Part shown: positions 1 to 64,000 of the stretch, in pieces
Layout of the letters: every line of letters starts with the position of its first letter
How positions within the stretch are numbered: the first letter of the stretch is position 1
From: Deltaproteobacteria bacterium
Lineage (GTDB): Bacteria; Desulfobacterota; Desulfarculia; Adiutricales; Adiutricaceae
Length of the DNA stretch: 64,000 nt
Reading direction: 5' to 3'
NCBI GenBank assembly: GCA_031276635.1
Contig: JAISMU010000045.1
Span: 2,955 to 66,954, forward strand
Made by a program: the position numbers and the translations under genes
The notes under the pieces: model-generated
What the model was told of the DNA's origin: nothing
What the model saw: only the letters and a program-made list of their open reading frames with translations
The model's database searches: none

Positions 1-1388
1 CTCTGGTGAGTCGGGAACACATTGCCGACTCTGTGGAGATCATGGCTATGGCTCATCCATTTGACGGTTTGGTTTTTATTCCAAATTGCGACAAAATTGT
101 GCCTGGCATGATCATGGCGGCGTTAAGGTTAAACATACCCTCGGTCTTTGTCAGTGGTGGGCCGATGCTTGGCTACCAAACCCGAGGCCAGAAATTAACC
201 CTCTCCAGCGCGTTTGAGGCAGTGGGGCGGGCTGATAAGATTAGCGAGGTGGAAATCAAGGAAATTGAGGATTACGCTTGTCCGGGTTGTGGATCTTGCG
301 CTGGCATGTTTACGGCCAATTCCATGAATTGTATGACCGAGGCGGTTGGTCTTGGCTTACCAGGCAATGGAACCATTCCGGCCATCCACGCTGGGCGGAT
401 CCGTTTGGCCAAAAAAGCCGGTTTCAAGGTCATGGAACTATTAAGAAAAAATATTCGGCCTCGAGACATTGTTACTACCGATTCATTGCGTAACTCCCTA
501 GCCGCCGATATGGCCTTGGGCTGCTCATCGAACACTGTTCTCCATCTTCTGGCCATCTCCCATGAGGCTGGTATAACCCTGGATCTGGAATTGATAAATT
601 CCATCAGCAAGGCCACCCCTCACCTAGTTAAGCTCAGTCCAGCTGGTCCTGACACTCTGGCTGATCTTGATTTGGCCGGCGGGGTTCAGGCAGTCCTTAA
701 GGAGCTGGAAAAGGACAACTTGATAAATGGACAATGCGTTACAGCCACGGGAGAAACGGTGACCGAAAACCTTAAAAACGCGCGTAACCTGGATCCCACT
801 GTTATCAGATCTCGTGAAAACGCCTACTCTCCAGATGGAGGTCTGGCGATTCTCTGGGGCAACCTGGCTCCGGATGGAGCGGTGGTAAAAAAAGGAGCGG
901 TGCTCCCAGAGATGATGCGCCACGAGGGACCGGCTAGAGTTTTTGATTGGGAGGAAGATTGCACCGAGAGTCTTCTAAAAGGCGCTATCAAACCGGGGGA
1001 CGTAATCGTCATTCGTTACGAGGGACCCAAAGGCGGGCCTGGCATGAAGGAGATGTTAACACCCACCGCGACCCTGGCCGGTTTGGGGCTGGACAAAACC
1101 GTGGCCTTGATCACTGACGGACGATTTTCTGGGGCATCTCGAGGCGCCTCCATTGGGCACATTTCCCCCGAAGCTGCCGCCGGAGGAATCATTGGCCTGG
1201 TTGAGGAAAACGATCGAATTGTGATTGATATTCCAGCTAATAAGCTTGAGCTTAAAGTTGAGGATAGCGTTCTGGCGCAAAGGCGGGCCAATTGGCGGCC
1301 TTTGGACAAACCTGTGCCTAGGGGCTATTTGAGCCGGTACCGTCAGTTGGTCACTTCAGCTAACACTGGGGCGGTTTTGTCAATTTAG
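1..1388 (+). CDS. ilvD: dihydroxy-acid dehydratase, 5' end cut by window edge
   Basis: The ORF is open to the window edge. The translation carries IlvD/Edd family blocks ([58 protein letters not shown]). About 460 aa of an expected ~555 aa are present. Confidence 0.93.
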
Positions 1389-1415
1389 ATTTTTTTTCGC
1401 GAAAATCCTGAGGGG

Positions 1416-1441
1416 AGGGCCCGACGATCCAGCCGGGCCCT
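1416..1441. terminator. GC-rich hairpin between convergent ilvD and the transporter gene
   Basis: AGGGCCCG (1416-1423) pairs perfectly with CGGGCCCT (1434-1441). It lies in the 137-bp gap between two convergent genes. A T-run (1390-1397) lies upstream on the + strand, equivalent to an A-run downstream for the - strand. There is no clean U-tract, so the call is tentative. Confidence 0.35.
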
Positions 1442-1525
1442 GGTCCTAATTTGTTCTAAGTTGGACTGGGACTTTTCCATCCAAAAGACCTGGGATTGAT
1501 AAACGGTTAAATTCTGACCAAAATA

Positions 1526-2473
1526 TTACTTTATTCTAGCCACCCCGACAATCATCATCATCACCCCGAACATTTGAATAATGACAATCTTCTCATCCAG
1601 GATATAAACGCCCATAAATACCGTCACCACTGGACCAATCATGCTCAACATGGCCGCCCGAGGAGCCCCGACCAGAGCCAAGCCTGAAGAAAGGGCGTAG
1701 ATGGGAATGACAGTTGACAGCGAGCTCATGAGAAAAACAACCCAGTAAAAACCCAAAGGCTGGACTATGCTGACCAGGGGCCGAGCCAAAAGAAAATGGA
1801 TGATAACACCCACACTGGCCGCCCCAAAAATGAGAGAAACAAAAAAATTAAGCGACTTTCCCCGGAAGAAGTAATCTACTCCGACTAAGTACAAAGCGTA
1901 AGTTAAGGCGGAAAAAAAAATATAAACTGTCCCAAGGATAAAATTATTCTGAGGGTTACCCAGGTTGGGCCACATCATCATAAAAAGGCCAGAATAACAG
2001 AGTAATAGACAAATAATAGTTGGTGAGGATATAGGAGTTCGCGTGATTATGGCGTTGATGATCACGACCATGGTGGGGTAAAGAAATAAAATCATGCGCC
2101 CGAGATTGGCGTCAATGTAATAAAGTCCAAGAAAATCCAGATAAGAGGACAGGTAATAACCACCCAACCCCAGAATAACAACCAGGATCCACTCTTTTCT
2201 GGAGAGCTGGATGACCCAGCTCCCCCGGGCGAGATTAAAGATTAAAATGGACAGGAAAAAAACTCCAGCCATCAGAACTCGGGAGGTCAAGAGAGTCAGG
2301 GGATCCACGTCATAGCGATAGGCCAGTTTGGTGAGAATGGTTTTGCCGGCGAATCCGACGCTGGCCAGGAGAACCAAAATAGTTCCCAGAGTTTGGGATG
2401 AAAAATTTTTGGAGCTCAAGGAAAGCCTCTTATGAAATAAAGGAAAAAAGGCCTCCGGTTTAGGGTCAGCCAA
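1526..2473 (-). CDS. EamA/DMT-family membrane transporter
   Basis: The 315-aa ORF is almost entirely hydrophobic helices (about 10) in the two-halves layout typical of drug/metabolite transporter (EamA) proteins. The start codon is TTG and is uncertain. Confidence 0.72.
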   Translation of the reverse strand: MADPKPEAFFPLFHKRLSLSSKNFSSQTLGTILVLLASVGFAGKTILTKLAYRYDVDPLTLLTSRVLMAGVFFLSILIFNLARGSWVIQLSRKEWILVVILGLGGYYLSSYLDFLGLYYIDANLGRMILFLYPTMVVIINAIITRTPISSPTIICLLLCYSGLFMMMWPNLGNPQNNFILGTVYIFFSALTYALYLVGVDYFFRGKSLNFFVSLIFGAASVGVIIHFLLARPLVSIVQPLGFYWVVFLMSSLSTVIPIYALSSGLALVGAPRAAMLSMIGPVVTVFMGVYILDEKIVIIQMFGVMMMIVGVARIK

Positions 2474-2515
2474 ATCTCTCCAAGGCCATAGACGGCCTTG
2501 GAGAGATCTAAAGGG

Positions 2516-5500
2516 TTACTTAACTGTTATTTTTTGACCAGCTCCCAGGCCGAAGTTTTCTGGAAAATACATTTCTTCCACCTTCGGGCCGGGAACAGTG
2601 TACTGGCCTGGGGTAGCCGGGCGGATCAGGTAAGAGTAAGTGTAGACTCCGGCGGGGACGTATTCGGAGGTGGCCAGAACTCGGTTAGGCCAGAATTCCT
2701 CGTGATCATGCCAGGTCAGGTCGCTATCATCGTTGTTAGAGCTCAGTAAAGACAGAAGAGAACGGTCTGAGTCTTTGAGACTGAAATTGATGGGCTCAAA
2801 CCCGGCCGGCACGCGATCCTCCAGGATCAGATTATGACGGGCCACCGGAGTCATGAAAGTAACTGTAACTTTAACCACCTGACCTCGTTGGAAAACTGTC
2901 TGCCCAGGGTTTTGAGGCTCCGGTCGCCAAACAGCGTAGGAGCGGGAGACGGTAATTCCATTGGCGGACACTGGTCGCAAATCTGGCTCCTTGGGGGCGA
3001 AGGTCAGTCTGGCTGAGGCCCAGGCTCGGCCTGAACCCTCGGTCAGAAACTTGATTTTATTTAGCCCGGCCAGAGCCGAAGCGGCGATTGACCGCGAGAT
3101 GGGCTTATTGACAAAGGAGTTGAAGGTTACTTTTTCCAGTTTCCTATCCGCGACTGGCGGCTCAAGCAGAGTTTCAATAGTCAGGTCAGGATTTTCTGAC
3201 TCCGCTTTGTTTATATAGGAACTCAAGGCCAAAAGGGCCGTTAGATTGGATTGGGTGGAACCAAAGGAGCCACGGCGACCCAGATCAGACAGACTCCGGA
3301 TTAAGCCTGGAATCAGTTGATTATATGGGGCCGCCTCAGCTAAGGTTAAAAGGGTCAAGGCTGTGAGCTGACCCTCATCAACCCAAAGGTTGGGGATGGA
3401 GTTACGACTGGCCCCAACGTTGATTTGATTGGCGATCATAGGTAGAAGGGTTCGTAACTGTTCGACCCGGTCCCGGTTTCTGGGGAGAGCGTTGATCCCT
3501 CGGGTAAGGCTCAGGAGCTCATAAAGACTCAAGCCTGACCGGTCTTGGTAAAAACTTTCCAGAAAGCTCTCGGGCTGGGAATCGAGTTTGGCCAGAACCG
3601 AGGCGGCGTAGATCTGTAAAGATTTAATGTCCAAAGAGGAGTACCAGGTTGGAGCCTGAAAATCCTGGCCGCTTAAAATGGAGTTGACATAACTGGTGGT
3701 GTTAGCCAGAAGACTTTGAGGAACCTGGAAACCGTCCTTATTAGCCTCCACGAGAAAATCAAGAATAAAAACGCTTAAATGAGGATTGCGGTCACTCCAG
3801 CTTGTCTGAGAGGCCCATAAAGCGTAACCACCGCCTCGCTCGCGAGATTCTATCAGGCGCAGCTGGCTTTCCACCATCTCTCTCTGTTTATTTTCCTCCT
3901 CTGGCGGAGTTTTTTTCCAGTTCTTTACCCGCAGCAGGGCCAGGGCTCCAAAAGCCCGAGAGGTGGATTGCTCTAGACATAGATAGGGATAGTTGGCCAG
4001 ATATTCCCAGGGGCTGGCCAGAAATGGGGCTAGAGTGGGGGAGATTTCCACAACCAGGCCCCCGCGGGTCGGGTCCAGATTTTCAATTAAGCTCAGGTCT
4101 ATGACCGTTTCCCCCGGCGTCAGCTCTCGGAAGGCGGCTTGGGAGCTTAGTTGACTTAAGTAGTTGATGGGGGTCAGATATTTGGCCGCGTCACTATCCT
4201 GACCCAGGCTGGCCTCAAAAGTGAGGAAGGCCGGGCCTGGTTGGTTGGCCTTGACCCGAAAGCCCACCTCCTGGCTGCTGTTCTCGGCGACCTGAACAGT
4301 TTTGACGTTGGTAGGTTCCAGGAGTTCCAGGTTTTCCAGATTGGCTGTAACTTGGGCTTCCCCGCCAGGGCCGCGGTTGGAGACGATGACTGAGGCTGTG
4401 AATTCGTCGCCCAGCCCCGCCTGGGCAGGGAGAGCCGACCTTAAGAGAAGGTTTTTGGTTACGAGAATCTCCGCCACTCCGGTTCCGGTCTGGCGACCTG
4501 GGCCAGTGGCGATAGCGTAGATTTTAAAGGTAGTCAGATTGTCGGGCAGCGTGAAGGCGACCGTGGCCCGGCCAGCGCCGTCTAGTTGGACAAATGGTTC
4601 GAAGTGGGCCAGGTTTTGGAAATTGGCCCGCAAAAAATTGTTTTCCCTGGCGGACATGGGCCCCCCGCCTCCGCCCGGCTCCACGCCCTTGTAGCCCCAG
4701 TCACGGCGCCCGATGAGGTCTTGCAGGTTATTGAAGGTAGTGACCATCAAAGGCCGAGGTTTAAAAAACTCTTTTTCAGGATAATAGCCTTCCTCGCCTC
4801 CAACCTGGACCAACCCGGCGTCCACCACCACCAGGGCCACTTCGCCACGGGCCGGAGAGCCATTGGCGTCCGTGACCTCCAGGTCCACGGTCACGCTCTC
4901 CTGAGGCCGATACTCGGTTTTCTGGGGTGTGGCCTTGACGTTCAGGAGATCCGGATTTCCAGTAACCTTGAGGGTTAGATAGCCTTGGCGGTAAGTGGGT
5001 TTGCCGAGATCCACGTTGTCCTTGTCGGGCTGGTCGCTGATTCGGCCCCGGGTCAGAATAACGGAGACATAGACATTGGGCCCATCAGCCTGACTTAAAG
5101 GCACCTCCAGAACCGGGCTCTGACTATTCAACTCAAACTTCTGGACCTGTCTTAACCCAGATCTTTCCACGGTCAAAAGGCCCTGGCCACTCTGGAAGGG
5201 GCTCTGAACCAGAATCTTGGCCGTATCGCCAGGCTTATAAACGCTCTGGTCTGGAATCATGGTGAGAGAGTCATCATTGCTAAAATCCCAGCCCACCGGA
5301 CCGGGCCCAAAAGCGTAAAAGGAGACCGACGCCTGGTTAGGCCGACCCTTTGAGTCGACAATTTTAGCCTGGACAAAGTACTGGCCGGATTTGGGAATAT
5401 CCAGTTTAAAGTTGACCAACTGGTCAAGGGAGGTCAATTTAGAGCCAGAGATCTCCTCATCAACCTTTTTGGCTTGATAGAGATAGGCGTTACCCACCGA

Positions 5501-8359
5501 CCGTCGCCGGACAGTCTGCCAGACCCGCCGGAAAAGCTTGATTTCCACCGGAGTTTTGGCTACCAAATCGCCATTCAGATCCACCACGGCCAGGTCCAGC
5601 TCGACCGGGGAACCCACTCGCGCCAGGGCGGACTTGTTTTTGAGGGCCACGTAAAGAGAGGCCGGGTGGGCTAGAAAGTTGGCTTGTTTGGCGACGACCC
5701 GTTGGTCCACATCGGTGGCCGCCAGAATTACTTCCACCTTTCTGGGTCGGGGGATCGACTCTGGGGGAATAGTCAGATCAAAAGAGACCCGACCAGCCTG
5801 ATCGAGCTTAAACTGTCCCGAGCCCATGGTCTCCACACCCCGTTGGCAGTAGTCACAGTCTGGGGGTTGATTAGCGAAATTATCGATCAAGGAAAAGCCG
5901 GGCAATTTGGGAAAAGCCAGATCCTCGGCGGTAATGGCGAACGCGTCGTAATACCCGACGTTATCAGCCACTGGGGAACCGAAGTGGTAACGGGCCGTAG
6001 CTGAGACGGTGATTTTCTGGCCCGACTCGGTCGTTGGCAAGGGGTCAAAGGTGAGATCAAAGGCCGGGGTTCGGAAGACCTGGACCTCAAAGGACCCCAG
6101 ATTAGAGAATTGACCATTTTGCTGAAACTTCTCCCAGGAGCTGACTAGGGGGTCAAAGTCGGGATCGGTTATGAGCGCGACCGTGTAGGAGCCTAAGGCG
6201 GCGGAGGGGTCGAGGGGGAGATCATAAGAAAAAGTGCCCAGCTCGGAAAACTGGATCTTGTCCTGCTTGACCAACTCGCCACTCGGGCCGAGGATGACCA
6301 GGCTGGCCGACTCAGGCTGGAGAGAGACGATCTGGTCGCCTTTAATGAGCCGGCTGATGCCTTTGAGACGGGCCGTTTCGCCTGGCAGATAAATGGGCTG
6401 GGCCGACAAAAGCCAGTTGAGGTATTGCGGGGGGCCCAGAGGTTGGGCGTAAGAGCTATACTTAATGTCGTAACGCCAATAGTCAAACCCGTTCTGGCTG
6501 ATGTTCCAGACTCCGGCTTGGCCCTTATAGTCGGCAATGAGATAAAAGCTTGGCGGAGAGCTGGACTCATATGCGGTTTTCTTAGGAACGGCCTGGGCCG
6601 GGAGCTTAGAAAAAATGGCCTCGCGGCCAGGCAAGCGGGCTAAACCTGTCGCGTCGGTCTGGCCACTCCAATAGACCTGGTCGCCCGGGCCTCGGAGCTC
6701 CAGATCCACGCCGGCCAAGCTCTGGCCGAGGCTTAAGTCATAAACCCAGACCAGCCCATCGTCATAGCCGATTTTAGCGGTTACGCCCAAATCGGTAATC
6801 TGATAAAAGTGGCTTTGTTTAAGCTGGTCAGCGCTGTCAGTAATGGCCAACAGCAGAACCTGACCCTGGCTATCAGGGGCGAAGAGCTCTTTTAAGTTGA
6901 CCCCCATCATGGTTGGCCCGTAAATGGCCCCCTGGGGAGGCCGTAGGGTCAATTGGCGGCTCTGGCCGTATTGCCTGGCCAATTTAAGGAACCGCTGACG
7001 TCGTTCCTCATAATTGAGCTTATAATCTCTGACGGTTTCCATGACTTTGACGGCGTCGACCGGACTCAGGGCGTAACCTTGGATCACCGCCTGAGGCATA
7101 TTGGTGATGGCGACTGGGACAATCGGGGGCGAGGAAGTTTCAAGGAAACCGTCGCTCTGCTTAAAAGTGATGTCCGGTTCGTAGGCTTTAGTCCGAAAAG
7201 AGAGCTTTTGAGGCTCGGTCATTTTTTGGCCGTAGATGTCCTCAGCCCCGGCCTTGATGGTCACCACATAGTTGGTCAAAGCCCGGAATGGAGCCCAGAA
7301 AGGTAGAGCGTTGGTATTGTAATCATACTCAGGCGGGAATTGGCCGCTCTCTCTGAGAGCGCTTTTAACCGCCTCTTTTTGCCACAGAAACCCCGTGTAA
7401 GGCGGGTCAAACTCAATAAAGTCCATAATCTTGGCAAAATTTACCGGGTTATTAAACTGTATGGAGAAATAGTCATTAGGCTCAAACAAGCAGGGCTCAG
7501 CCGAGTCCTGGGGACAAGAGGAAAGGAGAGACGCTCGCAAAGGCCCGGGAGTCTGACCCTCCATCAGAACCATCTCCGCTTGAGAGAGGCGAGGGCCAGC
7601 CAAGGAGATAAGTTTGGGCTCAGCCACCAGCTGAAAGGTTGAGCGTGGCGGTAGAACCGAGTCGGATTCCACGACGACGCTCCAGTAGCCCTGGCCAGCG
7701 TAATCCGTAGGGCTGGGATCGCGCCAGAGGGCCTTGACCCGAGACTTTTGACCCTCAGAGTCAGTCACGACAAAGACGCTTTTGTCAGCCAAGGTTTTTA
7801 AATCCAGAGGTTGATTGAAGTAAACCATATAGGCGGCCCGAAAGCCTTCCTCGGGTTTGGCTTGTTCCAAAAAGCTAGAGCTCATGACCTGAATATCCGG
7901 CAGGGAAATGGTTATTTCGGCTCCCTCAGTCAGGGCGGCCCCCGCGAGGGATTTAAGGCCTGGATTGACTTTGGCCCTCAGGAGCAGGCTTCCTTTGAGG
8001 GGTTTTTCCGGGACAAAGGCCAGGGTGTACTCGTTGAGCCAGCGAATTTGACCGGGTATTTGCGGATCCAGCTCCAAAACGCCTGGGGGGACATTCTCAT
8101 ACTGACCTAGGGCGACCATGGGTTGATTGAGGATGACCACAATTTGCTCCAGGGTTTTAACTGGCCCAGCGGGTAGAAATTGGAGGATTTTCAGCTCCTC
8201 CCCAGCCGGGGGGCTAGGGGCGGCCTGCCCTGAATCCGAGGCGATTACCGGCTTGGGCTGGGCGTCCTGAGTTGAGGGCTCCGATTTAGGGGGCTCGTCA
8301 CAACCACCAAGGGCCAAGGCGAAAGCGAAAAAGGCGGCGAAGAACAGGGATTTGGTCAT
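2516..8359 (-). CDS. bacterial alpha-2-macroglobulin family lipoprotein (1947 aa)
   Basis: The N-terminus has a lipoprotein signal peptide with lipobox (FALALGGC). The thioester motif CLEQ sits in YPYLCLEQSTSRAF. A Shine-Dalgarno GGAGAGGA lies upstream of the ATG. Length and repeated beta-rich segments are typical of YfhM-like A2M proteins. Confidence 0.9.
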   Translation of the reverse strand: MTKSLFFAAFFAFALALGGCDEPPKSEPSTQDAQPKPVIASDSGQAAPSPPAGEELKILQFLPAGPVKTLEQIVVILNQPMVALGQYENVPPGVLELDPQIPGQIRWLNEYTLAFVPEKPLKGSLLLRAKVNPGLKSLAGAALTEGAEITISLPDIQVMSSSFLEQAKPEEGFRAAYMVYFNQPLDLKTLADKSVFVVTDSEGQKSRVKALWRDPSPTDYAGQGYWSVVVESDSVLPPRSTFQLVAEPKLISLAGPRLSQAEMVLMEGQTPGPLRASLLSSCPQDSAEPCLFEPNDYFSIQFNNPVNFAKIMDFIEFDPPYTGFLWQKEAVKSALRESGQFPPEYDYNTNALPFWAPFRALTNYVVTIKAGAEDIYGQKMTEPQKLSFRTKAYEPDITFKQSDGFLETSSPPIVPVAITNMPQAVIQGYALSPVDAVKVMETVRDYKLNYEERRQRFLKLARQYGQSRQLTLRPPQGAIYGPTMMGVNLKELFAPDSQGQVLLLAITDSADQLKQSHFYQITDLGVTAKIGYDDGLVWVYDLSLGQSLAGVDLELRGPGDQVYWSGQTDATGLARLPGREAIFSKLPAQAVPKKTAYESSSPPSFYLIADYKGQAGVWNISQNGFDYWRYDIKYSSYAQPLGPPQYLNWLLSAQPIYLPGETARLKGISRLIKGDQIVSLQPESASLVILGPSGELVKQDKIQFSELGTFSYDLPLDPSAALGSYTVALITDPDFDPLVSSWEKFQQNGQFSNLGSFEVQVFRTPAFDLTFDPLPTTESGQKITVSATARYHFGSPVADNVGYYDAFAITAEDLAFPKLPGFSLIDNFANQPPDCDYCQRGVETMGSGQFKLDQAGRVSFDLTIPPESIPRPRKVEVILAATDVDQRVVAKQANFLAHPASLYVALKNKSALARVGSPVELDLAVVDLNGDLVAKTPVEIKLFRRVWQTVRRRSVGNAYLYQAKKVDEEISGSKLTSLDQLVNFKLDIPKSGQYFVQAKIVDSKGRPNQASVSFYAFGPGPVGWDFSNDDSLTMIPDQSVYKPGDTAKILVQSPFQSGQGLLTVERSGLRQVQKFELNSQSPVLEVPLSQADGPNVYVSVILTRGRISDQPDKDNVDLGKPTYRQGYLTLKVTGNPDLLNVKATPQKTEYRPQESVTVDLEVTDANGSPARGEVALVVVDAGLVQVGGEEGYYPEKEFFKPRPLMVTTFNNLQDLIGRRDWGYKGVEPGGGGGPMSARENNFLRANFQNLAHFEPFVQLDGAGRATVAFTLPDNLTTFKIYAIATGPGRQTGTGVAEILVTKNLLLRSALPAQAGLGDEFTASVIVSNRGPGGEAQVTANLENLELLEPTNVKTVQVAENSSQEVGFRVKANQPGPAFLTFEASLGQDSDAAKYLTPINYLSQLSSQAAFRELTPGETVIDLSLIENLDPTRGGLVVEISPTLAPFLASPWEYLANYPYLCLEQSTSRAFGALALLRVKNWKKTPPEEENKQREMVESQLRLIESRERGGGYALWASQTSWSDRNPHLSVFILDFLVEANKDGFQVPQSLLANTTSYVNSILSGQDFQAPTWYSSLDIKSLQIYAASVLAKLDSQPESFLESFYQDRSGLSLYELLSLTRGINALPRNRDRVEQLRTLLPMIANQINVGASRNSIPNLWVDEGQLTALTLLTLAEAAPYNQLIPGLIRSLSDLGRRGSFGSTQSNLTALLALSSYINKAESENPDLTIETLLEPPVADRKLEKVTFNSFVNKPISRSIAASALAGLNKIKFLTEGSGRAWASARLTFAPKEPDLRPVSANGITVSRSYAVWRPEPQNPGQTVFQRGQVVKVTVTFMTPVARHNLILEDRVPAGFEPINFSLKDSDRSLLSLLSSNNDDSDLTWHDHEEFWPNRVLATSEYVPAGVYTYSYLIRPATPGQYTVPGPKVEEMYFPENFGLGAGQKITVK

Positions 8360-9076
8360 GGTTTATCCTCTCCAGGCGTTGACCTGAAAAATTATATGAC
8401 AAGTCATTAAATAATCATCAAATAAGTATAAAAAAAGATAAATAAAAAGTCAAAAAATTTTTGTAAACACCTCAGACTGACCATAGTTTGTTCGGAAGGC
8501 AAATTTTATCAATAGCGGTCTTAAGTCAAATGGTCCGGAAAATTAAAGGGGAAAAAAATAGAACGGACGTTAGTCCCTTTTTTTTCCTCGGATTTGAGCC
8601 CTAAAATGTTAAGATAAGTTGTCGAATTTATTTTAAAATAAAAAAAAACCGAAAAATTTCTTCAGTTAGCCCTTTTTTTTCTTGACTTCTTTCGGCCATG
8701 AGCTTAAAAATTAATTGTCAGCCCACTTTTTGGGCCGATAAAAATCAAGTAGCTCCCTTGACATTCGTCGGGGAAGACTTATTTTTAAGTTAAGACAAAC
8801 GGAGGTTTAACTAGTTTGGCCTTTGTTGGTTCTTACAGTCAGCCTCCTCAGGCTGGCCTCGGCTCAAGACCCGTCGCTCGTCAGTGGGTGATTCTGCGGC
8901 GGGCGGAAAAGACTTCTTTTCTGATCCAATTCGCCTTGATCAGGCGTTGGACTGAAAGGGCGATAGGGTAAAGGAGCCAAATCCCCTCAGCCTTCGGGCT
9001 GTTTTATCCCATCAAAAATCCGCGTATATATCCATTCAGTACGTATGGGGTTTACCCCATAACCTGCCAAAATAAA

Positions 9077-9104
9077 CAGCGGTCGCCATCACTGGCGACC
9101 GCTG
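9077..9104 (-). terminator. strong hairpin with T-run on the minus strand
   Basis: CAGCGGTCGCCA (9077-9088) and TGGCGACCGCTG (9093-9104) form a 12-bp perfect stem with a 4-nt loop. On the minus strand it is followed by TTTATTTT. Confidence 0.4.
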
Positions 9105-9306
9105 TCTCCGTTTGAGGCTCAGAAAAGAGCGGGCCAAACTTATCTCCATGATGTTAGATTTTAAACCGGAAGCTTGACTAAAAGCCAGTTAGATAAAAAT
9201 TTGGGTGTAGGGTTTTTTTAATTGGTAAATATTTCCTTATAATATGCTAAAATCGTCTCTGAGGATTCCCATCAATTTGTGAAATTAAACATTTTTTGGC
9301 CAAGGA

Positions 9307-9534
9307 GTGGAATATCCATATTTTAACAAGAAAGAAGTCTGTAACATAGCTAACCGAGGAAATTATGGCAAAAACCACGATAAGGACCTACTCAACTGTC
9401 TAATCTGTGGCAAATGTTTTGCCGCGACTCAACAAACTCCTTTATTAGGGGCTCACCTGCCCATTGAAAAGGTCCACCAGATTATCCACCACGCCGCCGC
9501 AGGCGTAAGCGTAAGGTCAACTGCCCGTCTCTAG
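9307..9534 (+). pseudogene. IS1-family InsA-like transposase N-terminal fragment (relic)
   Basis: The translation has a zinc-finger remnant (LNCLICGKCF). This is followed by an HTH-like block, HQIIHHAAAGVSVRSTARL-stop-EINKATVNQAI, which parallels the IS1 InsA block [27 protein letters not shown]. It is interrupted by a stop and no InsB-like part follows. Confidence 0.5.
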
Positions 9535-9760
9535 AAATTAACAAGGCCACTGTTAACCAGGCTATAGTCAAGGTAAGCGAAAAATTCTAAAGTTCGGATT
9601 TTTTGCCTACGTTAACTTCATGAAGAAAAAGGGCTCCATGGAACTGGCGCGGCTTAAACAAAACTAAGGATTCCCTTGATGGCTGTCTATTCGGCTAAGG
9701 CGGGGATGCCAAGCTTCATGGCCAAGCTCTTGGTTCGTAGAGTAGACAATATTTTTAAAA

Positions 9761-11026
9761 TTAAAAGTCAATAGAATAATTTATTAAAGCTATTATAGAT
9801 GTTAAGAAAATCAAAATACCAATTAATAAAGTAAAATTTTTAATTAATTGAAACTTAGTATAATCAATTTTTTTTGAATTAAATAGATTAAATATTTTAA
9901 TAATAAATTTTTTTCCAAATAAAGTTATTAAAATAATAAAAAATAAAAATACAATAGATAAATATTTAAATAAATATGCTAATAGTGTTGAATTTTTAGA
10001 AAAATCATACCAGGCAAGCGACAGGTCTTTAGGTAAAAAACTTGAGTGTTTAAATGAAATGTCTAAGTCTTCTTGAGCTATAGAAGTATTAACACAAGGA
10101 TTTTGTAATATAATATCAATGCCAGTTTTACCTTTTCGAAGGTTTCCATAAATATATTCAAAACTTTGTTGACCGCATTTTGACATAAATTCAATTAATT
10201 GGTTACTTTGATTGAATTTATGACTAATAGAAAAAATATGACTAAAATAATGAGATTTTTCTGGTAAAATATCTATTAATTTGTTTAATTGATTTATTTG
10301 ATCTATATCATTGCATGATTGTAATCTTAATGAAAATTGAGACCATGAACCTGATTTTTTATATAACTCATATATTGGAATAAAAATATTTTGTAATTTA
10401 GTAATTTTTTCCGAATTATTATAGTCACTAAAACCTTTTAATACCATTTTTAAAAAGTTTAACATTTTAGGTGAAAAAAGTCCAGCTTTTTTAGCATTTT
10501 TAGCTAAAGAAACACCTGGATCAGCTGGCGGATATAAGCTACTAGCCAATCCGGCAGCGCTTAAGAGAACCACTACTTCATCTGTGTTGTCTTTTAAAAT
10601 TAGTTCTTTAGTTAAATCCCGAAAATCTCCCCAAATAATAAAATCGCCAGTTGTCGCTCCGGCTAAACTGCTTAAATCATCAATTTCTCCGGTTAAAAAA
10701 CCTTTTCCAGCACTATAAGCCTTACCTAAAATAGAATTTTTATCTTCTAATTTTTTTGAATAAACTTGTTTTAAATGTTCAACTGGAAATTTATCAGCCA
10801 TATTATTGACAGAAATATATTCTAAAACAGAAATAGCAGATATAAAATCATCTTTAGATGCATATTCTTCTGCAATAGGACGAAAATCAACATCTGGTAA
10901 TTCAGCTAATTTATTTAAAAAATTACTTTGATCATTTTGAATTGTTTTAGGAAGAATAAATTCAAATATAGCAATATATAATGAGATACATAATAAAATA
11001 ATTAAAATAATTCTGGCTTTTAACAT
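9761..11026 (-). CDS. hypothetical membrane protein encoded by very AT-rich DNA
   Basis: This is a 421-codon open frame in DNA where stop codons should be frequent, which argues for a real gene. It has an N-terminal TM helix (IILIILLCISLYIAIFEFIL) and two C-terminal TM helices. I recognise no family. Confidence 0.6.
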   Translation of the reverse strand: MLKARIILIILLCISLYIAIFEFILPKTIQNDQSNFLNKLAELPDVDFRPIAEEYASKDDFISAISVLEYISVNNMADKFPVEHLKQVYSKKLEDKNSILGKAYSAGKGFLTGEIDDLSSLAGATTGDFIIWGDFRDLTKELILKDNTDEVVVLLSAAGLASSLYPPADPGVSLAKNAKKAGLFSPKMLNFLKMVLKGFSDYNNSEKITKLQNIFIPIYELYKKSGSWSQFSLRLQSCNDIDQINQLNKLIDILPEKSHYFSHIFSISHKFNQSNQLIEFMSKCGQQSFEYIYGNLRKGKTGIDIILQNPCVNTSIAQEDLDISFKHSSFLPKDLSLAWYDFSKNSTLLAYLFKYLSIVFLFFIILITLFGKKFIIKIFNLFNSKKIDYTKFQLIKNFTLLIGILIFLTSIIALINYSIDF

Positions 11027-11406
11027 AAAACACCTCGTAAAAAAGTTTAAATATTACTTTTAATATAAATAATTAGTAATAGTAAATAATTAAATATTAA
11101 GAGTTAAAAAATATTATTATAATTAATTAATAAAAAATAATTTTTTTTACAAATAAGTATTGAAGACAGTTATCTTCGAAACTGAATCAGGACTAGAAAT
11201 TAAACTGACAATAGTTTAGTCTTCATGGGATAATTCTATAAAAAAAAGAATTCCTGTCAATGACAAAAATAAATTTAAGTTATCGGGACTCTATACCCAT
11301 AGATTTTGTTAAATCTAAATTGAGGTTAAAAATTAAAAGGCTCCTCTTGACTACGGACGCGCCTGGCATGTCCATATAATCCGTCAACTGGAGCTTCGCC
11401 CCCAGT

Positions 11407-12717
11407 TTATAAACAAGCCTGACTTTGGCGCGTTAAATTGGGCCAACGGTAACGAATTTCGCCCCCGACCAGGGTCAAAACGGCCCGACCCCGAAATTTC
11501 CGGCCCTCAAATGGGGTGTTGAGGCCCTTGGAAAATCCTTTTTTGGCCTCATAGATAAATTCCAGCTCAGGATCAACTATAGTAATGTCGGCCGGTCCCC
11601 CAGGAGCCAGCGAGCCGCCAGGGAGTCCCAGCAGCCGGGCGGGGTTTCTGGACATGAGCTCAACTAGCCTGGGGATGGGTAGATCGATTTCCCGGGCTAG
11701 CTCCAGAGCTAGGGGTAGACTAGTTTCCAGGCCAGTTATCCCAAAGGCCGCGTCAATGAATTCCACTTCCTTATCCAGAATGGAGTGGGGGGCGTGGTCA
11801 GTGGCGATGACCGAGATGGTTCCATCCTTTAAAGCTTCGCGTAAAGCCTCGCGGTCGGCCTTGGTCCCCAGGGGCGGGTTCATTTTGGCGGCGGAGTTGT
11901 ATTCGCCTACCGCCTCCTCGGTTAAAAAGAGGTAATGGGGGGCGGTCTCGGCCGAAACCGGCAGTCCCTTGGCCCGGGCTGCCCGAATGAGGCCCACGCC
12001 CTGCTGGGTGGAGACGTGGCAAATGTGGAGGGGCTGGCCCGTCAGCTCCACCAGGGCCAAGTCCCGGAAGATGGCGATCTCCTCGGCCTGAGCCGGAATG
12101 CCCGGCAGACCCAGCCGGGCCGACATCCGGCCCTCTATAATGGCGCCTCCGGCGGCCAGAATTGGGTCTTGGGCGTGACTTAAAGGAAGTAACCCAAAGA
12201 CCTGAGCGTAGTCCAGAATCCGGCGCATGACTTGGCTGTCCGCCACCCAGGAGCCATCATCGGTCACCGCTTTGGCCCCGGCCGCCCGGAGATCTTGGTA
12301 CTCGGAGAGTTCCTTTCCTTGCCGGCCCCTGGTCATGGTGGCGGCCAGACATAACCTCGCCCCGGCGATTTCCTGGGCTCGGGCCAAGAGTCCGGTGATT
12401 AAAGGAGCCGAGTCTAGGGGCGGACTGGTGTTGGGCATGGCCAGAACCGTCGTGAAGCCACCGGCCACAGCGGCGGTCAGGCCACTCTGGAGGTCCTCTT
12501 TGTGCTCCTGGCCAGGCTCTCGGAGGTGGACATGCATGTCAATCAGGCCTGGCAGAACCCAGAGTCCTTGGGCGTCAAGCGCCTGCGGCGCCTCCGGTGG
12601 GCTGAGGTTGGGCTCCACCGCCTTGATCCGGCCCTGGTCTATCCAGATGTCGGCCACTTGGTCCAGCTGACGGGCCGGGTCAATGACCCGACCGCCCTTA
12701 ATGAGGCAACTAATCAT
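11407..12717 (-). CDS. pyrC: dihydroorotase
   Basis: Amidohydrolase metal motif DMHVHLREPG, a later ATDHAPH block, and position immediately downstream of pyrB. SD GCGGAG precedes the ATG. Confidence 0.92.
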   Translation of the reverse strand: MISCLIKGGRVIDPARQLDQVADIWIDQGRIKAVEPNLSPPEAPQALDAQGLWVLPGLIDMHVHLREPGQEHKEDLQSGLTAAVAGGFTTVLAMPNTSPPLDSAPLITGLLARAQEIAGARLCLAATMTRGRQGKELSEYQDLRAAGAKAVTDDGSWVADSQVMRRILDYAQVFGLLPLSHAQDPILAAGGAIIEGRMSARLGLPGIPAQAEEIAIFRDLALVELTGQPLHICHVSTQQGVGLIRAARAKGLPVSAETAPHYLFLTEEAVGEYNSAAKMNPPLGTKADREALREALKDGTISVIATDHAPHSILDKEVEFIDAAFGITGLETSLPLALELAREIDLPIPRLVELMSRNPARLLGLPGGSLAPGGPADITIVDPELEFIYEAKKGFSKGLNTPFEGRKFRGRAVLTLVGGEIRYRWPNLTRQSQACL

Positions 12718-12735
12718 GGCAAACTCCGCTCGTGG

Positions 12736-13695
12736 TTAGACGACCAGGCTCTTGGGCCGTTCTGGGTTATCGACAAGAAGGTACAAAAGAGCCATCCGCA
12801 CGGCCACCCCATTAGTCACTTGATCCAGGATCAGGGATTGGGGGCTGTGATAGACCTCCGGGGTCATTTCCACCCCCTGGTTGACCGGCCCGGGGTGTAG
12901 AACTAGGGCGTCGGGTTGAGCCAAAGCCAGTTTAGCTTGGCTTAGGCCATAAACTCGGGCGTACTCGCGAGCTCCAGGAAACAGTTGGCCAGATTGGCGC
13001 TCCAGTTGGATCCGCAGCATGATGATGACGTCCGCCCCTTCCAAGGCGGGCTCAGGGCGGTGGTAAACCTCGACTCCGTACTCCTCGGAGAGGCTCCGGA
13101 CAAGCATGGAGGGCGGCCCGGCCACAGCGACGCGGGCCCCCAGGGTTCCCAGGCCGATGAGGTTACTGCGGGCGACCCGACTGTGGGCGATGTCACCGAT
13201 TATGGCGACTTTGAGGCCCTCAATCCGACCTTTGGGGCGACGAATAGAAAATAAGTCCAAACGGGCCTGGGTGGGGTGGGCGTGGGCCCCGTCGCCGGCG
13301 TTTAACACCGGGCACCTTAAGCGTTGGCCCAGAAACGACGCGGCCCCGGCGGCGGAGTGGCGGATGACCAGGGCGTCTGGGGCCATGGCCTCAATGTTTT
13401 TAGCGGTGTCTAAGAGAGTCTCACCTTTGGCCATGGAGGAGCCGGAGGAGGAGAGCGACAGGGTGTCGGCCGAAAGCCTTTTGGCGGCCACCTCAAAGGA
13501 GAGCCTGGTGCGGGTGGAATTTTCGTGAAAGAAGAGAACCACCAGCTTGCCGCGCAGGGTGGGGACTTTTTTGATTTCCCGCTCAGAGACCTCTCGGAAG
13601 CTTTCGGCCGCGTCCAGGATGGCCATCAGGTGAGCGACCGAAAGACCCCTTAAGTCAATGAGGTCTTTGGGCCAGGTCAGGTTTTCAGAGAACAT
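12736..13695 (-). CDS. pyrB: aspartate carbamoyltransferase catalytic subunit
   Basis: Carbamoyl-phosphate binding motif STRTRLSFE, a HPTQ block and a HPGP block. 319 aa. Confidence 0.95.
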   Translation of the reverse strand: MFSENLTWPKDLIDLRGLSVAHLMAILDAAESFREVSEREIKKVPTLRGKLVVLFFHENSTRTRLSFEVAAKRLSADTLSLSSSGSSMAKGETLLDTAKNIEAMAPDALVIRHSAAGAASFLGQRLRCPVLNAGDGAHAHPTQARLDLFSIRRPKGRIEGLKVAIIGDIAHSRVARSNLIGLGTLGARVAVAGPPSMLVRSLSEEYGVEVYHRPEPALEGADVIIMLRIQLERQSGQLFPGAREYARVYGLSQAKLALAQPDALVLHPGPVNQGVEMTPEVYHSPQSLILDQVTNGVAVRMALLYLLVDNPERPKSLVV

Positions 13696-13744
13696 GGGAC
13701 ACCTATGCCCAGATTTTGTCGGCCCAAATATTGGTGGGTCCGGT

Positions 13745-13771
13745 CAAAAAAAAACCCCTCGGTTGAAGGGG
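13745..13771 (-). terminator. rho-independent terminator (lepB terminator and/or pyrB leader attenuator)
   Basis: On the minus strand CCCCT/AGGGG forms a stem with a 7-nt loop, followed by a run of 9-10 T (A-run 13745-13754 on the + strand). It lies between the lepB stop and the pyrB start. A second palindrome, GCCAGCGCGCTGGC, is at 13796-13809. Confidence 0.5.
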
Positions 13772-13864
13772 AATAAGAAACATTAAGCGCGAAAGGCCAG
13801 CGCGCTGGCGGGGCAAGGCCACGCTGGTGGGCGTCATTCCGTCCACCGAGACAATTTTTTCCAC

Positions 13865-14539
13865 CTACTCAACTTTTCGCCCCAGGCGCTCAAATCTGAG
13901 TCTTTGGGTAAATGAAAGATCTTTTTCTGGGTTCCAGGACCAGTAAATTCGCCAGGCCTTGCCGCGCAAAAGCGAGGAGCTCACGCAACCCCACATTCTA
14001 GAGTCGTTGGACTGGTCGCGGTTATCGCCCATCATAAAATAACTGTTGGCCGGAACTACGGTGGGTCCGAAGTTGCGATAGTGATTGGGGAGCTCGGTCT
14101 GGCGGTAAAAGGCGTGGGGGTCGGCGATGGGCTTGTCATTAATGTAAATCTGGCTGGCGATGATCTCCACTTTTTCCCCCGGTAGCCCGACCACCCTTTT
14201 GACAAAATCGGTTTTGGGATTTCCCGGGTATTTGAAGACCACCACATCCCATCTCATGGGTTCACCAACTTTTATCCAGACTTTGTTGGTAAATGGATTT
14301 CTCAGTCCATAGGAAAATTTGTTGACTAATACTCGGTCGCCTTCCAGAAAGGTTGGGATCATGGAGCCTGAGGGAATGTGGAAGGCCTGAATTATAAAAG
14401 AACGGATTAACAGGGCCAGAACAATGGACAGGGCGATGATCTTGCCATATTCCCAAATCTGCGTGGTCCAGGGTATGGCGGCCTCGACTTTGGCCTCCGG
14501 GGCTGGTGTGGTCGGAACGGGTTTTTTGGATTTTTTCAT
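13865..14539 (-). CDS. lepB: signal peptidase I
   Basis: Catalytic Ser box (IPSGSMIPT), Lys box (KRVVGLPGE) and the GDNRDQSNDSR box. There is one N-terminal TM helix. Confidence 0.93.
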   Translation of the reverse strand: MKKSKKPVPTTPAPEAKVEAAIPWTTQIWEYGKIIALSIVLALLIRSFIIQAFHIPSGSMIPTFLEGDRVLVNKFSYGLRNPFTNKVWIKVGEPMRWDVVVFKYPGNPKTDFVKRVVGLPGEKVEIIASQIYINDKPIADPHAFYRQTELPNHYRNFGPTVVPANSYFMMGDNRDQSNDSRMWGCVSSSLLRGKAWRIYWSWNPEKDLSFTQRLRFERLGRKVE

Positions 14540-15327
14540 AATTTTAATTAATTATTAGTTGACATTGCTTTATTTTTCTTTATGAAGAAAAGGTTAAAAG
14601 CGAAAAAAAATAAAACGGATAAAATTAAAAGCAAATATTGTTTTTTAATCCAAAAACCGATCTTAAGGCCTTCTACCAACCTTCTGGTCCAGAAAATCAG
14701 CAAATTTAAAGAATAAGCTTGATTACCAGTAAAAAAAATATAAGCAATCCAAAATATAGTAATTTTTAACCAAGGACCTTATCTCCTAGATTATTTTGGA
14801 GGCCAGGCCCAAAAAGGTCAAAACAGCATAACACAAATAAAAGAAAAAAAGAGCTTTTTTCCGCCGCCAGTCTGGCCAGGTGGTATTCTCTGGTCATGGG
14901 CCGGATTAGGTGGGCGGAACATTGGAATTATATGAATAAATATAAAAAAAGTCAAGGTTTTTAAGGTCTTGAGCCATACTGGGAGCTTTAACTTGTCTTG
15001 AAACTCTCCCAACAAACTTTTTCTAACTATTTGAACTTTTATTACTAATAAATATAATAATTTATAAAATAATTATTATAAATAATAATTTAATAATTAA
15101 AATTACATAATAATCTTAACAATTTAATGTAATGTCTTCTTGAAATGCAAGTCAAGAGACTTTTGCTAATTTAATCGCTCCTGCCAAGGGAACGGGAAAA
15201 ATTTAAGGGTATTTGCCAATCCCAAGGTTATCGGAGTATACTCCAAAGAAATCATGGCTCCAAAAAAACCGAGCTCGGCTGGTTCAGCCGGGAGAAGGGT
15301 GGCTTATTTTGGGGGAAGGAAGAGAAA

Positions 15328-15603
15328 ATGGCCAGCGATGATGATATCACCATGGAAGAGGCCAGGGCGGCTTTAGAGGACCCGGTTAAGGGTAGCCTGC
15401 GGGTTTTGAAGGCCCTGGGCCGGCAGCGGGACATCTTTCGGGACCAGCTGGAAAACGGGGCGATTCGGTTGGAGGCTTCCAATGACCTGGAGACGGTGGC
15501 CGCCGAGGCGGCTTTGGCTGATTATACCCAAGCCGCCCAGGCTGAGGGGGAGCGGGTTCCCAAAATCGCCATTGTCCGGCCCAAGGTCTTTGAGTGGAAG
15601 TGA
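15328..15603 (+). CDS. hypothetical acidic small protein
   Basis: 91-aa ORF in GC-rich DNA with an SD (GGAAGGAAGAG) upstream of the ATG. No recognisable family. Confidence 0.45.
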   Translation: MASDDDITMEEARAALEDPVKGSLRVLKALGRQRDIFRDQLENGAIRLEASNDLETVAAEAALADYTQAAQAEGERVPKIAIVRPKVFEWK

Positions 15604-17038
15604 GCCGGTCAGTCAGGTTGGCGGTGGGGAAAATTCTCCAGCGTTGTTCGGCCCAAGGGAAGGTCGACCTTTACTTCATTCTTTTTTATCGCGTCTGGCC
15701 TTAAAAAATACAAAATTTAGAAATTAACATGGTAAAACTAGTATCGAGAGTTCTATAAATTATCATCTTTATTCTTTTTCAGGGTATGTTATAAGATTGA
15801 TAGTTTTCTTTAAAGATCTAGTTTGAACAACTCCTTCTTTAAGCTATATAGATACCATCATATATTATTTTTTTAATGTTAAATTTATCTGCAGTTAAAT
15901 AGATAAAATGATCTATTTAACTATATTTTTGCTCCCTTTAGCCCGACCTAGTGGTCTTTTCCTTTCAGAATTCCGTTCAAATTCAGGGATGACTGAGGTC
16001 TTCTTGTTTTTACGCCCTTTTTGTACGCCTCCTGAAGCCAAAGGATTCTTTTGTAGCGGGTTGCCACTTTCAAGAGCGAACGGACAATCTAAGTTCAATC
16101 GCCCGAAGATTTCTTTTTGTTGTATAGTTAGATCTTCTAGAAATACTACATAATAATATATTTTAATCAAATAATTGCATATAACCTTTAAAGTTGAATG
16201 CGCACAGTATTTAGAAGAAGATGGGTGATAATTTAAATATTAATATAATAACTAAAAATAAGATTAATAAAATCAATCTAAGTGTACCTTCTGAATAACT
16301 TCTGAGTGGTGATTAATCTCTGTAAGTTTTATTTAAGCCAAAAATTTGCTTAATATCATGCTTAATATAATATAAAGGTAAAATTAAAATAATATAAAAG
16401 TTATTTAGCGATAAAATAGTAAACTTTATATTTAAAATTCAATATAATTTATCTTCATGCTTTTTATGAAAAATATAATAGTATATAAGTAATTACCAAA
16501 TAGTAATATGTGCGCAAATGAGTGCGCCTTATCAGCGCGGCGTGAGTCCACGTCAGGGAAGCGTCAGTCTCCCTGAAGCCGATCGTAACTGCGTCACCGT
16601 GAAGTGGGGTGGGGAGCGACTAAAAAATGCAACACATTTTAAGAGATTGTCGTCCAAATTCAAATAAAATCGTCTTTAGATAATTTATTGCTATATAATA
16701 TATTTTAGTTTATTTAAGATAATTAAAAATATTAAATATTATATTAGGGTAGGGAAGGGTCTCTCTTCCCCTACCTCCGATCCGGCTTTTCCATCGGCTA
16801 TCTGGTTTTGGGCCGGGTTGAGGGTTGGCCGCCAGGCATAAATTAAAACACCGACCGCTGTTAATTTTGGTCTATTAAATCCCGCCAAATATTGATATAA
16901 TTTATAAATTATTCTATCAGGCCACTCTCAACCAGCCCGAGGATAGCGGGCTAGTTGGCTGGCCCGGACCTTAGGCCGCTTGAGACCTGAGGGTTGTTTC
17001 CGGCCTATGGGCCAGAGTATTGGGGGACGGGGTTTTCT

Positions 17039-17818
17039 ATGAGCGCTTTGGACATAGCCCTGACAGTCATATTGGCTTATTTTTTCATCAGGGGCGTCTT
17101 TCGAGGGCTGGTCAAGGAAATTGTCGGCATCCTGGGCCTTTTTGTGGCTTTTTGGGCCGCCAGCTCCTATTGGTCCATCGGCTCGGAGCAGCTGACCCCT
17201 CTCACGGACAATTCCACTTTTCGGGGCGTGTTGAGCTTTATGATCATTTATATGGTCATCTATTTTCTCATCGGGCTCATCTCAATATTTGTGGATAAGA
17301 TTGTCAAGATGACCATCACCCCCTTTGTGAGCGGCCTCTTTGGGGCTTTTCTGGGGGCCTTGAAGGGAGTCATTCTCTGTGGCATCATCCTGGCCGCGAC
17401 CACGGCTTTTGTGCGTCCCGACCAGGCTTTTTACACCGAATCCACCGTCTGGCCCATTATCCAGCCTTTAACGACCCAGGTCAAAGCCTGGATTCCCACT
17501 GCCCTGCGCCAGTTGATGTCCCCAAGGGAGGCCAGCCGAGTTTTAAGACCGGAAACCGCTTTGACTCAGACTGTGCCGGCGCCTACGGATTTTCAGAGCC
17601 TTAAAAGGATTTTAAGTGATCATGGGAGCCTAATCAGCCAGGGCTGGAAAGAAAAATTCAGTAACCTTACCGGGCCGGAAACCCTTGATCCCGAAGATCT
17701 CAAGCGTTTTATCCGGGATCACCCCAATCTGTTTGCGGTAACCCCCATTCCCCAGCCAGCCCCGCGACCGTCCCCGGTCCCGCCCTCGCCCAGCTGGCCC
17801 AGCCCCGCCCAGGAGTGA
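17039..17818 (+). CDS. cvpA: CvpA-family membrane protein with proline-rich C-terminal tail
   Basis: The N-terminus MSALDIALTVILAYFFIRGVFRGLVKEIVGILGLFVAFW is typical of colicin V production protein CvpA, and there are four TM helices. I prefer the internal ATG at 17039 over the ORF-track start at 16994. Confidence 0.78.
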   Translation: MSALDIALTVILAYFFIRGVFRGLVKEIVGILGLFVAFWAASSYWSIGSEQLTPLTDNSTFRGVLSFMIIYMVIYFLIGLISIFVDKIVKMTITPFVSGLFGAFLGALKGVILCGIILAATTAFVRPDQAFYTESTVWPIIQPLTTQVKAWIPTALRQLMSPREASRVLRPETALTQTVPAPTDFQSLKRILSDHGSLISQGWKEKFSNLTGPETLDPEDLKRFIRDHPNLFAVTPIPQPAPRPSPVPPSPSWPSPAQE

Positions 17819-17821
17819 GCC

Positions 17822-18658
17822 ATGGCTGAGGCTAAAACAGATTTCAGGCCTGCCTCGGAGCCCAGCTTGACCGCGGAGGCGGCTCTGGGGCGACTGAATG
17901 GTCTGATCGAGGCCCTGGTCGATCCAGAGAGTGGTTGTCCCTGGGACCGCGAACAGACCACCGCGAGCCTGACCGAGGATCTTTTGGAGGAGACATGCGA
18001 GCTGCGCGAGGCCCTGCGGCTGGACCAGGGCCCCGGAGTTCTGGAAGAGGGCGGGGATTTGGCCTTTGTCCTGGTCTTCATCGCCTATCTGGCGGAAAAG
18101 AAATGGGGTTTTGGCTTAAAGGATATGATCGACGCGGTGGTGGATAAAATGGTCAGCCGCCATCCCCATGTCTTTGGCGATGTTCAGGGGATCGCTGACA
18201 GCGAGGGAGTTTTAAGGCAGTGGCACCAGATTAAGCGGCAAACCCGAAGCCAGGGGGTTCTGGCTTCTGTGCCAGTGGCCATGCCCGCTCTGGCCCGTTG
18301 CCATCGTCTCTCGGCCAAGGCGGCCCGGGCCGGGTTTGATTGGCGGGAGGTCGCGGCGGTCCGGGAGGCTTTGGACCGGGAGCTCATTGAGCTGGACGCG
18401 GAGATCGCCCAGGGCGATTTTAAAAATCCCCTGCGCCAGGCTCGCTTGCGGCACGAGTTAGGTGACACTCTCATGGCCACGGCCAATCTGGCCAGACACC
18501 TGGGCTTTTCTGGGGAAAAAGCCCTGGACGAGGCCAACGATCGATTTGTGAGTCGCTTCTCTTATATGGAAAAGAAGCTGGCCGAGGATAATTTAAAGCC
18601 TGAGGACGTGAGCTCCCAAGAGCTGGAGAGGTTGTGGCAAGAGGCCAAAAGAGTCTGA
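17822..18658 (+). CDS. mazG: nucleoside triphosphate pyrophosphohydrolase MazG
   Basis: The CPWDREQT motif, EExxE(L)xEA helices and the tandem MazG-domain layout. Confidence 0.87.
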   Translation: MAEAKTDFRPASEPSLTAEAALGRLNGLIEALVDPESGCPWDREQTTASLTEDLLEETCELREALRLDQGPGVLEEGGDLAFVLVFIAYLAEKKWGFGLKDMIDAVVDKMVSRHPHVFGDVQGIADSEGVLRQWHQIKRQTRSQGVLASVPVAMPALARCHRLSAKAARAGFDWREVAAVREALDRELIELDAEIAQGDFKNPLRQARLRHELGDTLMATANLARHLGFSGEKALDEANDRFVSRFSYMEKKLAEDNLKPEDVSSQELERLWQEAKRV

Positions 18659-19980
18659 CCGTCCATCTGGTCTCCCTGGGGTGCGCCAAAAACCTGGTGG
18701 ACAGCGAAAGGCTTCTGGGCCTTTTGTCCGATCTGGGGCTGGCGCCGACTACCGAACCGGTCAAGGCCGATCTGATCGTGGTCAACACCTGCGCCTTCAT
18801 TGGTCCGGCCGCCCAGGAGTCCATTGAGACCATCCTGGAGCTGAGTCAACGGCGCAAACCTGGGGCCAAGCTGGCGGTGGTGGGCTGTCTTCCGGCCCGG
18901 GATCGCTCCGCCCTTTTGGCTGATCTACCCGAGGCGGATCTACTGGTGAGCCGGGCTGAGTACGCCCGTTTGCCTGAGCTGGTGGGCGAGCTTTTCCGCC
19001 AAAAGAACCCGCTTAGGAAAAAGCCTTTTGAGGCATGGCCGCGACTTTTAGGCACGCCTCCGTGGCGAGCTTTTCTCAAGATCGCCGAGGGCTGTGATAA
19101 CCATTGCGCCTATTGCCTGATCCCGAGGATCCGGGGGGCGCTGGTTTGTCGATCCCTGCCGAGTCTGATCAGCGAGGCTCGGGAGTTGGCTCGGCGAGGG
19201 GTTCAGGAGCTGACCCTGGTGGCCCAGGATCTGACGGCCTGGCGAGATGGAGAGAGGGATCTGGGCGAATTGGTGGCGGCCCTGGCTGGGATTAAAAGCC
19301 TTAAGTGGTTACGCCTCATGTACGCTTACCCCAATCGTTTGACTGAAAAGCTGGTCAAAAGGCTGGCCCAAACCCCCAAAGTGGTCCCCTACCTGGATCT
19401 ACCCATTCAGCACGCCGCTCCCCAGGTTTTAAAGCGCATGGGCCGACCTTATGTGGACTGCCGGAAATTGGTTAATCGCTTACGGAAGTGGTGGCCGGGG
19501 GTGGCTCTGCGAACCACTTTAATGGTGGGGTTTCCCGGGGAGACGGAGGAGGATTTTGAGAAATTGCGCTTATTGGTAACTGAGGCTCGGTTTGAGCATC
19601 TGGGGGTGTTTCAGTTTGAGCCGGAGGAGCCCGCCCCGGCCGCCCGGTTCCCGGATCAGATTCCTCGGGCCGTGGGGAAGAAAAGGCGCTCAATACTGTT
19701 GAGCCTCCAGAAAAAGATTGCCCTGGCCCACCAACGCGCCCGGCTCGGGGAGGAGCTGACGGTTCTGGTGGAGGGTCCGGCCACTGAGAGCTCCCTGGTC
19801 ATGACAGGGCGAGCCTATTTTCAGGCCCCGGAGGTGGATGGGCTCATCTATTTTGACGGTCCCCAGCCAGTCAGCGGTCAAATGGTCCAGGCTAGGGTCC
19901 TCAAAGCCCAAGCTTACGATCTGGCCGTTGGCCTGATTGAGCCGAAGGCGGCTCTGGGGTCAAGGGCGTCTCAACTATGA
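18634..19980 (+). CDS. rimO: ribosomal protein S12 methylthiotransferase RimO (radical SAM)
   Basis: N-terminal UPF0004 cysteine pattern (SLGCAKN, NTCAF), radical-SAM motif CDNHCAYC, and a C-terminal TRAM-like segment. The GTG start overlaps the mazG end by 25 nt. Confidence 0.88.
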   Translation: MARGQKSLTVHLVSLGCAKNLVDSERLLGLLSDLGLAPTTEPVKADLIVVNTCAFIGPAAQESIETILELSQRRKPGAKLAVVGCLPARDRSALLADLPEADLLVSRAEYARLPELVGELFRQKNPLRKKPFEAWPRLLGTPPWRAFLKIAEGCDNHCAYCLIPRIRGALVCRSLPSLISEARELARRGVQELTLVAQDLTAWRDGERDLGELVAALAGIKSLKWLRLMYAYPNRLTEKLVKRLAQTPKVVPYLDLPIQHAAPQVLKRMGRPYVDCRKLVNRLRKWWPGVALRTTLMVGFPGETEEDFEKLRLLVTEARFEHLGVFQFEPEEPAPAARFPDQIPRAVGKKRRSILLSLQKKIALAHQRARLGEELTVLVEGPATESSLVMTGRAYFQAPEVDGLIYFDGPQPVSGQMVQARVLKAQAYDLAVGLIEPKAALGSRASQL

Positions 19981-20951
19981 GCGAGGATTTCTTAAAAACC
20001 CTGGCCCCCTTGATTGAACGGCTCAACCAGACCCTGGCGGCCATCCTCAGTGACTCGGGGGGGTTCGCCACTCAGGTTGGTCTTTATGGCTTGGAGGCCG
20101 GGGGCAAGAGATTAAGGCCCTTGATGTTCTGCCTGGCCTGTGAGTCTCTGGGCCAGCCTCTCGACGAGGGGACCGTCCGGCTCTCCACCGCTTTTGAGCT
20201 TCTGCATCTAGCGACTCTTTTCCATGACGACATAATTGACATGTCCGAAACCCGGCGAGGCCAGCCAGCCGCCCACCGGGCCTTTGGGGTTCCAGAGGCG
20301 GTTCTGGCGGCCGACTACCTTATGGCCAAATCGGCCGAAGTGGCCCTGTCCACCAACAATATGGCCTGTTTTCAGGTTTTTGTCCATATCATCAAAGAGC
20401 TGAGCCTCGGGGAGCTGGACCAGCTGAAAAATCAAAACGAGGTCCAGCTGAGTCGCGAGGCCTATGAGCTGACTATTTACCGGAAAACCGCCGCTCTCAT
20501 GGAGGGGGTGGGATTGACGGCTGGTCTGTGGCTGGCGGCGAAGGAAAATTTGACCGAAGCTCTGGGCGCGTATGGCCGGGGGGTCGGGCTGGCCTTTCAA
20601 ATCATTGATGACGTCCTGGACTATGAGGGCCAAGCCAACCAGTTAGGCAAACCCGTGGGCCAGGACCTCGACGAGGGGCGAATAACCTTACCGTTCATCC
20701 TGGCTCGGGATCAATTGCCGGCCCAGGCGAGAAAAAGGCTTCTGGCTCTGGGCTCCCAGCGGTTTTTAAAGCCGGAGGACAAGGCGGAGATTATTGACCT
20801 GGTCATCCAAGGTCAGGGGGTCCAAGCGGCCAAGGTGGTGGCCACGGCCAAGGCGGACCAGGCCATCGCCGCCTTGGGGAAGATGCCCCCGTCCCCGGGC
20901 CGGGAGCGGCTGACCCAGTTATCTCTGGCCACCCTGGCCAGAGAAAAATAA
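19977..20951 (+). CDS. polyprenyl diphosphate synthase (long-chain trans-prenyltransferase)
   Basis: First and second aspartate-rich motifs are present (LFHDDIIDMSETRRG and IIDDVLD). 324 aa. Confidence 0.88.
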   Translation: MSEDFLKTLAPLIERLNQTLAAILSDSGGFATQVGLYGLEAGGKRLRPLMFCLACESLGQPLDEGTVRLSTAFELLHLATLFHDDIIDMSETRRGQPAAHRAFGVPEAVLAADYLMAKSAEVALSTNNMACFQVFVHIIKELSLGELDQLKNQNEVQLSREAYELTIYRKTAALMEGVGLTAGLWLAAKENLTEALGAYGRGVGLAFQIIDDVLDYEGQANQLGKPVGQDLDEGRITLPFILARDQLPAQARKRLLALGSQRFLKPEDKAEIIDLVIQGQGVQAAKVVATAKADQAIAALGKMPPSPGRERLTQLSLATLAREK

Positions 20952-20992
20952 GCCCCACTTTGACTAATAATTAGAGTTTATAGGAGCCATTT

Positions 20993-21547
20993 ATGACCCG
21001 ATATATCAATTTTTTACTCCTGACCCTGGTCTTTCTGGGCCTGACCGGCTGCGTCAGGCCCATCATCGCCCCCTTTGGCGGCAAGGACTCGCCGCCCCTA
21101 GAGGGGGAGAGTTTCGCCGAGTTTCTGGACGTGCCCTATCCGTCAGTCATGGGCCTGGACCGCCAGTCAACCTATGTTTACAAAAGGCGGGGGATTCAGG
21201 CCGGGACCATTGTGGTGGCCGGTCGGATGACCGTGGACGAGGTGGGTGAGTATTATGACCAGCATCTGCCGTCCCACGGTTGGTCGCCCTTGGCCGAGGC
21301 TCAGGGCTCCAAGCTGGTGTCGACTTGGACCAAAGATAAGAAGGTCTTGACCATCATTGTCTCCAGTGTTTTCTCTATCACTGGCCAGGACTCTCGGGTG
21401 GAGATCTGGGTCTCGCCCCCGCATCTGAGCTCGGATCTGGGCCAGCGGGTTGTTTACAAGAAGCCTCCAGAGCCAGGGGAGACTTACTCGACCACCCCTC
21501 AAAGGCGGCCTAACAAGGGGAGCGTTTCTGAGGAGAACCTTGAGTAA
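20993..21547 (+). CDS. hypothetical lipoprotein
   Basis: Signal peptide with lipobox (FLGLTGC). 184 aa. No recognised domain. Confidence 0.6.
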   Translation: MTRYINFLLLTLVFLGLTGCVRPIIAPFGGKDSPPLEGESFAEFLDVPYPSVMGLDRQSTYVYKRRGIQAGTIVVAGRMTVDEVGEYYDQHLPSHGWSPLAEAQGSKLVSTWTKDKKVLTIIVSSVFSITGQDSRVEIWVSPPHLSSDLGQRVVYKKPPEPGETYSTTPQRRPNKGSVSEENLE

Positions 21548-22781
21548 TCCAGGGTTATACGCGGACTGGCCCTCGCTTTTAAAGGACCGGCGTCTGCTAC
21601 TAATAGTTACAGGTGGGGTGGCCGCCTTCCGGGCCGTGGATCTGGCTCGGCGCTATTTAAGGGCCGGGGCCCAGGTCCGGGTGGCCATGACCGAGGCCGG
21701 GACCAGGTTTGTGACGCCGTTGACTTTTGAGGCTTTGACCCACCAAAGTTGCGTCTGGGATATGTGGTCCCGGCCTCAGGCCGAGATAGGTCACGTGGCC
21801 TGGTCTGAGTGGGCTGAAGCCGTAGTGGTGGCTCCGGCCACGGCTAATTTTCTGGCTAAATGCGCCCAGGGTTTAGCCGATGACTTCGCCAGCTGCCTGA
21901 TGTTGGCCCACGAGGGTCCCAAATTGATGGCCCCGGCCATGAACACGGGTATGTGGTTAAATCCGGCTACCCAAGCCAATGTCAGGCTTTTGATGGAGCG
22001 AGGCCTAGAGGTCATGGTTCCTCCGTGCGGTCGGTTGGCCTCGGGTCGGATCGGGCCTGGCCGCCTCCCTCACCCCAAGGCTATTCTGCGCCGGACCGCC
22101 TGGCTGCTGGGCCCCAAACCCTTGAAGGACAAGGTCGTCGTGGTCACCGCCGGAGCCACCTGGGAAAGCTGGGATGACATCCGTTACCTCTCCAACCGCT
22201 CCAGCGGCCAGATGGGTCTGGCCTTGGCTCAGGCGGCTTGGCTGATGGGAGCCCGAGTTATTTTGATCGCCGGGCCTAGCCTGGAGGAACCTCGGTGGAG
22301 CGGGGAGGGCTTTGATTTGATCCGGGTTGAGACCACCCAGCGCATGCTGGAGGCGGTCTTAAAGAGTTTTCCGTCCGTGGATGTTTTGGTCATGAGCGCG
22401 GCTCCGGCTGACTTTCGGCCCCGCCGGGTGGCGGGAAAAATCAAAAAGGATCAGCTGGATCAGACTTCCCTTGTCCTGGAGCAAACTCCAGATATCTTAA
22501 AAACTCTCAGCCAGCGTGGTCAGGCTCCTCATCAGCTAGTGGTGGGTTTCGCGGCTGAGAGCGAGGAGCTCTTGCCCCGGGCCCGAGCGAAATTGGTCGA
22601 CAAGGGCTTGGATTTTATCGTGGCTAACCAGGCCGGCGGCCCGCGCAGCGCTTTTGGCGCGCCGGACACCCAGGTCTGGCTTTTAAGCCGGGACGGCGAG
22701 GAGTTGGAGATTGGGCCGGGGCCCAAGTTTGGGGTGGCCTGGGCCTTGTGGGAAAAGCTGGTCGAAAAAATCAATAGTTAA
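21540..22781 (+). CDS. coaBC: bifunctional phosphopantothenoylcysteine decarboxylase / phosphopantothenate-cysteine ligase
   Basis: Flavoprotein N-domain (LLLIVTGGVAAFRAVDLAR, PAMNTGMW) and CoaB C-domain (VTAGATWESWDDIRYLSNRSSG, DFIVAN). I prefer the TTG at 21540, which gives about 413 aa. The ORF-track start at 21450 would overlap the preceding gene by 98 nt. Confidence 0.86.
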   Translation: MSNPGLYADWPSLLKDRRLLLIVTGGVAAFRAVDLARRYLRAGAQVRVAMTEAGTRFVTPLTFEALTHQSCVWDMWSRPQAEIGHVAWSEWAEAVVVAPATANFLAKCAQGLADDFASCLMLAHEGPKLMAPAMNTGMWLNPATQANVRLLMERGLEVMVPPCGRLASGRIGPGRLPHPKAILRRTAWLLGPKPLKDKVVVVTAGATWESWDDIRYLSNRSSGQMGLALAQAAWLMGARVILIAGPSLEEPRWSGEGFDLIRVETTQRMLEAVLKSFPSVDVLVMSAAPADFRPRRVAGKIKKDQLDQTSLVLEQTPDILKTLSQRGQAPHQLVVGFAAESEELLPRARAKLVDKGLDFIVANQAGGPRSAFGAPDTQVWLLSRDGEELEIGPGPKFGVAWALWEKLVEKINS

Positions 22782-23600
22782 AGAAAAGGCTGCGTTTGGA
22801 AAAGTTTGGTTTTTTCGCCAATGGCTTTTAAACAAATTTTCGCAAATTTCTGAGCGCCGCCGATTGACCATCATCCTTGAGCCAGTTTTAACTTAACCGG
22901 TGGAAGGCGACTGATCCTTCTTCAGCGTTCAGAGGGTTAAAACCCGACTGGCTCACCGAGTAACGGGCTAATTTCAGGAAGGTTATTTTATCTCAGGGAG
23001 GCGACTTTTTCGTCGACGCCTGGGCATTCTCAGGGGCTTCAGCTTAGCGCCGCTTGGTGGTGATTTGGGGCATTTCTTTTCCCAACAAAATTAAGGCCCA
23101 ATTTAGCGACTTGTAAATGTTCAATTGATTCTGACCACCCTCGACGACCCAACTTCTGACTTCCTCTTTATTAGTTCCAACTTATTAATCGATATAATTG
23201 TTAATTATAGTACTTTATTTAATGATTTAAAATAATATTATGGTTGCGGCGGCCCAATCCGCGTCAGAGTTGGGGGTGAGTGTCTTTCTTCCTCTATGAG
23301 GTGAGAGTCAAGTCCCTCTAATGTCAGGAGTAGCGATCCAGATGGACCACGAGCTAGGTGAGGTCTTCCGTGAGGGGGACTTTGAATCGTTAGTAGGGAA
23401 AAATTAGGCCAGCTAATTAAGCGATGAAAATTATTAAATAGGGTTGTAGACGTTGTAAAAATAAGCGGAAGACTATATTCAGAGTTATTATTAAATATAA
23501 ATTAATTAAAATTAAATTTCAAGGTATTATACAGATATTTGTAGCCGATAATTTTTTTGGAATTTAGGTTATTGAATGATTTGGGGTCAGAGCGGAATAA

Positions 23601-23636
23601 AAAAAAAGAAAAACCCGTTGAAAACGGGTTTTTCTG
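23601..23636 (-). terminator. rho-independent terminator downstream of dfx (potentially bidirectional)
   Basis: AAACCCGTT-GAAA-AACGGGTTT hairpin flanked by an A-run on one side and a T-run on the other. It lies 20 nt beyond the dfx stop. Confidence 0.65.
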
Positions 23637-23656
23637 GAATAGATTCAGGTCAAGGC

Positions 23657-24031
23657 TCAGGAGCGCCACAGGCCATGCAGGTTGCAGTAAGCCCGGGCGT
23701 TGGCCGCGTCATCAGTTGAGGCGAAGGTGTGTTCTGGGGTCTCACCGGGTTTGAGGTGATGGCGCTGGACCGCTCCAGCAGAGGAGAACTCGATCCACTC
23801 AATGAAATGTTTCTCCTCCATGGGATGGGCCACCGAGCCCACCGTAACTTTATAGCCCCCTGGGACCTTGGCCACGACCGGGATGTGCTTTTCCTTGGCC
23901 GCCTCGGTGGAGTTTTCCTTGACCTCTTTCATCGGTTGGCCGCAGCAGGTCAACACGCCGGCGCCTGGGCCGACGACGGTGACCATTTGTTGACACAATG
24001 AGCACTTGTAGACTTGATTAATTTGAGCCAT
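23657..24031 (-). CDS. dfx: desulfoferrodoxin (superoxide reductase, 2Fe type)
   Basis: N-terminal desulforedoxin-like CxxC...CC pattern (YKCSLCQQMV...LTCCGQPM), a central KEKHIPV block and a C-terminal neelaredoxin domain. 124 aa. Confidence 0.92.
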   Translation of the reverse strand: MAQINQVYKCSLCQQMVTVVGPGAGVLTCCGQPMKEVKENSTEAAKEKHIPVVAKVPGGYKVTVGSVAHPMEEKHFIEWIEFSSAGAVQRHHLKPGETPEHTFASTDDAANARAYCNLHGLWRS

Positions 24032-24083
24032 TTCTATTGTCCTGTCTGGTTAGATGGGTTAAGGCAAGCCAAAAGGCCGCCGT

Positions 24084-24659
24084 TTATATGAGCCAGCCCA
24101 GAACCTCAAAGTAGGCCTTGGGATGGTTGCAGGCCCGACAGGCGTCCGGGGGCTCGGTTCCCTCGTGGATCCAGCCGCAGTTGCGACAACGCCAGGTCAC
24201 GGGCTTGGGTTGTTTAAACATGGTTCCAGTCTTGATCGCCTCGAGCAGCTTATTGAAGCGATGCTCATGATATTTTTCGGCGATGGCGATATTTTCCATG
24301 ATACCGGCCACTTCGTCAAAGCCTTCCTCGCGGGCGATTTTGGCGAAGCCGGGGTACATGGCGGTCCACTCATGGTTCTCGCCGCCAGCCGCCGCCGTCA
24401 GGTGGGTGACGACATCGGCCTTGAGGCCGGACGGGAAAGAGCCAGTAATAGTGGCCTCACCTCCCGGCAGGAGCTTAAAAAGCCGGCTGGCGTGCTCCTT
24501 TTCCTGGTCAGCGGTTTCCTGGAAAATAGAGGAAACCAGCATGTACCCCTCGTTCCTGGCCACTGAGGAGGCTAGGGTGTAGCGGTTACGGGCCTGGGAC
24601 TCGCCAGCGAAGGCGGTCAGTATGTTGATTTCAGTTTTTGAGCCTTTAAGGGTAGCCAT
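24084..24659 (-). CDS. rbr: rubrerythrin
   Basis: Diiron four-helix motifs (GESQARNRY, EKEHA, E..H) plus a C-terminal rubredoxin-like CRNCG...CRACNHP. The internal ATG at 24659 gives the canonical ~191 aa. Confidence 0.92.
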   Translation of the reverse strand: MATLKGSKTEINILTAFAGESQARNRYTLASSVARNEGYMLVSSIFQETADQEKEHASRLFKLLPGGEATITGSFPSGLKADVVTHLTAAAGGENHEWTAMYPGFAKIAREEGFDEVAGIMENIAIAEKYHEHRFNKLLEAIKTGTMFKQPKPVTWRCRNCGWIHEGTEPPDACRACNHPKAYFEVLGWLI

Positions 24660-25374
24660 GAAGCCTCCGAGCTTGGTCATGAACCAAGTCGTTAAAATAT
24701 TTTGGAACAATGTTTTTGAGAGCCTTTGGGGCAGGAAAAAGAACTAACGACAGATAATTAAATCCCAAAAGCCTTGAGGACAAAACAGACCAGGAATCCG
24801 TGATTCGGATTATAAAATCCAAGATCCTTGAAGTATACGAAAACTGGACCTAATTTGTCAAATTATTAAGTTTTGAAAATTGGCGTATTAAATCAGAAAA
24901 CAGCCGATTTTTATTTGAAAAGGGGGGACTCAAGTAAAATTAGACCAAAATATTTTCCCTTGTCGGCCTAGGATGGACTCTTTTTCTTAGATATTGACTG
25001 ACCGGCCAAGTGGTCGTTGGGGAGCGGCTATAACTAAGGAGTTATTTCTCAGAGGAGTCGGCCAAGCCTGAGAACTAAGATCTGACGGTCAGGCTGACCA
25101 TAGATCCGCTTTCTGGTCTGATTGACTCAGCCAACGACCAGGAGAGGACTAGAGATGAAGAAAAAACTAGAATATATCGAAAAAGTATCAGTTTCTGGAA
25201 AGAGAATCTGTTATAATTATTTCAACGGGAAGGAAAGCTTAAAAAATAAGTCAGCATGAAAAAGTCGGTTTTTTTCAGGTCAGCCTCGCGGTCAAAGTTG
25301 GCCGATCGCGGAGACAGATTAATGGGTTTCTCGGAGGGCGGGTCCCTGGAGGGGCCCGCAAAGAGAGGGGCGTT

Positions 25375-26403
25375 TTGTCAAATATTATATTCGCCAATTC
25401 CTCTATGTGGATGGCTGAAGCCGCTAAGGATAATTCCTTTATGTGGCTCGAAGGCGCCGCTACTGTTAATGATAAATCTGACCGCCCGGCCTTGAGCGCC
25501 CAGGAAGTCATGGTTGAGGCTGGCTTGAATTGGGAGGTGGAGAAAAGACCGGCCTATTTTCGGGACTCTGAGGGTAACTTTAATTGTGTCCCCAACCATT
25601 TCGTGGTCACGCGTTCAGACGATCTTAGTCCGCTGGGGATAGTCGGAAAAGGTTATGAATTATTTCAAAATAGAGAATTATTCGATTTTATCGAGACATT
25701 CCTATCGATCACGAAGTCTAAATTAGACACATGTGGCTTTATTGATAATGGGGCCATGATCTGGGCAACCGCGGTCGCCGAAACTCAAGAGTTTTTGCCT
25801 GGGGACCCCAGCCAGGAGTATTTTCTGATCTCCAATAATCATGACGGCAACCGCGGGGTTCAGGTGGGTTTCATGTACTCCCGGCTGGTCTGTTCCAACG
25901 CTTTGTTGTCATCTCTGAAAAAAAGCGACCATTATAGTGTCCGGCATGTCCCTAGCCTGAGATACTACACTAACGCGATCCTGGATCTTATGAGCGCGCA
26001 CCGGGCTCACTCGAAAGAATTCGCCGAGATCATGAAAACCTTGATCCAAAAGCCTTTACCCCTTGAAACCATTAAGGATTTGACCGAAAAGTTGACCAGG
26101 TCCAGAAAATCCTCCCGCCTGGAGTTGCTCGACTTTTCAGATGATGAGGTGTCGGACACTTGGACGCCAGGCGAGCCTTACGCCAAGATCCTGGATTTAG
26201 TTGATCATGGCCTAGGGACGGAAATCCCGGGGGTTAAAGGGACGGCTTATGGTTTTGTGCAGGCGGTGATCGAGTACGTGGATCATCATCGGATAGTTAG
26301 AAAGGGTAACCGGAGCGAGGCTGAGGCTAAGTTTAAGGCCGCCCTGTTTGGTCAGGGGGCCTTTATGAAGAAAAAAGCCATTGAGCTGGCTTTGGCCGCC
26401 TGA
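25375..26403 (+). CDS. DUF932 / phage-plasmid-like protein (family typical of ICEs and plasmids)
   Basis: EAGLNWEVEKRP near the N-terminus, then NHFVVTRSDD...LGIVGKGYELFQN, GAMIWA and NNHDGNRGVQVGF blocks characteristic of DUF932. The exact start is uncertain (25375 TTG, 25405 or 25441 ATG). Confidence 0.78.
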   Translation: MSNIIFANSSMWMAEAAKDNSFMWLEGAATVNDKSDRPALSAQEVMVEAGLNWEVEKRPAYFRDSEGNFNCVPNHFVVTRSDDLSPLGIVGKGYELFQNRELFDFIETFLSITKSKLDTCGFIDNGAMIWATAVAETQEFLPGDPSQEYFLISNNHDGNRGVQVGFMYSRLVCSNALLSSLKKSDHYSVRHVPSLRYYTNAILDLMSAHRAHSKEFAEIMKTLIQKPLPLETIKDLTEKLTRSRKSSRLELLDFSDDEVSDTWTPGEPYAKILDLVDHGLGTEIPGVKGTAYGFVQAVIEYVDHHRIVRKGNRSEAEAKFKAALFGQGAFMKKKAIELALAA

Positions 26404-27548
26404 AATAAAACGCATGATTTTGTTATTTTATGACGCCATCACAAAAAGTCATTCTTTTATGAATTATTTGTGTTAAAATATTGAAATTTCTATTTTATTT
26501 TTGACCTCAGTTTAAAAACCAGAGTTTGGCCAAATAACTTAAGTGTTGGTCTGGCTGGCGGGCTGGACAATTTGTGACAATTATATAATATACAGTTATC
26601 GTTTGATAAGTCATTAGTTTTTACAGAAAAAGGACTTTCTTTCTTGTAATCTAAATTCAATTTTTTCCATTTAAAAATAGCGTATATAGGAATGCATATT
26701 TTAAAAATATGTATTATAATGATAATTATGTTCTTAAAAAACAAAATAATATAGAAAATGTAATTAAAGAAGTTGTAAAAAACAAAAATAACAAAAAAGA
26801 CGATTATGATTTTCCCAATCGTTTATTGATGATTTAAAAAATTTAATATATATAGCTGATGAATTCTGTAAAGAATCGGATATATTGACAACTGAATCAG
26901 TTAAAAATCATTGCCAAAAAAATTGTCAAATTTTACTATAATAATAAAATTAGTTACAATAAATTTTTTTATAGCGAGTAGTTTCCTAAAAACAGTTTGA
27001 TTTGATGAGTAGTTAGTCTTCTTCCATTTAGTTTAATTCTGCTGTTTCCTTATCAATCGACTATCTATACCTAAATTTATATATAGCCAAGAAAATATTC
27101 TGTATAAACTTAACAAAAAAAATTATTAGTTTTTAAGTTTAAAAATTATAAGTTCAGTTAATAGTTTCTCTTGAATTAAGGCAAGATAATTTTTCAAAAA
27201 TAACTTTATATCCACTAAATAACCGCGATTCCTTCATAATCGAGTTGGTTTTCCCTGGCCTACCAGGAGGCCAGCTTAGGCTAGGAATTTGGCCTGTCAT
27301 TTTACTTTGGCTGACTCAGGCTGGGCTCATGACCGCGCTCTTTCGGCTGAGGGTTTTGTGGCCTTGGAATAAAGTTAAAATTATCAAATAAATTATATAA
27401 TATTTAATAATATACTGCAATTTCATAATGTTATATAACAGGTTAGTCCTCTAAGGAAATCACTGATTTCGACTGGCCAGGCTTCCCCTTTGGCTTGGGT
27501 CAGAGCTTGGCCTATCAGTTGATCATCTATATTTTGGGCCTATAGCGT

Positions 27549-27572
27549 TTGACCCACTAATTGTCGTATAAT
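27549..27572 (+). promoter_or_regulatory. conserved promoter-like block upstream of rlmE-like paralog 1
   Basis: TTGACC-N12-TATAAT. The same TTGACC-N6-ATTGT-N-GTATAWT block recurs upstream of paralog 2 (28475-28498). The 12-nt spacing is too short for a canonical sigma70 -35/-10 pair, so the function is uncertain. Confidence 0.3.
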
Positions 27573-27609
27573 AATCACATCCTGTAGCATGCGAAAAAAG
27601 GTGAGGATT

Positions 27610-28191
27610 ATGCCTGTCCCTAAAAAGATTCCCAGAGCCATTATCACCGCCCATGACAGATTGGTCACGCTTGATGAAACTTTTCAGATATTCCACCCTG
27701 GCCAAAAAATCGTGATTTTGGGCTGTACGGATGGATTTTGGATTTTATACGCCGCGGTTAGGCTTATGGAAGTTGGCCAAATCATCGGGGTGGACTCGGA
27801 CCTGAGCACTATTGAGAAATTCGCCGAGCACGTTGAGCTGGAGAAGGCGGATATATTAGACGGAGACCAAGCCGCCCTCACGCGGTTCAAGAAGGCCCAT
27901 GGCCAATTGGCGAACGGGGTTCTGTCTGAGCTTTTACCCAAACGTTCCCGCAATCGGGAAGAGAACCAGGCCCGGAGTCTAGAGCAGGTCAAAGCGGCCT
28001 GGTCTTGGACCAAGGAATTGCTGGTCGAAGGTGGTTTTTTCCTCTTTAAGGCTCTACAAAGTGAGGCGGTGGACAACTTTATTGGTGATTTATCGAAAAA
28101 GTTCAATCAAATAACCCGCATCAACACTCAGCCGTCAAAAACTGGGCAGGAAATTTGTATTCTCTTACGGGGATTCAGGCTGAAGTCATAA
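27610..28191 (+). CDS. divergent RlmE/FtsJ-like methyltransferase-fold protein, paralog 1
   Basis: Aligns by eye along its whole length with the bona fide RlmE at 30576 (PGQK..LGC..G.W.LY, GVD, VLSEL.P, ARSLE..KAAWSW..ELL.EGGFFLFK, GQEI..L.RG). SD AGGTGAGG precedes the ATG at 27610. Confidence 0.75.
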   Translation: MPVPKKIPRAIITAHDRLVTLDETFQIFHPGQKIVILGCTDGFWILYAAVRLMEVGQIIGVDSDLSTIEKFAEHVELEKADILDGDQAALTRFKKAHGQLANGVLSELLPKRSRNREENQARSLEQVKAAWSWTKELLVEGGFFLFKALQSEAVDNFIGDLSKKFNQITRINTQPSKTGQEICILLRGFRLKS

Positions 28192-28293
28192 TCGTTTTTA
28201 GTCAAGGAAACTTCGACAAGAGTCATTTTATTAAAAATTTTTTTGGCTAACATCTCGTAATTAATATATTTAGTTTGAGAAAACCTTGTCTGA

Positions 28294-28344
28294 CCTGGTT
28301 TTCAAGAGCCTCAGGCCCAGGGCTTGAGACTCTTGAAAACCAGG
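28294..28344. repeat. long near-perfect inverted repeat (hairpin)
   Basis: CCTGGTTTTCAAGAG (28294-28308) pairs with CTCTTGAAAACCAGG (28329-28343), and the inner arms pair further (CTCAGGCC / GGCTTGAG, one mismatch). There is no U-tract. Confidence 0.55.
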
Positions 28345-28474
28345 GCGTCAGAGCTATCAGACAACTGCCCGCTCCGGCGACATAAAACAACTCAAATCTG
28401 ACTTTGAGTCTGAATCAATCATTAAAAGCTGAATCTATCTTTGTTTAGCTCACAAGAATTAGACCCTCTGGTAA

Positions 28475-28498
28475 TTGACCTGCAAATTGTTGTATATT
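28475..28498 (+). promoter_or_regulatory. conserved promoter-like block upstream of rlmE-like paralog 2
   Basis: TTGACC-N12-TATATT, homologous to the block at 27549-27572. Confidence 0.3.
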
Positions 28499-28544
28499 TT
28501 GTCTTAAATTGTGGTGGCAATAATATTTTTTGAACGGAGAAGTT

Positions 28545-29129
28545 ATGGCCGATGAAAACAAGGACCGTCAAGACTATATCATCGCCCACGATCGGCTGGT
28601 CAAGCTTGACGATTTATACGCCCTTTTCCAACCAGGACAAAAAGTTCTGATCTTGGGTTGCGCTCAAGGATATTGGCGTTTATACGCGGCTGAGGAGATC
28701 CATGAGGACGGCTTGGTCATTGGGGTGGATAATGATCTGAGCGACCTTGAGCCCCCAGCCAGTAATGTCCAGCTGGTCAAGGCCGACATCCTCTCAAAAA
28801 AGAAAGCCACCACCCTTAAGCGGCTAATGAAAACGCTGGGCCCGGGAGCGAACGCGGTTCTGTCGGAATTGTTTCCCCAACTTACTGGTGACCGCCAGGT
28901 GGATCAAGCCCAGAGCCTTGAGCTGGTCAAGGCGGCTTGGTCTTGGGCCAAAGAATTGTTGATTGAGGGGGGGTTTTTCTTGTTCAAGCTTTTACATAGC
29001 CAGGTGGCGGAAGAGTTTTTAGAAAGCTTAAGGCCCTGTTTTGAGCGATCGACCCGGCTCAAGACCGAGCCCAATGAGTTCGGCCAGGAAATTTACGTTC
29101 TTTTCCGGGGCTTTAAAAAAAAGCCATAG
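28545..29129 (+). CDS. divergent RlmE/FtsJ-like methyltransferase-fold protein, paralog 2
   Basis: Same architecture as paralog 1 and colinear with RlmE. SD GGAGA precedes the ATG at 28545. Confidence 0.75.
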   Translation: MADENKDRQDYIIAHDRLVKLDDLYALFQPGQKVLILGCAQGYWRLYAAEEIHEDGLVIGVDNDLSDLEPPASNVQLVKADILSKKKATTLKRLMKTLGPGANAVLSELFPQLTGDRQVDQAQSLELVKAAWSWAKELLIEGGFFLFKLLHSQVAEEFLESLRPCFERSTRLKTEPNEFGQEIYVLFRGFKKKP

Positions 29130-29209
29130 GCCGATTGTGACTAGCTGGCTTGAGGCAGTTGATGGCTTGGGAGGTAAGGAAACTCCAATTGCGCGGGGCC
29201 GGCAGGCTC

Positions 29210-29345
29210 TGATGTCTTCGAAAAAACCCTGGTTTTTAAAATTGTGCCTCAAATAAAATTAGTGATTTCAATATGTTACCACAGTAATTAGTGAAAGTAT
29301 GACTTTTTTCGGAATAATCAGGCTCTGAGGCAGTTAATAGATAAT
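29210..29345 (+). repeat. dispersed non-coding repeat R1, copy Z
   Basis: TGATGTCTTCGAAAAAACCCTGG...AAAATTGTG..CAAATAAAATTAGTGATTTCAATATGTTACCACAGTAATT closely matches 54670-54793. It also matches 60975-61094 in reverse complement. Confidence 0.7.
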
Positions 29346-29801
29346 TTTATATTAAAATATAGTTATAAATATTATGTCCATATGTTTTAAGCAGGTAAAT
29401 GAATTTAAAATATATTTATTAATAATTATTATAGATTAGTGGTTTAGGACATTCAGGCTTGGGACTGTATTTATAGGGCCTGGGACTAAAACTGTGAGAT
29501 TTCACCTCGTCTGATGGTGGTGGTCCTTTTGGAGAAGGGATTTTTGATGACTTTACAATTAAAAACAGCCTTCGCTCTGGCCTGTCTTTTCTAAACTCTT
29601 CTTGCTCTAAGATTTGGGCCTTCAGGGCATATGGTGAATATAGACAGACGAAAATTTTATCAGTGAAGTATCATTGCAAGCTGGGATTAGGGAAACTGGT
29701 CATTATGGCGCGCTCGCAAAAAGTTTTTCCAGATTAAAATTTTCAGATTCCCCTTTCTGGTAAATCGATAAAATTCGATAAGTAACCAATAAATCCTTTA
29801 A

Positions 29802-30248
29802 AATCAAATTGGGTTTTTAACTCCAAATATATTATCTAGCGATTTACTTTTTATTGTTCAAAACGCTACTTTATACCATTTTAGAATTTTAACGTCAATT
29901 GTTCATATGTATTGGACTCGGGCTATATGTGGACGTTTTGGTATGGAGATTCGTTATTCAAAAGATATTGTTTACAATAATTTTCCTTGGCCTCAGCTAA
30001 GTGATAATCAGAAAAACTCAATAGAAAATTTCGCTTAACAAGTTTTGGATGTCCGCGCTCATTTCACTAATAGTTGCCTGGCTGATTTATATGATCAGTT
30101 GAGCATGCCGCCGGATCTTTTATCGGCGCATCGAAACCTTGATAAAGCGGTTATGAGGGCTTATGGATTCTCCATTAAAAACACAACTGAACAAGAAATA
30201 GTTATTAGTTTGGTTAAAATGCATCAATCGCTAGTAAGTATTTTATAA
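29802..30248 (+). pseudogene. C-terminal remnant of an MmeI-like type IIG restriction-modification / DNA methyltransferase gene
   Basis: The frame reads IGFLTPNILSSDLLFIVQNATLYHFRILTSIVHMYWTRAICGRFGMEIRYSKDIVYNNFPWPQLSDNQKNSIENFA-stop-QVLDVRAHFTNSCLADLYDQLSMPPDLLSAHRNLDKAVMRAYGF. This is the conserved C-terminal region of MmeI-family enzymes. There is an in-frame TAA at 30036-30038 and no upstream catalytic part. Confidence 0.62.
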
Positions 30249-30575
30249 TAAATGTGATTATAAGAAAATTTAGTTTTTAATATTTATATAAGTCAAAATA
30301 TTATATATTATTTGTTGTGTTAATAATTATAAAATATTGTTACTCTACATTATTATTTCAATAATCTATCTCTTTTCTTCAACTAAAAAGCCTTAAAACC
30401 AAATAATTTATAAGATTAGAAGTATAGCGTTCAAATTTCATAAATTATTTTTGGTCGCGTGTGGCCCAGATGAATCCAAGCGAACCGAGTTTCAGGCCAA
30501 AACTTTGATTTTTGTGATAAATTAAGCCAGCCGTTCCAACTTTTTCGAGGACACTAAAGGCCTCATCGAGGGCTT

Positions 30576-31190
30576 ATGACCATCAAGGACCGCTCCCGCC
30601 TGGACGACCACTATAGCCAAAAAGCCCGGAGTCTGGGTTATCCGGCCCGCTCGGTCTTTAAACTGGCCGAGTTTGACCAGAGTTATCGGTTGTTCCGGCC
30701 TGGACAGAAAGTTTTGGACCTGGGTTGCGCCCCGGGCAGCTGGACCTTGTACGTGGCGGAGAAGGTTGGGGCCACTGGCCGGGTGGTAGGTTTGGACCTG
30801 GCTATTCCCCCGGGGGCGTTTCCCGGCTGGGTTCGGCTGGGGGCGGTGGATTTGCTGGCCGGGGAGGAAGCTTTTTCGAAGGTGGCTGAGGAGTTAGGCG
30901 GCTTGGCTCAGGCGGTTTTGTCCGACCTGGCCCCCAAAACCACTGGACGCCGGGAGATCGACCAGGCCCGGAGCCTGGAGTTGGTCGGGGCGGCCTGGGC
31001 TTGGGCTCAGAAGTTGCTGGAGCCGGGGGGGCTATTTCTGTTCAAGGTTTTTCAAAGCCCGGAGGCGGACGCTTTCATTAACCAGCTCAAAGCGGGTTTT
31101 CAGAGCCTTATCCGCTTGAAACCCCAGGCCTCTCGGAAAAATAGCCAGGAGATTTTTGTCCTGGCCCGGGGCATGGGGCTTAAACCTTAG
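30576..31190 (+). CDS. rlmE: 23S rRNA (uridine-2'-O)-methyltransferase RlmE/FtsJ
   Basis: Intact N-terminal region (DDHYSQKARSLGYPARSVFKL), SAM motif I (VLDLGCAPGSW), and the K-D-K-E tetrad positions (VFKL, LSDLAP, LFKVF, SQEIFV). Confidence 0.9.
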   Translation: MTIKDRSRLDDHYSQKARSLGYPARSVFKLAEFDQSYRLFRPGQKVLDLGCAPGSWTLYVAEKVGATGRVVGLDLAIPPGAFPGWVRLGAVDLLAGEEAFSKVAEELGGLAQAVLSDLAPKTTGRREIDQARSLELVGAAWAWAQKLLEPGGLFLFKVFQSPEADAFINQLKAGFQSLIRLKPQASRKNSQEIFVLARGMGLKP

Positions 31191-32532
31191 GGTTGTTGGC
31201 CGGGCCCGCCGCCAGTTGGGCCCGGGCCTCCACGGTCAGGGCGTGGGCGGTCAAACCCTCAGCCCGGGCCAGGGCGCTGATGGTCGGGGTCAGCCCGGCC
31301 AAGGCCTTTTGGCTCAATTGCTGGAAAGTCATTTTCCGCAAAAAGGCGTCGGTGGAAAGACCCGAAAAAGAGCGAGCCGCCCCTCCGGTCGGGAGGACGT
31401 GGTTGGGCCCGGTGGCGTAATCCCCGCCAGGAATGGGCGAGTGGGGGCCCAGGAAGACCGAGCCGGCGTTTTGAACCTGGCCCAGGTGACTTAAAGGGTC
31501 CGCAATGTAGAGTTGGAGATGCTCAGGGGCGTACTCGTTGGCCAGGGCCAAAGCCTCGCCCAGATCCGCGGCTACCAGGATGGCCGCGTTTTTCAGGCTC
31601 TCCTGGATTATGGGGGCTCGGTCCAGGTCGGCGAGTTTTTCTTGGGCGATTGTCGCGACTCGCTGGGCCAGTTCCCGGGTGGTGGTCACCAGAACCGCCG
31701 CCGCCTCGGGGTCGTGTTCCAGCTGGGCTAGAAAATCCCAGGCCAGAATGGTGGGGTCGGCGCTCTGGTCGGCGATGATGAAGCCCTCGGAAGGCCCGGC
31801 CGGCAGATCGATATCGACCTCCCCATAGACGGCCAGTTTGGCGGCCGTGACCCAGGAGCTACCCGGCCCGACGATCTTATCGACCTTTGGGAGCCCCAAA
31901 AGGCCATAGGCCAACGAGCCGATGGCCCAAGCTCCCCCCAGCTTGTAAATCCTGGTGGCCCCGGCCAGATGGGCGGCGGCCACAATCGTCGGCCGGGCCA
32001 GAAATCCAGGGCCCGGCGGGGTGACGGCCACAATTTCCTGGACCCCGGCCACCTGGGCCGGGGCGATGTTCATGAGAGCGCTGGAGGGATAGGCGGCCCG
32101 GCCCCCGGGGATGTAGACCCCCACCCGGGCCAGGGGCCGGGTGACCCGACCAGCCAAAAGGCCCGGCTGGACCTCGGTCAGCCACATGGCCCGCTCCAGC
32201 TGGGCCGCGTGAAACTTTTTAATATTGTTGAGGGCGGTCTGGAGAGCCTGGACGAGCTCGGGGCTGACCTCATTTAAGGCTCGCTCTAGCTCCTCAGGCC
32301 CGACCAAAAGGTCCTCGGGGGTCAGGTCGGGTTTTAGGGGGCCGTATTCCCGGGCCAGCTCAGCCAAAGGTTCGGCCCGCAGCCGATCTAGAATGAGCCG
32401 GGTCTCGGCCTGAGCGGCGTGGAAGGCGACCGCGGATCTGGCCAGGATCTTCTGGCGCCGGGCCGGGGTCAGTTCCTTAATGGTTTCCACCGGGATAGTG
32501 GGGTTATGAGGGGGGGAGCTCATTTTACTCAC
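31180..32532 (-). CDS. hisD: histidinol dehydrogenase
   Basis: Conserved blocks YIPGGRAAYPSS, IVGPGSSWVTAAK, QLEHDPEAAAVL and EHLQL. 450 aa. The 3' end overlaps the rlmE 3' end convergently by 11 nt. Confidence 0.95.
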   Translation of the reverse strand: MSKMSSPPHNPTIPVETIKELTPARRQKILARSAVAFHAAQAETRLILDRLRAEPLAELAREYGPLKPDLTPEDLLVGPEELERALNEVSPELVQALQTALNNIKKFHAAQLERAMWLTEVQPGLLAGRVTRPLARVGVYIPGGRAAYPSSALMNIAPAQVAGVQEIVAVTPPGPGFLARPTIVAAAHLAGATRIYKLGGAWAIGSLAYGLLGLPKVDKIVGPGSSWVTAAKLAVYGEVDIDLPAGPSEGFIIADQSADPTILAWDFLAQLEHDPEAAAVLVTTTRELAQRVATIAQEKLADLDRAPIIQESLKNAAILVAADLGEALALANEYAPEHLQLYIADPLSHLGQVQNAGSVFLGPHSPIPGGDYATGPNHVLPTGGAARSFSGLSTDAFLRKMTFQQLSQKALAGLTPTISALARAEGLTAHALTVEARAQLAAGPANNPKV

Positions 32533-32542
32533 AATGGGGTTC

Positions 32543-33058
32543 TCAATGGCCTGGGCCTTTGGGGCGACGACTCTGGAAGAAGGCCTGAATCAGGCGAGCG
32601 CAGGGCTCGGCCAGAACCCCGCCCTGGATCTCCAGGCGGTGGTTGAGACCAGACAGGCTCTGTAGATCCAACAAAGAGCCGGCCGCGCCCCATTTGGGCT
32701 CTGGGGCTCCATAGTGGACCGCCAGCAGCCGGGCGTGGATGGCCGCCATCAGGCACATGGGACAGGGCTCCAGAGTGGAGACCAGGGTCAGGCCAGCCAA
32801 CCGATAATTGCCAATGGTCTGGGCGGCGGCCCGGATGGCCAGAATCTCGGCGTGGGCCGTGGGATCCTTGAGCTCAATGACCTGATTGTGAGTCTGGGCC
32901 AGAATCTGGCCCGAGGCGTCAAAGATGACCGCCCCGGCCGGCACCTCGCCTCGCTGGGCGGCGGTCTCGGCCATTTTAAGGGCTAGGCCCATGAAATAAC
33001 GGCTGGTCTCAGGGTTGGGCGCGGGTTGGCTCTGGTCGGGGGCTGGTTGATAAATCAT
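32543..33058 (-). CDS. tadA: tRNA adenosine(34) deaminase
   Basis: Deaminase zinc motifs HAEILAIR and PCPMCLMA. I prefer the ATG at 33058, which has SD AGGAAGGA and gives about 171 aa. The ORF-track start at 33208 adds a non-conserved 50-aa extension. Confidence 0.87.
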   Translation of the reverse strand: MIYQPAPDQSQPAPNPETSRYFMGLALKMAETAAQRGEVPAGAVIFDASGQILAQTHNQVIELKDPTAHAEILAIRAAAQTIGNYRLAGLTLVSTLEPCPMCLMAAIHARLLAVHYGAPEPKWGAAGSLLDLQSLSGLNHRLEIQGGVLAEPCARLIQAFFQSRRPKGPGH

Positions 33059-33661
33059 GAGGTCCTTCCTGAAAATCAATGGCCCTGATTTTAATGGTCC
33101 CGCCGGGGAAAAGCAAACTCTTGGGTTTTTCCTCGGTCCCAGAATCAACCTGGCTCGGCCAACCGGACTGAGATTGGTCAAAAATTTTCCCGACCGGCTC
33201 TCGGGCAAAATTCACCCGCCCGGGCCCAGGCTCCAGGGGGAGGGACGACTGGGCCCGGGCGCGGCCAGAAAATCCAGCTTTTGCCTAGGGAAGGTGGTTT
33301 GACTGTATATTTTTTTCCTTTATAATACTAATGTAAGTGGAGAGCGTAAATTTACTCTGGTCAGGGCTCGGCTAGGCCGGGGAGCCGGGTGGCCAGCCGC
33401 TGAAAACAATTTTAATGATTTTTTTCTACTAGATATTTCGGTTGACATTATACAATTGTATTTAAATTAAACATCAGTATTATTAAATGAAGTAGTATTT
33501 TTTAAAAATAATTAATTTTATTTAGTCGGGATTTAGTTTAAGATGAGATTTCCCGCCTGAGCGTCCCGGGAGATAGTTAGCTCACTTGGCCAGCAGTTGA
33601 CGCTTTTTTTATGGCCTCGCCTTATTTTAGGTCAATTTTGGATTAATGGAGAAAAACGTCA

Positions 33662-34189
33662 ATGTCCGAGGAAAATCGCAAATATGAGTTCACCTGGGAG
33701 CTGATTGGGGACTTAGACACCGCCAGGCCCAACTTGGGCCCGACCCTGAGGCTGGAGGCCTATCGCCTTCTGCAGTTCTGCTGCCGGGACATAATTGAGC
33801 AGGATTACGGGACCGAGGCGGCCGATCGGGTCTTTTTCAAAGCTGGGGCCCTGGCTGGCCGACACTTTTACGAAAATGTCCTAGACCACACCCCTGAGGA
33901 TATCAACGACCTGGTCAAGCAGCTTCAGCAGGTTCTGCGGGACATTGGCATCGGCATTTTCAAGGTGGAGAAGTTCAACGACAATCTGGAATGCACCGTG
34001 ACGGTCTCCGAGGATCTGGACTGCTCGGGCCTGCCGGAACTGGGCTATGGGGTTTGCGTCTACGATGAGGGGTTCATCGCCGGGATTCTGGAGTCCTTCA
34101 CCGGTCGGGTCTTTGATGTCAAGGAAATTGACTGCTGGTGCACCAATGAGCGCACCTGCCGTTTTGAGGCTAAGCCCAAAGCGGTTTGA
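33662..34189 (+). CDS. V4R (4-vinyl reductase-like) domain protein
   Basis: 175 aa with the V4R-type layout and a C-terminal Cys-rich end (DCSGLPELGYGVCVYDEGF...IDCWCTNERTCRFE). Confidence 0.68.
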   Translation: MSEENRKYEFTWELIGDLDTARPNLGPTLRLEAYRLLQFCCRDIIEQDYGTEAADRVFFKAGALAGRHFYENVLDHTPEDINDLVKQLQQVLRDIGIGIFKVEKFNDNLECTVTVSEDLDCSGLPELGYGVCVYDEGFIAGILESFTGRVFDVKEIDCWCTNERTCRFEAKPKAV

Positions 34190-34257
34190 CAGCTTTATCA
34201 CCAGGCGACTTTCAGGTTCGCGCGACGCGGGGTTGAGCCGATGAGCGGGGAAGGAAA

Positions 34258-35412
34258 TTGACTCAGGAGCCTGCCCACAGGAACCGGCTCAAGACTTTTA
34301 CCCGGGCTCAGGCTGAGTCCATGTTCAAGTTTTTGGAAAAAGTCATCATGGAGAGCAAGACCCCGGTCCTGCCACCTGAGTACGCCAAGTGGGACACTTT
34401 CAACTCTCTTTATCAGCACACCACCGAGATTAAAAACGCCCTGGGCAATTTCGCCAAGGGCGATCTGGACTTGCGGTTGGTCAAGAAAGGGGCCACTTCC
34501 GGCAGCCTCAAGGCCATTCTGGCCAATCTGTCCCACCTGGCCTGGCAGTTCAAGGTGGCCGCCTCCGGCGATTACAGCCACACTGTGGATTTCATGGGGG
34601 ATTTTTCCGAAGCCTTCAACCTCATGACCTCCTCCTTGCGCTGCCACGAGATGGAAATCAAGGAAAAGCAGGAAGAGCTGGCCAAGATGGCCGAGGAGCT
34701 GAAAAAAGAGATCCACCGTCGCGACCAGTTTGAGGCGGCCCTGAAGGAGAGCGAGCGCAATTACCGCAATCAGGCCCTGCACGACCCGTTGACCCACATC
34801 TATAACCGCTCTTATTTTAACGAGGCCGGGAAGAGGGAAGTCGAGATGACCCGGCGTCAAGGGACGGATTTGTGCCTTTTAATGATGGATTTGGACCATT
34901 TTAAGAATTTTAACGACACTTATGGCCATCTGAGCGGGGACGCGGCCCTGATTCACGTAACCAAGATCATCAACGAGCTCAAGCGCAACACGGACATCTT
35001 CGCCCGGTACGGGGGTGAGGAGTTTGTGTTGTTGTTGCCGCAGACCAGTTTCGCCGGTGGCCTCGTCATCGCCAACCGGATCCGAAACGAGGTGGCTTCC
35101 CGACCCGACCCGGCCCCCAACTGCCGGACTCCCTTGACGCTCAGCCTCGGGCTGGCCAGTCTCTCCCAGGAAGAGGCTCTGGCCGACTCCAGCTCCTGCG
35201 AGGACCTGCTGCGCACGTTGCTGGCTCGGGCCGACGAGGGCCTGTACATGGGCAAGAAGCGAGGTCGCAACCAGGTCTGCTGGGTGGGCATGAGCGAGGA
35301 CGCGGCGGTTCCCCTGGAGGAGTCGGTTCCCCTTAGCGTCGTCGAGCCCGCCCTCGTCCCGTCTGGCCATCCGCCTCTTCCCCCCGCCGCGATGGGCCAG
35401 GAGGAGGGCTGA
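34258..35412 (+). CDS. diguanylate cyclase (GGDEF) with N-terminal HAMP-like and coiled-coil segment
   Basis: GGDEF domain with RYGGEEFVLLLP and DHFKNFNDTYGH, and a coiled-coil region EIKEKQEELAKMAEELKKE. The start is uncertain (TTG 34258, or ATG 34321). Confidence 0.87.
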   Translation: MTQEPAHRNRLKTFTRAQAESMFKFLEKVIMESKTPVLPPEYAKWDTFNSLYQHTTEIKNALGNFAKGDLDLRLVKKGATSGSLKAILANLSHLAWQFKVAASGDYSHTVDFMGDFSEAFNLMTSSLRCHEMEIKEKQEELAKMAEELKKEIHRRDQFEAALKESERNYRNQALHDPLTHIYNRSYFNEAGKREVEMTRRQGTDLCLLMMDLDHFKNFNDTYGHLSGDAALIHVTKIINELKRNTDIFARYGGEEFVLLLPQTSFAGGLVIANRIRNEVASRPDPAPNCRTPLTLSLGLASLSQEEALADSSSCEDLLRTLLARADEGLYMGKKRGRNQVCWVGMSEDAAVPLEESVPLSVVEPALVPSGHPPLPPAAMGQEEG

Positions 35413-35719
35413 GGCTGGCGAGAGGGGGCTGGCCGGGTGGATAGGGGCCGGAAATGAGCGTAAAGGCTTGATTTTCGGGGTGAAGAAGACTATCATGACC
35501 AATATGTTGGTTAATTTTTCTAAATAAAAATTGACCAATACCTTTTGGGCTGAGTTTTTCCCAAATCCCAAAACTGAGGGCGACGAGTCCGGGCCAGGCC
35601 CTGACCAGGCTTTGGGCGGGGGAGCCAATGACCCACCTTATCAGGCGGGACTCGGCCAAGCTAAATCCCAGGCGGGTGGCGCGATTCCGGCCCTGGGTCA
35701 GAGGCAAGGATATCGGCTG

Positions 35720-37522
35720 GTGAGAAACCTGACTTTAAGCCTCAAAATCACCCTGAGCTTTGCCCTGGTCTTAGTGGCCACCTTGGCCATGATTCTCCTG
35801 GTCATCAGGACCATGTCCAATACCTCCCGGTTGGCCGAGACCACCCGGGCCCAGGCTTTTGAGCTGGGGTTGCTGGTTGGCCAGGTTGGCCTCGCTGGGG
35901 AAGTTGCCCTATCAGGAGCGGGGACCCCGACCGAGGCCGCGAGCTCCTTTACCTCTCTCTTGAGCCAGGATCCCCGGCCCGACAACCCAGGTCTGGTGGC
36001 CGCGACCGAGAGTTTATTTTCGACCCTCAGTCAGGCCAAAAAAGATCTGGTCGCGGCAAGGCGGCTTCAGGGGGAGTTGGCCGCGGCTTGGCGGAGCGCC
36101 GCTTTGGCCTGGGCCAGAGCTCTGGGCGAGGCCGGGAGCCTCCCAGACCAACTGGCCAACTTGGAGCCGGGATTTCAGCTGGGGAGTCTGGAAACAGCGC
36201 TGGAGCCAACGATCAACGCCCAGGCTCTAGAGCGGTGGCTGGTCTCTCTCGGCCAGTGGGAGCGGGATCAGCGAGCCCTGGGGGAGCCTCGGGCCAGCCT
36301 GCCGGCTCTAACCAAGACGGCCACGGCGGCCTGGCAAGCCAGTCAAACTACTCAGGCCCTGGTCAGCGAGGCCCGCCGTCTGGGGGGCCAGCTGCCTCAG
36401 GTCATCCGAGATTGGCCAGGCGATCCTGGACGAGCCGCTCGGGATCTGGCTGGCGGGTTGACTTTGGGTTTTCTGGGGCTGGGCGGCCTGACCACGCTCT
36501 TGATTTTTTATATTTTTCGGACTGTTATTCGGCCCTTGCGGCAGGTTCTGGGCGGCTTGGAGGAGAGCGCCGGCGAGGTGACCGGCACTGTGCGCCTTTT
36601 GTCGCGTTCCAGCCGCTCCCTGGCCAAGGGGGCCTCGGATAACACCCAAGCCGTGCTGGCGGCCATCTCCAGCCTGGAAGACCTGTTAAACACCGCTAAA
36701 CGCAACGCCGGGCACTCGGGGGAGGCCAAAGAGCTGATGGACAAGGCCAAGTCCTTTGTGGATGAGGCCAACGCGGCCATGAGCCAGATCTCCGTGGCCA
36801 TGGAAGAGATTAAAAACAGCGGGCAGGCCAGTAGCCAGATTATCAAGTCGGTCGAGGAGATCGCTTTCCAGACCAACATCCTGGCCCTGAACGCGGCGGT
36901 GGAGGCGGCCCGGGCCGGGGAAGCCGGAGTGGGGTTCGCGGTGGTGGCCGATGAGGTGCGCAACCTGGCCAACAGCTCCTCGGCGGCGGCCAAGAATACC
37001 TCTTCCATGCTGGCCGGCAGCATCAAGCGCATCAATGAGGGGGCCCAGCTGGTGACTCAGACTGAGGCCAGCTTCAAATCCCTGGTGGCCACTTCCGAGG
37101 AGGTGGCCAAGCTGGTCAACAACATCACCCTGGCCAGTCAGAGCCAAGCCCGGGCCATTCAGGACGTTCATCAGTCCATCGCCTTGATGGATAAAGTTAC
37201 CCAGGAAAACGCGGTCGAGGCGGCGGAGACGGAAAACATCTCTCAGGCCCTGAACAGCCAGGCCACTCTCCTCAATCGCACGGTCCGGAAGATCTCCTCA
37301 ATCCTGCATGGCTTGGCCATGGGGTCCCGGCCAGCTTCCGCCCTGGGCCCGACCGCCTCCCAGCGGGCTCCAAGGGCCGCGCGTGGGTCGGGCCCAGCCC
37401 GACCGGAGCCGGAAACGTTAGCCGCCGCCCGTCTGGGCTCGCCCGCGGTCGAGCCCAGAGCGGGCAAAAAAGTTTCCAAGAAGGCCCTGGAAAAGGCCAT
37501 ACCCATGGATGACGACTTCTGA
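35720..37522 (+). CDS. methyl-accepting chemotaxis protein
   Basis: Highly conserved MCP signalling hairpin [38 protein letters not shown], with two TM segments flanking a periplasmic region. I prefer the GTG at 35720 (SD AAGGA, begins [14 protein letters not shown]). The ORF-track start at 35531 adds a non-membrane leader. Confidence 0.86.
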
Positions 37523-37715
37523 CCCCTTCTGGCCCTGGTAACTGATTTTTTGGGGATTGAGCTTTAACTTTCGCTGGCTTTGATTTGGCCTGTGGCTGGT
37601 TCCCCCAGTCCACCCGGGTTGAGGCCTGGAAAAAGGGGCCAGAGGTAGGCGACCTTGAACAGGCGCCTCTGACTCAGGCGGATAGAGAAAAAAAACTATA
37701 AATGGAGTCCCTTCA

Positions 37716-40106
37716 TTGCTTATATACGCGCGCGCCCAAGAAGACCGGCCAGCCTCGCCCCGCCCTGGGGCCAGTTTGGTCGCTCGACTGACCCAATGGC
37801 TGGTGGTGGCCCCGGTTTTAGGCGTCCTGTTTGGGGGCGCCTTGGCTTTGGGGACTCAGGCCGCGGTTAGCCTGGCTCTGACCAGCTTGGCTCTGGCTCA
37901 GGCCAATCCCGATCCGGCCAGCCCGGCTGACTCCACCATAACTTTAACTAAGACGGTTGAGGTCTACACCTTTGAGGACCTGACTTTTTCCATTGACGCC
38001 CACACCGTGGCTCCGGGCGAAAATTTGGCCGGAATCCTCAAGAAGCGGGGCCTGTGGCCGACTACCCCCGACGCCAACCGGGAGGCCCAGCTGATCCGCC
38101 TGGTCAAACGCCTCAACCCCGTCATCGCTAACCCGGACCTCATCGCCCCGGGCCAGGAGATTTACTTGCCCACGCCCCGACCGGTGGAGGAGGAGCCGGT
38201 CCCAGAGCCGGAGCCCCCAGCTCCAGAGCCCGAGGTGGAGGTGGATCCCCCGGGGGTGGTTTCTTACTCCATAAATGACCAGGCCGCCACCCCAGCCCCG
38301 CCGCCAAAGCTGGAGTCCCCCCCAGCCAGCGACCAGGGCCCGGAGCCCATCCCCCTGGAGTCCCATCCCCTGGAGGGGGAGCCCCTGGCGGCGGGCGAGT
38401 ATCCGACCCGGTCAACCAGACCCACCCGGGCCCCGGCTCGATCCACGCCCCAGGCGGCCGGAACCGGAGAGCTGGAGATGGCCCCGGATGGGACGGTCTT
38501 TCGGACGGTGACCGTCAAAAAGGGCGACACCCTGGAAAAACTCTTGCGGCGTGAGGGGGTGGACCCCAATCTCATTTACCGTCATCTTATTAAAATCACC
38601 CTGAGCCTCAACCCGGAACTCAAAAACCCTAACGTCATCGGAGTAGGAGCCGAGCTGCGCGTGCCGGCCGTGGGGGCCTACCTGGCTGAGCTGCCCGTCT
38701 CGGCCCGAGTGGCCAATCGGCGTCAGCGGGCCGGAGAGAGGGAGGCCAACCTCGATCAGGCCAGCCTGAGCCAGGCCGCCGCCGGGGCTGGAAGCTACCG
38801 GGCCAACATCGCCGATAAGCCCAAAAGAAAGGCCCCGGCTCGACCAGCCGGGCCAAAATTTACCCTGTCCACCAAAAGGCTGCCCCCGGCTCCCATGCCT
38901 ACCGCCAGCTCCCAGAGCTCCCGGACTATCCTGGGGGTCATCTTCACCCGGCTGGGGGAGACGTTTGTCAACAAAGGCCGCCTTTTTCTGCCTTTGGATG
39001 AGCCGCCGCACTTTGACATTGACACAGGGTCCATTCCCGTGATTGAGCTCAGAAATGGCCGGCGGATCGTTCTGGACCTACAGAAAGCCCTGGCCCCGGA
39101 GCTCATCACCCGGTTCCGGGCCAAGTACTCTGAGTACCTTATTTTTCAACCGGCCCGGGGCGAGTCCATGGAAAAAGCCCTGGAGCGGCTCTGGCCCATG
39201 TGCGGCTATTACCGGGTCTACAATAAGAGTCAATCATTTGAGGGTGGGACGGATATCAAGCTGAGGCTTTCGGCTGACTGGCTCATCTGGCCCACAGCCG
39301 AGACCTGGAATCGCGGGCAGCCGGCGGTCATCAACCTGGCCCCGGCCCCGGACAACGCCACCCCGCAGGCTTGGGTCCGGTTCCTAGCCAACCATGGGAT
39401 CACGGTCATTGACCTCTATAAGGGGTTGGCTCTGGCCGACTCGACCCGGGCCCCCACCCCTATCAATAACTTCACAGTCATTGACGTGGACAGCCAGAAC
39501 CCTTCGGTCTTCGCCGAGACCTTGATCAAGAGCCTGGGGTTCGCTCCTCGCCTGGGCGTCCGGGTGGACCTCAAACGCGGTCGCATCGTGACTGGGGGAG
39601 CGACGACCGGCCCCGATCAGTCGCCCCCAGTCTTTTGGGAGGCCGGCCCGGCCCGGACCGTGCTGGAGTATGGGGATCTCTCCAGCGAGGACCTGGAGGT
39701 TCTGCGGAAGAACAACTTCAAGGTCATCTCCAGCGGTCGGGACATTGACCAGGTCCTGAAATCAGTTCTGGCGGCCCTGGGGATCAAGCTGGAGAGCTCC
39801 TTGGTCTTGAACGGCTCTTCCCCGGGCGGCCCGACCATTACCCTGACCATCAGTGGGCAGAGTTTTGTTTTTAATGGCCGATCCTATCTCTTTACTGACG
39901 TGGACGTGCCCACCAACATGGTCGCGCTCGACCCCAATCAGGTGACGGTAGTCTTAAAGCGCCAGCGGGCGGCGGCCAATCCCCAAGCCTCGGCTTCCCC
40001 GGCCCCGGTGGATCCGGCCACTCTCAGCCCGGCCTCGCCGGATCCGGTCTCGACTGACAGCCCGGTTCCCCAGCCTGGCCCAATTGAGGTCGATGACCTC
40101 AAGTAG
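37716..40106 (+). CDS. large secreted LysM-domain protein with proline-rich linkers
   Basis: Signal or anchor-like hydrophobic N-terminus, at least two LysM-like segments (HTVAPGENLAGILKKRGL..., VTVKKGDTLEKLLRREGV...), and PEPEPPAPEPE and P/A-rich tracts. The start codon is uncertain (TTG). Confidence 0.68.
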   Translation: MLIYARAQEDRPASPRPGASLVARLTQWLVVAPVLGVLFGGALALGTQAAVSLALTSLALAQANPDPASPADSTITLTKTVEVYTFEDLTFSIDAHTVAPGENLAGILKKRGLWPTTPDANREAQLIRLVKRLNPVIANPDLIAPGQEIYLPTPRPVEEEPVPEPEPPAPEPEVEVDPPGVVSYSINDQAATPAPPPKLESPPASDQGPEPIPLESHPLEGEPLAAGEYPTRSTRPTRAPARSTPQAAGTGELEMAPDGTVFRTVTVKKGDTLEKLLRREGVDPNLIYRHLIKITLSLNPELKNPNVIGVGAELRVPAVGAYLAELPVSARVANRRQRAGEREANLDQASLSQAAAGAGSYRANIADKPKRKAPARPAGPKFTLSTKRLPPAPMPTASSQSSRTILGVIFTRLGETFVNKGRLFLPLDEPPHFDIDTGSIPVIELRNGRRIVLDLQKALAPELITRFRAKYSEYLIFQPARGESMEKALERLWPMCGYYRVYNKSQSFEGGTDIKLRLSADWLIWPTAETWNRGQPAVINLAPAPDNATPQAWVRFLANHGITVIDLYKGLALADSTRAPTPINNFTVIDVDSQNPSVFAETLIKSLGFAPRLGVRVDLKRGRIVTGGATTGPDQSPPVFWEAGPARTVLEYGDLSSEDLEVLRKNNFKVISSGRDIDQVLKSVLAALGIKLESSLVLNGSSPGGPTITLTISGQSFVFNGRSYLFTDVDVPTNMVALDPNQVTVVLKRQRAAANPQASASPAPVDPATLSPASPDPVSTDSPVPQPGPIEVDDLK

Positions 40107-40180
40107 ACCAAGGCCAGGCCTGGGTCGGGCTGGGCCGCGCTAACCCGCCCGCGGCGGTCAGGAGGGTTCCTACTCCAACC

Positions 40181-43129
<2,949 letters not shown>

Positions 43130-43203
43130 GCCGCCGGCGCCCACCCCAGGGGCCGGTCGCTCAACCCCGGACCCTTCGCGAAAAAAGCCAAATAAGGATA
43201 GAC

Positions 43204-44085
43204 ATGAGCTTCAAGCCTTTGACAATGGCGGACATGGAGATATTTCGGGCCGCGGAAAAGGCCGCGCCCTTAACCACCTCGGATGTCATCTTCTCCAATC
43301 TTCTGATCTGGAATGACTATTACCACTTCACTTGGGAGCGGTTGGCGGGATGCCTGGTCCTGCTGGCCAGCCCCGAGGGTCAGGCCCCTTTCGCCCTGCC
43401 GCCTCTGGGCTTGGGGGACCGGCTGGCGGCGGCCGAAAAAGTCTTCAGTCTCATGTCCGCCCCTCTGATGTCGCGGGTACCCGAGGAGTTAGCTCAATTT
43501 TACCAGGCCCAACGCCCCGGCTGGGCCAGCGCCCCAGACCCGGACAATGACGATTACGTTTACCTGGCTGAAAAGCTCATCAACTTGAGCGGTCGCCGCA
43601 TGCACCAGAAGAAAAATCACTACAATTACTTTCGGCAAAATTATGAGGCCGAGTTTGAGGACGTGACACCGGAGCTGGCCCCAGAGCTGATCGCATTGGA
43701 GGACCTGTGGTTGACGGCCAAGACCGAGAAAATCGGGCCTCAGACTCATCTGGTCATGGAAAGGCGGGCGATCCATCTGCTGTTGTCCAACCTGGAGACC
43801 CTGAATTTGCGGGGCCTGGCCATCCGCGTTAATGGTCAGATCGAGGCTTTCACCATCGGGGAGGTCCTGAACGCGGACACAGCCGTCATCCACGCGGAAA
43901 AGGGCAATCCAGAGATCCGGGGGATTTACGTGGCCCTGTGTAGCCACTTCTGTCGTCGCTATTTTTCGGATCTCACCTACATAAATCGAGAGCAGGACCT
44001 GGGATTGCCGGGCTTGCGCTTTTCCAAGGAATCCTTGAAACCTCACCACATGGCCAAAAAGTTTAACCTCACCCCGTTAGATTGA
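43204..44085 (+). CDS. DUF2156-type protein (lysyl-phosphatidylglycerol-synthase C-terminal-like acyltransferase fold)
   Basis: MSFKPLTMADMEIF...SDVIFSNLLIWNDYY...NDDYVYL...GRRMHQKKNHYNYF... matches the DUF2156 pattern. The ATG at 43204 follows the kinase stop. The ORF-track start at 43027 lies inside the kinase gene. Confidence 0.7.
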   Translation: MSFKPLTMADMEIFRAAEKAAPLTTSDVIFSNLLIWNDYYHFTWERLAGCLVLLASPEGQAPFALPPLGLGDRLAAAEKVFSLMSAPLMSRVPEELAQFYQAQRPGWASAPDPDNDDYVYLAEKLINLSGRRMHQKKNHYNYFRQNYEAEFEDVTPELAPELIALEDLWLTAKTEKIGPQTHLVMERRAIHLLLSNLETLNLRGLAIRVNGQIEAFTIGEVLNADTAVIHAEKGNPEIRGIYVALCSHFCRRYFSDLTYINREQDLGLPGLRFSKESLKPHHMAKKFNLTPLD

Positions 44086-45050
44086 GGCCCCCCAGAATAA
44101 AATCGCGCCATCAGCCAGGACCAGTTGGTCAGACGCCTCTCTGGCCGCCGGCCAGTGAGCTCTCCGTCTTGTGAATTTCCTTTCCACGAAAAAAAAATCA
44201 GACTCTGATGAAAAAAGAGACCGCCAGGCTGGGCAAATATGTTGGCCCCCGAGGATTTTCGCCATGAGGGGCTTCAGGTTTAGGCTTGACTGTTAGGGAG
44301 GAGACCAGCGGAGCCAAGTTTGGGCAAAATGTTCGGGTTGAGCTGACGTCCTGACAGTGAGTTTCGACCGGGAGCCCAGGCTTTTGGGGAACGCTATGAC
44401 CGCCGCTGTTTTATTAAAGAATCTCTAATGTCCTATTGGGATTGTTTTATCACGAAACATATTTATATAATATGGAAAATAAACTGCCTGAAAAATGTAA
44501 TTAATTAAAAAAATTAAAATATACATTTGAATATCAGTTTAATAACATAAGATTAATTAAGATAATTAATTTTTATTAAGTATAAAAAATGATTTAAAGT
44601 TATATATTTATTATAAAATGTACAAAATAATAAAGTATAAATTTAAAGTTGTGTTAAATGAATAATATATAAAATATTTACTTGAATTATATTATTAATC
44701 AATAAATCTTTGCAGCTAAATATTTTATAAAAATAATTTATGTATTATTATAGTAAAATTTTAAATTAAACAAGCGAACAAATTTTTTCTGGCCTAATAA
44801 AAAATTTAACTTTTGATGTCTGTAATTTGTCATATAAAATTAATATTATCAGATAAAAAAAGTAATGACAGGAAATTGTCAAAATTTAGTATGCCTAACA
44901 TATAGAAAATAATATATATTTTTTTGATATTATTTTTAAAACAGTTTTATAAAGGCTGCCGAATAAGAATCTTCATTTTGAATCTAAAAAAGGTAAAAAA
45001 ATTTTCCTTCCCCGCAAAAAAAATTTGACAAAGAAAAAATTTTATTTTAC

Positions 45051-45088
45051 CCTTGTTTTAGATCAAATCATATTTGATTAAAACAAGG
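45051..45088 (+). promoter_or_regulatory. hairpin overlapping the transposase Shine-Dalgarno sequence
   Basis: CCTTGTTTTAGATCAAAT-cat-ATTTGATTAAAACAAGG (one indel). The 3' arm ends in AAGGAG, 7 nt before the ATG at 45096. Confidence 0.45.
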
Positions 45089-45095
45089 AGTTCGC

Positions 45096-46673
45096 ATGGC
45101 CGAAACTCAAGTCACACGGATTGATGTGAATTCTCTTTCTCAACCTCCTCTCCCGGGCTATATTGTATTGGACAATACAAATAGCGGTACTTATGCTAGG
45201 TATTTTGAAAACAGACCTAAATTTAATGGCAAATATCAGCGAGTATATTTTAATATTGGTAAAATTATTGATGATAAGTTAGGAATTTATAAGAATTCTA
45301 AACTTGGATTTATTTCTTTCTCCTTACAAAATGGAATAGGAACTGTTCCTCCAGGTTTTGTAGACCCATCTATTGAAAATCGATTGGAGCATATAACACT
45401 TAATTTTGGTGATATATGGATGTATAATCATTTTTTAAAAAAAATTGGTCTTGATTCAATAATAGACAGTCTTATTCCTGAAGAAAATAATTTTTTTAAA
45501 GCATTAGTAGGATATAGATTACTGGAACCAATGCCCTATAGTTATGCTGAAGCTTGGTATCGCAAATCTTTTGCTCTTATTCTTTATCCGGATGCGAATC
45601 TAAGTTCCCAAAGAATTAGTGATTTTTTAGTTAAAATTGGACATGAAGATATATACAATTCATTTTTTAACTATTATTTTAGTTTAATTTCAAAAAATAA
45701 TAATATAAATAAAAAAATTTCTTTTCCAATACTTATTAATAGTACTGGCTTGCTAAATGATATTAAAATTAATTTAACTGCTGCTAAAAATAATAATAGT
45801 ATAATAAATAATGAAATGAGACTTATATATGTTATTGATAAGAATACTAAATTACCTATTTATTTCAGATATGTATCTGGAAAAATTATTGATAATAATA
45901 TATTAATAAATACGTTAAATATTTTATCTCCATATAATATTAATACAGAATTAATTATCATGGATGCCGGATATTATTCTGGAAATAATATATCTGAATT
46001 AATTTCTACAAATATTCCTTTTATTATAAGAATGACAAAAAATAGTAAAGAATATAAAGAGTTAATGGTTAAGTATGGTGATAATCTGAAAACTACTAGA
46101 AATTCAATTAAATATGAATCTAGAGTCTTATTTGGAATAAAAGTACCTATTATATTATATGATACACAATTATTTGCTTATATATTGTTGGATATCGATA
46201 CTGCAAGGGAAGAAGAAAAAGGTATTATTTATAAATACGATATTAACGAAGATAATTATAATGATATTCAAGAAAAATTAAATTCAGCTGGTAAATTTAT
46301 TTTATTGTCATCTGTTGAATATGATATTCACGAAATGTTGCCTTTATACTTCACAAGACAACATATAGAAAAAATTTTTGATATTTGTAAATCATATATA
46401 GATATAATGCCATTAAGAGTTCATAACGAAAAATCATTAAGAGGAACATTATTAATATTTTTTATTACTTCAATTATTTATTCTTTTATAAGTAATGAGT
46501 TGAAAAAATCTGAATATAATGTAATTGGTTCTTTTTATCTTATGAAATTATTACAAATTGATATATATAATTCATCTAAAATTGTGCAAGAACTAACTAA
46601 AGACCATCATGAAATAATTAAACTTTTAAATATTGACTGCCCATATAAAATTGAGACAGGTAATCAGTTATAA
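45096..46673 (+). CDS. IS4-superfamily (IS1634-like) DDE transposase, AT-rich
   Basis: 525 aa with an IIMDAGYYS block (second catalytic Asp context). The diagnostic Y-(2)-R-(3)-E-(6)-K signature is present in YFTRQHIEKIFDICK. I could not define element ends or inverted repeats. Confidence 0.75.
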   Translation: MAETQVTRIDVNSLSQPPLPGYIVLDNTNSGTYARYFENRPKFNGKYQRVYFNIGKIIDDKLGIYKNSKLGFISFSLQNGIGTVPPGFVDPSIENRLEHITLNFGDIWMYNHFLKKIGLDSIIDSLIPEENNFFKALVGYRLLEPMPYSYAEAWYRKSFALILYPDANLSSQRISDFLVKIGHEDIYNSFFNYYFSLISKNNNINKKISFPILINSTGLLNDIKINLTAAKNNNSIINNEMRLIYVIDKNTKLPIYFRYVSGKIIDNNILINTLNILSPYNINTELIIMDAGYYSGNNISELISTNIPFIIRMTKNSKEYKELMVKYGDNLKTTRNSIKYESRVLFGIKVPIILYDTQLFAYILLDIDTAREEEKGIIYKYDINEDNYNDIQEKLNSAGKFILLSSVEYDIHEMLPLYFTRQHIEKIFDICKSYIDIMPLRVHNEKSLRGTLLIFFITSIIYSFISNELKKSEYNVIGSFYLMKLLQIDIYNSSKIVQELTKDHHEIIKLLNIDCPYKIETGNQL

Positions 46674-48027
46674 AAACTATCATATGTGCAAAATTACAAT
46701 CTAAAAATACAAAAAGAAGCCGTTTTAAGTGAAATAAAAATTGACAAAAACCTAATTTATCAATAAATAATGTTTAAAATAATATTATTAATAAAAAAAA
46801 GATGACTCCTTAATGGAAGTAAAAATAAGTTTAATAAAAATCAATAAAAAAGTAATTTTTATTTATTTTATTTCTTTTAGATGTTTAATTAAATTTTTTA
46901 TATTAAATAATTAATATTTTAAAATTAATGTAATTTTATAAAGTAAAATTTCCCATCACCGGATCATGGCGAGCGCCCCTAAATTGAAGCGCAAAAAAAT
47001 GTTTTTTTTAGATCCAAAAAAATTGGGAACTACGGATTAATAAAAAAATAAATTTTTGTATTCTTTAAGAATATTATCAACTTAATAAAAATTTATACCT
47101 TTAAATTAATCTTGCTCTTAAAAGACCAATCTTAAATAACCTATATTCATCTAAATTTTTATAGATATATTTTTTCAGCATGAATATCTTCTGCTTTTAA
47201 TCAGAAGAACTAAATTTTTGTAAAATTTTACTTTAAACTGACACAAACTATTAACAACCGGACAAAAAAATTTTGTAATAAAATCATCACATTAGCATCT
47301 CAGTATGAAAGGTTTTTTAACCATATCAAGGATGGAAAATAATGCTCATTGGGCATGGCCTCCACTCCTCGAGTCTGAAATGTCAAAAGTCTCTGTTCTG
47401 ATTTTGGAAAATTGTATTTAGTTTTCTAGAAAAAAATAATATATATTGCTATAATTTACGATCAATATATAATAAATCACATAAAAATAATAATTTAATC
47501 ATTAAATTTATAACTAAGTAATTTATAAAATTTTGATTAACACTAATTCATTCATTTTAGAAACAATTATACTGATATATTTGGTTTGAACAACTAATTG
47601 ATAGAGTTATTAAAGGTGGTAAATGATAAAAAACTGTTTTTAATCAATTTAATGATATTAAATTTTTAATATTTTTGATATTATTATTGTAAATAGACTA
47701 AATATATAACAAAATTTAAATTAACAATATCTTGTTAAAATGCTAGAGAAATATATATTTTCAACTTTTGGTTTAATTTTTGTTATACGGCAAACAGGCG
47801 GGAAATTTTAAGACTTTCCAGCTGGGGTGGGTTACGGCGATTTAGCCCGACCTCAACGCCTCCAGTTTCTTTCAATTTAAGACGCGGGCGGTCTGGCCAA
47901 AGCGCGGTTGCGGATCTATTTTAACCGTGGTCATTAGCGGGCGCAATATTTTTAATGGCCAGCGAAACGTGTTGTCACGCGGCCCTGACCATGCTATTAT
48001 TAGTCAAATTAATTCATTGGGGCACCT

Positions 48028-48531
48028 ATGGACCGTTACCGCCACTTATCCCACTCAGCCAAGCCAACTTTTCGAGGGATAGGCGAAAAATGGTGGATCT
48101 GGCTATCGGTGGCGGCTCTACTTTATATCCCGATTGGCTGCTCCTCAGTGTCTGATGAGGAGATGACCAAACTGAGGGAGGAGACCTACGCCCTGGAGGC
48201 GGAGTTGGCCGCGGCTAAACAAGAGGCCGCAATTCTGGACCGGGTTTTGACCAACGTCTACAAGGAACGGGATAACCTGGTTGACCAGATTAACCGAGCC
48301 ACAGCTGAGTCTCAGGGCCTCCCCCCGCCCGCGCCGGCCTCTGAGCCTGGTCAGCCCAGCCCTGAGCCGCAGTCTAGGCTTTATCTGGCCCAAAGCGGGG
48401 ACACTCTTTCCTCCATCGCCCAAAAGCACCAAACCACGGTCCAGGTTTTGTTAGAGCTTAACCCTCACATCAGTCGCCGGGGCAATCAAATGGTCTGGGT
48501 TAATGATGAGGTGATCTTGCCGTCGCGCTGA
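48028..48531 (+). CDS. LysM-domain protein with coiled-coil, probable lipoprotein
   Basis: Hydrophobic N-terminus ending IPIGC, a coiled-coil (EEMTKLREETYALEAELAAAKQEAAIL), a P-rich linker, and a C-terminal LysM (YLAQSGDTLSSIAQKHQTTVQVLLELNP). Confidence 0.7.
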   Translation: MDRYRHLSHSAKPTFRGIGEKWWIWLSVAALLYIPIGCSSVSDEEMTKLREETYALEAELAAAKQEAAILDRVLTNVYKERDNLVDQINRATAESQGLPPPAPASEPGQPSPEPQSRLYLAQSGDTLSSIAQKHQTTVQVLLELNPHISRRGNQMVWVNDEVILPSR

Positions 48532-48637
48532 CCTTTGGGACTGGCGGCCCAAAAGGTGGACGGCCTTAATTTTAGCCTGGCGAAAGCTAATTAACCTGAA
48601 AAACGATCCCAAGTTACATCCAGATATATAAATTTAT

Positions 48638-49768
48638 ATGAGTAGAGACAGGCTCAGAAAAACCCGGCGCCTGGTGGTTAAGATAGGCAGTCAGGTCATC
48701 AGTGATGGGTCCGGGCTGGCTTTGGGCCGACTGAGGGCTTTGGCCCATCAGATCGCCGAACTCAAAAGGCAGGGCCGGGAATGCTTGGTGGTATCATCTG
48801 GAGCTGTGGCCTCAGGCGTTAAACGACTGGGTTTAAGCGTCCGCCCCACCACCTTGCGCCTCAAGCAGGCCGCCGCCGCCGCTGGCCAAGTTGCCTTGAT
48901 GATGGCCTGGGAAAAGGCTTTGGGAGTCTTTAACCTCAAAGCCGCCCAAATCCTCTTGACCGCCGAGGACCTGGCTGATCGAGGCCGATTCCTCAACGCC
49001 AAAAACACCTTGTCCGCCCTGCTGGAGATGGGCCTGATCCCGGTGGTCAATGAGAATGACACTGTGGCTGTGGAGGAGCTCAAGGTCGGGGACAATGACA
49101 CCCTGGGGTCCTTGGTGGCCTCTCTGGCCGAGGCGGACTTGTTTGTCAACCTCACCGACCAGGAGGGTCTGTTTGACTCAGACCCGAAAACCAACCCCGC
49201 CGCGTCTCTGATTGAGGAGGTCCCCAAGGTCTCCGCCGCGACCCTGGCCTTGGCCGGGGGATCTTCGGGACCATTGGGAACCGGGGGCATGCTGACCAAA
49301 GTCCGGGCGGCTGGTCGTCTGGCCGAGCGGGGCGTGCCGTCCATCATCGCTTGCGGCCTGACTCGGGACATCCTTTTACGACTGATCGAGGAAGAGAGGT
49401 TAGGGACTTATTTTCCGCCCGCCGTCAAAAGGCGAGGGGCCTATAAGCACTGGCTGGCTTTCGCCGCTCGGCCCAAAGGCGCGCTGGTGGTGGACGCCGG
49501 GGCGGCGGCGGCTCTGCGGGAAAGAGGCAAAAGTCTCTTGCCCGGGGGAGTGGCCGGCGTGGAAGGCCTATTCGCGGCGGGAGACCCGGTCTCCATAACC
49601 CTGGCCGGTCAAGATCCCTTTGGAGTGGGTCTGGTCAACTACAGTTCCCCAGAAGTGAGTCAGATCATGGGTCTGGCCAGCCACGAGATCGCCGCTAAAC
49701 TCGGCTATAACCATTCCGAGGAAGTTGTTCATCGCGATAACCTGGTCGTTTTTCCAGTCCAGGACTGA
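48638..49768 (+). CDS. proB: glutamate 5-kinase
   Basis: The N-terminal amino-acid-kinase domain is supported by the blocks VVKIGSQVISD, VVSSGAV, NENDTV, DNDTL and GTGGM. A C-terminal PUA domain follows. 376 aa. Confidence 0.95.
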   Translation: MSRDRLRKTRRLVVKIGSQVISDGSGLALGRLRALAHQIAELKRQGRECLVVSSGAVASGVKRLGLSVRPTTLRLKQAAAAAGQVALMMAWEKALGVFNLKAAQILLTAEDLADRGRFLNAKNTLSALLEMGLIPVVNENDTVAVEELKVGDNDTLGSLVASLAEADLFVNLTDQEGLFDSDPKTNPAASLIEEVPKVSAATLALAGGSSGPLGTGGMLTKVRAAGRLAERGVPSIIACGLTRDILLRLIEEERLGTYFPPAVKRRGAYKHWLAFAARPKGALVVDAGAAAALRERGKSLLPGGVAGVEGLFAAGDPVSITLAGQDPFGVGLVNYSSPEVSQIMGLASHEIAAKLGYNHSEEVVHRDNLVVFPVQD

Positions 49769-49982
49769 TAGTTCTAACATTTTTTTAAAACTAACTAAAA
49801 AAAATTAATATATAAAAATTAATTTTTTAAATAAAGCATTATTATTTCAAATATTTATCTATATTAATATCTAAAAAAATTTGGATTGGTTTTTTGTCAT
49901 CTTGCTCTGTCAAAAAAATTTATTTCAAAATATATCTATTTTTCTTTAAGATTAACTTACCAACTTAGATTAGGAAAAGCGA

Positions 49983-51590
49983 ATGAAAATTCGTTGTCTG
50001 GGAGCCATTAGGACAGTTACCGGTTCATGTTTCCAGCTGGAAAACCCGGCAGGCGGCCTGACTCTGCTGGACTGTGGCCTTTTTCAGGGTGGCCGCCAGA
50101 CAGAGTTGCGTAATTTTAACACAGCCCTTTATAAGCCCGACCAAGTTCGGGCTATAGTCATAACCCACGCGCACATGGATCACTCGGGCCTGGTTCCCCG
50201 TCTGGTCAAGGCCGGGTATCGGGGCCCAGTATACGCCACCCCGGCCACCAGCGAGTTGTTGAGGATCTTGTGGCTGGACGCGGCCCATATCCAAGAGCAG
50301 GAGGCCAGTTGGAAGACTCGCAAGAATAAGCGTCAGGGCCAGAAAAACGTGGAGGCGCTGTACTCGGAAGAGGACGCTCTACTGGCCGGGAAGCTTCTGG
50401 AGCCCCTCGCTTCCAACCAAGCCGTGGAGATCCAGCCTGGCTTAACTGTGACTCTGATTCCGGCTGGCCACATTCTGGGGGCGGTTAGCGCGTTATTCAC
50501 AGCCTGGGATAAAGGTTCCGAGGAGCGGGTTTTATTTTCTGGGGACCTAGGGCGTCATGGTCAATTGTTGTTGCCTGATCCGCAGATCCCCCCGCCGGTC
50601 GACCTGATCTTTATTGAAACAACTTACGGCAATCGTCGGCACAAAGATCTGGGCTCGTCCATTGAGGAATTGGTGACGGTCATAAACCAGGCTTACCGGG
50701 AGGGCGGCAAAGTCCTCATTCCGGCCTTCGCGGTGGAGAGAACCCAGGAAATTCTGTTCCTGCTGTCCACGCTCTGGCACGAGGGCCGGATCCCGCGGGA
50801 TATCCCGGTAATTCTGGACTCACCCCTGGCCACCTCCACCAGTGAGGTGTATATCCAAAATCAGAGTCTCTTTGACCAGAATTCCCGGCGGCTCATCAAG
50901 GAGGGATTCAGCCCCCTGAGCGTGACCACCCTCCGGGTGACCCGGTCCATGGAGGACAGTCGCCAGATCAATGACCTTGAAGGGTCAGCTGTCATCGTGG
51001 CTGGCTCGGGCATGGCCAACGCCGGTCGAATCCTCCATCATTTAAAGCATAATCTTTGGCGGCCCAACTGCCACGTGGTCTTTGTGGGTTTTCAGGCTCA
51101 AGGCTCCACCGGTCGACGTTTGGTGGATGGGGCCGAATCGGTTAAGCTCTTTCGGGAGTCGGTTTTGGTTAAGGCGCGGATCCACACCATTGGCGGCTTT
51201 TCCGGGCACGCTGACCAAGCCGAGCTGGTGGAGTGGTTGCGACCGCAGATCCATCCTGGCCTGAAAGTGGTCCTGATTCACGGGGAAGAGGCTGGCACCC
51301 TAGCCTTTGAGGAACATCTTCATGGCCTGTTTCCAGATTTGGCCACTGTGGTCCCGCATTGGTTGGAGACCCTGGAGGCGACCGGGACCAGGATTCCAGC
51401 CGAGTCGCCCCAGGAGGCTCAGGCGATGGTGGCCGACTGGAGCCGCAGCTTTCAGAATCGCCTGGCCAGGCTCTCGGGCTGGCTGGCTGGACGCCAGCGA
51501 CCCTTTGAGCCAGCGGAGCTGGCTGACCTGGAGAGTCTGTTGAGCCGGGCCGAAGAGATGGTCTTAAGAGATCAGGCCTCGATCGATTAA
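49983..51590 (+). CDS. MBL-fold beta-CASP family RNA-metabolising hydrolase
   Basis: Metallo-beta-lactamase motif ITHAHMDHSG, beta-CASP blocks (IETTYGNR, IPAFAVERTQE, GFSGHAD) and a C-terminal extension. SD AGGAAAAG. Confidence 0.85.
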   Translation: MKIRCLGAIRTVTGSCFQLENPAGGLTLLDCGLFQGGRQTELRNFNTALYKPDQVRAIVITHAHMDHSGLVPRLVKAGYRGPVYATPATSELLRILWLDAAHIQEQEASWKTRKNKRQGQKNVEALYSEEDALLAGKLLEPLASNQAVEIQPGLTVTLIPAGHILGAVSALFTAWDKGSEERVLFSGDLGRHGQLLLPDPQIPPPVDLIFIETTYGNRRHKDLGSSIEELVTVINQAYREGGKVLIPAFAVERTQEILFLLSTLWHEGRIPRDIPVILDSPLATSTSEVYIQNQSLFDQNSRRLIKEGFSPLSVTTLRVTRSMEDSRQINDLEGSAVIVAGSGMANAGRILHHLKHNLWRPNCHVVFVGFQAQGSTGRRLVDGAESVKLFRESVLVKARIHTIGGFSGHADQAELVEWLRPQIHPGLKVVLIHGEEAGTLAFEEHLHGLFPDLATVVPHWLETLEATGTRIPAESPQEAQAMVADWSRSFQNRLARLSGWLAGRQRPFEPAELADLESLLSRAEEMVLRDQASID

Positions 51591-51700
51591 GAGATTGGCC
51601 GCCCGTTTTTTAATTCGGTTTTTTAACCAGAGCGCCTTTTTGGCTAGATCTCTGGCCGGTCCAGGCTTTAGGCTCAACTGTCGTTAACTATATTTATTTA

Positions 51701-51957
51701 CATATCCCGCAACATCCAGTTAACCTCGTTGGCCAGCGGCCAAAGCGCTCTCCTTCCTCAATGTGAATTTTGATTTACAGCAAAGGCCCGGAAGCTGGGC
51801 AGATAATCTCTCCATCTACCCTTGCCACTCGCGTTTTAGCCAACCATTGGGGCTCCGGTCTCATCAGCTCTGGGTTGGCCCACCTGAGGGAAAACAGGAG
51901 TCAGAGCCCGTAAATCGCACGGTTAGCCGAGCTATTGGAGGATAGGTTAAGTTTAAA
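51701..51957 (+). repeat. dispersed ~250-bp non-coding repeat, copy A
   Basis: Aligns by eye with 52650-52893. Shared blocks are CTCAATGTGAAT, CAGATAATCTC, CGCGTTTWAGCCA and GCTATTGGMGGAT. Confidence 0.7.
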
Positions 51958-52649
51958 GGTAAAAAACATTATCAGTAGAGACTAATTGCCCTGGGATAAC
52001 AGTTAATGATGGAAAAATAAGTTTAAATTGGAAGTATATCAGGCTATTCCATAGAAATGATGGCTACGATTACGCCATTTCAAAACCTGTCAGCGCACAT
52101 TATTAAAGGTGAAAATATTTTACTCTTCAATTTCGAGGGTTAAGTTCATACATAGAGAGTCCAAGGTTGAAGCCACAGGTCCAATTTTACTTTCTCTTGT
52201 GAACGCTTACAGGAGAAAAGGCTCGTTTGGGTCCCAGGTATACGGCAAAAACCTACCGGCTATCTGGGGCCCGCATATGGCCAGATTCCTTTTTTTGGCT
52301 TCATAGCCGTAAATTAATTTAAGCGGTCGAGCGTGAGATAAGATTAGGCTATTATACCCTAGATGTCCAGAATTTTTAATATCTTAAAATTGATACATTA
52401 AATATAATTAGTAATTTTATTTTATAACCAAAAATAATTAATAATATAAGATTATTATATTTATTTATAAAATAAATTTAATTGATAAAAATAATACGTC
52501 AAGATATATCATGTTTTTAGTTGTTGAGGTATGTCATAATGTTTATAAAGCACTAATTACTCTGCTGAAAAGTACATTGATGAACTCAATGAGGCAGGAC
52601 TCTTAGGTGAATTCCATAAAATTTAAAGATCTGTTAATTATATCTTGCC

Positions 52650-52893
52650 TCATCCCGCTAGCTTCGTTGCCAGCGACAAAGCTCTCTCCCACCTCAATGT
52701 GAATCCGATTTTACCGCAACCGCCCAGGAAACTGGCCAGATAATCTCCTCTCCTTCCCCTTTCCAATCGCGTTTAAGCCAGCCCTTGAGGCGCGTCTCTC
52801 AGCTTTTGACTTGGTCCGCTAGAGTACGCGCGAGAATCAGCTCCTCGGAAATTGCGCATTTGGCCGCGCTATTGGCGGATTGTTTAAATTATC
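52650..52893 (+). repeat. dispersed ~250-bp non-coding repeat, copy B
   Basis: See copy A. It lies about 275 bp upstream of the first mini-DnaJ gene. Confidence 0.7.
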
Positions 52894-53168
52894 GTTAAAA
52901 TCAATAATTGGCATTTTAAAAATAAATATTGAAATAAATTTATATATTTTAGGTTTGCTGGGCGAATGGTAATGGGACATAAGCTGGTTAGGGAGCGGGG
53001 CATTGTGAAGCTGGGGCCCCAAATCGTGCTGTGATCTTCACACTTGGCCAAGGGAACCGGAAAATTTTTCAGATAACTTATTAAAATTATTTAATAAATT
53101 AGATTGGCTCAATATTTGCTTTCTCAGTTAGTCAGGGAAACTAAAAAGCCCTAAAAAAGGAGAAAACA

Positions 53169-53645
53169 ATGACTCACCCGACTCACCCGCAGGAATATAT
53201 TCACCCTTCACCCTTGGCCCCAGTCGCGTTTGAGAATTCCACCCTGGGGGAGATTGTGGAATTAGATCTGGCCAAACTTTTAAGCCAGAGACAAGAGGGG
53301 CTGGACATTCATTATGAGCTGCCCATGAGGCAAGTTGATGGAAGCTTGATTCTGGTGGTTCCCAGGACTTTCCAAGTGGTCTGCCCGCGTTGTTATGGCC
53401 AAGGCCGGTCTTTTAGCCGGTTGGAGCGGGACTCAGAATATCTGGCCATCACTTGTCCCCGCTGCGGGGGCCCAGGTTATCTGGAAAACGCCCGGCCAAT
53501 CAAGATTGAGGTTACCCCAGAGATGGTCGCCGCTGGCCAGATCAAGTTAGAGGGGGCCGGAGTCTATGATCACCATAACGTCCGGCGGGGCGACCTGTAC
53601 ATTGATTTTAGTTTCCCTAACTTGAGTTCGGAGGTCAAACATTGA
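53169..53645 (+). CDS. truncated DnaJ-like protein (half zinc-finger + CTD-I-like), no J-domain, paralog Q1
   Basis: Two CxxCxGxG motifs (CPRCYGQG, CPRCGGPG), flanked by DnaJ CTD-I-like strands (GLDIHYEL..., IKLEGAGVYD....RGDLYIDF). SD AAGGAGA. Confidence 0.75.
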   Translation: MTHPTHPQEYIHPSPLAPVAFENSTLGEIVELDLAKLLSQRQEGLDIHYELPMRQVDGSLILVVPRTFQVVCPRCYGQGRSFSRLERDSEYLAITCPRCGGPGYLENARPIKIEVTPEMVAAGQIKLEGAGVYDHHNVRRGDLYIDFSFPNLSSEVKH

Positions 53646-54105
53646 GGGAACCGAGCCAGCGCCCATTTACGTCTCTGACGGCGTGGAGGCTCTCTCTGAG
53701 ATGGGAGGCCAGAACGAAAAAAAAACAGGTCAGTATAAAGCTGGCTTGTTCGGTAACAGTTGGAAATTAATGAATAATAATCCCACTCAGGATAAATGAA
53801 GCCATTTGACCGGGAAGGTAATCTGGCCTAGCAAGTACGTTCATTTACCCAACTAGGCGTCAGGTAATTTTACGCGGGAGTTAACAAAATTAGATTAAGC
53901 CTCAAGCGTCAGAATTTTGACACAAGTTATGACGGTTGCTCCCTATTCTAGCTGATGATTAAGTCAACCCGAAAAACCCCTGCGGAAGAAGATTAATTTT
54001 GAGGCCTTTGAACGTATAACATCTGAGAATTATTTAATAAAAATAATTGGTATGGTAGTTGCAACGGTTAAGAACAAGTAAAAAACTCAGACCGGAGGAG
54101 ACAAA

Positions 54106-54567
54106 ATGACCCAACTTCGTTCGTATAAGGACTTAAGCCCTGTGGCGGGGCTGGCCACTTGGGAATTTAAAGATGGCTACCAAAATCTGGCCACCTCCAA
54201 GCTGTTGAGCCTGAAAGAGGAGGGCATGGATATCCATTATGAGCTGGCGGTGGTCAGAATAGAGGGGCAGTTCACGGTGGCGGTTCCCTGGGCGGTTAGG
54301 TCCGTTTGCCCGGCCTGTTATGGCAGCGGTCAAGTCGTCACCCAATCAGGGCAGGGGGATATTTACCGGGCCACCGCTTGCCATCGGTGTGGGGAGCGGG
54401 GGTATCTGGAGACCATTAGCCCGATTACGGTTTTGGTAACCCCGAGGATGGCTGAGGAAGGCCAAATCTGGCTCAAAGGAGCCGGGCTGTATGATCCCAG
54501 GTCCACAAGTCGGGGGGATCTCCTCCTGAAGCTTAAATTTGTTGATAGCCTGCCTCAAAGCCATTAA
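54106..54567 (+). CDS. truncated DnaJ-like protein, degenerate J-domain remnant, paralog Q2
   Basis: CPACYGSG and CHRCGERG motifs, GMDIHYEL, IWLKGAGLYD...RGDLLLKL. The N-terminus MTQLRSYKDLSPVAGLATWEFK aligns with the J-domain start of Q3, but the HPD segment is missing. SD GGAGGAG. Confidence 0.75.
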   Translation: MTQLRSYKDLSPVAGLATWEFKDGYQNLATSKLLSLKEEGMDIHYELAVVRIEGQFTVAVPWAVRSVCPACYGSGQVVTQSGQGDIYRATACHRCGERGYLETISPITVLVTPRMAEEGQIWLKGAGLYDPRSTSRGDLLLKLKFVDSLPQSH

Positions 54568-54669
54568 GTGAGGGTCGTTTTGAAAAATATCTTGAGGGTT
54601 TGGAGAGAAAAATTACGATTATCATCTTGTTGGGAGCTTAATATCTTGAAATAAGTTTTGGTTAGTTAA

Positions 54670-54793
54670 TGACGTCTTCGCAAAAACCCTAATTTTAAAA
54701 AATTGTCTTAAAATAAAATCAGTGTTTACAATATGTTACCAAACGTAATTTCTGAGAAGTTGACTTATTGCGAGGGCGTCAGTTAATAACTAG
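54670..54793 (+). repeat. dispersed non-coding repeat R1, copy X
   Basis: TGACGTCTTCGCAAAAACCCTAATTTTAAAAAATTGTCTTAAAATAAAATCAGTGTTTACAATATGTTACCAAACGTAATT matches copy Z (29210-29345). Confidence 0.7.
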
Positions 54794-54969
54794 ATTTGTT
54801 GATTTTATTCTTTGATCTTCAGATATTGGGCCCGAATAGAGTCGCTTCCGCCAGGTAAGTGGGAGACCAGACGCTCTTCTTCATTAGTCTGGACACGGGC
54901 TAACTAGCCTCGTCCCAAGCTCAATGATTCCCCGCGGTCGGCTCCAGCGGCGCCTTTCTCTGGGCCCGA

Positions 54970-55677
54970 TTATTTATTGTTGAGAATTTCTGTGAGCATG
55001 ACCTTGTCAAACGCCTCGGGATCGAAATCCTCGCCCACCATCTCCGCCATGGTCTCGTATTCCTCATGGTTAGGGTCAGCCAGGATCTCCAGCATTTCCA
55101 TATAACCAAAGGGCCCACCACAGTCCTCAGGTGGGCAAGCTCTCGCCCCGTCGTAACAGCCGTATTTCAGGGCTGGACGGTTAGACTCAAAATCCATGTC
55201 CAGCAATTTAATGCTATGGACCCAGCCATCACCAAAATCGTACTCGTAGGTGAACCGACTGCCTTTCCCCAGCCCCAGCTTGTTGAGTTTTTTAGAAAGA
55301 GATTTGGCCCTCTTGCTAAACAGAAAATCGTCATCATCTTCAGTGTCGCCATACTGTTCGCCACCGATATTGAAGATGGACAAATGGTAGCCATCCCAGC
55401 CCATAACGGTAAAAATGACCTCATTAAACTCTTGCAGGGATATGTTAGAGGGAACGAAAAATTTGCGCCAGATCCTCGGTTTTATGTCCTTCAGCTCAAT
55501 ACTAAAGGCGTATAGAGGGACTCGTCTTGGGGGGGCCGCTTTTACTGCGGTGGCCTTGGACCCTGTCTTCAGGCCGCTGACGGGAGTCTTCTTTTTGGGG
55601 GTGGTCTTGGTCTCGGCCGCCTGGTCGCTGGCTGGAGATTTGTCCAGGGTTACTTGGGGAGTCTTCTTGTTCGCCAT
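54970..55677 (-). CDS. pRiA4b ORF-3-like family protein (PF07929-type), paralog S1, with K/T/P-rich N-terminal tail
   Basis: VPLYAFSIELKDIKPRIWRKFFVPSNISLQEFNEVIFTVMGWDGYHL... and C-terminal CPPEDCGGPFGYMEMLEILADPNHEEYETMAEMVGEDFDPEAFD are the family hallmarks. Confidence 0.85.
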   Translation of the reverse strand: MANKKTPQVTLDKSPASDQAAETKTTPKKKTPVSGLKTGSKATAVKAAPPRRVPLYAFSIELKDIKPRIWRKFFVPSNISLQEFNEVIFTVMGWDGYHLSIFNIGGEQYGDTEDDDDFLFSKRAKSLSKKLNKLGLGKGSRFTYEYDFGDGWVHSIKLLDMDFESNRPALKYGCYDGARACPPEDCGGPFGYMEMLEILADPNHEEYETMAEMVGEDFDPEAFDKVMLTEILNNK

Positions 55678-55939
55678 AGAAACAAAACCTCTTTTAAGCG
55701 TTCGCCCGGCTAGGGGCGGGAGTCAACGGGTCAGTCGTTAGCTCAGGGTTATAATTGCCGATAAAAACTTTTGATGTACAGAGTAAAGAGTTTCTTAGAC
55801 TCTTTGGAGAAATAACTACTCAGTATAGACAAATTTCAACTAAAATTTTTATTATAAAAAAAATTATTATAAAAATTGAAAATTAATAAATAAGTAAATT
55901 ATATATTCCGGTAAATAAATATTAGAACTTTATTAAAAA

Positions 55940-56581
55940 CTATTCACGTACCATTTGAGAAACTAAAACTTTAACTGATTGTTTCTGGAGTTGCAGTAAA
56001 GTATATTTAATTCTAAAAACAGCCATAAGCTTTTTAGCTTTTTTTATGTTGAATTTCTCGGGATCGTAGCCCTTAGGGGCCCAGGCTAAAATCTCCTCGT
56101 ACTCTTCGTGAGTCTCGTCCGCCAGAATTTTAAGTTTTCTATAATAACCGTATACTCCACCAGAGTCTTCAATGGGGCAGCGCCTCGCCCCGTCCAAACA
56201 ATCAAATTTCAACGCGGGATTGGTGGGTTTGTAATCAGTGTCAAGCAGTTTTAACTGATGCATCCAGTCATCACCGAAATCATATCTATAATCAATGGTA
56301 GAGCCTTTTTTCAATTGAAAATAGTTAAGATTGACCTTAGAAAGGTTTACTTCCTCAACATGTTTCGGCATACGAATCTTAAAGCCTTCAGGGTCAGGTT
56401 CAACATACTCCACCCCGAATATTGTGAATGAGTATAAATGGTAATTTAACCAACCCATGACGAGCTGGATAACCTCATGAAGCGTGGCCAAGGATATGCT
56501 GCAGGGGACAAAAAAACGACGCCAGATTTTTGGTTTAATCTCTTTCAGCTCAATCCTGAAAAGGTAAAGAGGGACAGTCAT
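55940..56581 (-). CDS. pRiA4b ORF-3-like family protein, paralog S2
   Basis: MTVPLYLFRIELKEIKPKIWRRFFVP..., YDFGDDWMH, CPIEDSGGVYGYYRKLKILADETHEEYEE...YDPEKF. I prefer the ATG at 56581 (SD AGGTG). Confidence 0.85.
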   Translation of the reverse strand: MTVPLYLFRIELKEIKPKIWRRFFVPCSISLATLHEVIQLVMGWLNYHLYSFTIFGVEYVEPDPEGFKIRMPKHVEEVNLSKVNLNYFQLKKGSTIDYRYDFGDDWMHQLKLLDTDYKPTNPALKFDCLDGARRCPIEDSGGVYGYYRKLKILADETHEEYEEILAWAPKGYDPEKFNIKKAKKLMAVFRIKYTLLQLQKQSVKVLVSQMVRE

Positions 56582-56629
56582 TTTAGCACCTGGTCTTTGG
56601 GGTAAAAAAAAGAACATTAAATGGGAAAA

Positions 56630-57268
56630 TTATTGTTTAATCATTAAATCAACTAACATTTTAGTTGCTTGGGTATCTATTTGTCTCAAAGTATATTTAA
56701 TTTGAACTAACATTAGGCGATTATTTACAGCTTTCAGGTCAAATTTTTCAGGATCGTAGCCCTCAGGAGCCCATATTAAAGTATCTTCGTACTCTTCATG
56801 ATTTTTGTCAGCCAGAATTTTAAGAACTTCATAATAACCCCGAGTTCCGCCACAGTCTTCAATGGGGCACCGTCTCGCCCCGGCCAAACAACCGAAGATC
56901 AAATCTGAGTTGAGGGGAGTATAATCAGTGTCAATAACTTTTAGCCGATGAGTCCAGCCGTCTCCGAAATCATATAAATATTCAAAATTAGATTCAAAAT
57001 ATGGATAAAATTCGTAAAGTTTGACCTTTTTTAAGTCAATTTCTTTAGTATTTGGAATTTCCGACAATAAACCATGCGGATCTGGATTCAGATACTCCAC
57101 CCCGGATAATTTGTAAGAGTAAAAGTGATAATTTAGCCAACCCATAACTTGCTGGATTGCCTCATGAAACATGGCTAGGGAGACATCCGAGGGGACGAAA
57201 AATTTACGCCAGATTTTCGGTTTAATCTCTTTCAGCTCAATCTTAAAAGCATAGAGAGGAACACTCAT
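56630..57268 (-). CDS. pRiA4b ORF-3-like family protein, paralog S3
   Basis: MSVPLYAFKIELKEIKPKIWRKFFVP..., YDFGDGWTH, CPIEDCGGTRGYYEVLKILADKNHEEYED...YDPEKF. I prefer the ATG at 57268 (SD GGAG). Confidence 0.85.
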   Translation of the reverse strand: MSVPLYAFKIELKEIKPKIWRKFFVPSDVSLAMFHEAIQQVMGWLNYHFYSYKLSGVEYLNPDPHGLLSEIPNTKEIDLKKVKLYEFYPYFESNFEYLYDFGDGWTHRLKVIDTDYTPLNSDLIFGCLAGARRCPIEDCGGTRGYYEVLKILADKNHEEYEDTLIWAPEGYDPEKFDLKAVNNRLMLVQIKYTLRQIDTQATKMLVDLMIKQ

Positions 57269-58335
57269 TTTAGCTCCGCTCAGTGATTGTATTTGGCCAC
57301 GGAGGCCTGGCAATTGAAGTGATTCTGTCCACAAGAATGATTATTAGGTTAAATTTAGAGCTTTGTTTTTTTGATTCCGTCATCATTCGCCGTTATAACA
57401 GCTAGCCTCCAAGGAGTTAGCCGGCTCTCGGCCCTATTTTTGGGATAAAAATATCTAAGAGATAAAACTTTTAATAAAATTTATAACTTATTGTCTTTTG
57501 TGAAAAATTTAAGAACTCCTTAGGGCCTGGCCTATTTTTGCCTGAGAAATCCGCGACAAAAGGGAACAGAAAAATTGGCTTATAGTCCCTTTTAGCTTCA
57601 GGCTCTAGAGGGGGCTAGCGGTATTTTTTTTTGGACAAAATTTGACTTTCAACGTGTTCCCGTCGACCTAAAAAACAGCCTGATTTGAGAAAAACTGGCC
57701 CAGGGAGCCAAGCTCGTGGTTCGCTGTAATTATTATTTTTAAATATAGCGGACCTGTTGAATAAAAACAATAGAAAATGAGGCGGAGGGGAGCTTTTAAT
57801 TTTGGCCGCGCCATTCAATCGGTTTAGGCCAAGACTCACTTAGGCCAGAGTCTTGGCCCGAGCTATCGCCGCCGGCTGGCAAGGACCTGATTCTTGGCTG
57901 TCAGGTTAGGCTCTGGCTCGCCATGACTATAACCGGGTGGGGGCGGCCCAGCGTTTTTCCTCCTGACCGAGCCCACAAAATATTTAGGTTTTCTGAGCCT
58001 TTGACCAGAGGGGTTGAGCCAGGTCAACGGAGGGGTTTGTCGAGGGAGGAGGCCAATACTCAGTTTGAGAACCGGGTCGTTTTAAAAAACTGTCTCCGGC
58101 TTAAGATTAGACTACGATGGACTTCAGCGGCTCAGTCCATCAGGCTCAGCTGAGACCTCGGCTCGACCGCCACCCTCCTTCTCGGCCTCTCCTTAAAGGC
58201 TTAGACGGACAATTACATTGACGGTTTCGCCTGCCCAGTCAGCCATTTTCTCAAGTTGATAAAGCCGTATTTTGTTGGATAATACTTGAAGCGTCAATAG
58301 TCAATTCTTTGAATATTATTTACAATATTAAACAT

Positions 58336-59229
58336 AGGACTGAATATATTATTGATACCGCAAGCGATAGTTCTATATTTTGGGATCTTATCTGAACAAA
58401 GCGTTTTCTGGTTAAGAGAACCAGCTGCTCAGACCGTTTAGATAAAAGTTCTGGGCCTGCCTTAAACTGGCGGTTTTAAAATTGGTAGCGCAAAAAATTT
58501 CACAGTGGAAAAATTGATAACTTCCTAAAATTAATAAAAAAGTTTTGTAACGGTCGGCTAGCCAAGAATACGATTAAGCCACGAAAGAGCTTGGCTCAGG
58601 TGATTGTGAGAATAATTTCAATTATTTGTGAGCTACCCTTGAGGTTTGAGCGCCAAATAGCGCGGTTGGATTCACACGTTGGAGAGACCATCTAAAAATA
58701 TTGGATAACATAAATTGTGAACTCAACTGTACATATTGAGGTCTTCAAAGATTTACCTCTTAAGTCGGGGGTAATTGTTAATTTTACTTCACACGCCCTT
58801 CAATAAAAACCTCGCCAGACAATCTGATTTAAAATCAGTTTAAACCCAGGACAGAAGATATGGTTGATACCCCAAGCAATTTGTCTAGATTTTGGGATAT
58901 TATCAGAACATAGTGTTTGTCTGGTCAAGAAGCCAGCTGCTCAGACCGTTTAGATAAAAGTTCTGGGGGCCTGCCTTAATCTGGCGGTTTTAAACTTGAT
59001 AGCGCATAATATTTCACAGTGGGAAAAATAGATAACTACTTGTAATTAATAAAAAAAATTTGTCAAGGTCGGCCAGCCAAGAATACGATTACGCCATGAA
59101 AGAGCTTGGCGCAGGTGATTGTGAGAAGAATTTCAATTATTTGCGAGCTAGCCTCTAGGTTTGAGAGCTAAATAGCGCGGTTGGATTCACACTTGGGTGA
59201 GGCTATCAAAGAAAATATTGGATAACATA
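58336..59229 (+). repeat. two-copy direct repeat (copies 58336-58712 and 58848-59229, period about 512 bp)
   Basis: The copies are colinear with scattered substitutions and small indels. A 35-nt identical core, CCAGCTGCTCAGACCGTTTAGATAAAAGTTCTGGG, occurs at 58421 and 58932. There are stops in all frames. Confidence 0.85.
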
Positions 59230-59310
59230 TTTAAATTATTAGAAAAATTAACATGGCACGGCTGTTGCTAGAAAGAGAGCGTGAAGAGAATTTGGCAAGG
59301 AGGTCAGGTC

Positions 59311-59907
59311 ATGAATCAGCTGCAATCATATCAGGAACTCAGTTTGAACCCTGGGGCTTCGGAGTGGGAGATTAAAGCGGCTTTTCGGCGTCTGGCCAAG
59401 GATAGTCACCCCGACAGCGCGACTGACGGGGGCAACCCGCAAAAGTTTCAGAAGGCCTTTGAGGCCTACCAAAATCTCTTAGCCAAGGCTCGGGAGCGCC
59501 GGGAAACGGTTGAGCGAGCCCTCAATGGGGCCAGATTTCAATTTTTGAGTCAAAGGCAAGAGGGCCTGGACATCTATTATGACTTGGCCCTGGTTTGGGG
59601 CGATGGCCCAGTTACCTTGACGCTGCCTAAGGCCACCCAGGAAGTTTGTCCTCGGTGTTTTGGCCAGGGCCGGACCTTGACGCAATTAAGCCAGGGCTCC
59701 GTTTATCGACCGACCATTTGCCCCCGCTGCGGCGGGGAAGGTCATATTGATCGCGTCAGCCATATCACGGCTCACTTGACCGAGGAAATGGCTCGGGCTG
59801 GAAAAATCAGGCTCAAGGGAGCGGGGGCTCAGGCGACCAAGTCAGACCAGCGAGGCGATCTTTATCTTACGGTTCATTTGGTCGATAAATTAGATAAAAA
59901 TCATTAA
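59311..59907 (+). CDS. J-domain protein with half zinc-finger and CTD-I-like region, paralog Q3
   Basis: The J-domain has an intact HPD (SYQELSLNPGASEWEIKAAFRRLAKDSHPD). It is followed by GLDIYYDL, CPRCFGQG, CPRCGGEG and IRLKGAGA...RGDLYLTVH. SD AAGGAGG precedes the ATG at 59311. Confidence 0.8.
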   Translation: MNQLQSYQELSLNPGASEWEIKAAFRRLAKDSHPDSATDGGNPQKFQKAFEAYQNLLAKARERRETVERALNGARFQFLSQRQEGLDIYYDLALVWGDGPVTLTLPKATQEVCPRCFGQGRTLTQLSQGSVYRPTICPRCGGEGHIDRVSHITAHLTEEMARAGKIRLKGAGAQATKSDQRGDLYLTVHLVDKLDKNH

Positions 59908-60233
59908 TTATATCTAAATCATATTTTAAAATAATATGATAGCAATAAATTTTTCTAAATAGAAAAACTTGAAAATTATGAGTTAAAATTTTATTCTGAT
60001 TGAAGTTCTAAATTTTATTGATTGTAAAAACCGGCAATAGTTGCGCTGTTCCATTTTTCTGTCCGCGGTCCGGAAATTTCAGGGCCACTTTTGGAATAAT
60101 AACAAGATTTTCAACACAACAAGATATTGTGCCACTTTTTTAAATTATTAAAATTTTAATAGTATTTAATATAATAGTAAATATTATATATTATTTACTT
60201 AATGTCAATATTTAATTAAATTAACTATGTCCA

Positions 60234-60338
60234 TTAGTAGTTTACCGAGGAGCTGCCTAGAACTGCCATTGGGCAGAGACCCTGGACCCTTATTATTGCC
60301 ACAATTATTGCTACAATTAATAGAACTATTTTTAACAT
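60234..60338 (-). CDS. candidate 34-aa hydrophobic peptide
   Basis: My own translation is MLKIVLLIVAIIVAIIRVQGLCPMAVLGSSSVNY. AAGGAAAAA lies 8 nt upstream of the ATG. It sits in an otherwise ORF-free AT-rich island and is too short for the ORF track. Confidence 0.3.
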   Translation of the reverse strand: MLKIVLLIVAIIVAIIRVQGLCPMAVLGSSSVNY

Positions 60339-60974
60339 ATTGAGATTTTTCCTTAAGACCGGAGGTAAAACCCAGAATCACAGTTTCTAGAATGAATAAA
60401 TATTTTTTATTTTTCTAAATTTTAGATACAACAAAGAAATTATTTGTTATTTAACGCATACGAACTATATTTTCAGGAAGGTAGACATAATCTTCTGGCA
60501 ATGGTGGCACTTTCTTCTGGAATACTTAAAAAGAAAATATTAAAAATATATATAGGATGATATATTAATTTAAAATAAAATTAGAATATTAATTTAGTAT
60601 ATAGATATATTATTTATTTAAATTTAATCTAAAAAGTTTTAATAAAGTGAATTTATAGATAAATTTATTCTTTGGTTTTTGCCACCGAACGCAAGATATA
60701 GTGGCCCTCTTTTTTTCGGAATGGTGGTCACTCCAAAATGGAAGGCGGCGCCACGAAAAACCGAACAAAGGCTATTCTGACTGGAATTTACAACCAATGA
60801 TATTTTTTTTAATGCGAAGTTAGAAAAAAAATTTTTGTATCATCTATAAAATATATTAATTAAATTAAATCAACATAAAAATGTTAATTAGAAAAATAAT
60901 TAAAGATAGGATCAAATTATTTTTACATCAGTTATTTCTCACTCTAAAAGCACGAGTTCAGTCTGTACGGCTTG

Positions 60975-61094
60975 TTATTAATGATGTTAGTAATATATTT
61001 GATGAAAAAAATTGATTAACAATGGTAATATACTAAAATAATTAAATTTATTGGTGTAATGATTTTCAAAGCTAGCGTTTTTGCGAAGGCGTCA
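60975..61094 (-). repeat. dispersed non-coding repeat R1, copy Y (reverse orientation, more diverged)
   Basis: The reverse complement reads TGACGCCTTCGCAAAAACGCTAGCTTTGAAAATCATT...AATAAATTTAATTATTTTAGTATATTACCATTG, colinear with copies X and Z. Confidence 0.55.
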
Positions 61095-61649
61095 AATTTG
61101 TCATAAGAAGGATTTTTGATCAGGCCTTAATTCTGACAAACCGCCCTCTATGGCCCCTCAAGCTGGTCAGCGTGACCAGACAGTCAGGGCTAATCACGCG
61201 CATCCCGCCAAACGCAGAGGCATTCAGCCGTTCCAAGGCCTCAAAATAATTGTTAGCCCTTTTTCCTGACGAGCTCGACGCGAAGGAAAGATATTTTTCA
61301 AACCGCCCTTCGGAAAGGAGCGCGGCTAATTTTTTTTCCGGTTGGAGAAACGGGCCTAATTTTTGGTAGTCGACTTTAATTCGTAAAATCGGACCGACAG
61401 CCCATTAAAGTCAGGGGTTTGACGAGAATATTTAGTTCATCATCCAGGTTTGGATTAGGGTGGCCGGCCAATTCATCTAGAAAAATTTAACTTATTTGGC
61501 CTGTCAAAAAAAAAAGCTATTTTTTACAATTATAGTTCATTTCAGTTAACTATATTCTTTTAACTAAATAAAAAGTTAATAATATAAAAATAGAGGGATA
61601 TTAAGGAAAAGTCGTCTTAACATTTTTTTGACAAATTCTAAAAAAGTTC

Positions 61650-61678
61650 TTGCCATCGTCTGGGCTTGGGATTATATT
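61650..61678 (+). promoter_or_regulatory. sigma70-like promoter for the lytic transglycosylase gene
   Basis: TTGCCA (61650-61655), a 17-nt spacer, then TATATT (61673-61678), about 90 nt upstream of the ATG at 61769. Confidence 0.4.
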
Positions 61679-61768
61679 GATTTTCAATTGTGAAGCCGGT
61701 CGAGTGTAACAATTTTACCCACCCGGGTAATGCTATAGTTTTGGGCGTTGCCACAGTCTGTTTTTTTT

Positions 61769-62707
61769 ATGCGAGCTCGTTATTACTATATAATTATTCT
61801 GATTCCTGTTCTATTGATTTCCCTTGGATCCAATGGATGCGTATTCAATGTGGACCAGCTCGAACAGGGTAAGGTCCCAGATAGTGGCGGCCTCTGGTTA
61901 GGGGAGCCTGGGGACTCGAAAACTGATCATCAGCTGCCCCAGACAGTGTATTTTTGTGATGAAAAACTGCCTTTGGACTGGCCCTCAGCCCGGGAAAGAC
62001 TGGAGGCCGAGTTTCTGCTGGCGGTTAACCACCCCGCTCAGGTCCGACTTTGGCAGAGAAGGGCTAAGCGCTATTTTCCAGCCATAGAGGCGGCTCTGAA
62101 AGCTCAGGGCCTGCCGGATGACCTGAAATATCTGGCTGTGGCTGAGAGCGATTTAAGGCCTGGGGTTTTTTCCCCGGCCGGGGCGGCGGGAATCTGGCAA
62201 TTCATTCCCAGCACGGCCCGGCGGTATGGTCTGAAAGTGAATAAACTAGAGGACCAGCGCTTATTGCCAGATCATGTCATGGCCGCTGGCCTTAAGTACC
62301 TCAGTTTTCTGCGGAATAAGTTTGGCGACTGGGCCTTGGCCATGGCCGCCTATAACGCTGGGGAGGCCAGAATCAGTCGGGCTCAGGCCGATCAGGGGCA
62401 GACCAGTTATTATCAGCTGCGTCTGCCGCGAGAAACCGAGCGCTACGTTTATCGGATCGTGGCCATTAAGCTGGTTTTGAGTCAGGCTGGCCAATGGGGG
62501 TTGACTGACACCACCCCGTCGGGTCTGTATAAGCCGGTGGAGTATCAGGAAAAAACCCTGACCTTTGATGAGCCCCAGACCTGGGTCGAGCTGGCCGCCA
62601 AAATGAAATGTGATTATAAGGCCTTAAGGTCTTTAAACCCTCACTTGGCCAAACGGGAGACTTTAAAAGGCGGCCCCTATCTGTTGAGGGCCCCCAAGAG
62701 CTCCTGA
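61769..62707 (+). CDS. lytic transglycosylase (SLT domain) with C-terminal LysM-like segment
   Basis: SLT catalytic region (YLAVAESDL...AAGIWQFIPSTARRYGL...AYNAGE) and an N-terminal signal/lipoprotein-like sequence (LISLGSNGC). I prefer the ATG at 61769. Confidence 0.85.
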   Translation: MRARYYYIIILIPVLLISLGSNGCVFNVDQLEQGKVPDSGGLWLGEPGDSKTDHQLPQTVYFCDEKLPLDWPSARERLEAEFLLAVNHPAQVRLWQRRAKRYFPAIEAALKAQGLPDDLKYLAVAESDLRPGVFSPAGAAGIWQFIPSTARRYGLKVNKLEDQRLLPDHVMAAGLKYLSFLRNKFGDWALAMAAYNAGEARISRAQADQGQTSYYQLRLPRETERYVYRIVAIKLVLSQAGQWGLTDTTPSGLYKPVEYQEKTLTFDEPQTWVELAAKMKCDYKALRSLNPHLAKRETLKGGPYLLRAPKSS

Positions 62708-62826
62708 ATTTGGCCACATTTTTGCTATTTATTATTGTTACCAATCTGGTTAAGGAACAGGTTGGGGGGTTTTTGGTTAGATTTTTTTTTCGCTTTGGAC
62801 ACTGCCTTTGAGGTGGAAAATGGCCA
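62547..62826 (+). repeat. segmental duplication, copy 1 (3' end of the SLT gene + intergenic + start of the Cys-rich ORF)
   Basis: Colinear with 63703-64000. Confidence 0.8.
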
Positions 62827-63026
62827 TCAATATCTGCACGCGCAAGGACATCAAACTTGACGCCAAGTATCCTAACTGCCACTGGGCCGACCAATGCTGT
62901 TGGTATGAGACCACGACGGATCAGAGCTCCGCTTGCCACAATCGCAACACCCTGGTTTGCCAGCGACGTCGCGAAGAGGTTTTTGGGTGGGCCAACGACT
63001 CTGAGGAAAGCAGAGTTGCGTTATAA
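62820..63026 (+). CDS. small cysteine-rich protein (68 aa)
   Basis: SD GAGGTGGAAA directly upstream of the ATG. The sequence is MAINICTRKDIKLDAKYPNCHWADQCCWYETTTDQSSACHNRNTLVCQRRREEVFGW..., with six Cys. The start and upstream region are duplicated at 63994. Confidence 0.55.
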   Translation: MAINICTRKDIKLDAKYPNCHWADQCCWYETTTDQSSACHNRNTLVCQRRREEVFGWANDSEESRVAL

Positions 63027-63702
63027 GTTTTCTACCCGCGAGGCTTGACTAACGCGAGTCTATAAATTTTAGTATAATTCTCCCTTATTTGTTCTTTTTT
63101 ATATTTCCTTATAAAATTGAAGACTGTTTTAACGTTGGCGCCTTGCGATGGGCGAACGGCAGTTTATAGTTCGACTCAAAAATTTGGAGGCTTTTGGCTT
63201 TACTATAGTCATCTTATCTCATTTTGGACCAAAAAGCTACAAAATGGATAATTGTTGACTTATAATTTATGTCCATCTTTTCCTGGTAGATTCCACTATC
63301 CCTCTGGGCAACGCGCCTAATGAGAACAATTTTCGCTCAGAAAGTTAGCCGGCCCAGGTATTGGGTCGGGGCCCGCTAGTCTCACCTCAATTCGCGTTTG
63401 ACTTATCCCTCATTCTAGGTTTTCGGCGTTCGGTTTTTCCCCAGGATTCGCCGACAATTTTCGTCTCCAATGCCTTGTTAATATCCTGTCAGGCGGGGCT
63501 CAGGTCTCTTTAAGCCACCTGGTTATTATTTTTGAAGATCCTTTTCTGGAAACGGAGGCTGAATTATTAGGCCGTTGCCTGGATTCTTCCTGTCCAGTCC
63601 CGCTTCGGCGGCAATAGTTTTCGCTTGGGTCAATAATGTGGTCACCCAATAATCCAACTTCAGACCCTAATTTCTCTCTAAAAAGTTGAGATTTTCCGAC
63701 CA

Positions 63703-64000
63703 CAAAATTAAAATGACGACCTTGACCGCTGACGAACCCCAGGCTTGGATCGCTTTGGTCGCCAAAAATGAAGAGTGATTACCGGATATTAGGTCTTTAA
63801 ACTCTCATTTGGCCAAACGGGAGGCTTTAAAGGGCGGTCCCTGTATATTGAAGGCTATCAAGAGCTCCTGAATTTGGCTTCATTTTTGCTTATTTAGTGT
63901 TTTAGGTCCAAATCTGGTTTAAGGAACAGATTGGGGGCGTTTTTTTGTGGGGAATTTTTTTGCTCTTTTGGACACTTGCCTCAGAGGTGGAAAATGGCCA
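63703..64000 (+). repeat. segmental duplication, copy 2 (runs into the window edge)
   Basis: Matches copy 1, including the SD and ATGGCCA of the Cys-rich ORF at 63994-64000. Confidence 0.8.
63713..63871 (+). pseudogene. decayed duplicate of the SLT gene 3' end
   Basis: Reads MTTLTADEPQAWIALVAKNEE-stop. A 1-nt deletion relative to copy 1 (TTAAGG vs TTAGG) then shifts the frame before ...SLNSHLAKREALKGGPCILKAIKSS-stop. Confidence 0.65.

Follow-up and report, generated by a model that had tools for sequence, protein, structure and literature searches.

The window, the 64,000-nucleotide stretch of DNA analysed here, typifies a genome composed of two compartments that differ in base composition. 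The first, at about 58% G+C with a GC3 of 72-77%, consists of native translated genes together with short operon spacers and short terminator spacers; the second, at about 24% G+C, consists of non-coding DNA plus AT-rich mobile or accessory genes and repeats. The source is an uncultured deltaproteobacterium, a relative of Desulfarculia/Adiutrix, whose habitat may be a termite or arthropod gut. The genome-wide two-compartment trait is itself unusual: the contrast is extreme, yet the forces behind it are already known. The explanation we favor, with moderate confidence, combines AT-biased mutation of DNA unconstrained by coding, retention of unusually much spacer, and import of AT-rich mobile DNA.

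Base composition of the window and its genome

The preliminary description of this DNA reported sharp AT-rich blocks between GC-rich genes, and these are real. All 13 blocks it listed (Table 1) are AT-rich, with G+C of 0.166-0.349 (17-35%) against 0.55-0.67 in neighboring genes, and together they occupy 18% of the window; its hand counts of G+C are exact (8/60 at 44461-44520, 14/60 at 45721-45780, 40/60 at 12001-12060). A two-state HMM with states set at 0.22 and 0.58 G+C assigns 51 AT segments to 21.9% of the window. Many borders are sharp. At the proB stop, G+C falls from 0.54 in the last 100 nt of the gene to 0.09 in the next 100 nt, and comparable changes are seen at the starts of the alpha-2-macroglobulin (0.58 to 0.25) and signal peptidase (0.54 to 0.18) genes.

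Table 1. AT-rich blocks of the window and selected adjoining genes, in window coordinates.
Coordinates	Strand	Feature	Context	Evidence
2516-8359	minus	alpha-2-macroglobulin-like gene		Pfam
8387..8716	.	AT block, 28% G+C	promoter-side spacer directly upstream of alpha-2-macroglobulin-like gene	HMM, sequence, Pfam for gene
9748..11338	-	AT island	intact 421-aa ORF and its AT-rich upstream flank	HMM segment
13865-14539	minus	signal peptidase I gene
14522..15175	.	two AT blocks, one at 27% and one at 21% G+C	upstream of signal peptidase I gene	HMM
15670..16917	.	string of four AT blocks, 16-23% G+C, with GC-normal islets between	upstream of ORF 16994-17818	HMM
23167..23613	+	AT blocks	around group II intron D1-D4 fragment (23309-23534)	HMM
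26403..27222	.	AT block, 23% G+C	downstream of phage/plasmid-like gene TIGR03299 (25375-26403)	HMM
29233..30452	.	three AT blocks	between rlmE-like paralogue and rlmE	HMM
33403..33551	.	AT block, 18% G+C	within divergent spacer, 32543-33208 (minus) / 33662-34189 (plus)	HMM
44409..47787	+	largest island, 22% G+C	IS1634-family DDE transposase gene and AT-rich flanks	HMM, Pfam
49768..49991	.	proB-RNase J spacer, 214 bp, 17% G+C	flush with stop and start codons
52338..52646	.	AT block, 21% G+C	long non-coding stretch after RNase J gene	HMM
55749..56056	.	AT block, 22% G+C	between minus-strand paralogous ORFs 54970-55677 and 55940-56617	HMM
59858..61651	.	five AT blocks, 16-22% G+C	between ORF 59281-59907 and gene 61748-62707	HMM

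Several of these blocks have recognizable content. The intact ORF of the second block (9761-11026, 24% G+C) has no Pfam or NCBIfam match. In the largest island the transposase gene spans 45096-46673 (24% G+C), and a GC-normal islet of 120 nt (46923-47041) recurs on two other contigs at 90% identity. Neither domain V/VI nor a reverse-transcriptase ORF was found for the group II intron fragment, and the TIGR03299 gene is missing from the syntenic region of relative G002. One copy of a dispersed repeat, R1, falls in the first of the three blocks next to rlmE (about 29210-29320), an inverted and diverged copy lies in the final group of five, and the block that follows RNase J has a dispersed repeat in common with other AT blocks.

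Across the 3.48-Mb assembly, two-state segmentation finds 1,935 AT segments totaling 481 kb (13.8% of bases), with G+C of 0.239 against 0.577 elsewhere. Windows of 100 bp with less than 30% G+C make up 7.6% of this genome, 2-15% of six other MAGs of the genus, all of which display the pattern, 0-2% of other genera of the family, some of which display it faintly, and 0-0.5% of other families of the order, where it was not seen. Chance is ruled out as the cause because 7.6% of windows here, and 0-0.5% in the order's other families, fall below that limit. The preliminary description had allowed that such spacers might simply be the norm for the clade; they are the norm in this genome and in its genus, so within its genome the window does not stand out. 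Spacers in the genus have 0.40-0.44 G+C, compared with 0.53-0.57 in the three relatives sampled outside it. The proB genes of the genus have a GC3 of 0.60-0.70; most other genera of the family reach 0.79-0.90, with G009 at 0.63. ORFs cover 0.74 of this genome, 0.68-0.70 of its congeners, 0.91 of G011 and 0.86 of G013, leaving about 26% of the genome outside ORFs against 9-14% in the latter two relatives, which lie outside the genus; these coding fractions, like the spacer classes below, are approximate because gene calls came from one crude, home-made ORF caller. Part of the non-coding DNA is not AT-rich. Roughly 0.5 Mb outside ORFs is at 0.53 G+C, and only some 12% of this DNA resembles native coding sequence.

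Position relative to genes and comparison with relatives

Most non-coding AT DNA is found on the promoter side of genes and between transcription units. Genome-wide, an AT block is present in 82% of divergent and 34% of convergent spacers. The preliminary statement that most intergenic gaps are AT-rich goes too far, as a block occurs in only 1-14% of tandem (operon) spacers shorter than 150 bp and 0-13% of convergent spacers shorter than 300 bp; the 26-kb ribosomal-protein cluster contains none, and long convergent spacers carry one in 78-89% of cases. Block sizes are mostly 50-300 bp, within a range of 0.05-3 kb. Placement of borders within about 20 nt of start or stop codons, also proposed, describes only a minority of blocks: 32% of blocks genome-wide lie within 20 nt of a start (19% by random placement) and 20% within 20 nt of a stop (again 19%), with a median distance to start or stop of about 90-110 nt.

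Many AT-bearing spacers recur between the same pair of genes, at similar length, in G002, G005, and G006. The gap holding the intron fragment has nearly the same length here (875 bp) and in G002 (871 bp), where it is also AT-rich; the divergent spacer around 33403..33551 measures 453 bp in this genome, 425 bp in G002, and 426 bp in G006, with sequences that cannot be aligned. The recurring spacers are unalignable, whereas genes align at about 71%, and none of 17 window spacers found a blastn or tblastx match in 257 kb of congeneric DNA. Position kept while sequence is unalignable fits fast, unconstrained evolution. Other gaps differ in size. The gap of the largest island measures 3,942 bp here and, between the same flanking genes, 1,063 bp in G006 and approximately 300, 120, and 40 bp in G002, G003, and G008. 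The proB-RNase J spacer, at 214 bp here, measures only 16-47 bp in three congeners; in G003 it is AT-rich and about 360 bp long, in G010 GC-normal and about 680 bp long. A further spacer has 41 bp in this genome and 171 bp in G002. In these syntenic comparisons the sites of this genome's AT blocks hold no detectable gene in any relative, the one exception being the gap that holds the rlmE paralogues.

Mobile content, mutation, and alternative origins

Of all AT bases, 34% are in ORFs and about two thirds are non-coding, the ORF share reaching 59% in blocks of at least 750 bp. The 110 AT-rich ORFs of the genome are of mobile or accessory type; among them are an IS1634 transposase family of 10 members, an SNF2 helicase, and a gene for a GTPase-like protein. 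The helicase and GTPase genes in AT DNA are of the kind found in defence systems. Transposase homologues occur in contigs with 32-36% G+C, including one labelled Endomicrobium sp. R1, a dispersed 105-nt element that has a terminal inverted repeat of 13 bp, is present in at least 47 copies in the genome and absent from the 257 kb of congeneric DNA. Matches to another AT segment were found for 30% of non-coding AT segments (21% of their bases) and never in a shuffled control; for 79% of AT bases the genome holds no detectable relative. Repeats account for about 20% of non-coding DNA, and they are not specific to the AT compartment, since they also make up 17.6% of the bases of GC-normal non-coding DNA, nearly as much as in AT DNA. 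One paralogue family has 174 ORFs, only about 28 of them full length, and shows no fall in G+C with divergence.

In the explanation we favor, mutation would be biased towards AT, as in bacteria generally, and the lineage would retain an unusually large amount of spacer DNA, so that spacer free of coding or RNA-structure constraint would drift to the mutational equilibrium, about 24-29% G+C. Translated sequence would be kept GC-rich by codon and amino-acid selection inherited from GC-rich ancestors, and AT-rich mobile DNA, with relatives in AT-rich genomes, would supply the larger islands, inserting where it is least harmful. Across 47 copies of R1, GC-to-AT changes number 0.203 per site against 0.083 for AT-to-GC, predicting an equilibrium of 0.29 G+C for this one repeat family with changes polarised against its consensus. 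Codon selection on GC3 is plausible; GC3 is about 0.77 in ribosomal-protein genes against 0.72 in long genes generally. Some observations count against the proposed mechanism. Simple neutral decay leaves unexplained the half megabase of GC-normal non-ORF DNA and the sharp borders found within non-coding DNA. Neutral DNA at 24% G+C alongside a GC3 of 72% needs strong fixation bias at synonymous sites, which fits poorly with the weak selection implied by the load of spacer, repeats, and paralogue fragments. Blocks that vary in presence or size among congeners, finally, resemble insertion and deletion more than decay in place.

It is possible, if rather unlikely, that essentially every AT block, whatever its size, is a remnant of AT-rich mobile DNA (IS, MITE-like repeats, intron fragments, defence islands) that was received from AT-rich neighbors and inserted between genes, with a composition that is the donors' and not the product of decay in place. 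Consistent with this are the IS1634 island, which far exceeds the corresponding gap of four relatives, the group II intron fragment, the transposase homologues in genomes of 32-36% G+C, the matches among AT segments set against a shuffled control of zero, the R1 copies absent from congeneric DNA, the sharp borders, and the varying presence and size of blocks among congeners. Yet many AT spacers keep position and length across species, the equally long but GC-normal spacers of G010, from another genus of the family, point to composition change in place, repeats are nearly as common in GC-normal non-coding DNA, and most AT bases lack a relative in the genome. The preliminary suggestion of xenogeneic AT-rich insertions, including IS, has to be divided. 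It is supported for the large islands, as seen in the transposase gene at 44.4-47.8 kb, where four relatives have a gap of just ~40-1,060 bp, the intact ORF at 9.75-11.35 kb, the intron fragment at 23.3 kb, and the R1 copy in the 29.2 kb block; it does not extend to roughly 1,500 small blocks, many of which occupy the same spacer in several species. Much less probable is the idea, also raised earlier, that the blocks are pseudogene ghosts, the fully decayed remains of former native genes. Low coding density, the many fragmentary paralogues, and the IS and intron fragments do indicate that gene decay is going on, but no positive evidence ties it to the blocks: blastx against the genome's own ORFs matched 38 of 565 non-coding AT segments, only one of them to a GC-rich gene, the window spacers (0 of 17) have no tblastx match in syntenic DNA of relatives, genes at AT-block sites were detected in relatives only at the rlmE-paralogue gap, and G+C in the large fragmentary family does not fall with divergence.

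Selection offers an improbable alternative, in which the blocks are promoter-side features that serve DNA melting, UP-element-like contacts, curvature, or binding by an organising or silencing nucleoid protein. The excess of blocks in divergent spacers and close to start codons argues for it, as do A/T runs of 5-8 nt, which are 2.4-3.7 times as frequent as expected, and a slight positive autocovariance at 10-11 bp. However, congeners share no conserved sequence, the weak phasing lacks a second harmonic, no H-NS or Lsr2 homologue was found, blocks reach 0.3-3 kb, well beyond promoter needs, long convergent spacers carry them too, and they are lacking in the related genera G010 and G011 and in G013, from another family of the order. 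For the curved or protein-binding spacers of the preliminary description, the evidence is weak: A/T runs are enriched, but the phasing is faint. An assembly or binning artefact, with chimeric joins to DNA of AT-rich organisms, is barely credible. The genome is a MAG of 192 contigs, and 104 of 384 contig ends touch an AT block, but the joins at islands are not chimeras, because the flanking GC-rich genes are neighbors and keep their order in three to five relatives whose genomes were assembled independently; the pattern recurs in six other MAGs of the genus, and chimeric joins would not yield, 1,935 times over, blocks of mostly 50-300 bp, about 30% of them abutting a start codon.

Comparison with known systems

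In fungi such as Leptosphaeria maculans, AT-rich isochores are made by repeat-induced point mutation (RIP), and there, as here, GC-balanced gene blocks alternate with AT-rich blocks that hold transposon remnants and accessory genes. The present case differs in being prokaryotic, with blocks of 0.05-3 kb that are mostly not repeats, and in showing no RIP-like dinucleotide signature ((CpA+TpG)/(ApC+GpT) is 1.14, and TpA, at an odds ratio of 0.87, is not over-represented). Horizontally acquired AT-rich islands of bacteria are subject to xenogeneic silencing by H-NS, Lsr2, MvaT, and Rok systems. The likeness lies in accessory and mobile genes whose AT content far exceeds that of the core genome; the differences are the failure to find H-NS or Lsr2 homologues, the predominance of small non-coding spacers over gene islands, and a contrast, 34 points, far larger than usual. 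R1, by its length, terminal inverted repeat, and copy number, resembles intergenic repeats of the MITE/REP type, but repeats make up only about a fifth of AT DNA and are equally common in GC-normal spacers.

Similar in general traits are genomes of the spacer- and repeat-rich, recently host-restricted type, such as 'Ca. Desulfovibrio trichonymphae' with a coding density of 79.8% (PMC5322295); 'junk DNA' has been treated as a marker of genome degradation (PMC3899985). Like them, the present genome combines low coding density and long intergenic regions with IS elements, fragmentary paralogues, and an AT shift relative to relatives. The likeness is one of genome traits, and the description of such genomes does not include a two-compartment composition with sharp borders. 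Mutation is universally AT-biased in bacteria, with G+C upheld by selection or biased gene conversion, and mutational equilibria are put at 19-34% G+C for four of five lineages (Hershberg & Petrov 2010, PMC2936535). The AT blocks, at 24% G+C, lie within that range, as does the repeat-based estimate of 29%, and synonymous sites here are far above equilibrium, as they are in other medium- or high-G+C bacteria. In the published cases, however, intergenic G+C is well above equilibrium and tracks synonymous G+C (46% vs 62% in S. Typhi, 68% vs 90% in B. mallei; PMC2936535), whereas here much of the spacer DNA is itself at about equilibrium, beside a GC3 of 72%.

Extent and placement of the AT-rich blocks

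The AT-rich blocks are a property of this genome and its genus, not of the window alone. A sliding profile of the window places genes at 0.55-0.67 G+C and the stretches between them at 0.17-0.35. All thirteen blocks listed in the preliminary description are AT-rich (0.166-0.349 G+C), and its three hand counts of G+C proved exact on recount. A two-state HMM (0.22 versus 0.58 G+C) assigns 21.9% of the window to 51 AT segments. The source assembly, a MAG of 3.48 Mb in 192 contigs and 94% complete, contains 1,935 such segments that sum to 481 kb, or 13.8%, with a mean G+C of 0.239 versus 0.577 in the remaining assembly. Genome-wide, AT segments have a median length of 148 bp and a maximum of 3.35 kb; by size class, 41% of AT bases fall in blocks under 300 bp, 31% in those of 300-750 bp and 28% in those of at least 750 bp. 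Because 104 of the 384 contig ends touch an AT block, the real genomic AT fraction is probably above the assembly figure, and this enrichment of blocks at contig ends explains the fragmentation of such MAGs.

Transitions had been described as abrupt, often within about 20 nt of a start or stop codon. Several borders are indeed that sharp, as where the last 100 nt of proB, at 0.54 G+C, are followed by 100 nt at 0.09, but close abutment on coding sequence is not the rule. Blocks lie a median of ~90-110 nt from the flanking gene, and contacts within 20 nt are in excess at starts only (32% versus 19% under random placement).

Spacer statistics were taken between confident native genes only; because ORFs were called with a crude home-made tool that relies on codon usage and the statistics of stop codons, spacer classes and coding fractions are approximate. 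An AT block occurs in 82% of divergent spacers, 34% of all convergent spacers and 0-13% of convergent spacers below 300 bp, and in 1-14% of tandem spacers below 150 bp and 66-92% of those above 300 bp. The ribosomal-protein/EF-Tu cluster, ~26 kb in length and with GC3 of 0.72-0.83, slightly above the genome average, contains no AT block. Most blocks thus sit on the promoter sides of genes or between transcription units, and operon interiors are largely free of them.

Non-coding DNA here is not uniformly AT-rich. Some 0.5 Mb of non-ORF DNA has a G+C of 0.53, and only ~12% of this fraction looks like native coding sequence. One GC-normal non-coding stretch of the window, flanked by two AT blocks, is an example that stays unaccounted for; it has hairpin-like GC-rich segments and an apparent broken reading frame, helix-turn-helix or transposase-like.

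Distribution among relatives

Measured in sampled relatives as the proportion of 100-bp windows with less than 30% G+C, the trait reaches 7.6% in this genome and 2-15% in six genomes of the same genus, with 0-2% in other genera of the family and 0-0.5% in other families of the order. The proB-region loci of congeners dip likewise, to 9-35% G+C. By the preliminary description, the finding would fall if such spacers were simply the norm for the clade. They are that norm; for a bacterium, the overall trait nevertheless remains unusual. Within the genus, spacers have a G+C of 0.40-0.44, versus 0.53-0.57 in three relatives sampled outside it. GC3 of proB is 0.60-0.70 in the genus; most other genera of the family reach 0.79-0.90, and G009, which belongs to another genus, has 0.63. 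With one caller used throughout, ORFs cover 0.68-0.78 of the genomes in the genus, 0.91 of G011 (another genus of the family) and 0.86 of G013 (another family of the order); bacteria are typically ~90% coding (PMC3899985).

RNase J homologues at 72-76% identity carry the label "MAG: Deltaproteobacteria bacterium"; at 58-59% identity the labels are "Candidatus Adiutrix sp." and strain Smac51, and at ~52% come Dethiosulfatarculus and Desulfarculus. These values place the genome close to the Adiutrix/Desulfarculia group. The family Adiutricaceae has been described as a termite-gut lineage that comprises flagellate endosymbionts as well as other members and exchanges genes with Endomicrobia (PMC11257099), and we infer a gut habitat for the source genome itself.

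Genes flanking the blocks are adjacent and colinear in five relatives, G002, G003, G005, G006 and G008; contigs of G002, G006, G005 and G003 preserve the gene order of the window between 17 and 51.6 kb. Judged by gene order, chimeric assembly joins at the islands, for which the preliminary description had proposed a check, are thereby excluded. Many AT-bearing spacers recur between the same gene pair at similar length (875 versus 871 bp; 453, 425 and 426 bp). The gap that holds the transposase island spans 3,942 bp here; its counterpart measures 1,063 bp in G006 and roughly 300, 120 and 40 bp in G002, G003 and G008, respectively. The spacer between proB and the RNase J gene is 214 bp long in this genome, and three congeners have 16-47 bp there; G003 has an AT-rich version of ~360 bp, and G010, from another genus of the family, a GC-normal one of ~680 bp. 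Orthologous spacers could not be aligned between species; in 257 kb of congeneric DNA, where genes align (~71%), neither blastn nor tblastx matched any of 17 window spacers.

Mobile DNA and repeats in the spacers

ORFs account for 34% of AT bases overall and 59% in blocks of at least 750 bp. Genome-wide, 110 ORFs that are 100 aa or longer have less than 35% G+C, among them a ten-member transposase family, an SNF2-type helicase, a protein with a weak double-GTPase match and 69 singletons; an intact 421-aa ORF in one window island has no family match. The transposase of the longest window island belongs to the IS1634 family (NF033559, 146.9 bits, cut-off 100) and also matches Pfam DDE_Tnp_1 (E = 1.4e-13). 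Its homologues elsewhere sit in contigs of 32-36% G+C, one labelled Endomicrobium sp., and it is one of ten paralogous ORFs of 19-27% G+C in this genome. A genome-wide search for near-identical DNA copies of the island returned none, only fragments at 66-77% identity, and the family here is old and diverged. Convincing terminal inverted repeats or recognisable ends were not found in the island, where arm pairs are low-complexity and 70-85% complementary, at chance level for DNA of 22% G+C. Within it lies a GC-normal islet of ~120 nt, with copies of 90% identity on two other contigs (C71 and C4), which represents a second small repeat family.

A match to group II intron domains D1-D4 scores 59 bits for RF02005 against a gathering score of 49. 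No other intron model, such as one for domain V/VI, matches positions 22700-23700 at E <= 0.1, and the surrounding 875-bp gap holds no long ORF for an intron-encoded reverse transcriptase; the match is thus an intron fragment. A gap nearby in the window is 5.9 kb here versus 2.9 kb in G002, the added DNA carrying a phage/plasmid-like TIGR03299 gene and two additional rlmE-like paralogues; a single rlmE is seen there in G002 and in G006.

Dispersed repeats make up 21% of AT bases, with zero in a shuffled control, and 17.6% of bases in GC-normal spacers. These shares are nearly equal, and repeats thus mark all spacer DNA, not the AT compartment alone. The dispersed repeat R1 has a consensus of ~105 nt, reading GACGCCTTCGCAAAAACCC...TTTTTGCGAGGGCATC, and 47-55 copies of 75-87% identity at no fewer than 47 sites genome-wide. 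Its ends, GCCTTCGCAAAAA and TTTTTGCGAGGGC, are complementary at 12 of 13 positions. R1 is thus short, has a terminal inverted repeat (13-bp inverted ends) and occurs in many dispersed copies, all MITE-like features; no copy turned up in the 257 kb of congeneric DNA, which suggests a MITE-like repeat specific to this species. No consensus structure emerged among R1 copies with RNAalifold. A very large paralogue family is also spread through the genome; it comprises 174 ORFs or fragments, and ~28 reach full length (540-725 aa). Its members combine the motif YADKT.Y...SRPRRFGKT in the N-terminal region with a nuclease-like part at the C terminus, and we take them to resemble AAA-ATPase-like/PD-(D/E)XK proteins. 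Their G+C of ~0.45 lies between the two compartments, with no drop as divergence grows.

Positions of features in the window and on other contigs of the same genome
Feature	Sequence	Position	Strand
GC-normal non-coding stretch	window	8800-9750	
Island with 421-aa ORF	window	9.75-11.35 kb	
Group II intron D1-D4 match	window	23309-23534	+
Gap longer than in G002	window	24711-30575	
TIGR03299 gene	window	25375-26403	
R1 copy	window	29210-29320	
Transposase (IS1634) island	window	44.4-47.8 kb	
GC-normal islet	window	46923-47041	
R1 copy	window	54670-54775	
R1 copy	window	~60975-61094	
Ribosomal-protein/EF-Tu cluster	contig C190	7249-26727	
174-ORF family member	contig C94	20809-22986	
174-ORF family member	contig C19	15644-17782	

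Origin of the blocks and comparison with other bacteria

The evidence is best fitted by a genome of two compartments. The lineage would keep much spacer DNA and would have moved towards AT; sequence without coding or RNA-structure constraint would sit near mutational equilibrium, and AT-rich mobile and accessory DNA would have added the larger islands. The equilibrium estimated from R1 copies is 0.29 G+C, and published equilibria are 19-34% for four of five bacterial lineages (PMC2936535). Insertion of AT-rich DNA as the source of every block, a possible but less probable reading, explains part of the data. Decay of former genes, also proposed in the preliminary description, fared poorly, since blastx against the genome's own ORFs matched 38 of 565 non-coding AT segments, only one of them to a GC-rich gene. 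RIP-like hypermutation is rejected for non-coding AT DNA, where (CpA+TpG)/(ApC+GpT) is 1.14 and the TpA odds ratio 0.87.

The further suggestion of selected spacers, curved or bound by nucleoid proteins, likewise possible but less probable, also explains part of the data. A/T runs are enriched 2.4-3.7 fold, but phasing at 10-11 bp is faint, and strong intrinsic curvature by design is rejected on that account. AT DNA, at 0.24 versus 0.58 G+C, is much richer in AT than the core genome, as targets of H-NS-type xenogeneic silencing would be; a silencer search covering H-NS and Lsr2 gave no match to H-NS (PF00816) in this genome and none above cut-off in 21 genomes, and no match to Lsr2 (PF11774). 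Among repair genes, mutS is found and mutY falls below its cut-off across the family and most of the order. Uracil-DNA glycosylase gives strong matches (99-135 bits) in the order's other two families and only weak ones (23-44 bits) in this family, with none in G003. Weak mutY and glycosylase matches are common to GC-rich relatives and so do not track the trait; repair-gene loss is unsupported as a genus-specific cause, the pattern extending to GC-rich genera.

The two-compartment reading leaves unaccounted for both the large GC-normal non-coding fraction and the strength of the bias that keeps GC3 at 72% beside DNA of 24% G+C. GC3 is slightly higher in ribosomal-protein genes (~0.77 versus 0.72). 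We think it unlikely that the force raising G+C in this genus acts solely on translated (or transcribed) sequence, one seventh of the genome being at equilibrium. If it does, the genus would be a natural experiment on bacterial G+C that favours selection on coding sequence and disfavours tract-wise GC-biased gene conversion; alternatively, an undescribed process would keep G+C high only within transcription units or lower it outside them.

The forces of the two-compartment reading, AT-biased mutation, AT-rich mobile DNA and spacer accumulation, are known ones; a literature search found no description of such contrast and compartment sharpness for the lineage. Composition-based detectors of islands or contamination would flag hundreds of native spacers here. 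Bacterial intergenic, synonymous and non-synonymous G+C co-vary, usually all well above the AT-rich mutational equilibrium, and whether selection or biased gene conversion keeps G+C there is still debated. With population data, one could test directly in this lineage where the force that raises G+C acts. Synonymous and intergenic G+C normally track each other (PMC2936535, PMC4176184); here 14% of the DNA lies near equilibrium beside genes with GC3 of 72%, so that the compartments are separated unusually cleanly.

Follow-up and report, generated by a model that had tools for sequence, protein, structure and literature searches.

Upstream of its canonical rlmE gene, the metagenome-assembled genome (MAG) analysed here carries two further genes of the FtsJ/RlmE family, designated P1 and P2, which are remodelled at the catalytic tetrad, at the S-adenosylmethionine (SAM) pocket and at the N-terminus, are maintained by purifying selection and lie in a variable island of mobile-element character. 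RlmE, the 2'-O-methyltransferase of U2552 in 23S rRNA, is a nearly universal, single-copy enzyme of ribosome maturation. We consider it rather probable that P1 and P2 are neofunctionalised RlmE descendants, which were remodelled, tandem-duplicated and retained by purifying selection, and which have lost U2552 methylation. All coordinates refer to the window, i.e. the whole analysed stretch of 64,000 nucleotides.

The three same-strand FtsJ/RlmE genes described in an earlier note on this DNA are intact and were all recovered by the Pfam FtsJ profile (PF01728; gathering threshold 24.1 bits): P1 (27610-28191, plus strand, 193 aa, 64.2 bits), which is the more diverged copy, P2 (28545-29129, plus strand, 194 aa, 90.8 bits), and the canonical rlmE (30576-31190, plus strand, 204 aa, 151 bits), in which the K-D-K-E tetrad, motif I and the N-terminal motif are all intact. 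The starts at 27610 and 28545 match public gene calls (193 and 194 aa), and Shine-Dalgarno-like sequences precede both of them. P1 and P2 score far below the equivalog cut-offs, with 72 and 95 bits against 300 for TIGR00438 and 48 and 64 bits against 269 for NF008390, a test which is weak in this lineage because the canonical rlmE of the host also falls below them (160 and 129 bits, respectively). The AlphaFold model of P2 (pLDDT 91, pTM 0.87), which predicts a methyltransferase fold of the class I Rossmann-like type that superposes on FtsJ, was computed from an alignment of P1 and 120 homologs, mostly true RlmE, which drives the model and makes it uninformative on pocket integrity. Its best match in the PDB is FtsJ (1EIZ, TM 0.82), and the top matches comprise 1EIZ, Spb1, 3DOU, and MRM2 (TM 0.74-0.86). 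Among the PADLOC models of defence proteins, P1 and P2 have no match beyond the generic methyltransferase domain; mad2 (28 bits), the single hit, covers this domain, and the canonical rlmE scores higher against it (36 bits).

Among 2'-O-methyltransferases, the K-D-K-E tetrad counts as a textbook invariant. As had been proposed in the earlier note, its aspartate is replaced by glutamate in both paralogs (LSELLP in P1, LSELFP in P2), at a position (E. coli D124) occupied by aspartate in 263/263 family members. The accompanying proposal that the first lysine has become threonine in P1 (LVTLDE) and is kept in P2 has to be revised: E. coli K38 pairs with the arginine of AHD-R-LV in both proteins in each of the alignments made (Pfam, MAFFT, BLAST, and phmmer against 1EIZ), position 8 of the Pfam FtsJ profile falls on the same arginine, and the K/T of LVK/TLD aligns to E. 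coli E41. Since K38 aligns to arginine and the equivalents of K164 and E199 are kept in both paralogs, the tetrad of P1 and P2 reads R-E-K-E instead of K-D-K-E. In the alternative alignment implied by the earlier note, which requires a three-residue gap and is conceivable because residues i and i+3 share one helix face, P2 would keep a lysine at the first position. The K38 column contains lysine in 256 and arginine in none of the 263 members. The E. coli tetrad and the SAM-lining or hydrogen-bonding residues are those listed for Trm7/RlmE (PMC6847430), and K38 and D124 mutants are devoid of activity (PMC8854578).

The remodelling of SAM motif I, noticed earlier, was likewise found, and it extends to other parts of the pocket. 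Compared with VLDLGCAPGSW in rlmE, the motif reads IVILGCTDGFW in P1 and VLILGCAQGYW in P2, so that the pattern hh-D-h-G-x-x-P-G-x-W is broken by an Asp-to-Ile exchange in both proteins and by replacement of the proline with Asp (P1) or Gln (P2), while G59, G63, and W65 are kept. The D57 column holds D or E and the P62 column P in all 263 family members. In both paralogs, the methionine side of the SAM pocket carries bulky residues (G/S64F/Y, A126L/F); A126 is A or S in 261/263 members, and S197, a glycine in the paralogs, is serine in 258/263. At the positions checked, the paralog-type changes are absent from the 263 other family members. P1 and P2 retain D83 and D99, which contact the ribose and the adenine of SAM (PMC6847430), in an A-D-I context.

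Outside the pocket, the paralogs and RlmE are colinear over residues 17-194, and the blocks KAAWSW, EGGFFLFK, and GQEI are common to both paralogs. The N-terminal motif KDR..DxY/HS..AR..GYPARSxxKL, which the aligned RlmE sequences share with the eukaryotic subfamilies of FtsJ, has been lost from P1 and P2. The N-terminus had been described as lacking about 20 residues; it is indeed shortened, but the net loss is about 12 residues (a 12-residue gap in the alignment), the motif of about 28 residues being replaced by 16 unrelated ones, and no relic of it was found upstream of the paralogs. The invariant R and S ahead of K38 have become H and D, and the KPxxSRxxS block has become (K/N)TxP...G. The isoelectric point, 8.4-9.9 in 116 orthologs, is 8.5 for P1 and an acidic 5.5 for P2, and the net charges of the two proteins are opposite.

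We propose that one extra rlmE copy underwent a burst of change and that the changed copy, along with some 70 nt of the DNA preceding it, was then tandem-duplicated, the two resulting genes being kept by purifying selection. In the burst, the conserved N-terminal motif would have been lost, the tetrad converted from K-D-K-E to R-E-K-E, polar or small residues around the methionine/methyl side of the SAM pocket replaced (D57I, P62D/Q, G/S64F/Y, A126L/F), the KPxxSRxxS block altered, and the net positive charge of RlmE given up, whereas the fold, the adenosine side (D83, A98-D99-I100), K164, and E199 would have been spared. P1 and P2 would thus still be RlmE-folded, probably with SAM, SAH or another adenosyl compound as ligand, whereas methylation of U2552 has probably been lost. 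As the catalytic centre and the RNA-binding parts have been rebuilt, a new job is probable for the pair, the most likely mode being non-catalytic or altered-chemistry binding of ligand or RNA, i.e. that of a pseudoenzyme or of an enzyme that has acquired another substrate; some methyl transfer, residual or altered, is conceivable because the K-to-R and D-to-E exchanges conserve charge and K164 and E199 are intact.

The strongest competing explanation, to which we give roughly one chance in five, is that P1 and/or P2 are active SAM-dependent 2'-O-methyltransferases with another RNA target, in which Arg and Glu stand in for Lys and Asp. It accommodates the charge-conserving nature of the swaps, the retention of K164, E199, D83, D99, and the G-x-x-x-G-x-W backbone, the purifying selection described below and the position of the genes in an accessory, defence-type hot spot, and a change of target within the family has its examples in Trm7, Mrm2, and Spb1, the FtsJ paralogs of eukaryotes. 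The target could, for example, be an rRNA or tRNA nucleotide whose methylation confers resistance to a ribotoxin, an antibiotic or a phage factor. The explanation fits poorly with the observation that neither R at K38 nor E at D124 occurs in any of the 263 members, the sampled retargeted subfamilies included, with the loss from motif I of Asp and Pro, invariant in this sample, and with the bulky F, Y or L that now fill the methionine side of the pocket. The deletion of the N-terminal motif, conserved in the aligned RlmE sequences, and the acidity of P2, unlike every RNA-binding ortholog, also speak against it.

Neofunctionalisation presupposes that the two genes are maintained, and the earlier suggestion that their conservation reflects selection and not decay was borne out. 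The dN/dS ratio (omega) of P1 versus P2 is 0.22-0.33, not near 1, compared with 0.04-0.16 among orthologs, an estimate resting on a single comparison, because the pair is a singleton in one MAG, and with dS nearly saturated (1.1-1.8). Neither stops nor frameshifts were found in P1 or P2, and the two reading frames have stayed open across about 194 codons despite 39% nucleotide divergence, an outcome reached in at most 0.05% of the runs when neutral substitution alone was simulated to the observed divergence. Identity between the two genes at first, second, and third codon positions is 0.65, 0.73, and 0.46, and that between the proteins is 66% at conserved columns versus 38% at variable ones (p = 0.013). 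At nine near-invariant columns of RlmE, P1 and P2 carry the same derived residue. The opposing explanation, that P1 and P2 are functionless duplicates heading for decay whose open frames and conserved blocks are leftovers, could draw on the fact that a third to a half of the near-invariant RlmE positions are changed (33/64 are kept in P1 and 42/64 in P2), on an omega two to five times that of the orthologs, on the low GC content, on the junk-rich surroundings (MmeI relic, inserted MITEs), and on the confinement of the pair to one genome. It is nevertheless improbable in view of the frames, of a third codon position far more diverged than the second, of the nine shared states, which lie at active-site columns, and of the Shine-Dalgarno-like sites and the unique conserved upstream block kept in both genes. 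Of the two outcomes that the earlier note named as refuting its reading, neither occurred: motif I and the tetrad are altered, and neither a frameshift nor an omega near 1 was found. P1 and P2 are thus no pseudogenes.

The phylogenetic analysis unites P1 and P2 in one clade (support 100/99) whose stem measures 1.03 substitutions per site, nested within the RlmE clade of the same genus (support 99/93); a deeper placement of the paralogs is not formally rejected by the AU test (p = 0.13). Similarity of the paralogs to RlmE drops with taxonomic distance, from 130-156 bits within the genus to 93-124 within the family and 59-79 within the class, and their GC content (0.49-0.51) compares with 0.49-0.54 for rlmE of congeners and 0.61 for that of the host. 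No other genome or metagenome contig of the collections searched contains P1/P2-like genes, and each of the 94 other genomes of the class searched has at most one rlmE copy. On the basis of tree and similarity, P1 and P2 are best regarded as lineage-specific descendants of the genus's own rlmE, known from one MAG.

Both genes are located in a variable low-GC island (24711-30575, no strand assigned; GC 23-52% versus about 60% in the flanks) between a rubrerythrin gene (24084-24710, minus strand) and rlmE, which is followed by hisD (31180-32532, minus strand) in conserved synteny. The mobile-element context and AT-rich spacers (GC 23-40%) noted earlier are both present. The island includes a gene for a DUF932 protein of mobile-element type (25375-26403, plus strand, 342 aa; PF06067, 115 bits; PHROG 1221, E = 1.5e-40) and the relic of an MmeI-family type IIG restriction-modification gene (29850-30248, plus strand), which corresponds to the C-terminal 130 residues or so, contains an in-frame TAA at 30036-30038 and is recognised by Pfam MmeI_C (67 bits, 30045-30248) and PADLOC REase_MTase_IIG (E = 2.4e-15). 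A dispersed MITE (about 118 nt) is present on either side of the P1-P2 segment, its two copies being inverted relative to each other, one with a degenerate right end (26416-26534, plus strand) and one inserted about 80 nt past the P2 stop with its own target-site duplication CAGAGCC (29209-29327, minus strand). Between P1 and P2 there is a long hairpin (28294-28344, no strand assigned; 25-nt arms, 92% complementary), which does not belong to the dispersed repeats and has no T-run and is therefore a possible transcript end or stabiliser. The island varies between congeners: in one of them (G002) the flanks are syntenic but the site holds a different filler of 2.9 kb, and in another (G006) defence genes (AIPR/DUF4420/Z1) lie upstream of rlmE. 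The site upstream of rlmE is an accessory, defence-type hot spot.

A block common to both paralogs (TTGACC-N5-ATTGT-N-GTATAWT) occurs exactly twice in the 3.48 Mb genome, as TTGACCCACTAATTGTCGTATAAT (27549-27572, plus strand) 37 nt ahead of the P1 start and as TTGACCTGCAAATTGTTGTATATT (28475-28498, plus strand) 46 nt ahead of the P2 start. Its previous description as promoter-like holds as far as the shared block is concerned, but the spacing between TTGACC and TATAAT is 12 nt and a sigma-70 scan made no call; the block is a shared cis element and a putative promoter only. As accessory genes of the variable island, P1 and P2 would be expressed from this element of their own.

A more specific role, which we regard as an outside chance, would be that of a novel type of accessory module, an RlmE-shaped pair with a rebuilt active site engaged in phage or mobile-element conflict at the hot spot, either by a novel reaction on RNA or on an adenosyl ligand or by mimicry of RlmE or of the A-loop as decoy, sensor or ribosome protector. 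The rebuilt site would combine Glu with a new His-Asp-Arg cluster, and a hydrophobic plug would take the place of the SAM methionine. Finally, an assembly or binning artefact, by which the paralogs come from another organism or from a mis-join at the flanking repeats, is very unlikely: the genome is a MAG (3.48 Mb, 192 contigs, 94% complete), the segment lies between two inverted repeat copies and the GC content of the paralogs is nearer that of congener rlmE than that of the host copy, but both island flanks are syntenic with a congener on one 78 kb contig, the right-hand MITE copy has its own target duplication, the copies are too diverged (about 75% identical mutually, at most 85% to other copies) to make a mis-join likely, the P1 and P2 sequences are no organism's normal rlmE, and there is no donor organism to confuse, since the genes are absent from the other genomes and metagenome contigs searched.

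With neofunctionalised descendants as the preferred reading, the host possesses two extra selected copies in which tetrad, methionine side of the SAM pocket, N-terminal motif, and surface charge are altered alike, a natural example of a housekeeping RNA methyltransferase turned into something else. If ligand or RNA is bound without methylation, P1 and P2 would represent an RlmE-derived pseudo-methyltransferase of bacteria; should they be active, catalysis would be possible with an R-E-K-E tetrad. With one MAG as the sole source of the pair and any function being putative, the practical importance is limited.

Among the known systems, RlmE (FtsJ/RrmJ; 1EIZ) shares with P1 and P2 the Pfam family, the predicted fold and the residues D83, D99, K164, E199, G59, G63, and W65. 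P1 and P2 depart from it in being additional genes of a variable island, in missing the equivalog cut-offs by a wide margin, and in their R-E-K-E tetrad, broken motif I, plugged methionine side and missing N-terminal motif. Trm7/FTSJ1, Mrm2/FTSJ2, and Spb1/FTSJ3 are same-family duplicates with new targets or roles. Spb1 keeps K-D-K-E, motif I, and the N-terminal motif. The same is true of Trm7 and Mrm2 (PMC6847430), and in the case of MRM2 it is the presence of the protein, not catalysis, that matters for subunit assembly, catalysis being dispensable for the mitoribosome (PMC8854578). By analogy, MRM2 is a precedent within the family for a non-catalytic role. The eukaryotic paralogs are, however, ancient, widespread, and often partner-dependent, whereas P1 and P2 have all three features altered and occur in one genome only. 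Altered methyltransferase paralogs acting as non-enzymes are METTL14 beside METTL3, DNMT3L, and mtTFB, the latter derived from the rRNA dimethylase KsgA. Like P1 and P2, these are Rossmann-fold duplicates selected after loss or remodelling of cofactor-binding and catalytic residues, but they belong to families unrelated to FtsJ, and their partners and functions are known. Given the tandem arrangement and the opposite net charge, one might guess that P1 and P2 partner each other as a heterodimer.

The source genome, a MAG of 3.48 Mb in 192 contigs with a completeness of 94%, contains exactly three FtsJ/RlmE genes, all of them intact and located on the same strand: P1 (ORF 27589-28191, likely start at 27610, 193 aa), P2 (ORF 28530-29129, likely start at 28545, 194 aa), and the canonical rlmE (ORF 30576-31190, likely start at 30576, 204 aa). 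The likely starts match the public gene calls and are preceded by SD-like sequences. With the FtsJ domain of Pfam, P1, P2, and the canonical RlmE score 64, 91, and 151 bits, respectively; the two paralogs share 51-54% identity, and their identity to the canonical protein is 39-46%. The third copy is an ordinary rlmE, which contains all conserved motifs, has kept its synteny with hisD, and is 66-72% identical to the sole rlmE gene in most of the congeners (60% in the case of the congener G005). RlmE proteins of this clade are under-called by the NCBIfam equivalog thresholds, as the canonical protein, in which the catalytic and SAM motifs are all intact, reaches 160 bits against a cut-off of 300 for TIGR00438 and 129 against 269 for NF008390.

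The paralogs were aligned with 120 orthologs and separately with 263 members of the family, E. coli RlmE among them, and both depart from the family at positions which are otherwise essentially invariant among the 263 sequences. Within the catalytic K-D-K-E tetrad (E. coli K38, D124, K164, E199), K38 (Lys in 256 of 263 sequences, Arg in none) is replaced by Arg in both paralogs and D124, present in all 263, by Glu, the latter exchange having been described correctly in the earlier note. The loss of the Asp and Pro of motif I proposed there was also found: D57 (Asp or Glu in 263/263) is Ile in both paralogs and P62 (263/263) is Asp in P1 and Gln in P2. Further exchanges in P1 and P2, respectively, concern position 64 (Gly/Ser, a small residue in the family; Phe and Tyr), A126 (Ala or Ser in 261/263; Leu and Phe), P190 (251/263; Thr in both), R194 (249/263; Ser and Asn), and S197 (258/263; Gly in both). 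Retained in both are G59, G63, W65, D83, D99 in its A-D-I context, S123, P127, K164, and E199. The Lys/Thr of LVK/TLD had previously been taken as the first tetrad residue; according to the Pfam profile (position 8), phmmer against 1EIZ, MAFFT, and BLAST, K38 instead corresponds to the Arg of AHD-R-LV, and the Lys/Thr aligns to E. coli E41. The former assignment requires a gap of three residues, but may still hold because the two positions are one helical turn apart; under either alignment, P1 is devoid of the Lys.

The remodelling extends beyond these residues. In place of the N-terminal RlmE motif KDRxRLDDHYSxKARxxGYPARSV, the paralogs carry 16 unrelated residues, and no relic of the motif was found upstream of them. 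Projection of the SAM-pocket residues listed for Trm7/RlmE (PMC6847430) onto P1 and P2 shows an intact adenosine side (D83, A98, D99, I100) and a rebuilt methionine/methyl side, the latter comprising the equivalents of P54, S56, D124, and A126 and the Ser preceding the Lys. RlmE orthologs are uniformly basic (pI 8.4-9.9, n=116), with P2 having a pI of 5.5 and P1 one of 8.5. The overall fold is predicted to be that of the family, the alignment-driven AlphaFold model of P2 (pLDDT 91) having FtsJ 1EIZ as its best match (TM 0.82). Mutants of RlmE in K38 and D124 have no methyltransferase activity (PMC8854578). We infer that P1 and P2 have lost methylation of U2552 and probably still bind an adenosyl ligand. 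That they are active methyltransferases with a new target, a reading with which the retained K164 and E199 and the intact adenosine side would be compatible and to which the exchanges at K38 and D124 are unfavourable, appears rather unlikely, and a pseudoenzyme is somewhat more likely than new chemistry.

Selection rather than decay had been suggested in the earlier note, and this view was borne out by the comparison of P1 with P2, the one pair from one MAG on which the selection tests rest. NG86, ML, and LWL85, which replaced YN00 since the latter was unusable because of saturation, gave a dN of 0.37-0.39, a dS of 1.1-1.8, which is near saturation, and an omega of 0.22-0.33 (0.04-0.16 among orthologs). 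The identity at the three codon positions is 0.65/0.73/0.46, and when neutral substitution was simulated to the observed nucleotide divergence, with indels ignored, no more than 0.05% of the runs retained an open frame. Functionless, decaying copies are therefore improbable, although the constraint typical of RlmE is largely gone, since of the 64 columns conserved to at least 90% in the orthologs only 33 are kept in P1 and 42 in P2. P1 and P2 agree with each other in 66% of the conserved columns versus 38% of the variable ones (Fisher p = 0.013), and they share nine identical derived states in columns at least 90% conserved in the orthologs (R→H, S→D, K→R, D→I, D→E, F→L, P→T, A→P, S→G). This pattern suggests that the function shifted before the P1/P2 duplication and that new constraint followed. 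An assembly artefact, for which the nature of the genome as a MAG might speak, is most improbable.

No further proteins of the paralog type were detected. Among 1.84 billion representatives searched exhaustively with HMMER, P1 itself was the only match below 1e-30, word-indexed searches in which P2 and a P1+P2 profile were compared with 5.8 billion clusters yielded no new paralog-type protein, and metagenome and genome contigs contained no further member. The searches of phages and plasmids yielded ordinary rlmE only (25-32% identity), and each of 94 other genomes of the class has at most one rlmE copy and no paralog-type member. All searches together returned solely P1, P2, and ordinary RlmE proteins. 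PADLOC and PHROGs gave generic methyltransferase matches only, and in the literature search no description of a bacterial RlmE paralog whose tetrad is changed was encountered. A third, decayed copy was considered, but permissive tblastn of the surrounding island disclosed no further relic.

P1 and P2 group together in the maximum-likelihood tree (100/99); their clade, the stem of which measures 1.03 substitutions per site, is nested in the RlmE clade of the same genus (99/93), and their similarity to RlmE drops stepwise from genus to class. AU tests gave p = 0.42 for a position as sister to the own copy, p = 0.48 for sister to the genus, and p = 0.13 for a deep placement, which is not formally rejected; as these placements cannot be separated, the paralogs may have arisen either by duplication in situ or by transfer from a congener. 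The GC content of the paralogs (0.49-0.51; GC3 0.58-0.61) is nearer to that of congener rlmE genes (0.49-0.54) than to that of the host copy (0.61; GC3 0.72) and falls within the lowest 12% of the long ORFs of the host (median 0.595), low GC also being usual for its accessory DNA. This genome has a strongly bimodal composition: the median GC3 of the long ORFs is 0.73, yet the GC content is below 40% in 13% of the 500-bp windows and below 30% in 5% of them, the genes being much less AT-rich than the intergenic and accessory DNA.

P1 and P2 are located in a low-GC island of 5.9 kb (24711-30575) flanked by rubrerythrin and rlmE. Their proposed position within or next to a mobile-element relic is supported by the DUF932 gene and the relic of an MmeI-type restriction-modification enzyme (C-terminal ~130 residues, in-frame stop) inside the island. 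The island also contains two copies of a MITE, at 26416-26534 (+) and 29209-29327 (-), with a third in the window at ~54670-54772 (-). The family is ~118 nt long and AT-rich, has the terminal inverted repeats TGAYGCCYTCGCAAAAAG...CTTTTTGCGAAGRCRTCA, and is present in at least 58 copies genome-wide, which are 70-85% identical, in many cases show target-site duplications of 5-8 bp, and often lie near contig ends; neither an Rfam match nor a consensus RNA fold was obtained for it. A composite transposon was rejected, because the flanking repeats are independent insertions of this element, the right one with its own target duplication; they do not speak for a joint mobilisation of the two genes. 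Within the genus, the region preceding rlmE is a variable hot spot. In G002 (L016, G002:C39 5150-8077) it holds ~2.9 kb of low-GC filler without similarity to the island, with ORFs lacking Pfam matches, and in G006 (L015, G006:C113 11612-17048) defence-type genes (AIPR, DUF4420 of the PD-(D/E)XK type, and Z1); in G001, G003, and G005 the contig ends less than 1 kb from rlmE. Outside the island, a match to the Rfam group II intron D1-D4-6 (23309-23534 (+), 59 bits, E = 9e-15) lies upstream of a desulfoferrodoxin-like gene, in a gap of low GC content (22750-23650).

The sole alignable part of the upstream regions of P1 and P2 is a 24-nt block (27549-27572 and 28475-28498) without further occurrence in the genome. 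The promoter-like block noted earlier is indeed common to both paralogs, but does not qualify as a canonical sigma-70 promoter, because TTGACC and TATAAT are only 12 nt apart, and a promoter scan made no call; by eye, it does not fit the sigma-54 or sigma-32 consensus either. The spacers gave no Rfam match. Between P1 and P2, a near-perfect hairpin of 25 bp (28294-28344), without a T-run and outside any dispersed repeat, may mark the end of a transcript or influence RNA stability.

P1 and P2 derive from RlmE, are unique and under selection, and have been remodelled in concert at the catalytic centre, on the methionine side of the SAM pocket, in the N-terminal motif, and in their surface charge; we favour, with some reserve, a neofunctionalised or non-canonical role. 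The pair is genuine and constitutes a variant within a known family, in which MRM2 provides a precedent for a non-catalytic role (PMC8854578).
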